Assembly (NCBI GenBank): GCA_033763315.1
Contig: JANRKS010000028.1
Coordinates: 64,001 to 128,000, forward strand
DNA length: 64,000 nucleotides
Source: Deltaproteobacteria bacterium
GTDB taxonomy: Bacteria > Myxococcota_A > Polyangia > Fen-1088
Direction: 5' to 3'
Position 1 is the stretch's first letter; the number at the start of each line of letters is the position of its first letter. Made by a program: the position numbers and the translations under genes. This document shows positions 1-64,000 of this stretch, piece by piece. The notes beneath the pieces were generated by a model. The model had not been told where the DNA came from. It did no database searches and saw only the letters and a program-made list of their open reading frames with translations.

Positions 1-639
1 CACGCCGTCTTGCAGTTTGCGGTGAACGGTGATGTCAACGCTGTCGCTGTCGTCCTCTGCCACCGCCTTCGCAAAAAACACACGGCCGTCGCCCGTGCGT
101 TGCGGTGCCGTGAGCGCTTTGCCTTGCACAGTTACCGATACCAACGCCACTTGCTGTGGCACAGCCAACGATTCAGGCAGCGCGTCCCACGCGAAGCGAC
201 CCGTGACGGAGTGTGTGCCAGCCGCCAGCCGCACAAACGGCACGCCATCGCGTTCCACCACCGCGACTCGCTTGCCATCTACGTTTACATCAAGGGGCCA
301 ACGTGCGCCCGCTTCATCCTCGGCGCCACCGGGCAAGGCAAAGCTTCCCTGCTCGTAGACTTCGTAGCTTTGGCTGAATTTGCCGCCATTGGCGTCGATG
401 TGCAGTTGCAATTGCCCTGGCCAACCGCACACCGGCTGCGCGTCTTCGTCCGCCTGCAGTCGCGGGCAAGGTAGGCCTTGCACATCGTGTAACACCCACG
501 GCACCCACGGTTTCAACGGCGCCGGTACGGCTTCGGGCGATAGCGGCTTGCTGCCCTCGCCCCAAGCAGCGCTGCCTGCCAGCGAAATGGCACCCACAAC
601 GATCAATCCCCAAGCGTCAGTCTTCCGCGGTTTGTGCAT
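1..639 (-). CDS. N-terminal part of a large secreted/membrane conserved hypothetical protein (runs off the window edge)
   Basis: Not in the ORF track because it is truncated. Read manually from ATG at 639: MHKPRKTDAWGLIVVGAISLAGSAAWG...VPAPLKPWVPWVLHD...CP...CGWPGQL...LPG...WPLDVNVDG...GRFAWDALPE...VHRKLQDGV, open to base 1. Signal-peptide-like start. Confidence 0.75.
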   Translation of the reverse strand, partial: MHKPRKTDAWGLIVVGAISLAGSAAWGEGSKPLSPEAVPAPLKPWVPWVLHDVQGLPCPRLQADEDAQPVCGWPGQLQLHIDANGGKFSQSYEVYEQGSFALPGGAEDEAGARWPLDVNVDGKRVAVVERDGVPFVRLAAGTHSVTGRFAWDALPESLAVPQQVALVSVTVQGKALTAPQRTGDGRVFFAKAVAEDDSDSVDITVHRKLQDGV

Positions 640-812
640 GACCCGCGGTTAGTGTCTGCTTAGACTGGCCGGGCGGAAAGAAAAAACCAGAACGAGCGGT
701 CTAAGCCCGAGCAGATTTGACGCCGGGCCTATGAGCCCGGTCCTTAGGATCGTCGCCCTCCAACGGCATCTGCTGCCCGTTCGAGAGCGCGGTCGCCCAG
801 CAATCCTAGGGT

Positions 813-1745
813 TCAGTAAGCAATCAGCCGGACGCGGCGAAAGCGAATACCGATGAGCGCCGACGGACTATATCCATCCCGCCCCAACGCCACGTACCGC
901 ACCTCATCAATTGGCAACGCTGGCGAACAAATGGTCGTTGGGCATCGGTGTACGCGGTCTTTGGGGTGATGAACGATGGCTACGCCTTCCTTCCATTCAA
1001 GGCGCACCGTCATCTCGCCGCTGTCGTTCGTGATCCAGGCAGCCCGATCCGCAGCGCTTTCTGCGGCAGGTGGGATCCTAAACCACTCCTTCGCGTCCAC
1101 GGCTTTTCCGTAGGCCTTGGGCATGGAGAAGCCGTACTGCTCCTCACCCGTTCGAAGAAAGAACAAGTCGCCGCCGGACCGCTGGTGAAGATCCGCCGCC
1201 TCGAACACACCTATCCAATCGAGCTTGCCGCCTTGGGTCCAGGGCGTACCCTTCATCGTGAAAGTGGCCTCGATGAAGCCGGCGGCAATGGTTTGCCCTG
1301 CGTCGATCACTAGCTGATCACCAGCGGCCACGGTTCGCCAACCTTCTTGCCAAACGCCTCCGGTCACTTTCACAAGGACGCCATTGCCAGGTGACGTGGG
1401 CGCGCCGGATTTAAAGTCAAAGTCGAAGATGACTCGCCCTACACCTGGCACCATGGGCGTTGCCGCATCCGCCACAGCGCCGCCATCGGCCGGGCTCGTG
1501 CCGCCGCTGCTAGCGATAGCAGCATCATGAGGCCCCCCACCAGTGCCCCCTGACGCGCCACCTAGCGATGTAGACGAAGCCTTGCCCGCCGCGCCACCCG
1601 TGCTGCCACGGACACCAGCCCCACCTTGGTCCGAGGCATCTATGACGTCCTCGTCATCCACGTCAGTTTGGGCGTTCTTCGGTGACGTGCATCCGAGCGC
1701 AAACGCAAGGACCATCCACCATACATGGCTGCCGTGCGCGTTCAT
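813..1745 (-). CDS. Lipoprotein with Gly/Ser-rich linker and C-terminal beta-rich (possibly lectin-like) domain
   Basis: Lipobox ALGC, then GGAG/GGST linker. ATG at 1745 overlaps the upstream gene's stop (ATGA), implying translational coupling. Confidence 0.75.
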   Translation of the reverse strand: MNAHGSHVWWMVLAFALGCTSPKNAQTDVDDEDVIDASDQGGAGVRGSTGGAAGKASSTSLGGASGGTGGGPHDAAIASSGGTSPADGGAVADAATPMVPGVGRVIFDFDFKSGAPTSPGNGVLVKVTGGVWQEGWRTVAAGDQLVIDAGQTIAAGFIEATFTMKGTPWTQGGKLDWIGVFEAADLHQRSGGDLFFLRTGEEQYGFSMPKAYGKAVDAKEWFRIPPAAESAADRAAWITNDSGEMTVRLEWKEGVAIVHHPKDRVHRCPTTICSPALPIDEVRYVALGRDGYSPSALIGIRFRRVRLIAY

Positions 1746-3193
1746 CGGCAAAACCTTCCCGCAGCCAGGGCCCAGTCGGACATGCGAGGTGCATCGAAGA
1801 TATATGCCCCGGGTTCTTTGACGCCCAAATCAATCTCCTGGTACGGCGTCGTCGCGTCTACCGCAATGACTTGCTTGGCGGCGCCCACCACGCTGTACTG
1901 CACCTGCTTTGTGGCTTGTGCGAAGTAGATTGCATGCGTGTCGCTCTGTTTGAGGGCAAAGCCACCTGTCACGAGGGTGTTGTCGGGCACCATATCTTTG
2001 AAGAAGCGGCCTCGCCAAAACTCTGCGTATGTGCGCAAAGCTGCTTTGTTGGGATAGGCGCGTGATGTACCAGTTTCCGATCCAAGGTAGCCGTAGATGC
2101 CAGCGACGCCGCCGGCCAACGACGCCAGCCACAATGTCACCCGGGTCTCTTCTGCGGTGAGATCTTTGTCGCGCCCGCGCACGCGAAAGCGATCTTCGGA
2201 GAAACTAGGTTTTTCGGGTTGATGCTGCATCAGCCGTCGGAACAGGGCGTAATCGGGTTTGTGGTTCTCGTAACTGCTGTAGTCGAGCCCACCGTAGATC
2301 TGATTGACTTCGAGTTTCTGTGCTCTGGCCCCGAGCAGGTGCATGAACTTTGGCTTGGCATGCATGTAGTCGTGCCAGCGCTTGAGGAGATCGGCATCTA
2401 CCCATTCGTGCAAGTCGAAGCCGTAACCCATGGACCACCCGGGTATTTCGTTTAGCTCGCTGTAGATTTTGTCGAGTAAGGCTTTTTCTTCTGGTCCCAT
2501 GGCCCCACCTGCCAAGCTGCGGCTGGTTTGGCCACGCTGCTCGTCCCCCCACAACCAAAGGTGCGTGGCGCCGCCCTTCGCATGAACGGCTTGGAGGATC
2601 ATCTTGAGGGCAGCGAAGGTTCTAGTGTCAGGTGTCCTATCTGACGCCGACACAGTGTAGTTTCCAATGTGGAACCACTGACCCAACACCACCACATGGA
2701 CGCCGTTGAATCCGTGGCCATCGAACATCTCAGTAAGGAATGCATCGAGTGAAGACTGTGTGATCTTGCTAAGGTCGGTTCCGTCGTTATCGCCAAGCAT
2801 AACGAAGGCGGGCGTAAAGGTTTCACCGGAGCCCAGCCACATGAATTTGTCGCGGTACTTACCCAGGTGCCCGCGTGATGAATGAGGCGGGCAGGCCCCA
2901 CCGCCGCCAGATGCTCCACCGGGCGGTGGCGCACTTGCGCCGGCTCCGCCCGTGGCTGCCACGGCTCCGCCTGATGCCGTGATGCCACCACCACGGCCTC
3001 CAACGTCGCTTTGTACTCCTGCTGCACCGCCTGGGTTGGCAGGGCCTCCGTCGGCGGCGTTAGACGCTTCGTCTTGGCCGCCCGCCCCGGCGAAGGAAGG
3101 TTGCTCCTCGGGTGTGCCGCTTTGCCGCCCGGCGCAAGCAACGAAGAGAAAGAGCATTAGGCAAACGCGCGGCGAAGGGGCACCGGACTTCAT
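1742..3193 (-). CDS. Lipoprotein, putative glycoside hydrolase (DUF4038/clan GH-A-like TIM barrel)
   Basis: Lipobox FVAC and Gly-rich linker. Trp/Tyr-rich alpha/beta domain (FNGVHVVV, WSMGYGFDLHEW, KPSFSEDRF) followed by a short beta-sandwich-like C-terminus. Confidence 0.6.
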   Translation of the reverse strand: MKSGAPSPRVCLMLFLFVACAGRQSGTPEEQPSFAGAGGQDEASNAADGGPANPGGAAGVQSDVGGRGGGITASGGAVAATGGAGASAPPPGGASGGGGACPPHSSRGHLGKYRDKFMWLGSGETFTPAFVMLGDNDGTDLSKITQSSLDAFLTEMFDGHGFNGVHVVVLGQWFHIGNYTVSASDRTPDTRTFAALKMILQAVHAKGGATHLWLWGDEQRGQTSRSLAGGAMGPEEKALLDKIYSELNEIPGWSMGYGFDLHEWVDADLLKRWHDYMHAKPKFMHLLGARAQKLEVNQIYGGLDYSSYENHKPDYALFRRLMQHQPEKPSFSEDRFRVRGRDKDLTAEETRVTLWLASLAGGVAGIYGYLGSETGTSRAYPNKAALRTYAEFWRGRFFKDMVPDNTLVTGGFALKQSDTHAIYFAQATKQVQYSVVGAAKQVIAVDATTPYQEIDLGVKEPGAYIFDAPRMSDWALAAGRFCR

Positions 3194-3235
3194 GGTCCAG
3201 CAACGCTACGTTGTTGCAATGGCAAAAACAAGCTA

Positions 3236-3249
3236 AATAATCGATTAGC
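3236..3249. promoter_or_regulatory. LacI-type operator-like palindrome, copy 1 (AATAATCGATTAGC)
   Basis: Exact TAATCGATTAGC at 3238-3249, in the divergent intergenic region between the GH-like gene and DUF1592 operon 1. Confidence 0.65.
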
Positions 3250-3343
3250 TGAGCGAGCTTTCGTCAGGTCAATCTTGAACGCGTCATCGGTTGAGACCTG
3301 ATTGAAACATTTTCTGATCCAGCGACACCAACGATGACTGGAT

Positions 3344-5083
3344 GTGCCAATGCCAATGAAGTTCTTGGATGGAGTCCTCAAGCTGCGAATCGGGATCCTA
3401 AGCTGCGTAGCTGCGTGCGGTGGAGTAATTCCCAACGGGTATACCGAAGATGACGCTCCGACCGCATCAGGCGGAGACCGAGGCGGCGAAGGCAGCGCGG
3501 GGGGGGCGAGCCCCGCTCCTGCCTCTGGAGGCCTATTTACCTGCGAACGCGGAAGCGTTGCGGCCACGCCGAAGCGCATTTGGCGATTGTCACCGCAGCA
3601 GTACAGCAATACCGTCGAAACTCTGTGGGGGGGCCGTGACCGCCCCACCAAAGCGAACGTCGAGCGGCCCTCTCCCTTCGATGACGAGCCAGTCGTCGAC
3701 CGCTTTTCCACCTTCTCGCGGGCTCACCTGATTAGCGACTTGGCGTTCGGGCGTGTACTGGATTCTGCGTCACGGGTAGCGAATGAGTATGTTCGTTATT
3801 TGCATGCGCAACACCGCAGCTGCCCGACCAACGACAACGTCTGCGCCTTTGCCGTGGTGCAAGAGGCCGCAGAGAAACTGTTTCGCCGCCCGTTGCAGCC
3901 CGTAGAGGACGACCAGTATAAGAAGCTTCTCACCGAAGGACGCGCGCTGTTGGGCGATGAGCAGGGGCTGGCGCTGGTGATCGAAAGCCTTTTGTTGGCG
4001 CCCTCGTTCCTTTACCGGGTGGAACTTGGCCGAGACGAGCTCGACGATACCGGACGCACCCGCCTATCGTCGTATGAAATTGCGTCTGCGATTTCCTATA
4101 GCCTCACGGACGCACCGCCCGACGAGGCGTTGTGGAAGGCGGCGCAAGCCAACGCCTTATCGACCGCGGATGACATTCGCGCGCAGGTGCAAAGGCTAGC
4201 CAGCCTACCAGCGCACCGAAACACCGTAATGCTTTTCCTAAAGGAATACTTTCGCCACAGCATGGCCCAAGACGTGTTCAAGGACGACAAGCAAGTGCCT
4301 TTTCACGATGCGGCCCTGCTCATTGATGACACCGATCGCTGGCTTGCTGAGGTGTACGAGCAGACGGGGCGAGACCAATTTTTAAAGGGTCTTTTGACAT
4401 TTGATCAGGTGGTGGTGCGAGGCAAAACGGCACCCAATTACAATCTTGAAAAGGAGATCGCCGCAGACGCGGCCCCCAAGCTGGTGAGAGCGCCCGACAA
4501 CCAGCGCGTGGGCATGCTTGCGCAACCTAGTTTCCTGACAGCACTGTCCCACAGCGAAGCGACGGATCCCGTACGACGCGGCCGTTTCGTGGCTGAAAAC
4601 CTGTTGTGCGTAGACATACCAGAGTTGCCAATTGGGCTTGTCCCTGAGTTACCCGAAGCAACGGCGGAATCAACGCTCCGCGACCGATTGAAACAACACG
4701 TGGAGGATGATTCCTGCAAGGCTTGCCACAAATTGATGGATCCCATCGGGCTCGGGTTCGAAGGATACGATCACGTAGGCCGCATTCGCGCAACCGAGGG
4801 AGGAAAGCCCGTAAACACCCAGGGCGTCCTGGTAGGCGCCGACGTGCAGGAGGAGCCGTTCGAAGGCGTAGCGCAGCTGGCACAAAAATTGGGAGACAGC
4901 TCGTTGGTGAGCCAGTGCTTTGTGCGGCACGGGTTTTCTTACTGGTTAGGTCGAGCGACGGAGGACAGCGATGGCTGTGCCTTGCAGGCAGTTCACGACG
5001 CGTTCGTCAAGTCGGGGCAAGACCACGTGGCTTTGCTAACGAGCCTGTTTTCATCTGAACCGTTTTTACTTCGGAGGCCATAA
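3344..5083 (+). CDS. DUF1592/DUF1588 (with DUF1587/1595/1585) c-type heme lipoprotein, copy 1
   Basis: Lipobox VAAC; motifs WRLSPQQYSN, LLAPSFLYR, YEIASAISYSL..APPD, TDPVRRG..LLC, CKACH..MDPIGLGFEGYD. True start may be 3350 or 3356. Confidence 0.9.
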   Translation: MPMPMKFLDGVLKLRIGILSCVAACGGVIPNGYTEDDAPTASGGDRGGEGSAGGASPAPASGGLFTCERGSVAATPKRIWRLSPQQYSNTVETLWGGRDRPTKANVERPSPFDDEPVVDRFSTFSRAHLISDLAFGRVLDSASRVANEYVRYLHAQHRSCPTNDNVCAFAVVQEAAEKLFRRPLQPVEDDQYKKLLTEGRALLGDEQGLALVIESLLLAPSFLYRVELGRDELDDTGRTRLSSYEIASAISYSLTDAPPDEALWKAAQANALSTADDIRAQVQRLASLPAHRNTVMLFLKEYFRHSMAQDVFKDDKQVPFHDAALLIDDTDRWLAEVYEQTGRDQFLKGLLTFDQVVVRGKTAPNYNLEKEIAADAAPKLVRAPDNQRVGMLAQPSFLTALSHSEATDPVRRGRFVAENLLCVDIPELPIGLVPELPEATAESTLRDRLKQHVEDDSCKACHKLMDPIGLGFEGYDHVGRIRATEGGKPVNTQGVLVGADVQEEPFEGVAQLAQKLGDSSLVSQCFVRHGFSYWLGRATEDSDGCALQAVHDAFVKSGQDHVALLTSLFSSEPFLLRRP

Positions 5084-5086
5084 GCA

Positions 5087-6553
5087 ATGTCAAAACCGAA
5101 ACCGCTTGGTTCATCCGTGGTTCGCTGTGCACCGTTTACGCGACGGTCTTTACTGGAACGGCTGGGCTTTGGTGCCGGCGCCGCGTTGTTGGCGCCAATC
5201 ACGCAGTCGTTGTTGTCACAGGCGCAAGGCGCCACGCAAACACGCAAATGCGCCGTGTTCGCGCTGTGCGGAAATGGCTTGCACGCGACGTGGAACTTCC
5301 TGCCCCAGGAGTTCAATAAGTATGAGGCCACCGAGAAGTACTTCAACACCAAGTGGGACATGCGCCTGCCCGGAACCACCACCTACACGCTGCCGACGTT
5401 CTTGGAACCGGTGAAGCGGTGGCGGGATCGCATGCTATTGATCGATGGGTTAGAGAACAAAATCCCACGTTCTCAACACTCCGCTGGATACGGCGCCCTT
5501 TCTTGCACCGCTTCGCCCAACGACGCCGCGGCTGAAGCAGGCGGCCCACCTGGTGGTATCACCATCGATCAGCACATCGCACAAGGCATCGGCAAGAACA
5601 CAGCGCACAAGTCAATCCTGTTTGGATTTAACAAATATAAAGAGACGAACACGATCTTTGCCTCAGGGCGCGACAAGCCACAGCCCAACTTTGTGAATCC
5701 GAACGAAATGTTCAAAACTCTGTTCGGTTCGATCACCGGGGGCGAGGGGCTGCAAAAGGCCAACGCGCGTCAGCGTCTTTTGTTGGACGCGATGAAGGCG
5801 GACATCGCGCGCCTGCAGCGCGAGCTGGCTCCCGAGGAGAAACGCAAGCTTGAGGTGCATCTTGCGGCTGTAGAGGACTTCGAGCGACAACAGGCCTCGC
5901 TCCTAAACTTGAAATGCGATGCACCTATAGCGCCGGCAGTCGACATCAACGCAAAGGTTTCGGTGCCGGAAGATATTTTGGAATCCATGTGGTCGATGGC
6001 CACCCTGGCGCTGGCTTGCGGTATGACCAACGTGGTGGGCATGGCGTGCAACACAGGTATGTCGCACCAGAGGTTCGTTCCCTTCCGGCGCATACACGTG
6101 GGAACACAATTTGAGGCGGGCGGTTCAGTTCCAGGTCACGGCCACGAGGGCCGTTCGCTCCAAAAGCCTGCCATGGATCTCATCCATGGTTTCAACATCG
6201 GCTTGATCGCAAAAATGATCGGCATACTTTCGTTGATCAAGGAGGGTGATCGAACCATTTGGGACAATATGGTTGCGGTTTACACCAGCGACAACGGAGA
6301 GGCCCACCATAACAGCGGCGTACGATGGCCTATCGTGGTGTTGGGGAATGCTGGCGGCGCATTGAAGTCGGACGGGCGATACCTTGCTTATCCCTCTCGC
6401 GGCACGAAGGTGGAGGCCGAGAAGGGGAAATGGCGACCACTCGCCGACCTTTACAGCACTCTCGCTACGGCGGTAGGCGTGCCCACGACGGCTTTCGGAA
6501 CCGGCGGTGTTTATCAGACGGTCAAGGGGCCGCTACCTGAAGTTCTTGCGTGA
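5087..6553 (+). CDS. Tat-exported DUF1552 (HXXSHH-type) protein, copy 1
   Basis: Twin-arginine TRRSLL; motifs TIDQHIA, KLEVHL, LACGMTNV, His clusters (GHGHE, EAHH), WPIVVLG. Starts 3 nt after the DUF1592 gene. Confidence 0.88.
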   Translation: MSKPKPLGSSVVRCAPFTRRSLLERLGFGAGAALLAPITQSLLSQAQGATQTRKCAVFALCGNGLHATWNFLPQEFNKYEATEKYFNTKWDMRLPGTTTYTLPTFLEPVKRWRDRMLLIDGLENKIPRSQHSAGYGALSCTASPNDAAAEAGGPPGGITIDQHIAQGIGKNTAHKSILFGFNKYKETNTIFASGRDKPQPNFVNPNEMFKTLFGSITGGEGLQKANARQRLLLDAMKADIARLQRELAPEEKRKLEVHLAAVEDFERQQASLLNLKCDAPIAPAVDINAKVSVPEDILESMWSMATLALACGMTNVVGMACNTGMSHQRFVPFRRIHVGTQFEAGGSVPGHGHEGRSLQKPAMDLIHGFNIGLIAKMIGILSLIKEGDRTIWDNMVAVYTSDNGEAHHNSGVRWPIVVLGNAGGALKSDGRYLAYPSRGTKVEAEKGKWRPLADLYSTLATAVGVPTTAFGTGGVYQTVKGPLPEVLA

Positions 6554-6568
6554 GTCCACAGGCGCTGC

Positions 6569-6594
6569 AGGTGGTGACCACGGTGCCACCACCT
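6569..6594. terminator. Stem-loop between convergent genes
   Basis: AGGTGGTG...CACCACCT inverted repeat; no U-tract. Confidence 0.35.
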
Positions 6595-6619
6595 ACAAAT
6601 TTCATAGGTGCTGGCGGCG

Positions 6620-8044
6620 TCAGCGTTGGATAGTCCCACAGGTTTGGCCCGCCGCCTGTACAACGGCACCCGCCGTCGGCTCGACCGCAATCTGATACAT
6701 CCCATCTGGAACGTCTTGCCACTGCATGCCCTGCGCGCACGGCGAACGATTGTTGCTCCAGGAGTTGCCGACGGCGACAACGGAGAGCGTTGGATTCCCG
6801 GTGGACCCTGGCGACATGAGCGCGAGATCCACTTTCGCATCAATGCCGATCGAGAACACATTGCCGCCCGGCGCGCTTTCGGTGCCGAGGTCATAGGCTG
6901 TTCCCGAGATAGGATCGATGAGCAAGCCAGCTCTCCTCTGCGCCTTGAAGCTTGAAGCACGCATCACCAACCCGCGAGAGAACGCTGCACCGAAAACTCC
7001 GTCAACGATGGTGGCTCCCGTCATTTGCGTCGGGCTGTCGCTGCGAATGCCGGTGCTATTTGCCGTCGCTGAGAGATCGATGCGGGCACGTTCGATGATG
7101 AGTTCGCCCGCGCCGCCTTTGTTGATTCCGACCGCCCACTTTTGCGCGTCTTCGGCGGCGTAAGCGAACGTGATAATCGTATCACGGATGAATGTTGTGG
7201 TGATTTGTCCACTGAGGTTGTCCTGCTTGACGTTGACCGCAGGGGCATCGCTGCCAAGCCCCGGATCTGGGCCGATCTTCGCTACACCAACTGTCAGGTT
7301 TGCGGCGTCCAAACGCACGAGGTCGTTCGCGTTGATCGCGGGCGTCACAACCGCGTTGAAAGTAGACTGCGTGATGGTCACCGAGGCAAGGGTCCCAAGG
7401 TTAACACCGCGACCGATGCCCTTGCCGTCGACGACGAGTTTCTGGGCCTCGAACGTCCCCAGCGAGGTTCGACTGGCGTCGCGGTCGCCCCCTGCAGACA
7501 ATGCCCAGGCATTAGGCTGAGCTGGACTCAACGAAACGTCCGAGAATACAACTGTGTGGCTGCCGCCGCGCATATCGAGCCTCACTGCCGCGCAGTTCTG
7601 GCAAGGGACTGTCCCCATCCGGTCAATGGAGAGACCACTGATCTGTTTTGAGCCCCAGATCTGCAAGACGGCCGGACTCGCGCCGGTCTCGTCAAGCAGC
7701 GTGGTCACCCCCGCGCCGGCGCCACGAATCGACTTGTGCCGATCACTATCCAGATTCAGCGGGAATGTTTCGCCGCCTGCCACGCTATAAAGGCCTGGGG
7801 CGACGACGATGTCAGCGCCTCCGCGCGCGAAATTAAGCGCATGGGTGATCGTTCGGAAGGCACTGGTCGGCGAACGACCGCTGTCCGAATTGTTGCCCGC
7901 GGTGGCGTCGACATAGAAAATGCCGCCCGAGTTATCTTCGCCGCAAGCGACGAGGTGAGCGCCGCCTGCCATCACCAACACCAACAGGGCCAGTGCGCGT
8001 TGAGCCAACGCTGATGCAGTGTTTTTGGATCCTAGATGATTCAT
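6620..8044 (-). CDS. DUF1565 / right-handed beta-helix lipoprotein (pectin-lyase-like fold)
   Basis: Lipobox LVAC; FYVDATAGNNSDSG...AFRTITHAL...VAPGLYSVAGGETFPL and YDLGTESAPGGNVF. Start placed at MNHLG (8044); the ORF track extends to 8128. Confidence 0.75.
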   Translation of the reverse strand: MNHLGSKNTASALAQRALALLVLVMAGGAHLVACGEDNSGGIFYVDATAGNNSDSGRSPTSAFRTITHALNFARGGADIVVAPGLYSVAGGETFPLNLDSDRHKSIRGAGAGVTTLLDETGASPAVLQIWGSKQISGLSIDRMGTVPCQNCAAVRLDMRGGSHTVVFSDVSLSPAQPNAWALSAGGDRDASRTSLGTFEAQKLVVDGKGIGRGVNLGTLASVTITQSTFNAVVTPAINANDLVRLDAANLTVGVAKIGPDPGLGSDAPAVNVKQDNLSGQITTTFIRDTIITFAYAAEDAQKWAVGINKGGAGELIIERARIDLSATANSTGIRSDSPTQMTGATIVDGVFGAAFSRGLVMRASSFKAQRRAGLLIDPISGTAYDLGTESAPGGNVFSIGIDAKVDLALMSPGSTGNPTLSVVAVGNSWSNNRSPCAQGMQWQDVPDGMYQIAVEPTAGAVVQAAGQTCGTIQR

Positions 8045-8079
8045 GACAATCACTTTGCAAACTTGGTGCGCAAACTCGC

Positions 8080-8832
8080 TTAGTAGACGTCCGGAGGCAG
8101 ACGTTGCGCCTGGACGCCATTCATACACGCGGGAAGCTCACCGCAATCCTTCCGCGCACAGGCCTCAAATTCGGGCAGAAATGCCGGTTGAAGATACCCG
8201 GCGAGAAACCAACAGCTCTCGTCAACAAGCCGAAAATCAGGTTCGGTCTCCCCGCAGGCTCGCACCTTGTCCACGCAGGTCTTAACGGCACCGTACCAAG
8301 GTGGATTCGCGCACGCATCCGGTTCTGCACTGTTGAAACACGCGCCGATCTCGGCTGCGTTGGCGTACTTGCCATCGAGCACGTCTGCAAGGGCGATGTA
8401 GGAGCAGCCCTCAATCAGGGCCCCGCCGCTCTCGCTTTCTTTCAAGGCTTCGCAAATCAGCCGCGGCGGCGTCGCCAAATAGCAACGTTCCAAGGCCGGT
8501 CGCAGCGCAGGGTTGACGCTTGGAAGCGCGGCCTTGGTGAGCTGCTGTTGGCACGCGGCCTCGAACTCGGCCACAGCTGTGGCTGCAGCGCTGGGGTTGC
8601 AAGCCTTGAAGCCTTGCGCCGCTCGCATGCAGGCCAGCGGATCGGCTTGGGCCGCGTCGGGCACCTGCGCGGCATCACCAACCGCGGCGTCTGTCGCCAT
8701 GGTAACGGCGGCGTCAGCTGCGGCATCCGGCCCACGCGCTGCAGGGGATTTGTCATCGTCGCAACCAAGCAGCACGGCGGCCGCGCTGAAGGCCGAGACA
8801 GTGAAGAGGGCAAGTGTTTTGTGGGCGTTCAT
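8080..8832 (-). CDS. Cys-rich lipoprotein, unknown function (paralog of 9085..9750)
   Basis: Lipobox LLGC, DAA-repeat linker, about 14 further Cys. Confidence 0.8.
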   Translation of the reverse strand: MNAHKTLALFTVSAFSAAAVLLGCDDDKSPAARGPDAAADAAVTMATDAAVGDAAQVPDAAQADPLACMRAAQGFKACNPSAAATAVAEFEAACQQQLTKAALPSVNPALRPALERCYLATPPRLICEALKESESGGALIEGCSYIALADVLDGKYANAAEIGACFNSAEPDACANPPWYGAVKTCVDKVRACGETEPDFRLVDESCWFLAGYLQPAFLPEFEACARKDCGELPACMNGVQAQRLPPDVY

Positions 8833-9084
8833 AATGGTTTCCTTACGTGTTGGACCTAGTCCGCGAATCGTTGATTCAAAGGCGACACAAGCGTTTAGTT
8901 GCGAGGAAAAAGAATCGCCCCTTCAATGATTCACGACACGCAACCCACGTCCTGCGGACACCCTTGCCAACGACGGTCGCGGATTGTTGACCTCGCTCGA
9001 TCTTCAAGATGCGTGTCCAGAAAGCTCGGGTGAAGTGTCCTCCATTGGCCAACTGGCAAATCACAAAATTGGAAGGACGTTACA

Positions 9085-9750
9085 TTGATGAAGAATTTAA
9101 GAATGCCTTGCTTACTGTTGTGCACGCTGTACGCCGCTTGTGGCGGAAACGACGATGAAGATCTGTCCGACGCCGCGGTGTGCGCCGGCATGTTGGAGGT
9201 GTTTCGCGGCTGCTTGACCCCGTTGCAAGTGCCACAAGCCGCGCAAGCACAAACTGCGTGCACCAAGTGGCTGGTGGAGATAAAGGACGAAGCCACCAGC
9301 GCACAGCAGAAGCAGCGGTTGGGTTTCCCTGAAATCGAAAAGCGCGCGAAGCGCTATGTTAAGAACGGGTTTGGTTGCTACCTTGAGGGGCAGTCGGCGG
9401 CACAGCTCGGCTTCGATGAGTTTCTGAGCGCCTACGGCCAAATCGCAGTTCAGTTGGCCGCATTCGAGATCATGGACGGCACCTATGTTGACGTTGCCCA
9501 GGTGAAGCGATCTTGCTTCACGAAAGAAGCGACGCCCACATCCTGCGAGAGCGATTTCCTCAAAGGTAGCGCCCGTTTGTGTGACCAGAAGGTTGAGATG
9601 TGCCAGCAAGAGTCTGATGATTTTTCCAGCGGCGACGACGGTTGCTGGATCGGGCCTGCGCTGCTCGGAAAAAGCGCCTGGCCGACCTTTGAGACATGCG
9701 TCGCTTCGACCTCGTGCGCAGCCTTCGACGCTTGCCTCGAAAAAATATGA
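9085..9750 (+). CDS. Cys-rich lipoprotein, unknown function (paralog of 8080..8832)
   Basis: Lipobox YAAC; Cys spacing aligns with the divergent neighbour. Start may be ATG 9088. Confidence 0.8.
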   Translation: MMKNLRMPCLLLCTLYAACGGNDDEDLSDAAVCAGMLEVFRGCLTPLQVPQAAQAQTACTKWLVEIKDEATSAQQKQRLGFPEIEKRAKRYVKNGFGCYLEGQSAAQLGFDEFLSAYGQIAVQLAAFEIMDGTYVDVAQVKRSCFTKEATPTSCESDFLKGSARLCDQKVEMCQQESDDFSSGDDGCWIGPALLGKSAWPTFETCVASTSCAAFDACLEKI

Positions 9751-9858
9751 TCGCAGCAGGCACCCGATAACGTACCCAGCGCCACTGCGCATCCGCGATA
9801 GTCTCGAAACGTCGTGCTCCTGATCTTCACGCACGCGGCCCTGCTTCTCCAAATGCTG

Positions 9859-11400
9859 TCAAGGTGATGACGGACAAGCGGGGCCTACAGACTGCCACTT
9901 CAGCCCGGTGTTTGTGATCAATCCGAATCGCTGAAGGCCCACCCCCTGACGGCCAAAGCCGAATCGAAGGACGCCATCAGTGACGATCATCTGAAGCTCC
10001 TCGGTTTCGGCCCCCGTTGGGGAACACCCCGAGGCAGCCAAGGAAGCGGCGAAAGCGGAGCCTTCGGGAATCATGGCAATCATCTCATCGCTAAAGACGC
10101 CTATATGATCAACTATCAGATCGGTGCGAATGCCGGCGAATTGGCTGAGCACGAACGGGCTGCCGGAGATCGCGTGGGCAGCGTTGTAAGAAACCGTGAT
10201 CATTCGGCTCAAGGGCGTAGACACAAAGAGAAAGGTCACGTTGCGAGCCGGTGCGTTTAAGGGGTCCAAGGCAACGAGTCCCTGATTGTTCAGGCCCGTC
10301 ACGGTGACACGCCCGAGCTTCGCGTCTGGATGGGCAGCCCGCGCCTCCTGCACTGCCGCAGCAATGATGGTCCGCAGGCTGGAAGTGGAGGCAACTGGCG
10401 TCGCTGGCGCTGCAAGCGGCCGCAAGACGCGAAGATCAAAGACGTCGTCTCGCTCACAAGGTGTCGCGCCGCTCATGGTACCGAGATCCGATGTCAAATC
10501 GATCTGTGTGGTGGCCTCATCGACGATCTCGAAACCAAATCCGAGAGGGCTCTGCGGATCACAGCGCACGCGCGCCAAATGGTAGGGCTGCCGAATCGCC
10601 GCGGGATTGATGATTCCCTTGGCACAGCGGGGCGTGCTTAATGCCGCCTTTAGCGACGGTGCTGCGGCCAGAACCACTAAATTGCCACCGGTGGCGAGCA
10701 GATTCTGGAAATAGCGGGAGGGCAGCCCCGGAAGCTGGGGCCAGGGCAAAGCACCCTGATTCGGCATGGACTCTCCCTCAAGCAGGATGTCTGCAACGTC
10801 GAAACACGCTGGCCAGCCTGCCTCGGCAGACGCGGTCGAAGCCGCCTCTAAGTAGCAGCTGACGAGCGGCGCGAACGTTTCGTCGCTCACAGGCGGCGGC
10901 ACCAGCTGGGGCAAAAGCACAAGCTGCGACCAAGCGGACTGCAGGCGGGTATAAGCCAACGCAGGATCTACGAACGCATGAAGCGCGACAAAGTGCAGCT
11001 CGCCCTTTAGGCGTGCCATCATTTCCGCGTCGGTTGTCTTATCGGAGGCCAACAGGCGATGAGCGACGGGCGGGGGGCAAAGTCGTTCCGGTGGGATCAA
11101 ATCGTCTTGCACGATTGAGAAGGTAAACTCAGCGGGAAAGGCGGTGGCGACGATCGGCAACGCCTGGTGCAGCGGGCGAACGGCAGAGGTCGACAAGGCA
11201 GCGGCGGCCGACGCACGATGAGCCCAGGCCAGCGAAAGGCGTAGCCGCTCCCCTTGGCGGACCGGTCGTGCGAAGGACGACATCACACCCGCTCCGAGAA
11301 ACTTCGGTGTGCCCGCGTAGCCCTTCTCGGCAAGGGGATCGCCACACGCGCAAAACGCCAACCAGAACAAAACAAAAACGGCCTTACCAGTGACAGCCAA
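9859..11400 (-). CDS. Lipoprotein of unknown function, last gene of the ECF/caspase operon
   Basis: GGAG RBS before TTG at 11400, overlapping the caspase stop; signal VFVLFWLAFCAC followed by GDPLAEKGYAGTP. Confidence 0.7.
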   Translation of the reverse strand: MAVTGKAVFVLFWLAFCACGDPLAEKGYAGTPKFLGAGVMSSFARPVRQGERLRLSLAWAHRASAAAALSTSAVRPLHQALPIVATAFPAEFTFSIVQDDLIPPERLCPPPVAHRLLASDKTTDAEMMARLKGELHFVALHAFVDPALAYTRLQSAWSQLVLLPQLVPPPVSDETFAPLVSCYLEAASTASAEAGWPACFDVADILLEGESMPNQGALPWPQLPGLPSRYFQNLLATGGNLVVLAAAPSLKAALSTPRCAKGIINPAAIRQPYHLARVRCDPQSPLGFGFEIVDEATTQIDLTSDLGTMSGATPCERDDVFDLRVLRPLAAPATPVASTSSLRTIIAAAVQEARAAHPDAKLGRVTVTGLNNQGLVALDPLNAPARNVTFLFVSTPLSRMITVSYNAAHAISGSPFVLSQFAGIRTDLIVDHIGVFSDEMIAMIPEGSAFAASLAASGCSPTGAETEELQMIVTDGVLRFGFGRQGVGLQRFGLITNTGLKWQSVGPACPSSP

Positions 11401-12964
11401 ATCCCGCTCCTGGCATAGGGCGCACATCGATGTGTGCGCCGGTTTCGTTCGTGGAATCAACCGTTGCGGTTGATGACACCAGCAGCTCGCTTTCGATCGA
11501 GGCGAAGCAGCTCTCGGCGAGCATGACATCCGCACGTGCAACCATTGCGGCCATGGGCACCCACCGGGCCCGAGACTGTTCACCCGCAGCGTGAAACTCC
11601 TGATGGACCCAACCTAACCCCAAACGTAGCCCCGCGGATGCCGAAACACGGCCAAAGTCGAAGACCTTCCTGGCGCCCATGCGCAAAGCACTTTCACGCA
11701 AAGTGGTTTGTGCGCCAGTTGGCTCTGCCGCCGTTCCCTGGTTATAGCCGCCAAGGACGTCGAAGGTCACGGTCCGAAGGTCAATGGAGAACGTCGCTTT
11801 CACCCCCGGCCCCCAACCGTAGTCAAGGAGCGGTCGGGTCCACCCACCGTAAAGGCCTAAACCGTAAACACGCGAGGGCCCGCTGCCTTTGCGTAAGAGT
11901 TGCGCGTTGCGGACGCGCGTAAAACCTTGACCAGTCAGGTTCACGGTGACGCCCGCTTTCGCCTCCACGTGGCCTTCACGGATTTCGTCGGCCTCGCGGA
12001 TCTGAACGAAGTAGCGCCCTGGCTCCACCCACAAGTTTTTCGGCTGGCTTGTCACGCTGGCTTCGGCCACCACGGCGCCGTCTTTGCCCCCAAGGAAGAT
12101 CACAAAACGTCCTGGACGTTGCAGGCGAAGGTGGCTCGCGTTCTCTGTGTCAATGGGTGCCGCCAGTGTGAGATCTGCGCGCCCCTTGAGCTCGTAATTG
12201 TAGGTTGGATGTTGAATGCCAGCGCCGCTTCCTGCGGTGCTCGCCACGGTGCGTTCGGACGTATAAGTGTAGGCTTCCGATAAGCCAATGCGCCCGTCGC
12301 CGTTCACGTCGGCAGCGCCGTGCAGCGCAGAGATCAGATGATGTGTGAAGAAGGATGCCTGGAGCGCATCCGATTCTTGCGCGTCTTCACCTTCGGCCGC
12401 CGAGGAAAAGATGACAAAGCCCTCTGGCATGCCTTCCTGATCGGGCGGCATTGCGAAAGGCGCAATGGGCTTGATGCCCTTGACCCGCGTTGCCACGCCC
12501 GAGCGACATGCATCCACGAACAAGAGCCGCACGTTCGCTGATGAGCTAACGGTACCCTCGCGCAGTTCATCCCAGCTCAAGCGTCCGTTGCCCAGGTGAA
12601 GCGAGAGGTGATCGCCGTGGCCTGAAAAGAACACCAACACAACGCTGCGTCGAGCCGCGGAGACCTCCAAACGGATCCGGTGGTTCAAGCGGCGAAGCGC
12701 GTCTCGAACCCGATCGGCCGTGGGTTGCTCAAGCACGATCACGTTTTCGGAGAGAAACCCTCCCACAGACTTTAAGGCCTGCCCCACGCGAACGGCGTCT
12801 CGAACAGCGTAACGAAGAGGCACTTCATTTGAAGCGCCAAGGTTCGCGCCAATGATCAAAGCGTACCGCACCTCGGGAAGCGCCTCCGCTTGGGCCATTG
12901 GCGCTTGGAACGCTCGCCACAAACAAAAGGCGAGCGCCAAGGCTATGGCACCACGCAACGTCAA
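11384..12964 (-). CDS. Exported caspase-family (peptidase C14) protease with C-terminal beta-barrel-like domain
   Basis: Signal peptide ending AQA; YALIIGAN...LRYA..DA; catalytic dyad motifs FFSGHGD and FVDACRSG; AQESD...SFFTHHL; amphipathic beta-strand C-terminus ending in W. TTG start at 12964 overlaps the upstream TGA. Confidence 0.88.
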   Translation of the reverse strand: MTLRGAIALALAFCLWRAFQAPMAQAEALPEVRYALIIGANLGASNEVPLRYAVRDAVRVGQALKSVGGFLSENVIVLEQPTADRVRDALRRLNHRIRLEVSAARRSVVLVFFSGHGDHLSLHLGNGRLSWDELREGTVSSSANVRLLFVDACRSGVATRVKGIKPIAPFAMPPDQEGMPEGFVIFSSAAEGEDAQESDALQASFFTHHLISALHGAADVNGDGRIGLSEAYTYTSERTVASTAGSGAGIQHPTYNYELKGRADLTLAAPIDTENASHLRLQRPGRFVIFLGGKDGAVVAEASVTSQPKNLWVEPGRYFVQIREADEIREGHVEAKAGVTVNLTGQGFTRVRNAQLLRKGSGPSRVYGLGLYGGWTRPLLDYGWGPGVKATFSIDLRTVTFDVLGGYNQGTAAEPTGAQTTLRESALRMGARKVFDFGRVSASAGLRLGLGWVHQEFHAAGEQSRARWVPMAAMVARADVMLAESCFASIESELLVSSTATVDSTNETGAHIDVRPMPGAGFGCHW

Positions 12965-13668
12965 GGCGGACTCTCGACGGGAATGCTGGCAGATGACGAC
13001 GCACAATCTCGGGGTGGGTCGTCCTTCTTTGCCAACTTGCAAAGCCGCCATCGCAGACGCACCGGTGCCCCCGCAGTCACCTCGAACCCCAGCGGGATCC
13101 AATCTCCGGATTTCACAGCGCCCACGAAGACCGCCTGCCAGCCGGCGTTGGTCTCGACTTCGAGCTGCAACCAATTCTTGGTGCCAACCGCATGAAACCG
13201 CAGCTTGTCGCCTGCTTGCAGCACAGACACCTCCCGAACCTCCATGACGGCGACGTTGCCATCGTGGTCGCGCACACCCATCTTTAGCGAGGCTTCGCCC
13301 TTGGCGCGGACGGTTTCGTCGTGCACGATTGTCGACGGCCTTGGTACCGAGAAGAAGAGCACCAGAGCCATCGCTGGTACCGCCAAGGCTCCCACCCACA
13401 TCCAAAATGGATCCCGCCGCCGCAGGTTACCTTGGTGGGGCCTCACGATTTGCGCGGGTGCGAGGCTGCCAGCCGACGATCGACGCGCCGCCTCGACCTC
13501 TGCGAGAATTTTTCGGCTGGCCGCCGAGTTCCTCGTCCTGGCTTCAAAAGCCGCGCGCTCGACGTCGCTCATCTCGTTCAAGGCCCAACGGTGTGCTTGC
13601 CACTCGGAAATCTCGCATTCCGGGTCGCGCTCGCGCGTGAACAAATCTTTGGATGGGGCGGCGGACAT
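12961..13668 (-). CDS. Putative single-pass membrane anti-sigma factor
   Basis: Directly downstream of the ECF sigma (TGATG overlap). Short N-terminal cytoplasmic domain, one TM (FWMWVGALAVPAMALVLFF), VRAKG motif and a beta-rich periplasmic domain. Confidence 0.65.
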   Translation of the reverse strand: MSAAPSKDLFTRERDPECEISEWQAHRWALNEMSDVERAAFEARTRNSAASRKILAEVEAARRSSAGSLAPAQIVRPHQGNLRRRDPFWMWVGALAVPAMALVLFFSVPRPSTIVHDETVRAKGEASLKMGVRDHDGNVAVMEVREVSVLQAGDKLRFHAVGTKNWLQLEVETNAGWQAVFVGAVKSGDWIPLGFEVTAGAPVRLRWRLCKLAKKDDPPRDCASSSASIPVESPP

Positions 13669-14261
13669 CAATAGGCCTCGAGCAGGCGGCGCGCCTGCTT
13701 GGTGAAGCGCTCAATCCGTCGGCCAACCGTGCGGCGGGGCACGCCAACAAGGCTGGCGATCTCATCCTGATCCATTCCGTCGATGAAGTGATGAATGGCC
13801 ACGATGGCATTCTCTGGATCGACTTGTCCCAACAGCCAACGGATGTCTGCCCGGAGGTCTGCTTGGGGGCCCGCGAGGGGTGCATCCGGTTGATACACTT
13901 TCTCGCGCAAAAGTCTCTCTCTGGTCTTGCTGTCCCTTAGAACGTTGAGCGCCAGGTTGGTGACGGCACGGAACAGAAAGGCCGCCGCGTGTTGTTCCCT
14001 ACCGCCCCTTTCGCGATGAACGATGAAACTAACAAACGCTTCGTGTGCCAGATCTTTCGCGAGCTCTTCATTGCGAACCAATCGCGTTGCACGACGGCGA
14101 AGCAGCCCTATGTGAGTTCCATAGAGTTCGTTGACGTCGTCGACAGCCGAGACAGCGGTGGAAGATGCCGTGGATGGTCTTGATGCTTGGACAAACGCTC
14201 GTGCGCGCCGCGGGACGAGCCGCCAAAAAACATCGTTCGGGACGGTTTCTAATTTTGACAT
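13668..14261 (-). CDS. ECF sigma-70 factor
   Basis: Region 2 (LAKDLAHEAF...FLFRAVTNLALNVLR) and region 4 (DGMDQDEIASLVGVPRRTVGRR). Confidence 0.9.
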   Translation of the reverse strand: MSKLETVPNDVFWRLVPRRARAFVQASRPSTASSTAVSAVDDVNELYGTHIGLLRRRATRLVRNEELAKDLAHEAFVSFIVHRERGGREQHAAAFLFRAVTNLALNVLRDSKTRERLLREKVYQPDAPLAGPQADLRADIRWLLGQVDPENAIVAIHHFIDGMDQDEIASLVGVPRRTVGRRIERFTKQARRLLEAY

Positions 14262-14296
14262 CGTCTGAACTCGTGGACCCTTGAAGCCTACGGGAC

Positions 14297-14312
14297 GGCT
14301 AATCGATTAGCC
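14297..14312. promoter_or_regulatory. LacI-type operator-like perfect palindrome, copy 2 (GGCTAATCGATTAGCC)
   Basis: 16-bp perfect palindrome in the divergent intergenic region, about 85 nt upstream of the Gfo/Idh/MocA gene. Confidence 0.7.
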
Positions 14313-14396
14313 AGGTGAATTTCTCGACGCCGCGTCTCAAGTCAGCGGCAGCAGACGCCTGTCGACCAGTTGTGAAAAGGCGTTAAACTCTTGGAG

Positions 14397-15404
14397 ATGA
14401 AGCCGCTTACAGGCGCGATTGTTGGCTGCGGCATGATTTCCGAGTTCCACTTGCGGGCTTGGCAATGCCTCGAAGGCGTTGACATCACGGCGTTTTGCGA
14501 TGTGGACGAGGCTGCTGGCTCGCGGCGGCGTGATGAATACTTTCCCAACGCAAGGGTATACAGCGACCTTGCGGCCTTGCTCGCGAACGAAGACGTTGAC
14601 TTTATCGATGTGGCCAGCCCACCGGACTTCCATGCTGCGCACGTAAGCCTGGCCTTGGCCGCCAACCGCCATGTGATCTGCCAAAAACCACTGACCTCAG
14701 ACGCAGCGACCGCAACCGCATTGGCAACGTCCGCGCGCGAACGGCAGCTTACGCTGGCGGTTCATGACAACCACAGGTTTCGTCCCTGGTTCCAACGCGT
14801 CCTCGCCGCCCACGCCCGCCAACAGTTTGGCCACGTGGTGCATGTGCGTTGGCACCAGTACGATGCAGCGGCCCCTTCGCAACGCTACAAGGTTAAAGCG
14901 CCCCAAGGTGTGCTGTTCGAGTACGGCACGCACTTCATTGATATGATGCTGGCATTGCTCGGCGAACCCAAGGATGTATCGGCGCAGCTGTCTCGTATCA
15001 ACGAAAGCGTGGCGGGCGAGAGCTTCGCGCACCTCATGTTTCGTTATGAAAACAGTGGTGTGGACATTTCAGTTGGATGGAAGAATGCCGGGCCACTTTC
15101 AGCCGGGTTTCATCTCTTGGGCACAACCGGCGAAGTCATCTATGAAGGCACGCTCACACGGGGGCCACAAAGCCATCTGCAAATTCTTACTTCAGGAAAG
15201 CTTCTTGCCGACGAGCGAAGAGATCCCACGGCCGATTACATCGAAAGCTTCATTGCTTACCAGCAGGCCTTCGTGGCGTCGCTGCGTGCCACCCCACAGC
15301 CACCACCCCCCATTACGGCCACCGAAGGTGCTGCCGTATTGGCGTGGACCGAGGCTGCATATGAATCTGCGCGCACCGGCAAGCCTATTGCTAAGCGTCT
15401 GTGA
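14397..15404 (+). CDS. Gfo/Idh/MocA family NAD(P)-dependent oxidoreductase
   Basis: IVGCGMIS Rossmann motif, H..CQKPL, HDNHRFRP, G.LFEYGTHFID; GGAG immediately precedes ATG 14397. Confidence 0.9.
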   Translation: MKPLTGAIVGCGMISEFHLRAWQCLEGVDITAFCDVDEAAGSRRRDEYFPNARVYSDLAALLANEDVDFIDVASPPDFHAAHVSLALAANRHVICQKPLTSDAATATALATSARERQLTLAVHDNHRFRPWFQRVLAAHARQQFGHVVHVRWHQYDAAAPSQRYKVKAPQGVLFEYGTHFIDMMLALLGEPKDVSAQLSRINESVAGESFAHLMFRYENSGVDISVGWKNAGPLSAGFHLLGTTGEVIYEGTLTRGPQSHLQILTSGKLLADERRDPTADYIESFIAYQQAFVASLRATPQPPPPITATEGAAVLAWTEAAYESARTGKPIAKRL

Positions 15405-15407
15405 TCG

Positions 15408-16787
15408 ATGCCCATGAAATCCACCCCTGCCAACGTTGTCGGCCTTGTCGCCGTGGTGGCGCTTCCCCTCTTTGCCGGTTGTGCGCCATCCCCCAACGCG
15501 ATCCCTACGTCCGCGGCAAGGGACGATTTGGTGCGTTTTGGTGCGCCTTTTACATCCGTGTTTCGCCCAGATCCTGAATCGCCCTATCACCTGCGCAACC
15601 AGGAGGGGCAGCACCTGTTCATATTGGCCAAAACCGCATGGCATTACTTCAACGCCAAAGATCCCCAGCAAGTGTTGCAGCACGCGCGTGCCCTGGGCGC
15701 AAACGTGATTCGCGTGGCGCTTGAGGGCAATCTGTATTTTGAGGAGTTGAGCATCGATGCGTGGCCGTGGTCAGGAACCCGCAAGCAGCCGCACTTCGCG
15801 ACCTTCAACGAAGCATACTGGACGCGGGTGCAAGACCGGATCGAGTTGGCGGGGCGAGCCGGCATCGGCATCGATCTGGTACTCTATGCTTCATTGCATC
15901 TGAACGAAGACGCCGTGCCCGAACAGCGCCTGTATTGGCAACGTGTGTTGGAAAGGCTGGGTCGCTACAGCAACATCCTTACCTGGGAGATCCAAAATGA
16001 ATACGTGGCAAATGAGCGTTTTCAAGACGAAGTAGCGGCGTTCTTTCAGCAGCACGATCAACATAGACGGCCGATCATCACCTCGAATGGCACGCGTGAC
16101 GTCCCCACGTGGCCGGAAAAACCATGGATGGGCATGGCCATCACCCACACGTGTACAGGCTCCACCAATAGTCATCCGCTGGGGCGTTGGTACCTGGCGG
16201 TGGCACGCAACGCACGCACATTCGGCAAGCCTTCCTTCAACAACGAAACCGGACGAGAGACTCGTCATCGCAACGATGATGGTGTGCACAGGCGCAAACA
16301 AGCGTGGCTGTGGAGCACGGCAGGAGGCTTTTGGACGTGGCACAGTTGGGATGGGTGTGAAGGCATCAACGATGCCACCTACAAGGCGCCTGGCGAAGAC
16401 TTCATGTTGCCCCTGGCCACGTTCTTTCGGTCGCTACCGTTTTGGCGGCTGCACCCGGAACACGTGGCGGTGCAGATCTCAGACGACCGTTTGATCCACG
16501 CGGCGCAGGCCAACGTTGAGCGTGAATACGTAATGACTTATGTGGCCACCTTAGCGACAAATGCGCAGGTGCAGGGAGCCCAGCTTCAGTATCGTTTGCG
16601 TGATGGACGCTACCACGTGACGTTTCGGGATCCGGCGAGTGGCCGTGTGGTAGATGAAACCGACCTTGAGGCCAAAGGCATTGGCACCGTGGACGTGTTG
16701 CCGATACCAACTTTTCGCGACGATTTGGTGATCGAGTTGCGCCGAACCAAAACCGCAAAGGTCACAGAGATGCCGGCCACCCACTGA
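15408..16787 (+). CDS. DUF4038 / apiosidase-like glycoside hydrolase lipoprotein
   Basis: Lipobox FAGC; LFILAKTAW, NILTWEIQNEY (acid/base-like NE), KPSFNNETG (nucleophile-like E); C-terminal beta-sandwich-like region. Confidence 0.75.
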   Translation: MPMKSTPANVVGLVAVVALPLFAGCAPSPNAIPTSAARDDLVRFGAPFTSVFRPDPESPYHLRNQEGQHLFILAKTAWHYFNAKDPQQVLQHARALGANVIRVALEGNLYFEELSIDAWPWSGTRKQPHFATFNEAYWTRVQDRIELAGRAGIGIDLVLYASLHLNEDAVPEQRLYWQRVLERLGRYSNILTWEIQNEYVANERFQDEVAAFFQQHDQHRRPIITSNGTRDVPTWPEKPWMGMAITHTCTGSTNSHPLGRWYLAVARNARTFGKPSFNNETGRETRHRNDDGVHRRKQAWLWSTAGGFWTWHSWDGCEGINDATYKAPGEDFMLPLATFFRSLPFWRLHPEHVAVQISDDRLIHAAQANVEREYVMTYVATLATNAQVQGAQLQYRLRDGRYHVTFRDPASGRVVDETDLEAKGIGTVDVLPIPTFRDDLVIELRRTKTAKVTEMPATH

Positions 16788-16819
16788 AAGCGAAGGTCGT
16801 CGGCATTGTGCTGGCTGGC

Positions 16820-16858
16820 GCGAAGGCGCATGGCAATGTCCTTGCCACACGCCTTCGC
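16820..16858. terminator. Long stem-loop between convergent genes (possible bidirectional terminator)
   Basis: GCGAAGGCG-ca-TGGCAA-tgtcc-TTGCCA-ca-CGCCTTCGC. Confidence 0.5.
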
Positions 16859-16867
16859 CAATTGGGC

Positions 16868-18334
16868 CTACGCTTTGATCTGGCCCAGAACTTTATCCCG
16901 CTGGGCAGCGTCTTTGGAGAAGCCCATGAACTGGTTCACGCCCAGTCCCTGCAGCACGGCGTTGTAGAAGTTGGAGGCATGGGTGTCGAACATGAAGGGT
17001 TGCCCCGTCTTAAAGCGCCCGTTGGCGCCCGAAATCACGTGCAACACGTTACGCGTGGAATGCCCGCCGCCCCCATCTCCCAACTCTGACGACACCATCA
17101 CCGGATTGGCTTCAAGGTACGTTTTGCCGTTTTCTGCCTGGATTCGGTCCAGCCGCGACAGAAAATATTCGACCTGGGCAAGCATGTAGAGCGAGTGCAT
17201 GCGCGCGCCGATGTTGGCGCTGCTGTTTTCGTCATTCGCGACATTGTGGTAGTAGCTCAGGTGATTGGATTCGCCGTTGTCTGCGAAGTTGATGGTCTGA
17301 TCTTTGTACTTCCAAGCCGTCTTGAACCGCACGTGATCACCGGCACCTTGGAACGTGATGTTGCCAAAGCGTGCGATGTCGCAGGATAGGGCCATCGCAT
17401 ACGTGTCGGCCATCGCTTGCCAAACCTTCTCCCACATCACAGCATCCACTACACGATCGTTGCTTCCGGCTCCCTCCTTTTCAAGGGCACGACGACTTGT
17501 TGTAACCTGAGGCGCACTCAGCGTGCATGCTGCAGAGGTTCCTCCGCCATCAGCTTGAAGCTGGCCAATGCGCAGCTCGAGGCTGCGGACCTCTTCAAGG
17601 TGGTCACGAAGGCGGGCTCGGCTGGAAGAACTCAACCCTGCGGCATCGGATGTCCAATGTTTGTACTCTTCCATCGCGGTGTCGAGCACACTCTTGGCGT
17701 AGATCTGCTTCTTGTTGTCAACAGGTGCGCTGCCCATAGGTGGTTTAGGGGCTGGCGCGAGACCCATGACCGCCTTGAACAAAACATCTACTTCAGAATA
17801 GGGCTCGGCGGCCACCTGCCCGTCCTCACGCCACGTGTGCCGCTCGTTCGAATAGTTCCGAGTGTTAAAGTATGTGGCCGCCGCCAAGGTTTGGATTGGC
17901 GAAGGAGAACGGCCACCAGCGTAGCCGTTCTTAAGAACCACCTGATCAATGGATGCGCCCTGGGCGCGAATGCTCGAAGTTGAGCCCCGTCCGGCGATAC
18001 CCGTGAAGCACTGCACGCCAGACTGCGCGTGCGTGCCGCTTTCAGTTTGATGAAGGCCGCTGTAGATGCCGAGCTTCGACCGCAAACCGTCGAGCGGCAG
18101 CAAAGGGTCGGGCGCCAAGCGAGGGCCGGCTCCATAGTGCGTTTGAAACCAACGGCCGGTCACGCCGTGGGCGAAGAACACCGTGACGAAGCGTGCTGGC
18201 ACAGGCTCGGGGGCGCCGAAGGCACTGTTGCGGCGCATTTCATCCAGCATTGGCATGCCGATCAATGCGCCGGCGGCGCTTCGCAAGAACGTGCGACGCG
18301 GAAGAACGTGGCGATACTTAAGATCGAGTTTCAT
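16868..18334 (-). CDS. Tat-exported DUF1552 protein, copy 2
   Basis: Start MKLDLK (18334); PRRTFLR; ASIDQ, SVLD, RLRDHLEEVRSLE, ALSCDIARF, NHLSYYH, SELGDGGGGHS. Confidence 0.88.
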   Translation of the reverse strand: MKLDLKYRHVLPRRTFLRSAAGALIGMPMLDEMRRNSAFGAPEPVPARFVTVFFAHGVTGRWFQTHYGAGPRLAPDPLLPLDGLRSKLGIYSGLHQTESGTHAQSGVQCFTGIAGRGSTSSIRAQGASIDQVVLKNGYAGGRSPSPIQTLAAATYFNTRNYSNERHTWREDGQVAAEPYSEVDVLFKAVMGLAPAPKPPMGSAPVDNKKQIYAKSVLDTAMEEYKHWTSDAAGLSSSSRARLRDHLEEVRSLELRIGQLQADGGGTSAACTLSAPQVTTSRRALEKEGAGSNDRVVDAVMWEKVWQAMADTYAMALSCDIARFGNITFQGAGDHVRFKTAWKYKDQTINFADNGESNHLSYYHNVANDENSSANIGARMHSLYMLAQVEYFLSRLDRIQAENGKTYLEANPVMVSSELGDGGGGHSTRNVLHVISGANGRFKTGQPFMFDTHASNFYNAVLQGLGVNQFMGFSKDAAQRDKVLGQIKA

Positions 18335-18359
18335 CTGAGGCTCCCTGCGTTTGATAAAG

Positions 18360-20105
18360 TCACTGCGCAGCTCGCACCATGCGAAATTGCGGGTCTTCCA
18401 CCACCGCGGCGAACAGCGCGTACAAGCTGTTTCCATTCTTCGCGGCCCTTGCACGAATGTTGTAAACGGGGCATGCGTCTTTGCCTTGAGTCTCAAGCCC
18501 CCGGCCCCAAGCGTACTGGGTCACCTTTTGCGAAAGACAACTTCGGAAGCGCACGTCTTCGCTCAGCAGCCTTAGGAAGTCGCGATGACCCTCGTAGGGC
18601 CGATCTTCTTCAACGTCGGGCGAGCCCATCCACAACATCGTGCCATCGGTTCGCAAAACGTTATCGTTGCCGTCACGTTCAACCCAACGACCCGTGCCGT
18701 CAAAACGTTCAAAGGGAAACGCCAGCGGATCGAAGCCGCTATGGCAGGCTCGGCAGGTGCCGTTCTCGGCTCGCGCGTCAGCATTCATGCGCTCGGTGAC
18801 CCCCGGCCCTAAAGGCCGTTGGTTCAATGCCGTGTTCACGTTTGGCCCCGGAGCCGCGGGGCTTTGGCACAAAATTGTCTTGAAGATGGTGAGTCCGCGT
18901 TCAACAACTTTGGGAATGTCGGCACCAGCATGGGCCATGAGGAATCCAGCATGTGTGAGGAAACCCAGTCGTGGTTGGTTGTCTGGCAGTTCAACCCGCC
19001 CGAACGTGTCGCTGGCATTCGCAGCACCTACGCCCGAGTGCTGGGCTAAGCGACGTGACGTAAAGGTGAAGGGCGCCGTTGCCAGCTCCCACGCAGGCGT
19101 ATCTCTGTCGTCGAGAAAGTGCTCGAACAACTGCAACGACTCTTGCACCATGTCGTTGCGAAGCTCAGCGCCAAGCGGCACATCGCTCTCGTCGCGTGTG
19201 GTGTCTGCAATTAAGTCCAAGCCCAACCACTCGGATACAAACGTGCGGAGGCCCTTCTTCGCGCGTGGATGCTTCATCAATCGCTCAAACTGCGAGGTCA
19301 ATCCAGCAGCGCGATCGAGGTCGCCCTTCTGGGCCGCATCCAGGAGCTCTGCATCTGGGCCCGAGCCCCATGCCAAGAACGCAAGACGCGTGGCTAGTTC
19401 ATAACCATCTAATTTTCGAGCGGGACCATTTTCTGGCGCAGGTTCTAGCCGGTAAAGAAACTGCGGGGAGGCAATCAGGGCGCGAAGAACCAACGTCGCG
19501 CCCATGCCGAAATCATCGCCTTGGTCCTTGGCCACCTTAAAGAGGCTCTGAAACCGCGACACTTGGCCTTCATCCAGGGGATGCCGCAGCAATCGTCGCC
19601 CCAACTCCTGCGTGAATCGTTTTTCGCACGGATCGCCGAATGCATCGCACCCAGCCAGCGCCTTTGTTGAAGAGCGTACTTTTGTGGCCACTTTTTCGGC
19701 CCATACGTCAATGCTCTGCACGAACTGCTGCGACGTAAGCAGCACCTGAACGTCGTTGCGGAACCCTTCAGGCGCCCGCACACCCACCGGCAAAGTTTCG
19801 CCAAGTTCGTCCAGCTCAAGAGCCACTTCGACAGATCTCATGATCTCGTCGGCGCTAAGCCGACGCAAGGGAACCACAGGAACATCCTGATCGTCCTGCA
19901 TGCACTCGACGGGCTTTTCGCCCACGAACGGCGGTGGTTGGCTGTCATCATCGGGGGGCGGCTGATCGTCGTTTGACGGGTCCTCCTCATCCGAGCTGCG
20001 ACCTTTGTTGATGCCGCCCGTGCATCCTGCAAAGGCTGTCGCCAACGCAACACCCAAGACAACAAGTCGAAATGGTTGAACAAGCCCACATTCCAAGAAC
20101 TTCAT
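18360..20105 (-). CDS. DUF1592/DUF1588 c-type heme lipoprotein, copy 2
   Basis: Lipobox FAGC; LRRLSADE, ASPQFLYRLE, YELATRLAFLAW..GPD, RG...ILC, CRACH..FDPLAFPFERFD. Confidence 0.9.
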   Translation of the reverse strand: MKFLECGLVQPFRLVVLGVALATAFAGCTGGINKGRSSDEEDPSNDDQPPPDDDSQPPPFVGEKPVECMQDDQDVPVVPLRRLSADEIMRSVEVALELDELGETLPVGVRAPEGFRNDVQVLLTSQQFVQSIDVWAEKVATKVRSSTKALAGCDAFGDPCEKRFTQELGRRLLRHPLDEGQVSRFQSLFKVAKDQGDDFGMGATLVLRALIASPQFLYRLEPAPENGPARKLDGYELATRLAFLAWGSGPDAELLDAAQKGDLDRAAGLTSQFERLMKHPRAKKGLRTFVSEWLGLDLIADTTRDESDVPLGAELRNDMVQESLQLFEHFLDDRDTPAWELATAPFTFTSRRLAQHSGVGAANASDTFGRVELPDNQPRLGFLTHAGFLMAHAGADIPKVVERGLTIFKTILCQSPAAPGPNVNTALNQRPLGPGVTERMNADARAENGTCRACHSGFDPLAFPFERFDGTGRWVERDGNDNVLRTDGTMLWMGSPDVEEDRPYEGHRDFLRLLSEDVRFRSCLSQKVTQYAWGRGLETQGKDACPVYNIRARAAKNGNSLYALFAAVVEDPQFRMVRAAQ

Positions 20106-20204
20106 GGGAACCTTTCTTCAAGCCACGCGATAGGTCGTCCACGCGGCGAACGTTGGAGCGAGCGAGCAGCGCCTGAGCCCCATCGACGTGAGACTATGCC
20201 GCCA

Positions 20205-20218
20205 GCTAAACGCTTAGG
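20205..20218. promoter_or_regulatory. Variant operator-like site (GCTAAACGCTTAGG)
   Basis: 11/14 match to GCTAATCGATTAGC, about 100 nt upstream of DUF1592 copy 2. Confidence 0.5.
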
Positions 20219-20283
20219 CAAGGTATTTTTGCCATATCCAAGAGCGATTTGCACGTCCGCGCGCAGCGGTCTACCTTGACGAG

Positions 20284-21123
20284 ATGGACGAGGCGCTGTT
20301 TGCCATTCACCGGCGAAACAATGAGGCCACGCGCAACGCAAACAACACGTTCAGCGCACACCGTCGCCGTCTTACCAGCCTCCTCGTGCAGACTCCTGGC
20401 GGGCGGCTGGCGGTGCTGGGGGCCGGAAATGGCAATGATTTAGACTGGAACGTATTGTTAGCTGCCTTCGAGGAAGTGCACGTTTTCGACATTGACGAAG
20501 AGGCCACGTCTTACCTCTTGGACGCGCTGCCGAAATCCGCCACACCGGTGGTCGCCCATGCGCCCGTGGACCTTACGGGCACCGCATCACGCTACGCCGC
20601 ATGGCAAGCCCGACGGATCTCTCCGGAAGAATTGACTCTTGTGGCCACGGACGCGATTGAGGCCGTGGCAAGCGACATTGGTGAAACGTACGACGTCGTC
20701 GTCTCCACCTGCCTGCTATCGCAGCTTATGCACGGCGCACGCATCGCGCTTGGCGCGCAGCACGCGGACCTGCGCGCTTTGGCGGTTTGCCTGCAGCTGG
20801 GCCACCTGCGCTTGCTGTCACGTCTGTTGAACAGACATGGCAGGGCAATTTTGGTTTCAGACGTTGCGTCCAACGACGACCTCGATTTACGCCCGGTGGT
20901 GAGCTCTGAAACAGCGGCCCAGGCCATGGCCATGCTCACAGCCAACGGGCGCTGCTTTACCGGAACGGACCCTCTGCAAAGCCTTAGAATGCTTGAGACG
21001 GACGAAGTGCTTGCCACACAGGTGGACGCCCAGCTGCCGCTCAATGCGTGGGTCTGGCAGATGTCCGCTGTCAGGTCCTATCTGGTGGCGGCGCTGACAT
21101 TCGCACGAAAAACGTTGACCTAA
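20284..21123 (+). CDS. Class I SAM-dependent methyltransferase-like protein
   Basis: LAVLGAGNGND, VHVFDID, YDVVVSTCLLSQL. Confidence 0.7.
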   Translation: MDEALFAIHRRNNEATRNANNTFSAHRRRLTSLLVQTPGGRLAVLGAGNGNDLDWNVLLAAFEEVHVFDIDEEATSYLLDALPKSATPVVAHAPVDLTGTASRYAAWQARRISPEELTLVATDAIEAVASDIGETYDVVVSTCLLSQLMHGARIALGAQHADLRALAVCLQLGHLRLLSRLLNRHGRAILVSDVASNDDLDLRPVVSSETAAQAMAMLTANGRCFTGTDPLQSLRMLETDEVLATQVDAQLPLNAWVWQMSAVRSYLVAALTFARKTLT

Positions 21124-21132
21124 TCGATTAGC
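21119..21132. promoter_or_regulatory. LacI-type operator-like palindrome, copy 3 (CCTAATCGATTAGC)
   Basis: Exact TAATCGATTAGC at 21121-21132; overlaps the methyltransferase stop, about 90 nt upstream of DUF1592 copy 3. Confidence 0.65.
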
Positions 21133-21221
21133 TGTGACAGTTTTGGGAACACCGCACTCGTAAGAGTCAGGTCGTCATGAGGGCGCAGCTCCGTGACGCA
21201 ACCACGCACGGGAGAACAGGT

Positions 21222-22949
21222 ATGAGTGGTTCTGTTTTCAGCAAAGGCTCGCTACGAGCGCTGGGGTTTTGGCTTTGCTGCCATGGAGCGGTGGCATGCA
21301 CGGGCGTTTCATCCAACGAAGGCGGTGGCCAGGGTGGCGACGGCAACGAGGCCGGCAGCCCGGGCAACGGCGGCAACGGCGGCGATGACCAGGGCGATCA
21401 ATCTGGCGGAGGTGGTGCAAACGGCGCGCAGAAATTTGCAGGCACCACGTGGCGGCGTTTGACCGCTGCGCAGCTCAACAACAGTTTGGCGGATCTGTTT
21501 GGCACCGGTCTCGCCGCCGGCGCCCCAGATCCGGACATTCGCGAGCACAACTTCCTTAGCATCGGCGCCGCACTCACGAACACATCATCGGGAGGCGTTG
21601 AGAAGCTGCAAACGCTGTCGCATGAGTTGGCTGAAAAGATTGCGCTCGATCCAAACCGCCGCAAGCTTTGGTTCGCATGCGATCCAAAGACGGACTTCGG
21701 CGCGTGCGTCTCGGCCTCATTGAAGAAACTGGGCGTCGCTATGTTCCGGCAGCCGCTGCCGAATGAAACTCTTGCTGGGTTGCTGGCATTGGCAGAACAA
21801 GCAAAGACAAGTTTCGGTGATCCTTGGATTGGCGTGCAGTACGCGCTTGCCGCGATGATGCAATCCCCCCGCTTTTTCTACATACAAGAGAAAGTGCGCG
21901 GCGACGCGAAGCCTGGGGAAAGTGTGGCACTCGATGGCTACAGCGTTGCGAGCCGCTTGTCGTTCCTGCTGTGGAACACAACACCGGATGCGGAACTGTT
22001 AGCGGCTGCGGACAAGGGCGAGCTTGATTCCGACAGTGGCATCGAAACACAAACCACGCGCTTGCTGCAAAGTCCGCGCGCCAAGCAAGGCTTCCGGGAA
22101 TTTTTTGCTTCCGCGTGGGGCATTCACAAAGCAGCCAACCGCAGCTTCGACGTGGAGGCATACCCGATGCTCGCGGCCACAGTCGGCGCTTCAGCGCTGG
22201 AAGAAGCGTTGCGGTTCATCGAAACTCACATCATCGACGGCGGCAAACCGTTGGGTCAAGCGTTGCTCTCGAACGAAACATTCGTGAACAGAGACGTTGC
22301 TCCGATTTACGGGCTGCCCGCTTTGCCCGGACCCGCTTACGCCAAAACCACTTTGCCTGCCTCGGCCAAACGGCACGGTTTCTTCACGCATACGGCTTTC
22401 TTGATCGCAAACTCAACGCCCATCGATACGCAGCCTATGCTGCGTGGCCGCACCGTGCGGGAGAATCTGTTGTGTCAGCAGATACCAGATCCCCCCGCCA
22501 ATCTAATGGCACAGCTTCCGCCGCTGGAGCCAGGCAAGAAGCAGACAAAACGAGAGCGGTTGGCCGTTCATCGCGAAGATCCTTTCTGCGCCAGCTGTCA
22601 CGATCCCATCGATCCACCCGGGCTGGCGCTTGAAAACTACGATGCCGCCGGCTTTCACCGCAGCAGCGAAGACGGCTTGGCGATCGACGCCAAAGGTGAT
22701 CTTGACGGTGCCGCTTTTGACAACCCTGAGGGCTTCGTCAAAGCCATCATCGGGCACCCGGCGTTCTATCCCTGCTTCGTCACCAACCTTTATCGCCATG
22801 CTACCGCACATGTTGAGACAGCCGACGAAGAGGAGGCGCTCGCTACACTTGCCAACGAGTTCGTTGACGACCAGGCCAATGTGCCACGGCTTTTATCGAA
22901 GCTCACGCGCAGCCGGCTTTTCACCCACGGCACCATGCCCGCCCTTTGA
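21222..22949 (+). CDS. DUF1592/DUF1588 c-type heme lipoprotein, copy 3
   Basis: GGAG RBS before ATG 21222; lipobox AVAC; WRRLTAAQLNN, QSPRFFY, VASRLSFLLWNTTPD, RG...LLC, CASCH..IDPPGLALENYD. Confidence 0.9.
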   Translation: MSGSVFSKGSLRALGFWLCCHGAVACTGVSSNEGGGQGGDGNEAGSPGNGGNGGDDQGDQSGGGGANGAQKFAGTTWRRLTAAQLNNSLADLFGTGLAAGAPDPDIREHNFLSIGAALTNTSSGGVEKLQTLSHELAEKIALDPNRRKLWFACDPKTDFGACVSASLKKLGVAMFRQPLPNETLAGLLALAEQAKTSFGDPWIGVQYALAAMMQSPRFFYIQEKVRGDAKPGESVALDGYSVASRLSFLLWNTTPDAELLAAADKGELDSDSGIETQTTRLLQSPRAKQGFREFFASAWGIHKAANRSFDVEAYPMLAATVGASALEEALRFIETHIIDGGKPLGQALLSNETFVNRDVAPIYGLPALPGPAYAKTTLPASAKRHGFFTHTAFLIANSTPIDTQPMLRGRTVRENLLCQQIPDPPANLMAQLPPLEPGKKQTKRERLAVHREDPFCASCHDPIDPPGLALENYDAAGFHRSSEDGLAIDAKGDLDGAAFDNPEGFVKAIIGHPAFYPCFVTNLYRHATAHVETADEEEALATLANEFVDDQANVPRLLSKLTRSRLFTHGTMPAL

Positions 22950-22970
22950 AGGTTCGAGGAGAAAATCGAC

Positions 22971-24326
22971 ATGAAGTTCAATCCGCTTTCTCGACGACGT
23001 TTTTTGGGCGGCAGCCTGGGCGCTAGCGTGCTTCACGTGGCGCTCCCGCGGTTGTCACCGATGCTTGATAGCCACGGCGTGGCATGGGCCAACGGTGACA
23101 AGCCGCTTCGCTACCTCACGTTTGGCTTCGGCTGTGGCGTGGTGACACAACACTGGAACCCCACAGCTTATGGGCAAGGCAGCGCCTGGTCACTGCCTCC
23201 CGCTCTTGCCCCCCTGGCCAAGTGGAAGTCGCACATGAGCGTGGTGACCGCGGTGAACGTGGAAGGGGCAGGCTCACACGGCACGGGCAACATCGTCTAT
23301 TTGTCAGGTGCGCGCGCCAGCCGTAGTACGGGCCCTTCCCTTCCCACATTGGATCAACAGATTGGCGCGAAGACCAAAGCATTCACGCCGCTGAAGTCTT
23401 TAGAGGTGGGCCTCATCGACAACCAAGACGATCGCACCGTGGGGCACCTATACTGGTCGCACAACGGCCCGAAGAGCCCTAATCCTCCTCTGTTTGATCC
23501 CAAGGCCGTGTTCGATAGGTTGTTTGGCGCCGGCACAAATACGACGCAGCCTGACCCGCAGGCCGCGCAGACCGCAGAGAAGATCCGTGGCATGAAGAAG
23601 AGCGTGCTCGACTTCGTGGCTGAAGACGCCCAACGTCTGCGGGCTGAACTGCCCGCGTCCGATAAGCGGCGGCTAGATCAACACCTCACGGCAGTCCGCG
23701 AGCTTGAACAACGCTTAAGCAAACCAGTAAGCAGCGATGGTGGCACGCAACCTCCATCCTGCAAAACGCCTGGAGCCGTGGCAGCCTCAGCGCCGCCAAA
23801 CAGCTTTGCGGGCGCTGATAAGATCGTGCAGCCGATGGCAAAGCTGATGGCACTGGCGTTCGCGTGTGACATCACCCGCGTCGGCACGTTCCAAACCACA
23901 CAAGCCGCTTCACGTGCGAGTTGGTCGGATCTCGGCATTGCCAATTGGCATGGCACCTCCCATGACGGCTCGGCCGCCGGGCAAGAAAAGATCCAAAAAG
24001 TGGTCGTCAAGCACATGGAGTGGCTGAAGGTCCTTGCCACTGAGTTCGAGCAAACACCCGATGGCGCAGGTAATCTGCTCGACGCTTGCGCCATCTTGAC
24101 TGTGAACGAGGTGGGGCAAGGCTGGACGCACCAAAGCTCGGAGATGCCCACGCTGATTCTGGGCAAAGCCGGCGGCAACCTCAAAGGAGACGTCGCGCTC
24201 CGCTTGGGCGGCTGGTGCGGCAAAGTGTGTTTGACCGTGGCGCACGCCGTGGGTGTTCCCTTGACCAGCTTCGGTGGCGGCGGCACGGTTGAAACACAAC
24301 CCATCGCGGCCCTGCTCAATGTTTAA
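22971..24326 (+). CDS. Tat-exported DUF1552 protein, copy 3
   Basis: SRRRFL; TLDQQIG, KSVLDFV, RLDQHLTAVRELE, AFACDITRV, WHGTSHD. Confidence 0.9.
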   Translation: MKFNPLSRRRFLGGSLGASVLHVALPRLSPMLDSHGVAWANGDKPLRYLTFGFGCGVVTQHWNPTAYGQGSAWSLPPALAPLAKWKSHMSVVTAVNVEGAGSHGTGNIVYLSGARASRSTGPSLPTLDQQIGAKTKAFTPLKSLEVGLIDNQDDRTVGHLYWSHNGPKSPNPPLFDPKAVFDRLFGAGTNTTQPDPQAAQTAEKIRGMKKSVLDFVAEDAQRLRAELPASDKRRLDQHLTAVRELEQRLSKPVSSDGGTQPPSCKTPGAVAASAPPNSFAGADKIVQPMAKLMALAFACDITRVGTFQTTQAASRASWSDLGIANWHGTSHDGSAAGQEKIQKVVVKHMEWLKVLATEFEQTPDGAGNLLDACAILTVNEVGQGWTHQSSEMPTLILGKAGGNLKGDVALRLGGWCGKVCLTVAHAVGVPLTSFGGGGTVETQPIAALLNV

Positions 24327-24396
24327 GCCGTTTTGGTGTTCACGCCCGCCGACGTGACCAGCCCTCGAGGTCGCGCCCTCGACGCGCATATAGGGC

Positions 24397-25425
24397 TCAG
24401 AGCTTTCGTTTTTGTGGGTTTGCCAAACTTGCAATCGAGGCCGGTGGTTTACCAGTAAGCGTTCTAAGGAACGCCACTATGTCATCCACCTCGTTGGGCT
24501 CAAGGATGATGCCCAGCTGAACCTCGGCCATCACTTTGACCGCCTCGGCCAAGGTGGCCGCTGAAGCGTTATGAAAGTAGGGCCCCGTCAACTCAACGTT
24601 GCGCAACGTTGGCACTTTGAACCGGTGCAAATCAGCTTTGCTCTTTGTGACGTTGAAGCGCCCCATGTCCCGGCGTTGCGTGCTGCCGGCCCCTTTTAAG
24701 AACGAAGGTTTGCCAACCACGCCAAACCGCTCGAAGGAGACGCCCCCCAAGTTGGAGCCATTGTGGCATTTGTCACAGGACCGTTTTTGAAAGGCCTCGA
24801 ACCCGCGCAGCTCTTGAGCGTTCAGCGCCTTTTTGTTTCCAAGCAAATATCGGTCGAACTTTGAATCGAGGGTGATTAACGATTTCTCAAAAGTGGCAAT
24901 CGCGTCCCGTACGTTTGAAGGAGTCACGCCGTCTTTGTATTTCTTTTGAAACGCGGTGGCGTAAGTGGCGTCGCGCGAAAGGCGCTCGATCACCACAGGC
25001 CACTCGGCCGCCATCTCAGCTGGGTTCGTGACAGGACCGTCAACCTGTTCAACGAGATCAGCGGCGCGGCCATCCCAGAATTGTTTGAAGTTGTTGGCCG
25101 CGTTGAAGACCGTGGGCGAATTTAGCTCACCGACCCGACCTCCCACACCCACAGAAAAGGGTCGCGGATCGTGGCCACCTGTGGCCAGGTCGTGACAAGA
25201 GGCGCACGACAAGGTTTCGTCCTTCGACAGCTTTGTTTCGAAGAATAAGCGGCGGCCGAGGGCCACCTTCTCTGTGTCCAACCCTTTGGGAGCCACAAGT
25301 GGTTCGAAAAGCTCGGCATGCGCCCCAGAACACACGCCTGCAAACAAGGCAAAGGCCAGAACGACTTTGGGGCAGGTTTTGGTCACGCTCACGAGAAACG
25401 CATCGACGAGACGAAGTTGTAACAT
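24397..25425 (-). CDS. Di-heme cytochrome c peroxidase (bCcP/MauG superfamily)
   Basis: CASCH and CDKCH; NSPTVFN, QFWDGRA..L.EQ..GP..NP.EM, FKVPTLRN...GPYFH; signal peptide ending AHA. Start is approximate. Confidence 0.9.
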   Translation of the reverse strand: MLQLRLVDAFLVSVTKTCPKVVLAFALFAGVCSGAHAELFEPLVAPKGLDTEKVALGRRLFFETKLSKDETLSCASCHDLATGGHDPRPFSVGVGGRVGELNSPTVFNAANNFKQFWDGRAADLVEQVDGPVTNPAEMAAEWPVVIERLSRDATYATAFQKKYKDGVTPSNVRDAIATFEKSLITLDSKFDRYLLGNKKALNAQELRGFEAFQKRSCDKCHNGSNLGGVSFERFGVVGKPSFLKGAGSTQRRDMGRFNVTKSKADLHRFKVPTLRNVELTGPYFHNASAATLAEAVKVMAEVQLGIILEPNEVDDIVAFLRTLTGKPPASIASLANPQKRKL

Positions 25426-25438
25426 TAGGGCCTTCGTG

Positions 25439-27499
25439 TCACGCGACGGCTTGTTCGAGCGTTCCAAACACCGAGCCCGTGTTGGGGAACGTAAATACAA
25501 ACGCTGTGCCTCGGCCTTGCGCCGTTACCACTTTTACCTTGCCGCCCAAGAGTTGGGTGGCCGCCTTGACCGCAGCCAAGCCAACCCCGCGCCCTGAAGT
25601 CACGGTGACCTCGTCGGCCGTGGATACGCCATCGTGAAACAAGGCGTTTTCCAGATCCTGTGGGGTGCTGCTGGGCAGACCCGCGGCTGCGGCTTTGCGA
25701 GCCACCTTTTCCCAGTCAACGCCGCGGCCATCCTCTTCAACCCGAAGTTCAAATGAATCTGGTAGCGCCTGAACTTCCAATCGCAGCGTGGCCGCATCCG
25801 GCTTTCCGACCGCGCGGCGCTGCTCCAACGTTTCAACACCGTGATCCACAGCGTTTCTTATCAAATGTGAAAAAGCATTCCAAAATGGCGCCCAGGTGGC
25901 TGGATCTAAGCGCACGCCGCCGTCGTCGATCTTGACCTCAAGGGGAGCCTTGCCAAGGCGGACTGAAAGTTTTTGCGCCTGTTCACCAAACCGGTGAAGG
26001 CGCGCGGCTACGGGATCCATCGTCCAAGATGAGATCCACCGTTCCAAGGCCTCGACCGGTGCGCGCTGGCGCAAACGTTCGATAAGCAAACGATGATCTT
26101 CCACAGAAATCTCAACCGCCTTAATGGCTTTGTTACCCAGAAGGTCAGCAATGGCGTTGGCCGATCTGTCCCATTCGCGCCGAATGCTTTGCCGATCGAT
26201 GTCGCTCAAAGAACGCGACTCTTCATCAATGGCTGTCTCCAACCCGTGGCAAAGCGTGGCCAATGAATCAATGCCAAACAGCGCACAGATCCCTTTGAGG
26301 GTGTGAACCAACCGCTTCTCGGTTGCCAAGTCCTTGGGGCCTTCATAGATCTGCTGCGCAAGCGTCTGCGCTTCGTTTAGAAATTCAAGCACGCCCGTTC
26401 GATCCTGAGCGATGCGCTGGAAAATGCGCATCATCTCCCGTTGCTCCTTTTCCGCGCGCTCGTGAGCCAGTTGTTCGGTGATGTCGCTGACCACCAGCAA
26501 AAGGCCCGAGGGAATTTCGCCAGAACCAAGAGGGATATAGGAGATCTGCAGCTCGCGCGCGTTGGCCGTGATGTGTTTCGGCATCTGGTCCAAAGCCAGT
26601 TCAGCAGGCAAAAAACCATCCCGCACCTGCTCCAGGCCCATGCCAAAGGCACTCGCCACACGCGCGTCGATCGGCTGCACAAGGCTTTGGAACGTAGCCT
26701 GGTCTTGCGCGTTGCCAAACCATTTGTCCATCATGGCGGACCGCTCAGGAGCCATAACCCCTTGCAGATCTATCATGGCCAAACCCTGCGCCACGTTGTT
26801 CAGAACCACGCGCATACCTTGATTCGCTTTGTCCAGCTGCGAGGTGCGCTCGGCAACCATGCGCTCGAGGCCGGCCGCATAACCAGCCAACTGTTTGTCA
26901 CGCGCCAAGATGGCCCGCGTGAAGAACACAACGAACCCGATCCCGCCAAACAAAGCAAGGAGGCCGGCCACCGCGGTGGCAGCTTTGACCTTCTGAAGCA
27001 GCGAGCGGCTTTCCACCAACCGGCGGGTGCTGACCACAACGCCAACGCTGCCCACTTGGTTGGTTTCAACGAACGATTTGGACCAAGACGAAATGTAGGA
27101 ATCGTTGGTCACGATGGTGTCGGGTTTGGTCCCGAACAACTTCTCGTTGGCCAGTGGACTTGTCCCGAAGGTCAGGACGGGCTCGCCCTTGGCGTTAACC
27201 GCAACGATGGCAAGAATGTCGTCGCTCTTCTTGAAGTCGGCGATGGCATCCTCGACCATCGCCTTATCGTCGATCGCGAGGCCAAGCTCCGCGGTGCGTG
27301 CGATCTCTGCGGCGCCTCTCTGCGCCTTCCACTGCAGATCGCTGCGCACCCCTGGGCCGAAATTGTCGAAGATCCTTTGCAGCATCAGGAATGTACCCGC
27401 TGCAAACACCAGAACCGACGCGGTGAGCACAACGATGATCAGGCGCCGAAGGCTTTCCACCTTTAGCCCCGCTTTGACGTCACTCTTTACCATTATCAC
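25439..27499 (-). CDS. Membrane-bound CheA-like histidine kinase (TM-periplasmic-TM, PAS-like, Hpt, HATPase; no CheW domain)
   Basis: Two TMs; Hpt motif RLVHTLKG; CheA-type boxes HLIRNAVDHG, EDGRG, LFHDGVST, SGRGVGL; the protein ends right after the HATPase. Confidence 0.85.
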   Translation of the reverse strand: MIMVKSDVKAGLKVESLRRLIIVVLTASVLVFAAGTFLMLQRIFDNFGPGVRSDLQWKAQRGAAEIARTAELGLAIDDKAMVEDAIADFKKSDDILAIVAVNAKGEPVLTFGTSPLANEKLFGTKPDTIVTNDSYISSWSKSFVETNQVGSVGVVVSTRRLVESRSLLQKVKAATAVAGLLALFGGIGFVVFFTRAILARDKQLAGYAAGLERMVAERTSQLDKANQGMRVVLNNVAQGLAMIDLQGVMAPERSAMMDKWFGNAQDQATFQSLVQPIDARVASAFGMGLEQVRDGFLPAELALDQMPKHITANARELQISYIPLGSGEIPSGLLLVVSDITEQLAHERAEKEQREMMRIFQRIAQDRTGVLEFLNEAQTLAQQIYEGPKDLATEKRLVHTLKGICALFGIDSLATLCHGLETAIDEESRSLSDIDRQSIRREWDRSANAIADLLGNKAIKAVEISVEDHRLLIERLRQRAPVEALERWISSWTMDPVAARLHRFGEQAQKLSVRLGKAPLEVKIDDGGVRLDPATWAPFWNAFSHLIRNAVDHGVETLEQRRAVGKPDAATLRLEVQALPDSFELRVEEDGRGVDWEKVARKAAAAGLPSSTPQDLENALFHDGVSTADEVTVTSGRGVGLAAVKAATQLLGGKVKVVTAQGRGTAFVFTFPNTGSVFGTLEQAVA

Positions 27500-27632
27500 T
27501 CCCGCAATGGATCCTCAGGCACCGCTGCTCCGCCCTTGATGGCATCGGCGTGCCGCACCGCTCGCTTAAGCCAACCCTCCGTATGGCAAACGACTCAAGT
27601 CTGATTGCGCGCCGCCCGATGCAAAACCACGC

Positions 27633-28265
27633 ATGAAAGAGACGCGCATGTTGGCGATGGGCACAGGGATCTTAGGGGCGTTGGTCGCGGCCCTGTTGAG
27701 CTCTTGTCTCATCGATGATTCGGAACGCTGCGGCCCCAACCAAGTCTATGACTCGCATATGGGCTGCGCGTGTGAAGCGGGGTCCGTTAAGACCGACACC
27801 GGTTGCATCAAGTGCGGCGCCAATGAGGTTGCCAAGAGCACCGCTTGCGAATGTGCGGAAGGATTTGCCCGTAATCCAGCCACAAAGTTGTGCGAGGCCG
27901 GTAGCCCTTGTGGAACCGCGTGCGACGCAGCGAAACCGCGCTGTGTGGCCGCCAAAGGTGGCGCTTATTGCGCCGCCGCCGGATGCACCAAAGAGGCAGG
28001 TTGTGCAACGGGTGAAACCTGCGCCGTGTGGGATGCAAACCCTTACTGCATGCGTGCTCCCACGGGCGTCGGCAAAACGTGTGCGGCCGCGGCGGATTGC
28101 GCGGGCCAAGACGCCGACTTTTGCGAGGCGACCCAATCCAAGATGTGCCTGCCCAGTGGCTGCACGCCCAGCAAAAACGATTGCGCGACGGGGAACTCGT
28201 GTTGCGATCTGTCCGCCTTCGGCTTGACCACGCTGTGTGTCCCCACAGGGAGCTGCCCGATATGA
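27633..28265 (+). CDS. Highly Cys-rich lipoprotein
   Basis: Lipobox LSSC; more than 20 Cys in EGF-like spacings; stop overlaps the porin ATG (ATGA). Confidence 0.8.
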   Translation: MKETRMLAMGTGILGALVAALLSSCLIDDSERCGPNQVYDSHMGCACEAGSVKTDTGCIKCGANEVAKSTACECAEGFARNPATKLCEAGSPCGTACDAAKPRCVAAKGGAYCAAAGCTKEAGCATGETCAVWDANPYCMRAPTGVGKTCAAAADCAGQDADFCEATQSKMCLPSGCTPSKNDCATGNSCCDLSAFGLTTLCVPTGSCPI

Positions 28266-29617
28266 AAACTTCAAAGTTGCTCGCCAACGTTCTTCTTTGC
28301 ACACTAAGCGCGCCAGCCTGGGCACAGGCACCCGATGCCCAACCGGTGCAGGCCGAAGCACCAGCAGCGCCAGCGACCGAACAAGCAGCACCGCCTGCCC
28401 CCGCTCCCGCCGACGCGCCAAGCGAAGCGGCTGCCCCATCGCCCGCGACCGAGGAAAGCATCGATCTTGCGGCCTTGGGCATCAGCGACGCCAGTGGAGG
28501 TTCAGCGCAAACAGCCGCCGATTCACCGCTGCAGTTTTATGGCTTCGCTGATTTTGGTGTGATGGCGCCGCTATACAAGAAGGACAGCTTGTGGAGTGGT
28601 GCCTATGCCCCCAGTTACAGCTCTGCAGCGATGGGGAACCTCAACCTGTACCTAGCCAAACAACTCGACACGAAGTGGCGCGCTTTGACCGAGGTCAGGT
28701 TCCACTATGCGCCCTTCCAGTCTTATGACGACCCCGCTGACAGTTATCGTCCAGCCATCCTAGGTGCGATGGAGATCGAGCGCGCGCACATCGATTATCA
28801 AGCGCATCAATGGCTCAATGTGCGAGCGGGACAATGGCTCACACCCTATGGCATCTGGAACGTGGATCACGGCACGCCAACTCTGATAGCGATTCGCAGA
28901 CCGTACTCCATCGGTGAGCAGCTGTTTCCCGAGCGCCAAACGGGCTTGTTGGCCTTTGGTGGAGATTACGTAGGCCCCGTTCGTCTCGGCTACCACTTCG
29001 GCGTGTCGAACGGCCGTGGCCCGCGTGATTCCGTTGTGGATTTGGACAAAAATAAGGCCGTCACGGCGCGCGTCGACCTTGCCTATGGTGGCAGCATCGG
29101 AGACGTGAAGTTGGGTTTCACGTTCTTCAGAGGCAAATACACAGCGGCGGGCGCGCCGAAGGTCGATTTTGCCACCGGCAAAAGCCAAGAAATGTTGACG
29201 ACCGTTTACGATGAGCAATCGGTGGGCGCCGATCTGCAGTACGACTTCAAAGGCTTCGTGCTGCGCTCTGAGTTCCTCTACAACGAGCGCAAGTTCCAAG
29301 ATCCTTATCGGCCGCGAAACGACTCGGGGCTGTTCGCACCTAATTCTTCACGCTGGGGGGCGTACGGGCTGGCGGGATATCGCATCCCTGTCATCAATCT
29401 GATGCCTTACTTTCTCGTGGAACGCTATAGCTTCGGCCAGGGGCAAAAATACATCCCGAACGCCGGGATCTATTACATTGGCCTTAATTGGCAGATCGTG
29501 CCGAGCGTCGTCGCCAAGGCCGAGTTCATCGTTGTGCAGTTTCCTGGCTCCGATCCGCTCATCGATCAGGCCGGCAAGATGCGCTTCTTGTCAACGCAAC
29601 TTGCGTGGGCGTTCTAA
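28262..29617 (+). CDS. Outer-membrane porin-like beta-barrel
   Basis: Signal peptide ending AWA, Pro/Ala linker, FYGFADF, IERAHIDY...VRAGQWLTPYGIWNVDHG, C-terminal QLAWAF. Confidence 0.8.
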   Translation: MKTSKLLANVLLCTLSAPAWAQAPDAQPVQAEAPAAPATEQAAPPAPAPADAPSEAAAPSPATEESIDLAALGISDASGGSAQTAADSPLQFYGFADFGVMAPLYKKDSLWSGAYAPSYSSAAMGNLNLYLAKQLDTKWRALTEVRFHYAPFQSYDDPADSYRPAILGAMEIERAHIDYQAHQWLNVRAGQWLTPYGIWNVDHGTPTLIAIRRPYSIGEQLFPERQTGLLAFGGDYVGPVRLGYHFGVSNGRGPRDSVVDLDKNKAVTARVDLAYGGSIGDVKLGFTFFRGKYTAAGAPKVDFATGKSQEMLTTVYDEQSVGADLQYDFKGFVLRSEFLYNERKFQDPYRPRNDSGLFAPNSSRWGAYGLAGYRIPVINLMPYFLVERYSFGQGQKYIPNAGIYYIGLNWQIVPSVVAKAEFIVVQFPGSDPLIDQAGKMRFLSTQLAWAF

Positions 29618-29629
29618 GGAACCAACACC

Positions 29630-30109
29630 ATGAGCACTTCAAGACGCGTGCTTTTGATTCGTTCGGGTTTGTGCCTCGCCACCGCGGCCGCTCCCACCCT
29701 CGTGCGGGCTGCAGCGCCGCTGGCTGTGATCGTAGGGACAGGCTGCAAACTCGACAGCGTGAGTAAGGCAGAACTCAAACGCTTGTTCCTTGGTGAAACA
29801 GACAACATATCTGGCAACGTCCTCGTACCTTTCAACATGGCGGCGTCGCTGCCCGAACGATCGATTTTCTTGAAGGCGGTGCTGGGTATGACGCCTGATC
29901 AAGAAAGCAAATACTGGATCGATAGACGCATCCGTGGCCAAGGCGGCTCGCCCAAGTCAGCGCCCAACATCGACGCCTTACTGAAGGTGGCGGCGAAGTT
30001 TCCCAAAGCGATCACTTATGTGCCTGCGACGCTCACCAAGCCCGATGTTAAGGTGTTGCGCGTCGAAGGTAAATTGCCGACCGACGCCGGCTACTCCCTG
30101 GTGGGATAG
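29630..30109 (+). CDS. Small Tat-exported periplasmic-binding-protein-like protein (PBP/PstS-like single lobe)
   Basis: SRRVLL Tat motif; VIV...S.AELKRLFLG...F...VLGM...YW...P...V...P.AITYV pattern typical of small PBP-like proteins found beside porins. Confidence 0.7.
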   Translation: MSTSRRVLLIRSGLCLATAAAPTLVRAAAPLAVIVGTGCKLDSVSKAELKRLFLGETDNISGNVLVPFNMAASLPERSIFLKAVLGMTPDQESKYWIDRRIRGQGGSPKSAPNIDALLKVAAKFPKAITYVPATLTKPDVKVLRVEGKLPTDAGYSLVG

Positions 30110-30142
30110 GCCGCCTTCATCGCCTCGCATGTGCAGCGCGGG

Positions 30143-31810
30143 TCAAACCGATAACATCAGCAGCAGCTGCGCGATCAAGATCTTGCCGATCATGGCCACA
30201 GGGTAAACCACCGCATATGCGACGTACGTTTCCTCCGAACGGCCGGACATCTCGTAGGCGGCGGCCAACGTCGCGGGTTGCGTCTGCATGCCGCTGCACG
30301 TGCCGAGCGATCGGGTGATAGACGTCCGCGCGAACAAAGGCGCGACGGTCAACACCAGCCCTGAACAGACCAAGGTGATCACCGCGCCAAGCCCCACAAT
30401 TGAAAGCCCCACGGTGCCGGGCAGGTTGCCAAGCGCCGCCCCGGCTCCCACGCCCACGCCGGCCAAAAACAGCAGCAAACCAAGCTCACGCAGGGCCACG
30501 GTGGCTTCATAGGGCATCGACCATACGAAGGGGCCCGTGCGCCCGGCGCGGCCCAAGATGAGCGCCACGATCAACGGCCCGCCCGCAATCCCCAACGTCA
30601 CGTTGCCGGTGGGCAAAGGCAAGGGGACGCGCGCGAGCACCAGGCCCGCCAGGATGCCCAACGCCAGCGACACGAAATCCACCTCGGCCAGCGACTTTTC
30701 GGAATCGCCGAAAAACGCAGATACATCCTTGAGGCGGCTGCACGGCGCCACCACACGCAGCCGATCACCAATCTCAAGCCGCACTTCAGGCGAAGGCAAC
30801 ATATCGAGGTCGGCGCGGCGCAAGCGCGTGACCTGCGCATTGAAGCGGCGCTCAAGATCGAGATCGCGCAAGGCACAGCCCACGAGATCGCGGCGCGAGA
30901 CGAGAATGCGGCGCATGTCCACATCTTCACGGTTCATCTGCAGTTGTTCGTCGCTGCGCGCGCCAAAGTATGCTTCAGCGGCGGCCAAAGCGGAAGCGGA
31001 CCCCACGACTGTGACGATATCGCCTTCGTTTAGCACGGTGAACTTCGTCGGCACTTTCGTTTGCCCGTCATGATGCCAACGCGACACCACCACGCCCACG
31101 TCATGTCGCACGCGCAAATCGCCAATGGAACGGCCTGCGATTGCCGCCCGCGTGATGCGAAAGTTTGCCGACAGCAACTGCCTTTCCGCGCCCGACGATC
31201 GTTCGTCGATTTCCCGCTTGAGAGCCACGGCCTTCGCCCGCGCCGAAAGGCGCAACAACGCCAGCCCACCTAGAACGCCCAAAGGGTAAGTAAGGGAGTA
31301 AGCAATTGCCGGATGCGTGCCAAGCGACGTACCCTGCAAACGTTCGGTGGCTGCCGCCAGCGCGGGCGTGTTCGTGAGCGCGCCCGTGAACATCCCCGCA
31401 ACATAGCCAGCGTCGAGGCCAAGCCAGCGACCGCCCAAGTAAGCGATCGTGGCACCTGTTAACAACGCCGCCAACACCAGCGCGCTGGCGCGTTGGCCAC
31501 CTTGCCTCCAGGCTCGAAAGAAGCCCGGACCGCTTGATAGCCCCACAAGATAGACGAACAAAACCAAGCCGACGTCACGCAACGGCGTGGCGAGGCGCAG
31601 TGGCGATTGCGGTTCTGTGAGCCACGCGCCTAAACCCAGCCCAGCAAACAAAACACCGGCCACACCCAAGCGAAAGCCGCGCACCGAAACGCGGCCCAAC
31701 GCGAGCCCCACCAGAACCACAGCAAACAGCAGCAACAATTCACTGCTGAAAAAGGCGTTCGCCAGAACCTCCCGCAGATGGATTTGGTCACTCACGTTTG
31801 TGCGCAGCAT
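30143..31810 (-). CDS. AspT/YidE/YbjL family (aspartate:alanine exchanger) transporter with TrkA-C domains
   Basis: LGVAGVLFAGL, GPGFF, GALTNTPALAAA, central RCK-C repeats, GMQTQPA.L, YAVVYP. Confidence 0.9.
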   Translation of the reverse strand: MLRTNVSDQIHLREVLANAFFSSELLLLFAVVLVGLALGRVSVRGFRLGVAGVLFAGLGLGAWLTEPQSPLRLATPLRDVGLVLFVYLVGLSSGPGFFRAWRQGGQRASALVLAALLTGATIAYLGGRWLGLDAGYVAGMFTGALTNTPALAAATERLQGTSLGTHPAIAYSLTYPLGVLGGLALLRLSARAKAVALKREIDERSSGAERQLLSANFRITRAAIAGRSIGDLRVRHDVGVVVSRWHHDGQTKVPTKFTVLNEGDIVTVVGSASALAAAEAYFGARSDEQLQMNREDVDMRRILVSRRDLVGCALRDLDLERRFNAQVTRLRRADLDMLPSPEVRLEIGDRLRVVAPCSRLKDVSAFFGDSEKSLAEVDFVSLALGILAGLVLARVPLPLPTGNVTLGIAGGPLIVALILGRAGRTGPFVWSMPYEATVALRELGLLLFLAGVGVGAGAALGNLPGTVGLSIVGLGAVITLVCSGLVLTVAPLFARTSITRSLGTCSGMQTQPATLAAAYEMSGRSEETYVAYAVVYPVAMIGKILIAQLLLMLSV

Positions 31811-31840
31811 AGCCGCTGCACACGCTTGGCGCGACGTGAA

Positions 31841-32383
31841 TCAAGGGGAGACAGGCGCCGCTTGGCACACGTCTGATTTGCAAACGCCACTGCAGCATTC
31901 CTTGTTGGTGCCGCAAACAACGCCCACAGCGCTGCACGCCGGCTCGTCCGGAAAATTGAACGAAACATCTACGCGACCATTGCGGGTCATATTGAATTCC
32001 ACGCGCGTTTTCGTGCCCTCAACAATTGAGATGTCTTTTGTGTCGCTTACCCATGAGGGCGTCGCTTTGCTTGTGACCTTTTCGCAGGCGCTGCCAAACG
32101 CTTCTGCGGCGATCTTGACTTGGCCCAACGGAAAGCCCGTGAGCACTTGGCTCACGCTTGGCCCGGGCACCACGTCAACGTCCGCAATCTTTTCACGCGT
32201 AGGCCCTTTGGCTGTGATGCGCACGCACGCCACATCAGCAGGCACCGCCATCAACGCCATTTCAATCATGCCCACATCCTCGGAGCCGGAGGCCGTCACA
32301 TCTTCCGGCGGCGCTTCAGCGTCCAAATTGCCACAAGCGGCCACGGCCAAACCCAAACACATCGTCAGCGCTGCAAGTTTCAT
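31841..32383 (-). CDS. Lipoprotein with beta-sandwich-like body and C-terminal knottin-like Cys module
   Basis: Lipobox VAAC; C-terminus CSAVGVVCGTNKECCSGVCKSDVC. Confidence 0.75.
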   Translation of the reverse strand: MKLAALTMCLGLAVAACGNLDAEAPPEDVTASGSEDVGMIEMALMAVPADVACVRITAKGPTREKIADVDVVPGPSVSQVLTGFPLGQVKIAAEAFGSACEKVTSKATPSWVSDTKDISIVEGTKTRVEFNMTRNGRVDVSFNFPDEPACSAVGVVCGTNKECCSGVCKSDVCQAAPVSP

Positions 32384-32476
32384 TTTCTGTTCTCCTTCAC
32401 AGTAATCGGCCGGCCCTCACGGCCAGCCTCACTTCGCTTTTCGGGAACGAAGCGGCAAAGTTGCGTGAAAAAGCAC

Positions 32477-32515
32477 AAAAAAAGCGCCTCAGCCATATGG
32501 GACGGCGAGGCGCTT
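32477..32515 (-). terminator. Rho-independent terminator downstream of argG
   Basis: On the minus strand, AAGCGCCTC...GAGGCGCTT stem followed by a T7 tract, about 20 nt after the argG stop. Confidence 0.7.
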
Positions 32516-32534
32516 GCGCAGACGTGCGTGGCGC

Positions 32535-33989
<1,455 letters not shown>

Positions 33990-35132
33990 CTAATGTGCCG
34001 GGTCCGACGGGGGCGAAGCGGCGGGCAGGGCTTTTAACCTAAACCGGAGGGGGAAACAGAAGGGGGTGGCAGCCCCCTCGCGCATCAAGGGACGCCAACG
34101 CCATTTCCAAAGGGCATCAATGACCGCTAAGTCAAACGCAGGATCGCTACGTTTGGTGAGGGTCACGGAATCCGGATGCCCGTCTACGTCGACGCACACG
34201 CGCGCATCTGCGACAGCGTCGACGCCGGGCTGAGCCAAGGCCGAGGGGCTGCGCGGCGCAACCCGGACCTCCGAGAGATCGTTGCCTTCTCGTAAGGAAA
34301 GATTGGTGTGCCCCACCGTGATTGACTCCAGCTCGGTCGCGGACAGCCAACGGGTCTCGTAGACGACGTCCGGTTTATCATCGACACCCGCTTGTTTAGC
34401 CGTGATTTGCAGCGCCTCTGCGTCCTGGGAAAGGCGGAACTTTTTCTCGAGCATGAAGACTGACCGCGCATCGTTGTTCGACGGAGCCGAATGCTTCACC
34501 AGCAAGTTGACGAAGCATGCACCGCTCTCTTGCGTAACGGTCGACTTCAGGGCTTCAAGAAAGATCCCATGATTGCTTGTTGACTGGCGATAGATGACAG
34601 AAGGTGCACAGTCGCTGGCGGCTTTGGAACCCGCCGACCCCTCTCGCACGTTCTTTACTTCGGCTTTGAAAGTCTTTTCTTCAATTGGTCCCTGAACCTT
34701 TAAGACGTTTCTTTGAACATAACAGAACGGGACCACCTGGCCGTCTTTCAACATGGGTTTGAATCTCCACTTCGATACGGCGAGCAAGACCGCTTGATCA
34801 AAGTCGTGTTCGGACGGCTTCACGATGTCTGCGCTTGTCACAAGGCCCGCCTTGTTCACGCAGATCCTGATGAGATCGAAAAGTGAGACGTTTTCGACTC
34901 TGTATTTCAAAGGAACGACGGGGTCAACACGAGAAACCAGCTGTGTGGTCCCCACGATTGGAGAAAGCATAGGTGCCTCAGGTTCTGGCGGCGGGGGAAG
35001 CTCGATCCGGCGGGGTGGCGCTGGGCTGGCGCAGGCAACACAGTGCAAGACGACGAGAAGCAACCATAAGTGCGTCTTCTTCGTAAGTTGCGCATACCTT
35101 GCAGTGCGGCCGGGCCACTTGTCAGCGCGCAC
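33990..35132 (-). CDS. Putative lipoprotein with two TonB C-terminal-like domains
   Basis: Lipobox-like CVAC and Pro-rich linker; two repeats of CV...G.......S...FD.AV..A..KWR..P....G...PFC. Start uncertain (in-frame GTG 35132; the ORF is open to 35306). Confidence 0.7.
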   Translation of the reverse strand: MRADKWPGRTARYAQLTKKTHLWLLLVVLHCVACASPAPPRRIELPPPPEPEAPMLSPIVGTTQLVSRVDPVVPLKYRVENVSLFDLIRICVNKAGLVTSADIVKPSEHDFDQAVLLAVSKWRFKPMLKDGQVVPFCYVQRNVLKVQGPIEEKTFKAEVKNVREGSAGSKAASDCAPSVIYRQSTSNHGIFLEALKSTVTQESGACFVNLLVKHSAPSNNDARSVFMLEKKFRLSQDAEALQITAKQAGVDDKPDVVYETRWLSATELESITVGHTNLSLREGNDLSEVRVAPRSPSALAQPGVDAVADARVCVDVDGHPDSVTLTKRSDPAFDLAVIDALWKWRWRPLMREGAATPFCFPLRFRLKALPAASPPSDPAH

Positions 35133-35242
35133 CGCGCCGATCCACACCGGCAAACGAATTTCTGGCTGAAGCGCCCTCAAGCCGCGGGCGCGACCTGCCG
35201 ATGAACCCACTCGAGGGAACCACTGACCACGAGGGGGCTGCG

Positions 35243-36118
35243 ATGAAACCGGTGCCATTGACCGCGGGGCTAGCGCTTTTCGTGCTGTGGAGCTGTGGAG
35301 GGCCATCGAGTGAGACTTATGTGCCGTTGGGCGGCGAGTTTCAGACCGGGCCGCACGCAGATGGAGGAGCCGGAGGCGCAGGAGCGATGGCCCCTGGGGG
35401 CAGCGCGGCCGGGGGCAGTGCCATGGGCAGCGGCGGAATCACAGGCACCGGGGGACAACCAGCGCCCGGCACTGGGGGCGTGGCGCCGGCCACCGGGGGC
35501 GCTGGCGGGACCGCCAACACGGGCGGCAAACCCGGCACCGGCGGCTCGATGAGCACAGGAGGCAGCATGGGCACGGGCGGCGCGGTGGCCACAGGAGGCG
35601 CCGCCGGATCGGCGCCATCAAACAACGGCGACGCCGCGGTGTGGAATTTTGAGCAGGGCGTTCAAGCCTGGAAAGCATTGCGTGGAAACGACACCACCAA
35701 GGTGGCCACGAGCACCGTATTCAAAGGCAAGCAGGCGCTCGAATTCCCCGTGGTCATCACCGCCGCGGACGTCACAGCGGCGGGGTCCGATGGCGTTGAG
35801 CGCGCGGTGGGCATTGCCAACCCCGACTTTGCCGTGACTGCAGGCATGCCGTTTTGGTCAGGCAAGACGATCACGTTTCACGTATGGGTGCCAGCGAGCC
35901 TTCCCAACGGCTATTTCACCACGTACGTCTTGGGTGCCAATAACCCTTGGAAAGATTCAGGCAACGCGAACCTTTCCCGCGGCGCTTGGACAACCATCAA
36001 CTTGGTCGCGCCCACGGTCACCGACCCCGGCGCTTACCTTGAACTTGGTATTTATTTCAAGGGCGTAAAATCCGCGTGGAGTGGCAGCTTGTTCGTGGAC
36101 TCTGTTGAAGTGAAGTGA
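35243..36118 (+). CDS. Lipoprotein with Gly-rich linker and C-terminal carbohydrate-binding-module-like jelly-roll
   Basis: Lipobox LWSC; GG(T/S) repeats; WNFE.G...W, FKGKQAL, ITFHVWVP, GAWTTI, ELGIYF, GSLFVDSV. Confidence 0.7.
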   Translation: MKPVPLTAGLALFVLWSCGGPSSETYVPLGGEFQTGPHADGGAGGAGAMAPGGSAAGGSAMGSGGITGTGGQPAPGTGGVAPATGGAGGTANTGGKPGTGGSMSTGGSMGTGGAVATGGAAGSAPSNNGDAAVWNFEQGVQAWKALRGNDTTKVATSTVFKGKQALEFPVVITAADVTAAGSDGVERAVGIANPDFAVTAGMPFWSGKTITFHVWVPASLPNGYFTTYVLGANNPWKDSGNANLSRGAWTTINLVAPTVTDPGAYLELGIYFKGVKSAWSGSLFVDSVEVK

Positions 36119-36142
36119 TCCTAAAGGCGCCGCGCATGAGCC

Positions 36143-37717
36143 CTAAAGCGTTGGCGCACGCCATTCGCACGGCAGCCGCGCAGGCAGGCGCTCCGGGGGC
36201 ACGACGTTTACGCGCCGGGGCCAGTCCTGCACCAACGCGGGATCACCCACCAGTTGATGAGCGGGCAGCTCTGACCACAAGGCTGCTGGAATCTCTAATT
36301 GATAGCGGCCATGCAGCAGCGCCTTATCCAGCGGCAAGGTGAACATGCACGCCTCAGGATGTTCCGCCCTGAGGCGACGAAAGTTCACAAACCAGGGCTC
36401 AGTTGCGAAGCCGTGATAATGCGTAGGCTGCAGCTTGGGCAAACGCTCGCGATAATTGCGCGCGTGCACAACGTCAACACTTAAGCTGACGACGGCGCAC
36501 AAAACAGCGAAGGCCGCCACGAGCGTCTTGTGTTTTGCCACACGCGCGGTGGCCATTGCAGCACCCGTGGTCACAAACAGCGGCACAAACTCATAGCGCT
36601 TATACGCGTCCACCGGCAGATCTAGATAAAGGGCCGTGGCCAATGCAATGGCGGCAAACGCAATCATCCAAACCAAGCGCGGTGTGTGGTGCCGTCGCCA
36701 CACTGAAACGGCGGCTGCGACGATCAACACGAACGCCGCCAAACCGACCGAAGTTAAAGCATTCGAAGTTGCAGTGTAGGGGCCCACTTGCCCCGCGAGA
36801 CCAGCGCCCAGCTGCGCCAGCACGCGCCTGCGTTGCAGCCATAAGCTTGCAAACTCCGCTAAGCTTGTGGGAAAGAAGCTGGGCGAGGGACGCGAAAACA
36901 AGGTCGCGAACAAATCATTTAGGCCATCGCGTGCCCACAGGCCAAAAGCCAGAACGAAAGCCACCAACGTGACAAGGGCTGCGCCAATTATCAGCGCCAC
37001 ATCACGCACACGCACGCGTGGGGATCGCTTGCCGCAGACCGACGCCACATAGATCGCCGGAAAAAGATAAAGCCCCGCCTGCCACGACATCAACACGCCA
37101 CACGCCCCCAGAACGCCGGCTGCAACACTTCGGCGGGCGGTCCAAGCGTGGACATGGCGCAAGGCCAAGCTCAGCAATGCCGCGCCAAACGGAAGATAAA
37201 GAACGTTGTCTTCTAACGTGAGCAGAAGCTGCGCAACGCCCCACGAAGAGACGTAAAGCAAAGACCACAGCCCGCCTGCCACGCCAGCAAAATGGTGACC
37301 AAAGCGCGCCAACACGAAGGCCGCCCCTGCCAGTGCGATTGCGTTGACCGTACGCACGCCATCGAGCCAGGAGCCGCCCCACAAGCGGGCCAGCCGCGCC
37401 CCACCCGCGTAAACGGGGCCTAAACCGAAATGCGAATTCCACGGCAGCTGCGCGGGGGATCCCTGGCCGCTGGCATAAAGTGCCACGTAACTGGCCGTAT
37501 CCCAGTTTACGCCGGATGCCAGCCATGGGCCTGAAGCCACCCAGGCCCAAAGCAAAGCTATGAACGCGATCGCCACGGGCAACGCAATATCAGCGCGTGA
37601 GCGAATGAGGGGTGCGTGGGGTTGTTCCACCAGCGCTTGTATACCGCGCGCCACCCCGGGCTCGAAGCCGTTCCCACACGGCTGCGGGGCTGTCCGCGGC
37701 CGGGATAAACAACGCAA
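36143..37717 (-). CDS. Polytopic membrane protein (possibly GT-C-fold glycosyltransferase-like)
   Basis: About 10-11 hydrophobic segments; NWD in the first loop and an ED motif. Start uncertain. Confidence 0.55.
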   Translation of the reverse strand: MRCLSRPRTAPQPCGNGFEPGVARGIQALVEQPHAPLIRSRADIALPVAIAFIALLWAWVASGPWLASGVNWDTASYVALYASGQGSPAQLPWNSHFGLGPVYAGGARLARLWGGSWLDGVRTVNAIALAGAAFVLARFGHHFAGVAGGLWSLLYVSSWGVAQLLLTLEDNVLYLPFGAALLSLALRHVHAWTARRSVAAGVLGACGVLMSWQAGLYLFPAIYVASVCGKRSPRVRVRDVALIIGAALVTLVAFVLAFGLWARDGLNDLFATLFSRPSPSFFPTSLAEFASLWLQRRRVLAQLGAGLAGQVGPYTATSNALTSVGLAAFVLIVAAAVSVWRRHHTPRLVWMIAFAAIALATALYLDLPVDAYKRYEFVPLFVTTGAAMATARVAKHKTLVAAFAVLCAVVSLSVDVVHARNYRERLPKLQPTHYHGFATEPWFVNFRRLRAEHPEACMFTLPLDKALLHGRYQLEIPAALWSELPAHQLVGDPALVQDWPRRVNVVPPERLPARLPCEWRAPTL

Positions 37718-37839
37718 CGCGCCTACGCTCGCAGCAGACTCAAGTAACCTGGGTGCCGCTCCGATTAACCAGGTCGCGATTTGATTTAAGACCCCGGGGG
37801 CTTCGGGCTGTGACCGTTGCCTAGGAAGGCAACACCATC

Positions 37840-40317
37840 ATGCAGATCGAAATTCTCGAAAGTTCCTTCGGGCTATTGGCGCCTCGAGGCAGCGAGCTTG
37901 TGGCGCGCTTTTACGAACGATTGTTCGAGCAGTACCCTGAAGTCAAGCCGATGTTTCGTCACGTTGATATGGCGAAACAAGAAAAGGCTTTGTTGGGTGC
38001 CCTAGCACTGGTGATCAAATCATTGCGATCGCCCGATGTCTTGATTCCAACGCTAAAGCAACTGGGCAAGAAGCATGAGGGCTATGGCACCAAGCCAGAA
38101 CACTACGATGCCGTTCGACTGACGCTTATCGAAGTGATGAAAGAGATGGCGGGCCGTGCCTTCACGCCAAAGATAGCCAGGGCGTGGGATGAGGCTTTGC
38201 AAACCATTGCGGATGTGATGACGGGAACGACAGCAACAGAGCGGGGGAATACCATGAAGAAGACCAAAGTCGGCGGGGATGAAATGGTGAGCGCCGAGGT
38301 TCCGGCAGGCTCTGTGCAAGCTGATCAGGACAAGTTGCGAATGCGGGCTATCGGCGGCGTCAGCACCGCCATCATGATGATCGACCGTGATCTCGTGATC
38401 AATTACGCCAACAGGGCGACTGTAGACCTCATTCGTAAAAACGAGGCTGAATTCAAGTCTGTTTATCCATCATTCAACGTAGATGGCTTGATTGGCACGT
38501 GCATCGACATTTTTCACGCGCGGCCTGAACATCAGCGGCGAATGCTGTCCGACGAACGCAACCTCCCGCATCGAGCGGACATTCGCGTGGGAAAGCTGAT
38601 CTTCCAGATCAACGTCACCGCAATTATTGACGACGCGGGCCACTACGTTGGCAATACGCTTGAATGGTATGACGTGACCGCCATCCGTGCGAAGGAGAAT
38701 GACGTCGCGCGACTTCAGAACGCAGTTGAGGGCGTCACCACGGCGATCATGATGATCGACCGTGATTTCGTTATAACGTACGTCAACGAAGCCACGCGGC
38801 AGCTGCTGGCGCGACGTGAAAGCGAAATTCGGAAAGTCTTCCCGAAATTCTCGGCCGCGACCATCCTCGGGTCCAACATTGACATATTTCATAAACACCC
38901 AGAGCATCAACGCCGGATGTTGAGTGATCCATCCGTGTTGCCACATTCGGCTGACATCAAGCTCGGGACCTTGACATTTCAGATCAAGGTCAGCGCCATC
39001 AAAGACGCGGCCGGCAAGTACGTTGGCAACACCATGGAGTGGTCCGACGTAACCGAACAGCGAGACGCAGAACGACAGATCGAAAGCTTGATCACTTCTG
39101 CCACTGCGGGACGGCTGGACGATCGCATGGATGCGGATCGCTATGAAGGGTTCGTCAAGAAGGTGGGCCTGGGCGTTAACTCAGTAATGAACGCCGTTGT
39201 TGTCCCGGTTCGCGAAGCGATTCGCGTCATCGAAGCTTTGGCTCAAGGGGACCTTACCGCAAGCATGGCGGGCGACTTCAGCGGTGAGTTCGCCACGCTT
39301 CGTGATCAACTCAACGCCTCGATGAACACCCTGAAGAACACCGTTTTGCGCATCACCCAATCGGCGCAGACGATCAACTCTGCTGCAATGGACATCTCGG
39401 AAGGTAACGCGAATCTTAACAAGCGCACCCAAGAGCAATCTTCTGCGCTTGAAGAGACAGCCGCAAGCCTTGAAGAAATGACCGCAACCGTAAAACAGAA
39501 CGCGGGCAATGCAATGCAAGCCAACCAACTGGCGTCAGGCGCGCGCGATTCCGCCGAAAAGGGTGGGCAAGTTGTCAACTCTGCTGTTAGCGCGATGAGC
39601 GCAATTACTGAAGCGTCCAAAAGGGTCGCCGACATCATTGGCGTTATTGAGCAGATTGCTTTTCAAACCAATATGCTCGCGCTGAACGCGGCTGTCGAAG
39701 CCGCGCGCGCTGGGGATCAGGGGCGCGGCTTTGCCGTTGTTGCTGCCGAGGTTCGCAACCTTGCCCAGCGCAGCGCCGGTGCCGCAAAAGAGATAAAGTC
39801 TCTCATCCAAGATAGCCAGGAAAAGGTTGAACAGGGCGCGAAGCTGGTCAACCGATCAGGCGAAACCCTGCAGGAAATTGTTGGGTCAGTCAATAAGGTG
39901 AGCGACATCATTGGTGAGATCAACGCGGCAAGTGAAGAACAGGCCTCAGGCATTGATCAGATCAACTCCGCCGTGACTTCGATGGACAAAGGCACACAGC
40001 AGAACGCCGCCATGGTCGAGGAGGCCGCTGCCGCCGCTGAATCGCTAAGTGACCAGGCGCGAGAAATGTCCAACTTGGTCTCGTTCTTCAAAGTGGGTGA
40101 TGAGCCGCAAGAAGCTAGCGTGACTGCGGCAGCACCCGCCAGACGCGGCACCGCGGCTGTTGTTTCCAGCAACGGCCGCCCTAGGGTTGTAGGCACGCAG
40201 ACCATGTCGCCCGCCACGGCTTCGAGGCCTCGCGAAACATCGGTTGCCACGCGCCCCGCCACCAATGGTAGTCCTTCAAAAACGAACGGCAACGACGGAG
40301 GCTGGAACGAGTTTTAG
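37840..40317 (+). CDS. Soluble globin-PAS-PAS-HAMP methyl-accepting chemotaxis protein (Aer2/McpB-like)
   Basis: N-terminal globin ([29 protein letters not shown]); two PAS ([13 protein letters not shown]...EW); MCP tip [20 protein letters not shown]; C-terminal GWNEF pentapeptide; no TM. Confidence 0.92.
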
Positions 40318-40354
40318 CCTAAACGACTTTAGAAGACCCTCCGATGTTACAGGG

Positions 40355-41521
40355 ATGGCGAATGTGGAGGGTGCGCTGGTGGGCGCGACGAGGCGTAAAG
40401 GGTTCGCCCGTGTTTCAGCTGGATTGCTCTTGTTGGCTGCTTCGGCGGGCGTCACGATCCCCGCTTTGAAGGCGCTGACGGGCTCGGGGCTGGCGGGCGG
40501 CCTGTTCGTTGCTTCACACGTCGCAGGAACACTCGTTGCAGCCAGTCTATTGGGGCGCCTTTCGAGTGCGAACCTGTTGCGACTTCAACGGCGCGTGGCC
40601 TTGTTGTTGGGCGTGAGTGCGGCGCTCAATCTTGGCATGTTCTTCGCTCGATATGAGCTCATGCTGCTCCTGCGTTTCGTCGAAGGCATGTCACACATCG
40701 TCCTGGTGACTTTCACCATGTCACAGCGGTTCTCCGCATCACCGAAACTGCACCAACGCGCATCCACGTGGCTTGGCGTGATTCTGGTTATAGGGGTCGG
40801 GATGGGGATGGGTATCGGGGGTGGTCTCGCTCATCAAGGCGTACGCTTGGGTTTCGTGGGCGCTGCACTGTTGTGTGTGGTTGCTGGATTTGTTCTCACC
40901 AAACCGATTTCGCAAGGCAGTGAGCTCGTGCGGACCCATCTCAAGCAGGGCGTGGCTTCAGCTTCAGCCTTGCCAGGCGTAATGGTGGCCGCTGAACGTT
41001 TCTCGCTAGGGCTACTCTCAGTGGTCTTGCCCTTTGCATTGGGCAGCGCAGCTCTCAGTGGCGCGACGTTGGGGATCATCATGCTGAGCTCCGTCATCAC
41101 TGCGCCGTTGGCTTACTTGTTGGCGTCGCGCACGTCGCCGCGAAACGCCTGCCAGATCGGTGCCGCCGCCTTGGCTTTGGCCTTGGTTGGCTTGGGGGCT
41201 GTATTGACGGCCTCAGACGCCGCAATGTTTGCCGTGGCCGTTTTCACGGGGGGGGCTGCGGGTTTGGTCTTCACAGGTGCCATTTTGCAGGCCACTGCAC
41301 AGCCCGACGAAGAGCGTCGCGCCCGTTGTATGGGCCTCTTGCACGCGTTGGGTGGGTTGGGGTTCTTCGTGGGCTCGCTTGTGGGCGGCGGTGTTGCCTG
41401 GTTGGGAACCCACGGCATTCGTCCCGGAGCCGGAGTCGCCTTCTGTTTTGTTCCGCTGCTGCTCGCGATGGCGTTCGCTCGCTTTCATACTCGTGCTGTT
41501 TCGCCGGGCCTACCTCACTGA
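40355..41521 (+). CDS. MFS-type transporter
   Basis: About 12 hydrophobic segments; LLLRFVEG and ERRARCMG motifs. Confidence 0.7.
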   Translation: MANVEGALVGATRRKGFARVSAGLLLLAASAGVTIPALKALTGSGLAGGLFVASHVAGTLVAASLLGRLSSANLLRLQRRVALLLGVSAALNLGMFFARYELMLLLRFVEGMSHIVLVTFTMSQRFSASPKLHQRASTWLGVILVIGVGMGMGIGGGLAHQGVRLGFVGAALLCVVAGFVLTKPISQGSELVRTHLKQGVASASALPGVMVAAERFSLGLLSVVLPFALGSAALSGATLGIIMLSSVITAPLAYLLASRTSPRNACQIGAAALALALVGLGAVLTASDAAMFAVAVFTGGAAGLVFTGAILQATAQPDEERRARCMGLLHALGGLGFFVGSLVGGGVAWLGTHGIRPGAGVAFCFVPLLLAMAFARFHTRAVSPGLPH

Positions 41522-41640
41522 TTGGCCGCCTCGCCCTTTTGGATCGGCGCTGGAGGCGGCCCAACGTGCAAGACAGGCACCCGAACACCTATTCAAGGTC
41601 TTTGCCACCGCACCCGTGCTCGTGTACCTTCGCAAGTCGG

Positions 41641-44600
41641 ATGCGCGCCACGCGTTTGTTGTTGGCATCGAGTTGCTTGCTTATCGCCTCGGCCGCGCAG
41701 GCGGAGCCGCCGCAAAATGGTCGGAGTTTCGAGATCGATGTAATCCGTCCACCTCACGGCGTGTCTGCGCTCGCGCTTGGACGCGCTGACGGTGCGCTTT
41801 ACTTCGGTGGCTTTCAGCAAGTCATCCGTTACGACGGACTGTCGTTTACGGTCGTTGCACAACCGCCCCTGACCACAGGTCGATGGATCACATTTCTCGA
41901 ACCACTGGCCAGCGAAGGCGTGCTGGCGATTGGCGGAGATTGGACCTCGTTGGGCGCGCCGGGCGCCGACGCCGGCCGTGTGGGCGTGGAGCCATGGCGG
42001 TTGCTAACTGGAACCGCGCGGTTCGAAGCGTGGCCGTTGCGAAAGGATCTCGTGATTCTAAGTACGGTCGCCGTTGCCAATGGCATTTTCGCCGGAACGA
42101 ACCACGGATTGATTCAGCTTGATGCCAAGGGAATCACGCCCGCCCGCTTCGCGATGGCGGATGAACCTGTCACGGCGCTCGCCGCTCGGGGCGACCAAGT
42201 GTTCGCCGCAACACCTCAGGGGATCTGGGCTTCAAGCGCCAAGGACTTCGTCTATGTCCGCGGCCTGCCAGGGGTGCGGCACATCGCCGTGGGAAGCCAG
42301 GGACGCCTTTGGGCGGCCACAACGAACGGTCTTTATCGCGTGACCAAAGATGCGGAACCGCTCGCGTGCGACATGAAGACTGTGACCCAACCGCTTGAAA
42401 TAAACGCGCTGCTAACAGATGCACAGGGTTACGTGTGGGTAGGCACGAATCAAGGCCTTTACACATTCGACGGCGACGGAATGCCAGAACGGCATTGGGG
42501 CCGCGCCGACGGACTTTCAGACGACGCGATACTAAGTCTTTTTGAAGATGACTCTGGCGCTGTGTGGGCGGGCACGCGCGTGGGTGGCGTTGCACGGATT
42601 CGCACCCCTGTTGTGAGCAACTTTGGAGCGCCCGAAGGGTTCTCTGACGCAGTCACCAGCACAATCGAAACCTGCGATGGCGCGGTGTGGACTTTAAGTG
42701 AAGGCGCGGTGGTGAGGGCGCTCGGCCAAAACAAGCAGATCTGGCGCATCGGCGCGCAACTGACCGGCGACAAACTGCAGTCCATTAGTGGCGTAGGAGG
42801 CTGTCTTGACCCAAGGCTCAAAAGGGAGTCTGTGCCCGTACTCGTGGCGCCAGCAAGGGGACCCCTGCAATTGATTTTGCCCGCGGGCAAAATCCGAGTG
42901 GTGCCACAGTCCACGCAACTCACGGGACAAATACAGGCGCTGGCCGCGAACCGAAACGGCAAGGGTGATCATATCTGGCTTGTGAGTGATGCAGGTGAAG
43001 CTTTGTCGGCGACCCTTGCCGTCGACGACGGGCGGTTGATGATCGATAGGCGAGTGGCTCCGAGCGATGGACTCTGCAAAGGCGCGATACGCGGGATCAG
43101 CGTTGATGCCCGCGAGGGGCTTTGGCTGGCGGGCGAAGGAGGGATTGGCCACGTTGCGCCCGACGGATCTTGTGAGTGCCTGGCGCCCGAAGGGTTGCCG
43201 ATTGCCAACTTGACGTCGGTTGCCTTTGACGGCGAGCGACTTTGGGCGGGAGCGCGCGAGGATGGCGGAATTTTCTTACGCGAAGCACCCGGCAAACCGT
43301 TCATGCAGACGACAAGCGTTCATGGTCTTTACTGCGACAGCATCCTTGCCCTTGTGCCCGATGACAAAGGCGGGATTTGGACCGCGTGCGGGCATGGCAT
43401 CCAATGGATCGACAGCGCGCAAATGATCGAACGCGCTCACGGAGGCTTTCCGATTGTGGCGGCCGTGGGTTTCATTGAGAGCGATGGTCTTCGCAGCGCG
43501 TTTACGGCGCCGGGTGGCTGGCCCACGGCATCGCTCGCCAATGACGGCGGATTCTTGGTCGCCACGCGGCTGGGCGTCAGCCGTTTGCAACCGGTTCACA
43601 AACGCAGCGACCACACCTTCCAGCGCGGGCCTTCGCTTGTGGCTGTACGATCCAATGGCGTGGCCGTGCCCCCGGCTGCCCTTCTCAAGCTGTCTACAGA
43701 TCACGCTTCCATAGAGGTAGACATCATGGCGGCCACGTTGAAATCACCCTCGCGCGTGGCCCTGGCCCATCGATTGCGCGGGCGAGACGCGGGTTGGGTT
43801 GCGTCGCCACCCGGTGAAAGAACGTTGACATTCTCGGACCTAACACAAGGGACGTACGAGCTTGAAGTCCGGGCCAGCGATGGTGATGGTGGCTGGCAAC
43901 CACGGGCCATCCACATGACGATTGAACTTTCGACGCCGTTGCGAAAACGCGCGTGGTTTTTGCTGTTGCTGGCGTCGGGGGCTGCTTTGCTCTTGCTCGG
44001 CATGCAAGGCATTCGCATGCGACGCCAGCGGGCAAGGTTCTCAGCGCTCACCGCGGAGCGGGCACGTGTGGCGCGTGAGCTACACGATGTTTTGGGCCAA
44101 ACATTCACGGGCGTGGCGCTGCAGATGGACGCAGCCGCACAGGTGATTGACACCTCCCCGTCTCGCGCCAAGCAATACCTTGACCGCGCACGCTCCATGG
44201 CCCGACACGCCAAACACGATCTGCGGCACGCTATCTGGGATCTGCGTAGTTCTGAACTGAACCGGCGCGGTCTTTCGGACACACTTAAAGTGCTTATCGA
44301 AGAGATGCAGCAGGGCGCCCCTGAAGGTCTGAAGCTGCACTATTCGGCGGCGGGCCCCGACGTGGTGCGCTCAGCGCTTCGCGAACACGAACTGCAGCAG
44401 ATTACGCGCGAGGCAATTTGGAATGCGTTTCGCCACGCCACAGGCGCCACTCGCATCGACATCGAATTGACAACGGATCGGGACACGATCGAACTCATTA
44501 TTCGCGACGACGGGCCCGGATTTGATGTCAACACCAGTCGCTCGACCGACGAAGGCCACTTTGGCATTATCGGGCTTCTTGAGCGCGCCAAACGGATCGA

Positions 44601-44697
44601 CGCTGAAGTAACTTGGTCTAAAGCCCTTCCACATGGGACTATCGTCAGCGTACGAATGTCAACCAACCCGCATTTAGCGCGCGAGACTGAGGCATGA
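41641..44697 (+). CDS. Sensor histidine kinase with periplasmic beta-propeller (Reg_prop) + Y_Y_Y + HisKA_3/HATPase
   Basis: Signal peptide; DAQGYVWVGT.QGL and DGLSDDAILSLFEDDSGAVW repeats; TFSDLTQGTYELEVRA; TM; ERARVARELHD; DDGPGF, HFGIIG..ERA. Confidence 0.9.
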   Translation: MRATRLLLASSCLLIASAAQAEPPQNGRSFEIDVIRPPHGVSALALGRADGALYFGGFQQVIRYDGLSFTVVAQPPLTTGRWITFLEPLASEGVLAIGGDWTSLGAPGADAGRVGVEPWRLLTGTARFEAWPLRKDLVILSTVAVANGIFAGTNHGLIQLDAKGITPARFAMADEPVTALAARGDQVFAATPQGIWASSAKDFVYVRGLPGVRHIAVGSQGRLWAATTNGLYRVTKDAEPLACDMKTVTQPLEINALLTDAQGYVWVGTNQGLYTFDGDGMPERHWGRADGLSDDAILSLFEDDSGAVWAGTRVGGVARIRTPVVSNFGAPEGFSDAVTSTIETCDGAVWTLSEGAVVRALGQNKQIWRIGAQLTGDKLQSISGVGGCLDPRLKRESVPVLVAPARGPLQLILPAGKIRVVPQSTQLTGQIQALAANRNGKGDHIWLVSDAGEALSATLAVDDGRLMIDRRVAPSDGLCKGAIRGISVDAREGLWLAGEGGIGHVAPDGSCECLAPEGLPIANLTSVAFDGERLWAGAREDGGIFLREAPGKPFMQTTSVHGLYCDSILALVPDDKGGIWTACGHGIQWIDSAQMIERAHGGFPIVAAVGFIESDGLRSAFTAPGGWPTASLANDGGFLVATRLGVSRLQPVHKRSDHTFQRGPSLVAVRSNGVAVPPAALLKLSTDHASIEVDIMAATLKSPSRVALAHRLRGRDAGWVASPPGERTLTFSDLTQGTYELEVRASDGDGGWQPRAIHMTIELSTPLRKRAWFLLLLASGAALLLLGMQGIRMRRQRARFSALTAERARVARELHDVLGQTFTGVALQMDAAAQVIDTSPSRAKQYLDRARSMARHAKHDLRHAIWDLRSSELNRRGLSDTLKVLIEEMQQGAPEGLKLHYSAAGPDVVRSALREHELQQITREAIWNAFRHATGATRIDIELTTDRDTIELIIRDDGPGFDVNTSRSTDEGHFGIIGLLERAKRIDAEVTWSKALPHGTIVSVRMSTNPHLARETEA

Positions 44698-45320
44698 CGG
44701 CGAACCAACCTATTCGTGTGTTGATAGCAGACGATAGCCAGCTGGCCCGTCTGGGCATCGCAGCCCTCATTGAAACCTCTGCGGATATGACCCTGGTTGC
44801 GCAGGCGTGCGACGGCGCTTCCGCGATAGAGCTTTATCGTCAGTGGTTGCCGGACGTGCTCCTTGTCGACTTGAAAATGCCTGGCATCGACGGCGTGCAA
44901 GTGGTGGCAACTCTTGCGAAGGAGACGCCTCCCGCCAAAACCATTGTTGTGAGCCAATTTGAGGGTGACGAAGGTGTCTTCCGCGCGTTGCGCGCGGGGG
45001 CTTTATCATATGTGACCAAAGACGCGCAAGGCAGCGATATCCTTGCAGCGATTCGATCGGCGGCCGCGGGCAAGCGCTTTTTGCCTGGCAACATTGGCGC
45101 CAAACTGGCGGACCGCGTAACGGGAGAGCTGCTTTCGCTGCGCGAGCTGCAAGTCCTTAAACTGCTCGCCGACGGCCTATCAAACCTGGCAATCGCCAAG
45201 TCGTTGAGTTTGTCTGAGCGCACAGTTGCGGTGCACGTCGCTCACATCTTGGAGAAAATGGGTGTCAAGAACCGGGCGCAGGCCGTCGCGTCTGCAATGA
45301 AGCGAGGCATCTTGCCATAA
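44694..45320 (+). CDS. NarL/LuxR family response regulator
   Basis: IADD, VDLKMP, YVTKD; HTH LSLRELQVL..LADGLSN..IA...SERTV; ATGA overlap with the kinase. Confidence 0.93.
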   Translation: MTANQPIRVLIADDSQLARLGIAALIETSADMTLVAQACDGASAIELYRQWLPDVLLVDLKMPGIDGVQVVATLAKETPPAKTIVVSQFEGDEGVFRALRAGALSYVTKDAQGSDILAAIRSAAAGKRFLPGNIGAKLADRVTGELLSLRELQVLKLLADGLSNLAIAKSLSLSERTVAVHVAHILEKMGVKNRAQAVASAMKRGILP

Positions 45321-45455
45321 GGAAAACATAGTCATTCGCTGCATCTCCTTGTGACAGCCCTGATCGCAGCTAATTGGTAGCGCGCGCGCCAGTCTGTCGT
45401 GAGCGGCGCCCCTTGCTGGGGTCGTTCCTGCGCCAACACGGGAGACGTAAACGAA

Positions 45456-46778
45456 ATGCGATATGATTTGCGCCTATGCGCGAAAGTGGCCTTGGCACTG
45501 ATTTGCTTCATCTGGGCGTGCGGACCCACGGTACAAGACATCTCAAGCGACGATTCATCCGATGATGAGCCAGCGGCAGGTGCCGGTGGAGAGGATGAGT
45601 CCGGCGGCGCAAGTGCAAACGGGGGTCGCGGATCTGGAGGCAAGGCGGGCGCCGGGGGTTCAGGAGGCGTCGGTGGGGAAGCCACGGCGGGGGGCGGCGG
45701 CAAGGGAGCCGTGGCGGGCGAGACGGGAACGGGAGGGAGCGCAGGCAACGGCGGCGTGGGTGGCACAGGCGGGGCCGCTGGCCAACCGGCGGGCGGCCAA
45801 GCAAGCGGCGGCGTGGGTGGCACAGCCGGGGCCGCTGGCCAGGCGGCGGGCGGCCAAGCCGCCGGTGGCGTGGGTGGCACAGGCGGCTCCAACACAGCGG
45901 GAAACATGGGCAATGCCGGCGCGGGCGGCGCGGCGGCCCCCCTCACCATTCCGGTGGTTCTCAAAGGCCGCGAGCGCATCTTGTGGGTGGGCAACAGCTT
46001 TTCCGAATTCTTCGGACCCGTTTCGTCGGCGGTGAATGCCTTGCTCAAAGCGGCCACGCCCAGCATCGCCGATGTGACCTTCGTCGAAAAGGGCAAGGGC
46101 ATGGGAATCCTGCAAGAGTATTACGAGTGGACGTCGCTGGGTGTTCTCGATGCCATCGAGAAGGGCGACTTCGACTATGTTGTGATCCAAAGCTGGGAAG
46201 ACGCCATCAGTCGAAGTGGCCCCGAAGTCTGGGAAAATGGCGAGAAAAATCCAAACTACGCCGCTGCGTACGAAACGGTACAAGCAAACTTTGTGAAGTA
46301 CGTCGGCTTGTTTAAGAAGGCTATCGAATCTGCGGGCGCCAAGATGATTCTTTATCAACCCCATGTGTCTAACTGGGATTGGGAAGCTCAATATCCGAAG
46401 AGCCAAATGAGCCACGCGAAGGCACGAGACGCTTACCCCGATCTCATTGTGTTCTCGACTTTATCGGCGTGGGATCAGGTGCGAAAAGACTATCCCACAA
46501 GCATGTATCGGTGCGCGGGCGATGCGGATCGCACGGTTGCAAATCCTGACTTCATTTCGCTTCTCTACAGCGACTGCGGCCATCAAAACGGAATGGGAAT
46601 GGCGCTCGACGCCTTCACGCTTTACAGCTTGTTCACCGGCGGCCGCTCAGCCGAGGGCCTCGTGCCGGTGTGGCCGGGTGACATCGGCAAGGCGCGCTGG
46701 GATGTGGACCGTTTGCCTTACCTCGCCAAAGTGGGCCACATGGCGGCGCAAAAGGCGATGGGTACCGCCAGCCCCTAA
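45456..46778 (+). CDS. Lipoprotein with long Gly-rich linker and SGNH/GDSL-like (DUF4886-like) hydrolase domain
   Basis: Lipobox IWAC; ILWVGNSFS, FDYVVIQ, LYSDCGHQN (DxxH). Confidence 0.75.
   Translation: MRYDLRLCAKVALALICFIWACGPTVQDISSDDSSDDEPAAGAGGEDESGGASANGGRGSGGKAGAGGSGGVGGEATAGGGGKGAVAGETGTGGSAGNGGVGGTGGAAGQPAGGQASGGVGGTAGAAGQAAGGQAAGGVGGTGGSNTAGNMGNAGAGGAAAPLTIPVVLKGRERILWVGNSFSEFFGPVSSAVNALLKAATPSIADVTFVEKGKGMGILQEYYEWTSLGVLDAIEKGDFDYVVIQSWEDAISRSGPEVWENGEKNPNYAAAYETVQANFVKYVGLFKKAIESAGAKMILYQPHVSNWDWEAQYPKSQMSHAKARDAYPDLIVFSTLSAWDQVRKDYPTSMYRCAGDADRTVANPDFISLLYSDCGHQNGMGMALDAFTLYSLFTGGRSAEGLVPVWPGDIGKARWDVDRLPYLAKVGHMAAQKAMGTASP
45750..45887 (+). repeat. Intragenic 57-bp tandem repeat (about 2.4 copies) encoding GGVGGT(G/A)GAAGQxAGGQA(S/A)
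   Basis: Units start at 45750, 45807 and 45864 (GG(C/T)GGCGTGGGTGGCACAG...). Confidence 0.8.
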
Positions 46779-46829
46779 GCCGTCACACGAACCCGCCCGA
46801 CGTTGTCGCGCGACTACGGGCGCGCACCG

Positions 46830-46858
46830 AGGGGCGAGGAAGTCTTGTCCTCGCCCCT
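46830..46858. terminator. Stem-loop between convergent genes
   Basis: Perfect 11-bp stem AGGGGCGAGGA-agtcttg-TCCTCGCCCCT. Confidence 0.5.
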
Positions 46859-46862
46859 GCGT

Positions 46863-48056
46863 TCATTTACAGACCTTACCGGTTTGCAGACGGCCAAATG
46901 CCAACGCCGTGATGATGGTTCCGGTGGACGCGACCACGCGTTTCCACACACGCCCATCCACGCTGCGGAAGAACCGATCGCCATTTTCATCCACGCCCAC
47001 AAAGGTACCTTTATCGCTCACCGCGACCGAACTAACCCAGGTGTTTTGCTCAAGGCTGTGTTTCTGAGTGACCCACGTGGCCCCATCAGGGCTCCGGTAG
47101 GACTCTCTTAAACCCGTGGCGTAAAAATCGTGCCCTGTCCAAATCATCGTTCCGGGAATGTTGGGAGCGGTCACGGGGATCCAAGTGGTCCCCCCATCAT
47201 CCGAACGGCATCCCCCGCCTCGACCCACACCAAGAATGAAATCATTTCCTGCGGCAACGGCGGTGTCGAAGCGCCCCAGACATCCTTGGGGAAGCGATAA
47301 ATTCTTCCACGTGGCCCCACGGTCGCTGCTGACAACCACACGCCCGTTGTCCCCAAACGCGATGAACTTGCCCTTCGCATAAACGAGCCGACGCAAGACA
47401 GGCGCGTCCCCACCCCACTGCACCGTTTTCCAGTTCATGCCAAGATCGTTTGATATGTGGGCCTTGCTGCGATCGGCAACCGCAAGAAACGCCCCATCGC
47501 CGAACGTGATGGAAGTCGCTGTGGATCCCGTCTGCGACACGCCAAAGGTTTGTTGCCAAGCAACACCATCTTCGCTGCGGAACAAACTCGCGGTGGGCAC
47601 GCCCCAACCGTAAAGCGCCACGAACACGCCATGACCGTAAGCCAGCCCCATGCCTGACCAGGTGGCATGATCAGCGTCGCTATCGTTTACTTTGACTTCA
47701 TGCGACCACGTGGCGCCGTCGTCGCACGATGATAGCCTCCGCCCTCCGTGCCCAACCGCCACAAACACGCCATCGCCTTGCAAAGCAACCGGTTGCGCGT
47801 CTTGGTTCGAAGACGTCGGATTGCTGCCATCGGGCTTGATTTCAGGCGTGGCAGCGTCGCGCGATCCACTTTCGCGGGCATCCGCGGACATGCCACCTAA
47901 GGGCGAATCCAAAGGAGGGTCCACAACCGCCTCGCCGCCTTGCCCCAGGTCGCCTCCTTGTCCGTCATCCGGGCCTTGCACCTCGCCCTTGGGTTGAACG
48001 CCACACGCAACGGTGCAATAGCAAGCGAACGTTAGCAGCAACGACTGGAACTTCAT
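46863..48056 (-). CDS. BNR/Asp-box beta-propeller lipoprotein
   Basis: Lipobox TVAC; repeated S.D.G..W motifs (SCDDGATW, SEDGVAW, SNDLGMNW, SSDRGATW, SDDGGTTW, SPDGATW, SVDGRVW). Confidence 0.85.
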   Translation of the reverse strand: MKFQSLLLTFACYCTVACGVQPKGEVQGPDDGQGGDLGQGGEAVVDPPLDSPLGGMSADARESGSRDAATPEIKPDGSNPTSSNQDAQPVALQGDGVFVAVGHGGRRLSSCDDGATWSHEVKVNDSDADHATWSGMGLAYGHGVFVALYGWGVPTASLFRSEDGVAWQQTFGVSQTGSTATSITFGDGAFLAVADRSKAHISNDLGMNWKTVQWGGDAPVLRRLVYAKGKFIAFGDNGRVVVSSDRGATWKNLSLPQGCLGRFDTAVAAGNDFILGVGRGGGCRSDDGGTTWIPVTAPNIPGTMIWTGHDFYATGLRESYRSPDGATWVTQKHSLEQNTWVSSVAVSDKGTFVGVDENGDRFFRSVDGRVWKRVVASTGTIITALAFGRLQTGKVCK

Positions 48057-48118
48057 GCGTTGGACCTCGCCTTAAAGACTTGGATGACCGTCGCGCAACG
48101 GCCCTATGTGCAAGCAAG

Positions 48119-49636
48119 TTAAGTGATTATAGGCAGCGGCTCCGAAGCCGCCGCGAGCTCTCCGGCGACATAGCGGCTGGCGCCCATGAACTTCGAATCA
48201 AACGGCATGTTCGGGTAGCCGGGGCCATCTGGCCTTTGCCACTCTTGGCGGGAAACCCCCATCGCTCCAAGCGCCGTGGCCAAAAAGCGGGAGTGCGGAA
48301 CGCCCAGCCAATTCGGGAAGGCCTTTCGCGCCTCACCTCCGCTGCTCGCGCACATCGGAATCTTGTTGCGGTAATCAACATACATTCCGGTCTTGATGGC
48401 GCCGCCTGCGCCGCCCATGGTGACCACCTCGAAGTCAACAGAGTGGTGGCTGGGCGTCGCGCACTCTTGGCCCCACAGGACCAAAGAGTCGTCGAGCAAC
48501 GTGTTGACGCCGTCGGCAGACGCTGAATCAAGTTTTCGTGCAAGGTCGAGAACAACGAGTTCAAACATCTTCTGGTTGGCGGCCCAAAGCACGTTTTGTT
48601 GCGCTTCTGAATCACCCGCTTCATGTGCAACTGTGTGCCAGTCTCCCGCGTGCACCTTATCAAACGTTTCGGACGCACAATTGATCGAGAACACCCGCGT
48701 TACATCACACGCAAAAGCCGCCGCAATGATGTCGTTCATCGCTTGAAAGTAGGGCAGATCCCCCCAGCCTGGGTTGTCATCAACCTTGGGGTCGGTGCAC
48801 GTTACAGGCTTATACATTTCAGCGCGCTTTTGAACGTCGTACAGCCGTTCCATATGCTGGTCGAGGCGAGCGCGATCCGCCGCCGAAAGCCGCGTTGCGC
48901 TTTGTCGCAACCGTTTGTAATCAGCGAGCGCGGCATCAACAATCAATTTGCGATCGGGACCGTTATTGCTTGCGGACGTGGGCGTTTGATTTGTGAACAA
49001 CATCTTCGGCAAAGTCGACAGCGCGTAATCCACCCAGGGCGCGCCTTCGATTCCCGCTGAGGGGTTCTTCGGATCCTTGTATCGAAAGGAGCACTGGCTT
49101 CCTGCGGTTCCCGTGTAAATCGACCGCGCACGCATCGACACCCCGCTTGGGTAGACCCCCGGGCTTGCGGCCATGATCTGATCGATGGTCGGAACGGTGA
49201 GTTCTGCAGGCAGCGGCCCCGAAGCGCTGTTGTAAGTACCAAGCACCCCGCCCGTGTTATGCGCGAGATAAAAGCTTACATCCAGGCCGCGCAGCAGGTT
49301 CATCTTGCCGAGCAAGCGCTCGGAGAACAGACTGTCAGGCGCGCTCAAAACCTTTGACACCACAGCGCGGCCACCAGACACCTCGCGCTTAAGACGGCCC
49401 CACGAAACTTCGTGCCCCGGAAGCAGCGTTTCACGTTCGGTCAAGGTGCTTGCGCTGGGCAAGAGGTTCTCTTCCCAAATGCCCCCATGCCCCGTGCGAA
49501 AGGCAACGAACCGGCGCGGTCGCTTCGTTTGGGCCAACACGCTCCGTGGCAAAAGCGATGAAAGAAATGGTATCGCTACTGAAAAACCACTCGCGCTCAA
49601 GAACATGCGACGCGAGGACATGTGAACACCGCTCAT
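48119..49636 (-). CDS. Tat-exported DUF1552 protein, copy 4
   Basis: SRRMFL; PTIDQIMA, RLDQHMERL, AFACDVTRV, WHTVAHE, PSHH; ATGA overlap with the upstream gene. Confidence 0.88.
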   Translation of the reverse strand: MSGVHMSSRRMFLSASGFSVAIPFLSSLLPRSVLAQTKRPRRFVAFRTGHGGIWEENLLPSASTLTERETLLPGHEVSWGRLKREVSGGRAVVSKVLSAPDSLFSERLLGKMNLLRGLDVSFYLAHNTGGVLGTYNSASGPLPAELTVPTIDQIMAASPGVYPSGVSMRARSIYTGTAGSQCSFRYKDPKNPSAGIEGAPWVDYALSTLPKMLFTNQTPTSASNNGPDRKLIVDAALADYKRLRQSATRLSAADRARLDQHMERLYDVQKRAEMYKPVTCTDPKVDDNPGWGDLPYFQAMNDIIAAAFACDVTRVFSINCASETFDKVHAGDWHTVAHEAGDSEAQQNVLWAANQKMFELVVLDLARKLDSASADGVNTLLDDSLVLWGQECATPSHHSVDFEVVTMGGAGGAIKTGMYVDYRNKIPMCASSGGEARKAFPNWLGVPHSRFLATALGAMGVSRQEWQRPDGPGYPNMPFDSKFMGASRYVAGELAAASEPLPIIT

Positions 49637-51504
49637 TGTTTTCCTCCGGCAGCAATACCAATATTCTTTTCGCGGAAAGCATTCGACAGCAAGATGGCCT
49701 TGAGGCTGTCATCCAAGCTGTCACCCGCCGCGCTTCGGATTCTTTCTAGAGTGCACCCGTCCTTCTCCTCGTCCTCGACCCGCGCGAACGTGTAACGAAA
49801 GTACTGTTTTGCAAGGCAGGCGGCCGGCTTGCCGGATTCCTCAAGCAAATCCGCCAAACCCTTTGCATCCGAAACTTCACGATCGTCATCAGGCGTGACT
49901 CGTGGAGCCACTTTTGTATCCACCGCTGTCGTAGAAATCACAGACCCACTGCTCACATCAAAGCGGCGCTCCATCGTGCGCGCCCGTCCAAGCGCATCAA
50001 AGCCTTCCGTAACGAAGCCGAGCGGGTTGATGAGGTACGTGTGGCAAGCCGCACACGAGGTACCCGGCGCTTCCGTCAGCACAGCGGCAATTTGCCGCTC
50101 CGTCGTGGCTTTGCTGGTATCGGTCTTGGCAGCTTCAGCAAGCGCATTGGCAGGCGGTGGCGGAATTTCATCGCACAAAATCGAGCGCCGAATGAACACG
50201 CCCTTCATGATCGGGTTCGTGCGCCCAGCGGGGTTCGCACGGTATAGAAGCGCGGGCCGCGTGAGCAAACCATCGCGGCCTGGGGCACGACGAGGTTCGC
50301 CGCTTGACCACGTCGAAACACCATAAATCTTCGCCAGCGCATCTGTAGACGGGAACACCGCGTTCGAGCGAAACAGATCTGAGAGGCGTCCACCATCACC
50401 CCCGCTGCGAATGTAGTTCACGAATTCCAAGACATCGCGAACCGCCGCCGGCTTCCACGTGGCGTCAGGCAAGTCACCACCCGCAAACGACTTATAAGCT
50501 TTCTCGTTCGACAGCCCCGCTGCGTCGGGCAATTCATCGAGGTGCCACCATTCCTCGAAGAACTTCTCCATCGTTTTCTTTGCGCGCGCGTCTGACGTCA
50601 CGCGGTTCACCGCGGCTTTCCATTGATCCGGGTTAGAGAGACCACCAGCGCGCGCCGCCTCCAACAACGAATCGTCGGGCGGCGCGTCCCACGCTTGATA
50701 CGAAAGTCGCGACGCCAGCTCCCAGTCATCGAGAGCGTAGCGGCCCTGCACCCCGGCAACCGCGTCCTTGCCTTGCTCCACCAGATACATCATCCTCGGC
50801 GAAATCAAGATCGTGGCGACCACGTTTGCAATGCCCTTGGCTGTGATGGGACTTGCACCGGCCACCGCCACGTAGCTATCAAGGTCCTCCTTGGCAAGCG
50901 GGCGCCGCTGCACCCGAGCTCCGAACTTTGCCACAAACGTTCTTAAACACGCGTCGTCGTTGGCTTTGTCTGTGTCCGTTGCACAGGCACCCACAAGCTC
51001 AGGCAACCGCAACGCGGTTGTGGCTTCCGACGCCACCGCCATGGCCACGTCCAACCACGCGTCAACGCCTTGTTGTGTGATGTCCTGGGCCAGTCGGCGG
51101 AACGTGCCGTGGGGCTCGTCCGCGATCTGCGGTCGCAACTCGATCGGCACAAGTGCCAGCTGGCGGTCGACGGCCTGCATGACCTCGGCGCCTGATTTAG
51201 GCAGTGAATAACGAACAACGTCACTCAGCGTGTTTTTGATCTGCGGCGCTGTAAGCTTGCGCAGCGGAGCGTCCTGCCACGTTTTTGACTGATCGCAGAC
51301 GAACGACTTCGGCGAACCCTCACCATCCACGCCGCCTGTACCAGGGGTGTCGCTGCCGCCCCCGCCCCCGCTCCCGTCGTCAGGAGAATCGTTTGAACCA
51401 CGCCCTTGGCCGTTGCTGGTGACCTGTCCGGAGCAGGCCGCGAGGCTTAAACAAACAGCCATCGTCAAGAACAGCGGGCGCGCGTAGGCGGGATCTTTGA
51501 ACAT
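49633..51504 (-). CDS. DUF1592/DUF1588 c-type heme lipoprotein, copy 4
   Basis: Lipobox LAAC; LRKLTAPQIKN, ISPRMMY, WELASRLSYQAWDAPPD, TNPIMKG...ILC, CAACH..INPLGFVTEGFD. Confidence 0.9.
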   Translation of the reverse strand: MFKDPAYARPLFLTMAVCLSLAACSGQVTSNGQGRGSNDSPDDGSGGGGGSDTPGTGGVDGEGSPKSFVCDQSKTWQDAPLRKLTAPQIKNTLSDVVRYSLPKSGAEVMQAVDRQLALVPIELRPQIADEPHGTFRRLAQDITQQGVDAWLDVAMAVASEATTALRLPELVGACATDTDKANDDACLRTFVAKFGARVQRRPLAKEDLDSYVAVAGASPITAKGIANVVATILISPRMMYLVEQGKDAVAGVQGRYALDDWELASRLSYQAWDAPPDDSLLEAARAGGLSNPDQWKAAVNRVTSDARAKKTMEKFFEEWWHLDELPDAAGLSNEKAYKSFAGGDLPDATWKPAAVRDVLEFVNYIRSGGDGGRLSDLFRSNAVFPSTDALAKIYGVSTWSSGEPRRAPGRDGLLTRPALLYRANPAGRTNPIMKGVFIRRSILCDEIPPPPANALAEAAKTDTSKATTERQIAAVLTEAPGTSCAACHTYLINPLGFVTEGFDALGRARTMERRFDVSSGSVISTTAVDTKVAPRVTPDDDREVSDAKGLADLLEESGKPAACLAKQYFRYTFARVEDEEKDGCTLERIRSAAGDSLDDSLKAILLSNAFREKNIGIAAGGKQ

Positions 51505-51680
51505 CTTAGAAACTCCAACCCTGTTGAAGCTTCACTGTCCCAGGTCGGATCGGCTCCGCCCAGCGCCGCGGCTACAGGATAGACTGCGCGAAATACTTAG
51601 TCGCAGTGCCGGCCGGGCTTTGCGATGGCGTTTATGTGCGCGCCAAACACGAGCGGCCTACCCGCATCGGCCCCTGCGCG

Positions 51681-52040
51681 TCAGGCCGCCCGCGGCTGCG
51701 GCGGCTCTAACGAGGAAAGAAACGCCATGAAGGCTTCGTTCGCACGATCCAACTTCACGGCGAAGCCCTCATTCTCAACACGCACCACACGCGCCGCCGC
51801 CACGCAGGAAACAGCGCCTGGCAACACAAACCCGAAGGCAACCATTTCGCCAACGCTCACGCCGGGTCCCGGCTTGCCCACGAAGCGACCACCGCCCCAG
51901 GAAACGTCTTGCAGCTCTATGTCTGCCGAACGACGGCCGCTGTCGAAGTGCACACGGATCGGCAAGCCCAAGTGATGGCGCTCATGAACGCGGCGCTCGC
52001 GTCCTGTCTTCTTCTGCTGCTTCACAACACTTAGGCCCAT
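51681..52040 (-). CDS. Stand-alone PilZ domain protein (c-di-GMP receptor)
   Basis: RVHER (RxxxR) and DVSWGG (DxSxxG) motifs. Confidence 0.85.
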   Translation of the reverse strand: MGLSVVKQQKKTGRERRVHERHHLGLPIRVHFDSGRRSADIELQDVSWGGGRFVGKPGPGVSVGEMVAFGFVLPGAVSCVAAARVVRVENEGFAVKLDRANEAFMAFLSSLEPPQPRAA

Positions 52041-52166
52041 TGCACTGTCCTCCTGCGGCGCTCTTTTGCACGAGGTTGTTCGGCACGAAGAGGAAACGCC
52101 TTAAGTACGAATGCAACAAAAATCGCCGTGGCAGCACAACACGCGAGTGCTTTGTAGGCGCCGAGG

Positions 52167-53270
52167 TTAGCCGACCTTGATGATCTTGCGTCGAAGCAAA
52201 CGCGACAGCGTACGCAGGGCCTCGAAGCGCCCCATGCCTGAGATATCTATCAACGTTTCAATCGGCAAAGTGCCATCGATACACGAAAGCAAAAAGCCCG
52301 TGCGGTGATCAAAACTGCTGGCATTCACTGTGGCGTCATCCACGGCCATCGTGGGCACACCGTGGCGACCAAGATGTGCGAAGAAGGCGCGCTCCAGCGC
52401 CGAACGTGCAGGTTCGATCACTTCTGCGATGCCGGGCGCGGGCGATTTTTCGGCGATCTGCAACAAGTCTTCTGCGGTATTTGCAGCCAGTTCGTTCTTG
52501 CCCGCCGCCAACGCTTCGTTGACCTGCTTAACCAACATCTTGCCGCGGTCGCGCGCTTCGGCCAACGCAAGATCTAGGGGCGTGTCAGCGCGAGATGGGG
52601 GGCGCGAGGCAGCCACGGGTGGCTCGACGCCCACAGGGCGGGTGATCACATCGGCCACGGGTGCTTGCGGCACGGCATCGTTGAACGAAACCGGCGCGGG
52701 GCGCGTGGATGGCTTCGGCAAAGCCGCGGGCGGCATCGGCGCCGCCACAGGCTTAACTGCCGTAGGAGCCGCGGGTTTGGGCGGAGGCGCGGGCATCGCG
52801 GGCTTGGGCGCCACGACCGCAGCGGGCGACGATGGTGGCGACGGCACGGCGGTGATCACTGTGGCCGTTCGCCGCATGTTTTCAGGCAAGGTGCTTGGCG
52901 CCAACAATTCGGGCAGCGTAGACACAAGCGTTTGACGGCGCTTGCGCACGCCTTCGTCCGCGTCAGCATCGTCTTGACCAGCAAACGTTGACGGCGCCTC
53001 ACCTCCGGGCGCTGTTCCTTCGTTCGTGCTCCAATCATCGGCGTCACTTGGGAACGGCGAGGGCTCACGCGAGGACGCTTTCGGAGGCACGGGCGTCTTC
53101 GCCGACATGCGCTCCTCGACGAACGAAACGAGCTTGCGCGCCTCCTCGTTGCCAGGATCGATTTGCAGCGCCTCTCGCCATAGGCCCAAGGCTTGTGGCA
53201 GATCGCCCCTGCCATAACTGGCAAGGCCACGCTCGATCAAACTGCGCGCGTCTTTGGCTCCGGCAGGCAC
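52167..53270 (-). CDS. TPR + Pro-rich linker + C-terminal winged-helix-like protein
   Basis: N-terminal TPR (GDLPQALGLWREALQIDPGN); C-terminal DHRTGFLLSCIDG...I..LIDISGM.RFEALR.L. Confidence 0.7.
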   Translation of the reverse strand: MPAGAKDARSLIERGLASYGRGDLPQALGLWREALQIDPGNEEARKLVSFVEERMSAKTPVPPKASSREPSPFPSDADDWSTNEGTAPGGEAPSTFAGQDDADADEGVRKRRQTLVSTLPELLAPSTLPENMRRTATVITAVPSPPSSPAAVVAPKPAMPAPPPKPAAPTAVKPVAAPMPPAALPKPSTRPAPVSFNDAVPQAPVADVITRPVGVEPPVAASRPPSRADTPLDLALAEARDRGKMLVKQVNEALAAGKNELAANTAEDLLQIAEKSPAPGIAEVIEPARSALERAFFAHLGRHGVPTMAVDDATVNASSFDHRTGFLLSCIDGTLPIETLIDISGMGRFEALRTLSRLLRRKIIKVG

Positions 53271-53284
53271 TTTTGGTTCCGCTT

Positions 53285-55114
53285 CTATTTCTCGGTGTCT
53301 TTCACAAGACTCTTGAACATTTGCAATGTGCGCCCCATGGCCGCCTTCATGCGTGCCAGTTCTTCTGGGTCTTTGACCGCCAGGGCCGTTCTCGCCTGCT
53401 CCACCGTCGAACGCGCGGCCTCCATGCCCTGGGTGCCTAAGGCCGACTGTGCCAGGGCCTTCTCCACGCGGGGCATCAACGCGGTGGCTTCATCCACCAA
53501 CTTCTCCACCGCTTGGCGCTCCTTTTCCACGCCTTCGTCGGCCCGCACCGTCACCATGTATTCGTTTTGCTCGGTGGCCATGGCGACGATCTCGGCTTCC
53601 GTGAGGCCGCTGGTTGCCGTCACGGTGATGGATTGCTGCTGCCCGGTCTCCATGTCGCGGGCCGAGACGCTCACGATGCCGTCAGCCGAGATCTCGAACA
53701 TAACCTCGACTTCCACTTCACCCCGCATGGCTTTACGCAGCCCCGTGAGCACGAATTCGCCCAGCAATTCGTTTTCGTCGGCTCGGTCATTTTCGCCCTG
53801 CATGACCAAGATCTTCACCGACGTTTGATCATCGCGCGTGGTGGTGAAGATGTGGCTCTTGGCCGTGGGTATCGTTGTATTGCGATCGATCAAGCGGTGA
53901 AAGTAGCCGCCCATCACCATGATGCCCAAGCTGTGCGGCGTGACGTCCAACAACAGCATGTCGGCCGTGTTCTCGATGAGGGACGCCCCCTGGATGGAAG
54001 CGCCCATCGCCACAACTTCGTCGGGGTGAACGCCTTTGCACGGCTCTTTGCCGAAGAACTCCGCAACCATCTCTTGCACCTTCGGCATGCGGGTCATCCC
54101 GCCCACCAAGATGACTTCCAAGATGTCTGTCTTTTCGACGCCCGCGTCGTCCAACGCGCCTTTGCAAATGCGCAGCGTGCGTTCGACCAAATCATGCGTC
54201 AGCTCTTCCAGCTTGTGACGCGATAGCGGCCGCTGCAAATGCAAGGCTTGGGCGCGGCCCGTGGAGATCAAAAACGGCAAATTGATTTCCGCCTCACGCA
54301 CCGCCGAAAGATCGCATTTGGCTTTCTCCGCCGAATCTTTGAGGCGCTGCAAGGCCATCATGTCGGTGCGCAGATCGATGTTGTGCTCCTTGCGGAAACC
54401 ACCCACCAACCAATCGATGATGCGTTTGTCGAAATCCTCGCCACCCAAGAAGGTGTCGCCCGCGGTGGACACAACCTCGAACACGCCATTTGAGATCTCA
54501 AGGATCGAAATGTCGAAGGTGCCGCCCCCCAGATCGTAAATGGCGATGCGGCCTTCGATGTCTTTGCCAAAACCATAGGCCAAAGCCGCGGCGGTGGGTT
54601 CGTTGATGATGCGTATGACATCGAGCCCTGCGATGCGGCCGGCGTCTTTGGTGGCTTGGCGTTGCCCATCGTTGAAGTAGGCAGGCACGGTGACCACGGC
54701 CTTGCGCACCTCTTCACCCAGGTGATCCTCGGCCACGCGCTTCATCTCTTGCAGCACGAACGCAGAGATCTCAGGCAGCGAAAACACTTGCTCGCGCAGT
54801 TCCACGCGCACGTCTTGGTGCGGACCTTCCACAATTTTGTAAGGCACCATTTCGCGGATCGCTTTGACGGCGGGCGAGCTCCACGAGCGGCCGATCAATC
54901 GTTTAACGGAATACGCGGTGTTTTCGGCGTTTGTCACCGCTTGACGCTTGGCTATGTGGCCCACGAGGCGCCGACCGCTCTCCGAGATGGCCACCACCGA
55001 AGGCGTGGTTTTGTAGCCACCACGGTTGGGGATCACCACCGGCGCGCCCTCCTCCACCACTGCCACACAGGAGTTTGTCGTCCCGAGATCGATGCCAATT
55101 ACACGTTCAGTCAT
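53285..55114 (-). CDS. dnaK: Hsp70/DnaK family chaperone (paralog)
   Basis: [51 protein letters not shown]. Confidence 0.93.
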
Positions 55115-55256
55115 CGGACCCAACCTTCACGGTAACACGGTGCATGCAACAAGCCACTTACTTGCCATCGGCAACTACGCAGGATCTTGTATGTATCCGC
55201 TGGTGGGATTGAGTCGCACCCCCGCACTGCCCCCCTGCGCTGGGTCAAAGGGCGCT

Positions 55257-55667
55257 TTACAACGGGCCGGCAAACGCGCCGTGGCCGCCATAGCCCGATC
55301 GCTCGTCCGCGTCGTCGTCGGTGCGCCGCTGGCTTTGCGCCTCGTCCAAACGGCGGGCGGCTTCCATCAGGAGGAACGTGGTGTGGCGTTGAATTTCGTC
55401 GGGGCCAATCACATCGGCCTGCCACAGTTCAAACACGCCGGTGTTCCACGCCAACAGCCTCATCACCGCGTCCACACCACTTTGCCGCTGTTGGCCTTCA
55501 ATCTGCGCGCGGATGACCCGGCCATCGCGCAAAAACAGGCGGCCGAGTTGCTTGCCCCGCTGCAGGATCAAGATGCCGCCGCGCTTTTCCATATCGAGGA
55601 TGGTCAGCAAGGTTGGCAGGCCAATCTTGTCTAAATCTCCACGCAGTATGGATCGGGCTGGGGTCAT
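55257..55667 (-). CDS. DUF4388 (PatA_N-like) domain protein
   Basis: LRGDL..IGLPTLLTILDMEKRGGIL...G.LFLRDGRV..A...W..G.F...LLMEAARRLDE. Confidence 0.85.
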   Translation of the reverse strand: MTPARSILRGDLDKIGLPTLLTILDMEKRGGILILQRGKQLGRLFLRDGRVIRAQIEGQQRQSGVDAVMRLLAWNTGVFELWQADVIGPDEIQRHTTFLLMEAARRLDEAQSQRRTDDDADERSGYGGHGAFAGPL

Positions 55668-55787
55668 GTTTCCTCGCGAACTTCGACATGTTCACGGCAG
55701 CTCACGAGAAGCGCAAAAAATCAAACACAAATTCCCGGCGCCTCCACAAAGGCCAAGCCGCTGCCACCGGCTGCTATTCTTGGCGAG

Positions 55788-56636
55788 ATGCTAAGCGAAG
55801 TGGCCGCCGGGCCCTACAACATAAAAGGGGTCTCCCTGGGCGGCATCTACACCTCGCTTTATGTGCCTGAACTGGACGCCCTGTTGGACGTGGGCATGGC
55901 CCCGCGTCAGTTGGCTTCGGCCCGCAACCTGTTTATCAGCCACGGCCACGCGGATCACATTGGGGCGATTGGGACCCTGATGGGCATAAGGGGGTTGCAC
56001 CGCGCGCCCGCGCCGCGCGTGTTTGTGCCCGCCGCCATCGCGGATCACCTGCGCGAAACATTGCAGGCCTTGGCCAAGATGCAGCGCTACGACATGGACG
56101 TGGACCTTGTGCCCATGGAACCGGGCGAAGAGCGGCCCTACAAGGGCAACATGTTCGTGCGCGCCTTCCGCACGCATCACCCGGTGCCGTCGCTCGGTTA
56201 CCAGTTTGTTAGGCGCACGCAGAAACTCAAACACGAGTTCGCCGGTTTGCCGGGGCACGAAATCGCGAAACGAAAAGCCGCCGGCGACGACCTGTTTTTC
56301 AGCCATGACAGTCTGGAGCTGGCTTACGCCACCGACACGTTGCTGCGGGTGATCGACACGCACCCGTCGCTGCTGCAAACGCGCGTGCTGATCATGGAAT
56401 GCTCGTTCTTAGATGAACAGAAGGATTTGGCTTCCAGCCGCGCCGGTTGCCACATTCATTTGGACGAAGTGCTTGAACGCGCCGATGACTTTGCCAATGA
56501 GGCGTTGGTGCTTATGCATTTTTCGCAGCTCTACGAGCCGCATATGGTGCGCAAGATCTTGCACGAGCGGTGCCCGCCCGCTTTGATGGCGCGCGTTGTG
56601 CCATTCCTGCCCCACAGTGATTTGTGGCAGATCTAA
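55788..56636 (+). CDS. Metallo-beta-lactamase-fold ribonuclease Z (TM-type)
   Basis: GVSLGG, SHGHADH, H.VPSLGY, KLK.EF.GLPG.EI exosite, ATDT, MECSF, HIH, MHFS. Confidence 0.8.
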   Translation: MLSEVAAGPYNIKGVSLGGIYTSLYVPELDALLDVGMAPRQLASARNLFISHGHADHIGAIGTLMGIRGLHRAPAPRVFVPAAIADHLRETLQALAKMQRYDMDVDLVPMEPGEERPYKGNMFVRAFRTHHPVPSLGYQFVRRTQKLKHEFAGLPGHEIAKRKAAGDDLFFSHDSLELAYATDTLLRVIDTHPSLLQTRVLIMECSFLDEQKDLASSRAGCHIHLDEVLERADDFANEALVLMHFSQLYEPHMVRKILHERCPPALMARVVPFLPHSDLWQI

Positions 56637-56669
56637 GCCAAACGGCGCCACCACGGCACGAGCGGTGCC

Positions 56670-59600
56670 CTAGGAAGCCAAGGTACCGCTTGAGGCCAAC
56701 GACGGCACCGACGCGTCTTCGACGGTTTCTTTGTGATGGGTCTTCGCCATCAATACGTAAACAGAGGGCACCACGAACAGCGTGAACAACGTGCCGATCG
56801 TCATGCCGCCCACCAACACGATGCCGATCGAATTACGAGCCACGGCGCCTGGGCCTGAAACCAGGGTGAGCGGGAAGTGCCCCACCACGGTGGCAATGGT
56901 GGTCATCAAGATGGGACGCAAGCGCGTGATGGCGGCCGAACGAACCGCATCCAACTTCGACATGCCCTCGGCTTGCCGTGCGTTGGCGAACTCAACAATC
57001 AAGATGCCGTTCTTCGCCACCAGGCCCACAAGCGTCACCAAGCCCACCTGCGAATAGATGTTTAAGGTGGTGGTCCACCCTTCTGTGAGCCCGAACGAAA
57101 GCCCCGGCGGGCCCGCAAACTTCAAGAAGGTGAAGATCAAAGCACCGAACATGGCCAACGGCACCGAGCCGGCCAAGATGACGAACGGATCACGGAATGA
57201 GTTGAACTGCGCCGCCAGCACCAAGAAGATGAGCAAGATGGCCAAGCCCATGGCAGGCAAGAATTTGCCACTCTCTTGGCGCAGCTGCCTTGATTCGCCG
57301 GTGTAATTGATCTGATAGCCGGGGGGCAAAATCTTCTTCGCCGCGGTTTCCAGCACCTTGAGGCCGTTGTCGAGCGACTGCGGTGCGAGGCCGGAGATCT
57401 TCACCGAGTTGAGCTGCTGAAAGCGGTTCAATGTACGCGGTTCGACGCTGTTGCGAATCGTTGCCACCGCAGACAACGGCATCAACGAACCGTTGGCGCC
57501 CGTGATGTGGATGTCTTGCAGTTGATCGGTGGTCAAACGGCCGGCTCGCTCGGTTTGCGCAATGACCTTGTAGCTGCGGCCTTCAATGTTGAAACGGTTC
57601 ACATAGTTGCCACCCAACATCGTGCCCAGATCGGCGCCCACCTGCTGCATCGTGAGGCCCATGCTGGCGATCTTCTCGCGGTCCAAAACCACTTCGGCCT
57701 TGGCCTGATCGATGCGCACATCGGTGACGGGCGGAAACGCGAACTGGCCGCTTGTGGTGGCCGTCAACACCAATTGTTGAGCGTAGTCCACGATCTCTTC
57801 GTGCGGGGCCGTGGACGAGATAACGAATTCCACGGGGAACGTGCCGGGGCTGGGCAGCGCGGGCGGCAAGAACACGGGCGCACGCACGCCCGGGTTCATC
57901 ATCAACATGCCGAACACCTGCGGCTGAATCTCAAAGATGGTGCGTTTGCGCTCGTCCCAGGGCTTGACGATCATGCCGCCGAAACCACCCGAAGGAAACG
58001 TGATCTGGAAGCTGTGATCAAATTCGGGGAACGACATAAATACGTTGTTCACGTACTCGGTAAAGGGTGTCACCTGTTCAAGAGTGGCGTTGGCCGGCAC
58101 GTCAACGGCGCCAAACACAACACCCTGGTCTTCGTAAGGCGCAAGCTCGGCAGCCGAGAACAAATAAAGTGGAATGGCCAACAGCGACAAACCAATCCAC
58201 ACCACATAAACGGCGGGCCGCGCACCCAGCGTGATGTCCAACAGCCGGGTGTACGTGCGCGACAGGCGCGCAAAGCCGTTGTTGATCACATCGCCAAAGC
58301 GCGTGTGATGTTGCGCCTTGAGTAGCTTCGACGACATCATCGGCGACAACGTCAACGCCACGACGCCCGAGATGAACACAGCGCCCGCCAACGTAAACGC
58401 GAACTCCCGAAACAGAGCACCGGTGAGACCGCCCTGAAAGCCGATGGGCGTATAGACCGCGGCCAAGGTGATCGTCATGGCGATGATGGGGCCCACCAAT
58501 TCGCGCGCGCTCAACATGGCCGCCTGGAAGGGCGACTTGCCTTCGCGGATGTTGCGTTCAACGTTCTCCACCACAACGATCGCGTCATCCACCACCAAGC
58601 CTACCGCCAGCACCACAGCCAACAACGTCAGCAAGTTGATCGTGAAGCCCAGCAGCTGCATGAAAAACACAGCGCCGATCAGCGAAACCGGAATCGCCAC
58701 CAGCGGCACCAGCACGGTGCGCACGGAGCCTAAGAACAAGAAGATCACGATAATGACGATGCCCACCGTTTCAAGCAACGTCTTGCGCACCTCGGAGATG
58801 GCGCTTTGAATGTATTTGGTGGCGTCAAAGGCGATGTTGGCGTCGAGACCCGAGGGCAGCTCTTTTTGCAACAAATCCATCTCTGTGCGCACGCGGGCAA
58901 TCACGTCCAACGAGTTCGCCGTGGGCAACACCCACACGCCCATGAACACCGCGCGCTGGCCTGAAAAGCGCACGTCTTGCTCATAGTTGTCGGCCCCCAA
59001 GACCACTTCTGCAACGTCTTCGAGGCGCACCAGGGCGCCATCTTCCTGGCGAATCACAAGCTTACGAAAATCATCCACGTTCTTGACGTCGGTGCTGGCC
59101 GTCAAGTTGAGCTGAATGTATTGCCCCTTGGTTTGCCCCACCGCGGAAAGGAAGTTGTTGGCCGAAAGTGCCTGGCGCACCTGCGAAGGGCTTACATTCA
59201 AAGCCGCCATGCGATCAGGCTTGAGCCACGCGCGCAAAGCGAATGTGCGGCCGCCCAGAATGTCTGCGCGCTGCACGCCCTCCAACGCCGAAAGGCGCGG
59301 CTGAACGACGCGAATCAAATAATCCGTGACTTGGTTTTCCTGCAGCAGCTTGGACGCGAAGCTTAGATACATCGAAGCGAACACGGAGTCCGAAGGTTCC
59401 ACGTTGATGGCGGGGATTTCGGCTTCAGGCGGCAGATCCCCACGCACTTGGTTGACGCGCGCGCTGATGTCCGAAAGTGCGTTGGCGGGGCTGAAGTTCA
59501 GCTTCAAGCGCACGTTGATCGTGGAGAGCCCCTGGTCGCTTTGCGATTCGATGTAGTCTATGCCGTCAGCGGCCGCGATGGCGCGCTCGAGCGGCGTGGT

Positions 59601-59789
59601 GATGAAGCCGCGCACCAGATCGGCGCTGGCGCCCACATAAGGCGTGCGCACGGTGACCGTGGCGCTTTCAAGCTTGGGGTATTGCCTGACGTTGAGCGTT
59701 TTGATCGCTTGTGCCCCGGCAATGATGATCACCAGGTTTACGACGATGGCCAAAACCGGGCGCTTGATGAAAATATCTGTAAAACGCAT
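56670..59789 (-). CDS. RND efflux permease (AcrB/MexW-like)
   Basis: FIKRPVLA, GLVVDDAIVVVEN, KNGILIVEFAN, RLRPILMTT; 1039 aa. Confidence 0.95.
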   Translation of the reverse strand: MRFTDIFIKRPVLAIVVNLVIIIAGAQAIKTLNVRQYPKLESATVTVRTPYVGASADLVRGFITTPLERAIAAADGIDYIESQSDQGLSTINVRLKLNFSPANALSDISARVNQVRGDLPPEAEIPAINVEPSDSVFASMYLSFASKLLQENQVTDYLIRVVQPRLSALEGVQRADILGGRTFALRAWLKPDRMAALNVSPSQVRQALSANNFLSAVGQTKGQYIQLNLTASTDVKNVDDFRKLVIRQEDGALVRLEDVAEVVLGADNYEQDVRFSGQRAVFMGVWVLPTANSLDVIARVRTEMDLLQKELPSGLDANIAFDATKYIQSAISEVRKTLLETVGIVIIVIFLFLGSVRTVLVPLVAIPVSLIGAVFFMQLLGFTINLLTLLAVVLAVGLVVDDAIVVVENVERNIREGKSPFQAAMLSARELVGPIIAMTITLAAVYTPIGFQGGLTGALFREFAFTLAGAVFISGVVALTLSPMMSSKLLKAQHHTRFGDVINNGFARLSRTYTRLLDITLGARPAVYVVWIGLSLLAIPLYLFSAAELAPYEDQGVVFGAVDVPANATLEQVTPFTEYVNNVFMSFPEFDHSFQITFPSGGFGGMIVKPWDERKRTIFEIQPQVFGMLMMNPGVRAPVFLPPALPSPGTFPVEFVISSTAPHEEIVDYAQQLVLTATTSGQFAFPPVTDVRIDQAKAEVVLDREKIASMGLTMQQVGADLGTMLGGNYVNRFNIEGRSYKVIAQTERAGRLTTDQLQDIHITGANGSLMPLSAVATIRNSVEPRTLNRFQQLNSVKISGLAPQSLDNGLKVLETAAKKILPPGYQINYTGESRQLRQESGKFLPAMGLAILLIFLVLAAQFNSFRDPFVILAGSVPLAMFGALIFTFLKFAGPPGLSFGLTEGWTTTLNIYSQVGLVTLVGLVAKNGILIVEFANARQAEGMSKLDAVRSAAITRLRPILMTTIATVVGHFPLTLVSGPGAVARNSIGIVLVGGMTIGTLFTLFVVPSVYVLMAKTHHKETVEDASVPSLASSGTLAS

Positions 59790-59796
59790 GGTGGGT

Positions 59797-60954
59797 TCAG
59801 CGGTTGATGGGGTGCGGATCGAGTGAAGGCGTCAGCTTCACGCTGTTGTTCACAGCCACGGGTGCACCATTGCGCAGCTTGAAGGCGCCTTGCGTGACCA
59901 CTTCTTCGCCGTTTTTCAAACCCTCTGCGATGGCGACGAAATCGCCGCGCGAGGGGCCAAGCCGCACAAATTGTTGCCGCGCCACCTTGGCCGGCTGGCC
60001 GTCCGGTCCTTTAACCACCGCACCCGATTCGTCCTTCTTGGGCTCCACAACGTAGACCGAGTCGCCATAGGGCGCATGCACGACGGACATGGCAGGCACC
60101 GTGACAACCGGATCCTGTTTGGGCAATACCACGGCAACGTTCACAAACATGCCTGGGCGCAAACGTTCGGCCGCGTTTTGCACCGTGGCGCGCAGCTTGA
60201 TGGTGCGCGTGCCAGCGTCGATGGTGGGATCCACCGCAGCAACTTTACCTTGCAGGGCTTCGCCTTTGGCCGACGCGATCGCCACGTTCACGGGCGTGCC
60301 TACCACCGCCTGCCCCAGAAACTGCTGCGGCAGCGAGAAATCAACGTATACCGAACCAAGCGATTCCAACACCGTGATGGGTGTGCCTGGGTTTAGGTAC
60401 TGCCCCAGATTGATGCTGCGAATGCCGAGCCGACCGGCGAAGGGCGCACGCACCGTTTTCTTTTCGATCTGCGCACGCAAGGCCGTGACGTCGGCGAGCG
60501 CCGTCCGCTGCTGCGCTTCATCGCTCTCCAGTTGAACCTGCGTGGCGGCACCGCCCTCGAGCAGCCGTTTGGTGCGCGCCCCTGTGGTGGTGGCCAGTTG
60601 CAAGCGCGCTTGTGCCGAAGCCAATTGCGCGGCCTCAACGCTTGCGTCGAGTTCAACCAACACCTGCCCCGCCTTGACCACGGCCCCCGATTCAAACCGA
60701 ATCGCTTTGACGACGCCCGGGATCTCATTGCTGATGGTGACGCCGCGTGCGGGGGCCACGCTGCCCACCGCGGCCAGCTCGCCCTGCCACGTGTCCGTCG
60801 AGGCGACAGCTGTTCCCACAGCCTCGGGGGGCGGCCCCGCAACCTCGGCCGCTTTGCCGAAGCCGATCAGCTTCGAAATTTGTTTAAACTTGACCCCAGC
60901 CAGGATCACAAACAGACCGAGCACGATGCCCGCAGCAATGAGATAACGACGCAT
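59797..60954 (-). CDS. RND efflux periplasmic adaptor (MFP)
   Basis: N-terminal TM; lipoyl-like G.V..I.FESG..V..GQ.L, VRAPFAG.LG, LRPGMFV. Start MRRYL at 60954. Confidence 0.93.
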   Translation of the reverse strand: MRRYLIAAGIVLGLFVILAGVKFKQISKLIGFGKAAEVAGPPPEAVGTAVASTDTWQGELAAVGSVAPARGVTISNEIPGVVKAIRFESGAVVKAGQVLVELDASVEAAQLASAQARLQLATTTGARTKRLLEGGAATQVQLESDEAQQRTALADVTALRAQIEKKTVRAPFAGRLGIRSINLGQYLNPGTPITVLESLGSVYVDFSLPQQFLGQAVVGTPVNVAIASAKGEALQGKVAAVDPTIDAGTRTIKLRATVQNAAERLRPGMFVNVAVVLPKQDPVVTVPAMSVVHAPYGDSVYVVEPKKDESGAVVKGPDGQPAKVARQQFVRLGPSRGDFVAIAEGLKNGEEVVTQGAFKLRNGAPVAVNNSVKLTPSLDPHPINR

Positions 60955-61260
60955 GCGGGCCCTTTGATGACACCCGCGTGCAGAAGTTTCACGCTGTTTC
61001 GTGGACCCCACGACGATTTCACGCTTTTGTTTCCACGCTTGAGCAGCCACATAAGCGAAATCTGAGACGCTTTTTTTCAATCCGCCGACGCCAAGAAACA
61101 ATGCCTTTTCTTTCGGTGGAGGCTTTGGTGTTGCCGCGGGCACAAGCGGACAAGTGTCCGATGCCGCGCCGTTCGGGGAACGGCCAGCGTGATAGAAAAT
61201 GCGGCTCAGGGTCGTCATCGGCGCGCGGGGCTCGAAGAGCTCGTGCTAAGAAGCCGCGTT

Positions 61261-62295
61261 TTGCTCAAACCCAGCTTCATTTGGCTCTTGCACCAACCGG
61301 CGTCCGCCACATGGTGTAAGCGCGAACTGGCAGAGAAGCGGCCGGACCTGCGTTTTGCGTTTTCGCGGCCTGGTTTAACCACATTTAAGCTGGACGAAGC
61401 TCACGTGGATGCGCCCGTCCCCAGCTCGTTCGCGCGGGCCCACGGGTATTCGCTCGGCCGCGCCGCTGACGCTGCCGGTGTGTTGGCCTGGGCCGAGGCT
61501 TTGCCTGAGCCACCGTTGCGCCTGCATGTTTTTGAGCGTGACCCTGATAAGCCCGCCGACGAACGCGACCGGAACGTCGCCGGCAGCCGTGCCACGGCCT
61601 TGGAACAAGAGCTGCGCGCGGCAGCGCCACATCGGTTTTTGCCTGGCAATGAAGCGCGCGCCGGTGAGTGGGTGCTGGATGTGATCACGGCGCCCGCCGA
61701 ACACGCCCCCGAAGAACTATTTGTGGGGTGGCACAAACACGATCGCACCCGCGGCCGCTTTCCCGGCGGGGTTGGCCACGCTTGGGTGCCGCCGAGCGCG
61801 CCCTCGCGCGCGTGGGCAAAGATTGAAGAAGCGATCGCATGGTCAGGCTTGCTGCCACGTGCCGGTGAAGTGGCCGTGGAGATCGGCGCGTCACCCGGTG
61901 GGGCCAGCTATGCGTTGCTTGAACGCGGGCTCACCGTGCATGGCGTTGACCCGGGTGAAATGGCGCCGATCGTCTTTGGCTTTGAAGATCGCTTCGTACA
62001 CCACGCGCTGCCGGCGGCCGAAGTACAACGCAAGGATTTGCCGCGCACGTTCCAGTGGCTCGCCAGCGATGTGAACCTGGCGCCGATGATCGCGCTTAAA
62101 TATGTGGAGCGCTTCGTGGCGTTGGCCCACGGTGGCTTGCGCGGGGCGTTCATCACTTTGAAGTTGAATGACGATGGTGTTTTTGCGGCTTTGCCCAAAC
62201 TTGCTCATCGCATCGAACGGCTGGGCGCACGTGAGGTGAGATACGTGCAGTTGCCCAGCCATCGCAGTGAGATCGCCGCGATCTTGGCGTGGTGA
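61261..62295 (+). CDS. RlmM/FtsJ-like SAM-dependent RNA methyltransferase
   Basis: APSRAWAKIEEA, VEIGASPGGAS..LL.RG..V.GVDP, SDVN, TLKL. Start uncertain (61189-61261). Confidence 0.8.
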   Translation: MLKPSFIWLLHQPASATWCKRELAEKRPDLRFAFSRPGLTTFKLDEAHVDAPVPSSFARAHGYSLGRAADAAGVLAWAEALPEPPLRLHVFERDPDKPADERDRNVAGSRATALEQELRAAAPHRFLPGNEARAGEWVLDVITAPAEHAPEELFVGWHKHDRTRGRFPGGVGHAWVPPSAPSRAWAKIEEAIAWSGLLPRAGEVAVEIGASPGGASYALLERGLTVHGVDPGEMAPIVFGFEDRFVHHALPAAEVQRKDLPRTFQWLASDVNLAPMIALKYVERFVALAHGGLRGAFITLKLNDDGVFAALPKLAHRIERLGAREVRYVQLPSHRSEIAAILAW

Positions 62296-62307
62296 TCCAA
62301 GCGGCCA

Positions 62308-63603
62308 TCAGAAGATGTGGCCTGCCACAAGATAAACGCCGACGGGACGCGCGTCAGGTGACCACGCCACATCGGCTCGCACCACAAACGTGCTGCCTTC
62401 CATCAGCCGCAAGCCGCCGCCCACGCCATATTTGAGACCAAGACCTGCGCCGTCAAGAGCGCGGCTGGGCGGCAGTTGCGACCACACGCGGCCACCATCC
62501 AAGAAGACGACCGCCCCCAGCGTGTAGTGTTTGCGCCCCAAATGAAAGGGGAACAAACGCACGCGCAGTTCAAGGTTTGTGAACGCTTTCACCTTGCCGT
62601 GGTACCGCTGCGCCAACACACCCCGCACACCCTTTTGACCGCCCACGGCGTTGGTTTCCTCGAAACGCGCCAGTTCGTAAAACGGCGGCGTGCCTTGCAA
62701 AGCGTCTGCGACGAATCGACCAGCGAAGATCACGCGCGAGGTGCGGACGGGTTGAAAGACGCGCGCTGTGAAATTGAGCTGCCTGTACGCGAACGGGAAG
62801 GCGTCGCCAATGTGGGGGCTGACGCGAAACTGCAGCGTATGATACTGCCCGCGCGTGGGGGCCATCTCATTGTCGCGCGTGTCGAGCGCCAACATCACCT
62901 CGGTGCGGGCCACATTGTGCGGTGAGCTTGTGCGAAAGGCCGAGGCAAACCCCTGCGGCGGCGCATTGATGTCAGCGGCCAGCCGCGTCTGCGGTCCCAC
63001 GTCCAAACGGTTGTGTGAATACGTTTGGCCCAGCTCTAAATTCAAGGGGCCCAACACACGGTAGCGGACACGCACATGCGCTTCGGGGTGCATGCGTTCG
63101 TATTGGTTGTCCTGCAGCGTCTGCCCGTTTAATGAAGGGCTGGCATTGCCGAGGCCAAAGTAGTTCAGCGACGTCTCACGCGTCCACGAACCCCGTGCCT
63201 CCAGGCGCCCGCGGCCCTGCCACAGATCCAGGTGGCGAAACAGCAGGTACACATCTTGGTAAGGTGAGCGAAAGCCCTTGTCATCGTAGGCCCCCGTGAC
63301 GAAAGCGCTGAGCTCGAGGCCCCACGTGAACGGCGGGTTCACCTTGTTGGGCACCGCATAGTTGGCGATGCCCCCTACGCCGTAGCCATAATCGCTGGCG
63401 CCCCCTGCCACGGGAAACACGCCGAGCTCCGGCTTTGTCTTGCTTGGGGGCGTGGCGGCCGCCGCCGCGGGTTGCGCGGCCACAGGACTGCTCGTGATTG
63501 TTATGGCGAGCAGCGCGAACCATGCCACCCAACCATGCTTGAATTTGTGGCTCAGCAGGGATGTCCTCGCGGCCAGACACTTCAAGACGCGTGCCGCTGG
63601 CAA
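62308..63603 (-). CDS. Omp85 (BamA/TamA-like) beta-barrel protein lacking POTRA domains
   Basis: LDTRDNE..PTRG, VGG..GVRG, NLELR, FLDGGRVW, GVGGGLR, C-terminal GHIF. Start uncertain. Confidence 0.8.
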   Translation of the reverse strand: MPAARVLKCLAARTSLLSHKFKHGWVAWFALLAITITSSPVAAQPAAAAATPPSKTKPELGVFPVAGGASDYGYGVGGIANYAVPNKVNPPFTWGLELSAFVTGAYDDKGFRSPYQDVYLLFRHLDLWQGRGRLEARGSWTRETSLNYFGLGNASPSLNGQTLQDNQYERMHPEAHVRVRYRVLGPLNLELGQTYSHNRLDVGPQTRLAADINAPPQGFASAFRTSSPHNVARTEVMLALDTRDNEMAPTRGQYHTLQFRVSPHIGDAFPFAYRQLNFTARVFQPVRTSRVIFAGRFVADALQGTPPFYELARFEETNAVGGQKGVRGVLAQRYHGKVKAFTNLELRVRLFPFHLGRKHYTLGAVVFLDGGRVWSQLPPSRALDGAGLGLKYGVGGGLRLMEGSTFVVRADVAWSPDARPVGVYLVAGHIF

Positions 63604-63725
63604 GACGCTTCAGGCCGTGGTCAATTGGTTGCGACGTTACGCAGATTACGCAACCAGGGATAGCCACGTCACGACATCGAGACGATCTTTCGGTTTCGCA
63701 CCGAGCAGGCTGTATTGTGCCGAGC

Positions 63726-64000
63726 ATGTTTTTCTTGCTTGCGGCGCGTGCCCGCGGCCTGGCGTTGTTTCAGCTCATCATCACTTGGGCGCCGTTGCGC
63801 CGCGTGTGTGCACGCGCAGACGTGCAGTTCATATGGGTTTGCCTCGTCTTGTTGGGCGCGTTTACGCTGGTACGGCCGCTGTTTGCCGCCGCTGTGCCCG
63901 AGGAGGTTTTCCGCTCACGTTTCGTGATGGGACAACTCGCCGTCGACGACTATCGCCAACTCGTTTCAGCTGCGCGTCGGCAAAAGCCCATGGTGCCTCG
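63726..64000 (+). CDS. Possible N-terminus of a membrane/secreted protein running off the window
   Basis: Frame open from ATG 63726 to the window end, with a hydrophobic stretch (FIWVCLVLLGAFTLV). Confidence 0.35.
   Translation, partial: MFFLLAARARGLALFQLIITWAPLRRVCARADVQFIWVCLVLLGAFTLVRPLFAAAVPEEVFRSRFVMGQLAVDDYRQLVSAARRQKPMVP

Follow-up and report, generated by a model that had tools for sequence, protein, structure and literature searches.

Shared LacI/GalR-type palindromes before DUF1592/DUF1552 gene pairs and sugar-enzyme genes: a candidate regulon in a Fen-1088 bacterium

Four palindromes in the window, the 64,000-nucleotide stretch of DNA analysed here, are probably operators of a LacI/GalR-family repressor encoded outside it, and would define a small, species-specific regulon. 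The 12-mer TAATCGATTAGC occurs exactly at 3238-3249, 14300-14311 and 21121-21132, and the variant GCTAAACGCTTAGG at 20205-20218, as an earlier note on this DNA had reported. A second-strand match to TAATCGATTAGC at 14298 (minus) arises because site 2 lies inside a perfect 16-bp palindrome, GGCTAATCGATTAGCC (14297..14312), which has the top PWM score in the whole genome. Site 1 (3236..3249, AATAATCGATTAGC) has a degenerate left half-site, site 3 (20205..20218) lies in a divergent promoter region, and site 4 (21119..21132, CCTAATCGATTAGC) overlaps the stop codon of an ORF at 20284-21123. All four are even 14-mer palindromes centred on CG and lie upstream of starts, so that the LacI/GalR operator signature recognised in the earlier note holds.

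Measured from the end of the 14-mer, site 1 lies 94 nt from the start of a DUF1592 gene and 42 nt from that of the divergent gene. Site 2 is 79 nt away from a Gfo/Idh/MocA (Gfo) gene and 36 nt from an ECF sigma gene that runs divergently, and site 3 is 99 nt away from a minus-strand DUF1592 gene and 65 nt from a 279-aa ORF. Site 4 is 44 nt from the first ATG of the third DUF1592 gene and 89 nt from the next. All four sites are in promoter regions, 36-99 nt from the nearest starts; the spacing of 85-110 nt proposed earlier was roughly right for the genes then named, and the ECF sigma gene had gone unmentioned. According to the available part of Ravcheev 2014 (PMC4052901), the motifs of 1173/1303 LacI-family TFs are palindromes of even length with CG at the centre, and over 75% of sites fall 30-140 nt upstream of the start codon. 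The four window sites share both features. A sigma-70-like promoter was found at only one of the four, site 1, which overlaps the -10 hexamer of a TTGCAA-16-AATAAT promoter (3214-3241, + strand).

Such a word is rare by chance. TAATCGATTAGC did not turn up in any of 100 shuffled versions of the window that preserved dinucleotides; the earlier note had roughly estimated far less than one occurrence per 64 kb for this AT-rich word. The 10-bp core TAATCGATTA has five sites in the 7.6-Mb genome (three in the window, plus C2:387389 and C7:3916, where C-numbers denote contigs of this genome, G000), against an expectation of 0.3-0.6 per genome and 0.06-0.08 in promoter-bearing intergenic DNA (Markov orders 1-5). 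All five adjoin start codons. The six best PWM-B matches in the genome (score of at least 18) are all intergenic, and most lower ones are intragenic. Genes outside the window come from our own codon-usage ORF caller (5952 calls, 90.9% coding), which misplaced some starts (rbsR, the ECF sigma gene and the third DUF1592 gene are examples). The 12-mer CTAANCGNTTAG has three copies in this genome, every one in the window; across 80 same-family genomes it occurs once in each of 4 and is missing from the other 76, and none of the copies in other family members is near relevant genes.

These counts bear on the view that the repeats have no regulatory role, being chance AT-rich palindromes, a restriction-modification word (ClaI-type core ATCGAT) or mobile-element remnants. 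The motif is indeed absent at about 103 other DUF1592 promoter regions and missing from most relatives, yet in addition to the shuffling result, five copies were observed in promoter DNA where about 0.07 are expected, the flanks of the sites are unrelated, and orthologous genes of three other organisms have the same 14-mer at the same promoter position. This explanation is disfavoured, and we give it almost no weight. A duplication relic was ruled out as well: the flanks of the four window sites differ, and in the paralog tree the four motif-linked DUF1592 genes stand no nearer to one another than random paralog pairs do (pairwise distances 2.5-3.2, against a median of 2.48).

A Pfam scan agreed with the earlier gene map of the window. 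Site 1 is followed on the plus strand by DUF1592-type protein 1 (3344..5083; Pfam PSD5, PSD4, PSCyt3 and PSD2; one CXXCH) and DUF1552 protein 1 (5087..6553; Pfam; N-terminal RR motif). Divergent from it, on the minus strand, is a lipoprotein with an apiosidase-like (PF13204-like) TIM-barrel domain (1742..3193), which has no Pfam match and resembles PF13204 clusters in language-model features (0.97) and predicted structure (TM 0.85-0.91); a hypothetical gene (813-1751) comes after it. Site 2 separates an ECF-type sigma factor gene (13668..14261, minus; Pfam Sigma70_r2 and r4_2), at the head of an operon that also includes a 236-aa ORF and a gene for a caspase-domain protein, from genes on the plus strand for a Gfo/Idh/MocA oxidoreductase (14391..15404; Pfam; best PDB match the 5UHW/5UI9 oxidoreductase) and an apiosidase-like (PF13204, formerly DUF4038) glycoside-hydrolase-like protein (15408..16787; Pfam). 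On the minus strand at site 3 are DUF1592-type protein 2 (18360..20105) and DUF1552 protein 2 (16868..18496, true start probably internal), both Pfam-matched. The plus-strand 279-aa ORF between sites 3 and 4 (20284..21123) has no family match and contains VLGAGNGND, which we take to resemble a SAM-binding motif. Site 4 precedes DUF1592-type protein 3 (21177..22949, plus; Pfam) and DUF1552 protein 3 (22971..24326, plus; Pfam, 218 bits). All three DUF1592-type proteins are of the PSD5/PSD4/PSCyt3/PSD2 type.

The two apiosidase-like proteins and the Gfo/Idh/MocA oxidoreductase are carbohydrate-utilisation candidates of the kind expected among LacI targets. Two paralogous loci of the same genome, a Gfo/5DMH-like cluster at C9 and a class-II aldolase at C38, carry no site. 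PF13204 is named after an apiosidase, and PDB entries 5UHW-5UIB presumably belong to work on D-apiose. Apiose as substrate is kept only as a lead, because all that could be confirmed is the identity of 5UI9 as a Gfo/Idh/MocA-class oxidoreductase from Agrobacterium radiobacter (PMC7535918). The available part of the ApnO paper (PMC13753588) makes no mention of the 5UHW-5UIB entries.

As the earlier note had supposed, repressor genes are found elsewhere: the genome has three LacI-family HTH genes (PF00356 above cut-off), at C2, C19 and C34, all outside the window. Ten further regulator-size ORFs in the window included none of LacI, GntR or DeoR type, the only regulator among them being NarL-type (44694-45320). 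The C2 LacI gene is the first of an rbsR-rbsB-A-C-ribokinase operon. This gene has TGTAATCGATTACA immediately in front of its start codon, and rbsB is preceded by TGTAATCGTTTACA, both positions being kept in the same-genus genome G002 (other G-numbers denote further relatives). An autoregulatory copy had been predicted, and the core is indeed present at this LacI promoter; that copy, however, is of a different class from the window sites. Class A half-sites (rbsR; TGTAAnCGnTTACA) have G at ±6 in 6/6, whereas class B half-sites, those of the window, have C at ±6 in 7/8, giving the operator form GCTAATCGATTAGC in contrast to TGTAATCGATTACA.

The window sites thus lack the G at ±6 and T at ±7 expected of a TVSR helix. 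In the available part of Camas 2010 (PMC2978694), NT-6 covaries with AA-20, and TVSR proteins pair with G at NT-6. Under this rule, the C at ±6 means that the window sites may belong to a different LacI paralog. The candidate is the orphan paralog at C19:311346-312356, the sole one of the three without Arg at AA-20, having Ser instead (TVSS rather than TVSR). This assignment draws on a single covariation rule together with the phyletic distribution in six genomes, among which the C19-type paralog occurs in G000 and G002 only (82% identity, same TYTVSS helix). A class-B-like site before a xylose-isomerase-like TIM-barrel gene (C35:178250) is kept in G002 and absent from the orthologous promoters of G001, G005, G006 and G011. 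Scanning G001 and G002 with one mismatch allowed gave too much noise to serve as more than a pointer to this C35-type site. G002 has the C19 ortholog and lacks the exact CTAANCGNTTAG, and a candidate site before uxaC (C17:45036) is not kept there. The C34 paralog was rejected as the cognate repressor, being of TVSR type with its own upstream AAAAGCGCTTTT palindrome, and the C38 protein was rejected as a LacI protein, since it has a GntR-type HTH. Scans around the LacI genes of C19 and C34 and the C38 GntR-HTH/Peripla_BP gene found no class-B site scoring at least 6. An autoregulatory copy, which 72% of LacI TFs have at their own gene, thus gives no tie here between site and TF.

The shared core also suggests that the rbsR-like C2 repressor might bind both classes, its own TGTAATCGATTACA sites and those of the window, in which case ribose or a related pentofuranose would be the signal for the DUF1592 operons. 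The inner 10 bp are identical and all five genomic copies fall in one class or the other, C2 is the only LacI gene with the core at its own promoter, and a DUF1592/DUF1552 pair and GH127 genes likewise have class-A sites beside them. Yet the split at ±6 is clean, C2 is a TVSR protein for which the published covariation, as far as the available text goes, predicts G at NT-6 (PMC2978694), and G005 has a 71% C2 ortholog with the same helix and no conserved C35-type site. We therefore consider dual binding unlikely and prefer a separate repressor for the window class, with the C2 protein binding the sister class TGTAATCG(A/T)TTACA.

Beyond this genome, the window-class palindrome precedes orthologs of the window Gfo gene in three unrelated metagenomic organisms. 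With PWM-B scores of at least 12, it was found in 4/54 upstream regions of metagenomic Gfo homologs and in 0/54 controls, the four regions representing three organisms because L134 equals L135. The window Gfo is the best G000 match of these orthologs (41-42% identity, with the next paralog at 26-28%). Their operons run from Gfo through a class-II aldolase-like protein to a 5DMH/1YZY-like protein, and the sites start about 3-6 nt past the -10 of TTGACA-17/18 sigma-70-like promoters.

This placement matters for the idea that the palindrome is bound by a non-LacI regulator, either of NarL/GerE type, such as that at 44694-45320, or an unrecognised local HTH protein. Activators such as most NarL-type regulators are expected upstream of -35, whereas the metagenomic sites lie just past -10, where a repressor would act. 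In addition, an even dyad with a central CG and an AAnCGnTT core is the LacI signature, and a bona fide LacI operator of the same genome shares 10/14 positions. Since class-B sites are linked to no LacI gene, NarL-type regulators and Reg_prop kinases are the most enriched neighbours of DUF1592/DUF1552 pairs in this genome, and several small window ORFs have no Pfam match, we leave this idea a small chance, well below that of dual binding by C2, and retain a LacI-family repressor as the preferred reading.

In closer relatives the motif was rarely found. Twelve same-family genomes and 7/8 same-class genomes lack the exact 10-mer. The relatives searched hold no orthologs of the window DUF1592 operons, Gfo gene or apiosidase-like gene: their best DUF1592 match has 42% identity, and a search of 20 relatives with the window Gfo found nothing at E <= 1e-40. 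They thus offer no orthologs of the three DUF1592 operons whose upstream regions could be compared. None of 13 STAANCGNTTAS (S-TAANCGNTTA-S) sites in five relatives has DUF1592 or DUF1552 genes closer than 1.5 kb. In a GTDB scan, 0/20 apiosidase-like homolog loci had the motif and 0/20 had DUF1592 or DUF1552, which were also absent from all 80 Gfo-homolog loci.

The genome has 112 adjacent DUF1592/DUF1552 pairs, four of which carry a site. The window and C7 pairs are adjacent and on the same strand, with Pfam domains above the gathering score; the C7 pair shares its promoter region with a GH127 operon, and its site is of the TGTAATCGATTACA type (class A). An enrichment upstream of DUF1592 genes in general was not borne out: the core is present in 4/107 DUF1592 promoter regions, so the motif tells little about the family overall. 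The functional handle anticipated in the earlier note thus covers four pairs and not the family, and the predicted co-regulation of DUF1592 modules with glycosidases would likewise apply to this small subset of pairs. K-mer and dyad enrichment over the 107 promoter regions revealed no motif shared across the family, yielding only start-codon and signal-peptide words and a TAATC|GATTA dyad (3 foreground, 1 background).

CXXCH is present in 118/121 genomic DUF1592 proteins, including all three site-linked ones in the window. All three window DUF1552 proteins have an N-terminal RR motif; the strict [ST]RRx[hydrophobic] pattern occurs in 26/132 DUF1552 proteins genome-wide. Besides NarL-type regulators and Reg_prop histidine kinases, enriched neighbours of the pairs include ECF sigma with FecR, polysaccharide-lyase-like and PA14 proteins, these families being single-linkage BLAST clusters named from one Pfam-scanned representative each. 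Sequence searches found no PDB relatives of DUF1552 or DUF1592. An AlphaFold2 model of DUF1552 from a six-paralog alignment had a mean pLDDT of 49.5, too low for a fold search, and atlas features gave a weak pointer to DUF1501 (0.83), a lead only.

The RbsR and CcpA-cre operators have the consensus TGnAAnCGnTTnCA. The window sites are like them in being even palindromes with a central CG and an AAnCGnTT core, 30-140 nt upstream of carbohydrate targets, as far as the available part of PMC4052901 describes them, and the genome's own autoregulatory RbsR-type operator has the same inner 10 bp. They differ in having C instead of G at ±6 and G/C instead of T at ±7, in having no window-class copy at a LacI gene, and in that their targets include DUF1592/DUF1552 pairs, which appear in no LacI regulon described in the papers searched. 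Bacteroidota PULs have SusC/D pairs under HTCS, ECF-sigma/anti-sigma or SusR control. The pairs studied here may be compared with them as a highly multiplied two-gene module with many copies beside a dedicated sensor. This is an analogy only, as there is no homology to SusC/D, DUF1592 being a heme-c protein and DUF1552 a Tat-type exported one. The PSD5-PSD4-PSCyt3-PSD2 order beside DUF1552 matches that of 'Planctomycete-specific' PSCyt3/PSD genes with a partner of unknown family next to them in the available part of He et al. 2017 (mSphere, PMC5615132), the only source found, within its available text, to discuss a role for DUF1592/PSCyt3 and DUF1552. There, a carbohydrate role is proposed from CBM fusions and gene context, and the function is stated as not known. 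Unlike in that study, the link here is a cis-regulatory site shared with glycoside-hydrolase-like and sugar-oxidoreductase genes rather than mere neighbourhood, for 4/112 pairs in one genome.

In the model we propose, the repressor would sit on each site as a dimer, its hinge helices placed at the central CG. When the effector, presumably a sugar or sugar acid, is absent, RNA polymerase would be blocked at or just downstream of the promoter; when it is present, the repressor would leave the DNA. The regulon would comprise the three DUF1592/DUF1552 (heme-c/Tat) pairs, the two apiosidase-like hydrolases and the Gfo/Idh/MocA oxidoreductase, probably also the ECF sigma operon and the 279-aa ORF, and, through one conserved weaker site elsewhere, the C35 TIM-barrel gene. 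More tentatively, DUF1592/DUF1552 pairs could be a PVC-type counterpart of PUL modules, each of the roughly 112 using heme-c/Tat-dependent chemistry in the periplasm to deal with a single class of glycan or sugar derivative under its own sensor, with the window set serving a branched or acidic pentose-type substrate. If so, the sensors would be a Reg_prop kinase with NarL, an ECF sigma with FecR anti-sigma, or a remote LacI-type repressor. The partners would here be the apiosidase-like hydrolases and Gfo, whose orthologs elsewhere head an acid-sugar kinase/aldolase operon with the same operator.

The candidate regulon is new, of a known kind, and a useful but narrow functional clue: for one species, it offers a foothold on the family rather than a general answer. 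For a lineage that has been little studied, it also adds candidate repressors and a rare predicted cis-regulatory element. Some PVC bacteria have hundreds of DUF1592/PSCyt3 and DUF1552 proteins in a genome, and with an operator shared with sugar-enzyme genes, the sugar that releases the repressor would mark the condition under which three DUF1592/DUF1552 pairs are expressed.

The exact 12-mer TAATCGATTAGC occurs at 3238, 14300 and 21121 of the window, and a variant, GCTAAACGCTTAGG, at 20205; exact matching thus bears out the positions claimed for them in the earlier note. The copy at 14300 falls within the perfect 16-bp palindrome GGCTAATCGATTAGCC, and no copy arose in any of 100 dinucleotide-preserving shuffles of the window. 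The operator-like palindromes around these words (sites 1 to 4) start at 3236, 14297, 20205 and 21119. Pfam agrees with the gene map first drawn from the sequence, identifying three pairs of a DUF1592-type gene (PSD5-PSD4-PSCyt3-PSD2) and a DUF1552 gene at 3344-6553 (+), 20105-16868 (-) and 21177-24326 (+); at 14391-16787 it places a Gfo/Idh/MocA gene and, behind it, one for an Apiosidase-like (PF13204) protein. No Pfam family matched the lipoprotein encoded divergently from site 1 (1742-3193). Its description as GH-like is fair, because the protein resembles PF13204 proteins in language-model features (0.97) and in predicted structure (TM 0.85-0.91).

Other genes also adjoin the sites. An ECF sigma gene (13668-14261) is 36 nt away from site 2, while a 279-aa ORF starts 65 nt after site 3 and has its stop codon overlapped by site 4. 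On the minus strand at 11384-14261, this ECF sigma gene comes first, then a 236-aa ORF without family match and then a caspase-domain (Peptidase_C14) protein of ~670 aa, and these genes and site 2 have one promoter region in common. Directly downstream of the third pair are minus-strand genes for a di-heme cytochrome c peroxidase (CCP_MauG, 24397-25500) and an Hpt/HATPase sensor kinase (25439-27499).

For the LacI family, Ravcheev et al. (2014, PMC4052901) report central-CG even palindromes for 1173 of 1303 transcription factors, autoregulation for 72% and more than 75% of sites 30-140 nt ahead of the start codon. Both the palindrome type and the placement hold for the window sites. The reading of these sites as LacI operators is well supported as to site class, of which the predicted operator is an ordinary member, and the proposed repressor mechanism is plausible.

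The whole assembly measures 7.63 Mb (60.6% GC, 40 contigs), the window being C28:64001-128000. The 10-bp core TAATCGATTA has five genomic copies, where Markov models of order 1-5 predict 0.3-0.6 for the genome and 0.06-0.08 for promoter-bearing intergenic DNA (583 kb). Random or mostly intragenic copies had been named as evidence against a regulon; instead, all five adjoin start codons, one of them within an N-terminal extension called in error. With a weight matrix derived from the four window sites, six genomic matches scored at least 18, all intergenic, and weaker matches were mostly intragenic. The 12-mer CTAANCGNTTAG has three copies in the genome, all within the window; among 80 genomes of the same family, four have one copy each and the other 76 have none.

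The two core copies outside the window read TGTAATCGATTACA and define a second class of site. Position ±6 is G in six of six half-sites of this class A and C in seven of eight half-sites of the window type, class B, the inner 10 bp being common to both. One copy directly precedes a LacI-family gene on contig C2, the first gene of an operon whose other products are a ribose-type binding protein, an ABC ATPase, a permease and a kinase that scores above the ribokinase equivalog cut-off; a further site, TGTAATCGTTTACA, follows the repressor gene, ahead of rbsB. This rbsR-rbsB-A-C-ribokinase operon (C2:381836-387372) thus has two predicted TGTAATCG(A/T)TTACA operators. The other copy, at C7:3914, is 45 nt from an operon that combines a 409-aa gene with GH127; a fourth site-linked DUF1592/DUF1552 pair is 209 nt away. 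Weaker class-A sites precede an inosine-uridine nucleoside hydrolase, a GH127-CBM9 gene and a Gfo-MFS operon. The same-genus genome G002 has an rbsR ortholog (82% identity) and class-A sites at the same three places, namely the rbsR promoter, the rbsB promoter and the GH127 ortholog (loci L013, L058 and L060). This conservation makes class A a well-supported RbsR-type operator. The autoregulatory copy that the earlier note expected at a LacI gene was thus found for class A, at the rbsR-like gene; no class-B site was found near any LacI-family gene of the genome.

Camas et al. (2010, PMC2978694) describe covariation of operator position NT-6 with residue AA-20 of the recognition helix, TVSR proteins pairing with G at NT-6. 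Two of the three LacI-family proteins of the genome are of TVSR type (STATVSRV on C2, SQSTVSRV on C34). The third (C19:311346-312356), an orphan gene adjoining murB, has the helix STYTVSSV, with Ser in place of Arg at AA-20. Its ortholog in G002 has 82% identity and the same helix, and none was found in the relatives G001 or G005. A class-B-like site, (G/C)CAAATCGATTAGGTA, just before a xylose-isomerase-like TIM-barrel gene is likewise kept in the source genome and G002 and is absent from the orthologous promoters of G001, G005, G006 and G011. On the basis of this phyletic pattern and the AA-20 rule, both thin lines of evidence, we tentatively propose the C19 protein as the class-B repressor, at somewhat under even chances; its own promoter showed no central-CG palindrome. 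The C19 protein (TVSS) would then bind GCTAATCGATTAGC and the rbsR-like protein TGTAATCGATTACA. It is rather unlikely that the rbsR-like protein represses the window sites too: the inner 10 bp would suit it, and its TVSR helix is of the type paired with G. The remaining likelihood falls to a regulator other than these two.

Related regulators and palindromes were seen elsewhere. Upstream of the C34 paralog lies the perfect palindrome AAAAGCGCTTTT (C34:114542-114553), with GCGATATCGC-like repeats closer to the gene start; this region is probably the paralog's own operator. At C38:48465-49532, a regulator combines a GntR-type HTH with a LacI-type periplasmic-binding-protein sensor domain in one protein; its neighbours are genes for an ECF sigma factor and a sugar ABC binding protein. 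In G005, two loci (L051 and L054, site at 1501 in each) have a longer common palindrome, AATCGT-(G/C)TAA(T/A)CG(T/A)TTAG-ACG(A/C)TT, ahead of the genes for a TPR protein and a Fic-domain protein, and may represent a different regulon with a related core.

The genome encodes 121 DUF1592 and 132 DUF1552 genes, with 112 adjacent pairs. DUF1592 genes are faced by 107 of 2884 promoter-bearing intergenic regions (3.7%) and by four of the seven regions with strong class-A or class-B sites (binomial P ~6e-5, with three of the four being neighbours and the choice post hoc). Inheritance of the sites with a duplicated gene is ruled out, as no close paralogy links the four DUF1592 genes. No motif common to the other ~103 DUF1592 promoters was found. 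The neighbour families with the strongest enrichment place the following members within three genes of a pair: 16 of the genome's 33 NarL-type response regulators, 14 of 28 Reg_prop histidine kinases, 8 of 11 polysaccharide-lyase-like proteins, 5 of 9 FecR, 5 of 13 ECF sigma factors and 4 of 8 PA14 proteins, an organisation resembling polysaccharide utilization loci. A two-component or ECF system occurs within four genes of 36 of the 121 DUF1592 genes; none of these clustered systems was found at that distance from the three operator-linked window pairs (the ECF sigma gene at site 2 is truncated in the gene calls and unclustered). A Reg_prop-type kinase is encoded near the C7 pair, and the window's fourth pair (48119-51504, -) is near a kinase/regulator pair (41641-45320). 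The picture suggested by these neighbourhoods is of many DUF1592/DUF1552 modules with their own sensor and a few under a remote LacI-type repressor.

Neither the window Gfo gene nor its first DUF1592 gene had orthologs in the 20 nearest genomes. A metagenome scan with the Gfo protein gave 80 loci (identity at most 54%), 54 of which extended at least 60 nt upstream of the gene and were scored. A class-B site scoring at least 12 lay directly upstream in four of these 54, whereas 54 control regions had none. One sequence is present twice among the four, leaving three organisms: L134 = L135 (CCTAATCGATTAGC), L137 (TCTAAGCGATTAGT) and L149 (CCTAAGCGATTAGC and CCTAACCGATTAGG, one at each of two divergent promoters). 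The Gfo genes at these loci match the window gene best (41-42% identity; next paralog 26-28%). Their sites start ~3-6 nt past the -10 hexamer of TTGACA-17/18 promoters, which is the position predicted for a repressor. The order of TTGACA-17/18 promoter, predicted CTAAnCGATTAG operator and Gfo/Idh/MocA gene recurs in these unrelated organisms (L135 2841-5266, L137 46-3011, L149 408-1548). In L135 and L137, the next gene after Gfo encodes a class-II aldolase-like protein (PDB 6VOP, fuculose-phosphate aldolases), and after it comes a 5DMH/1YZY/3DQQ-like protein, whose family we take to be the DUF1537 acid-sugar kinases. The title of a study on such kinases is among the references of PMC13753588. 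Together, the genes resemble an operon for acid-sugar catabolism that would be controlled by the same type of repressor.

He et al. (2017, PMC5615132) report that PSCyt3 genes adjoin an unknown family and that some PSCyt proteins bear carbohydrate-binding modules, and state that nothing is known of PSCyt function. Our full-text literature search found no function or regulator for DUF1592, DUF1552, DUF1553, DUF1501 or DUF1549 in the text it covered. New here are the target set of the operator and the candidate repressors. Judged from sequence, the predicted regulon is real insofar as its operators are shared, conserved and non-random, and it is small and specific to this species. Given its conservation in three organisms and its Gfo, aldolase and kinase-like context, class B is predicted to act as a conserved operator on a gene of sugar or acid-sugar catabolism, and would in this genome have been recruited to additional promoters.
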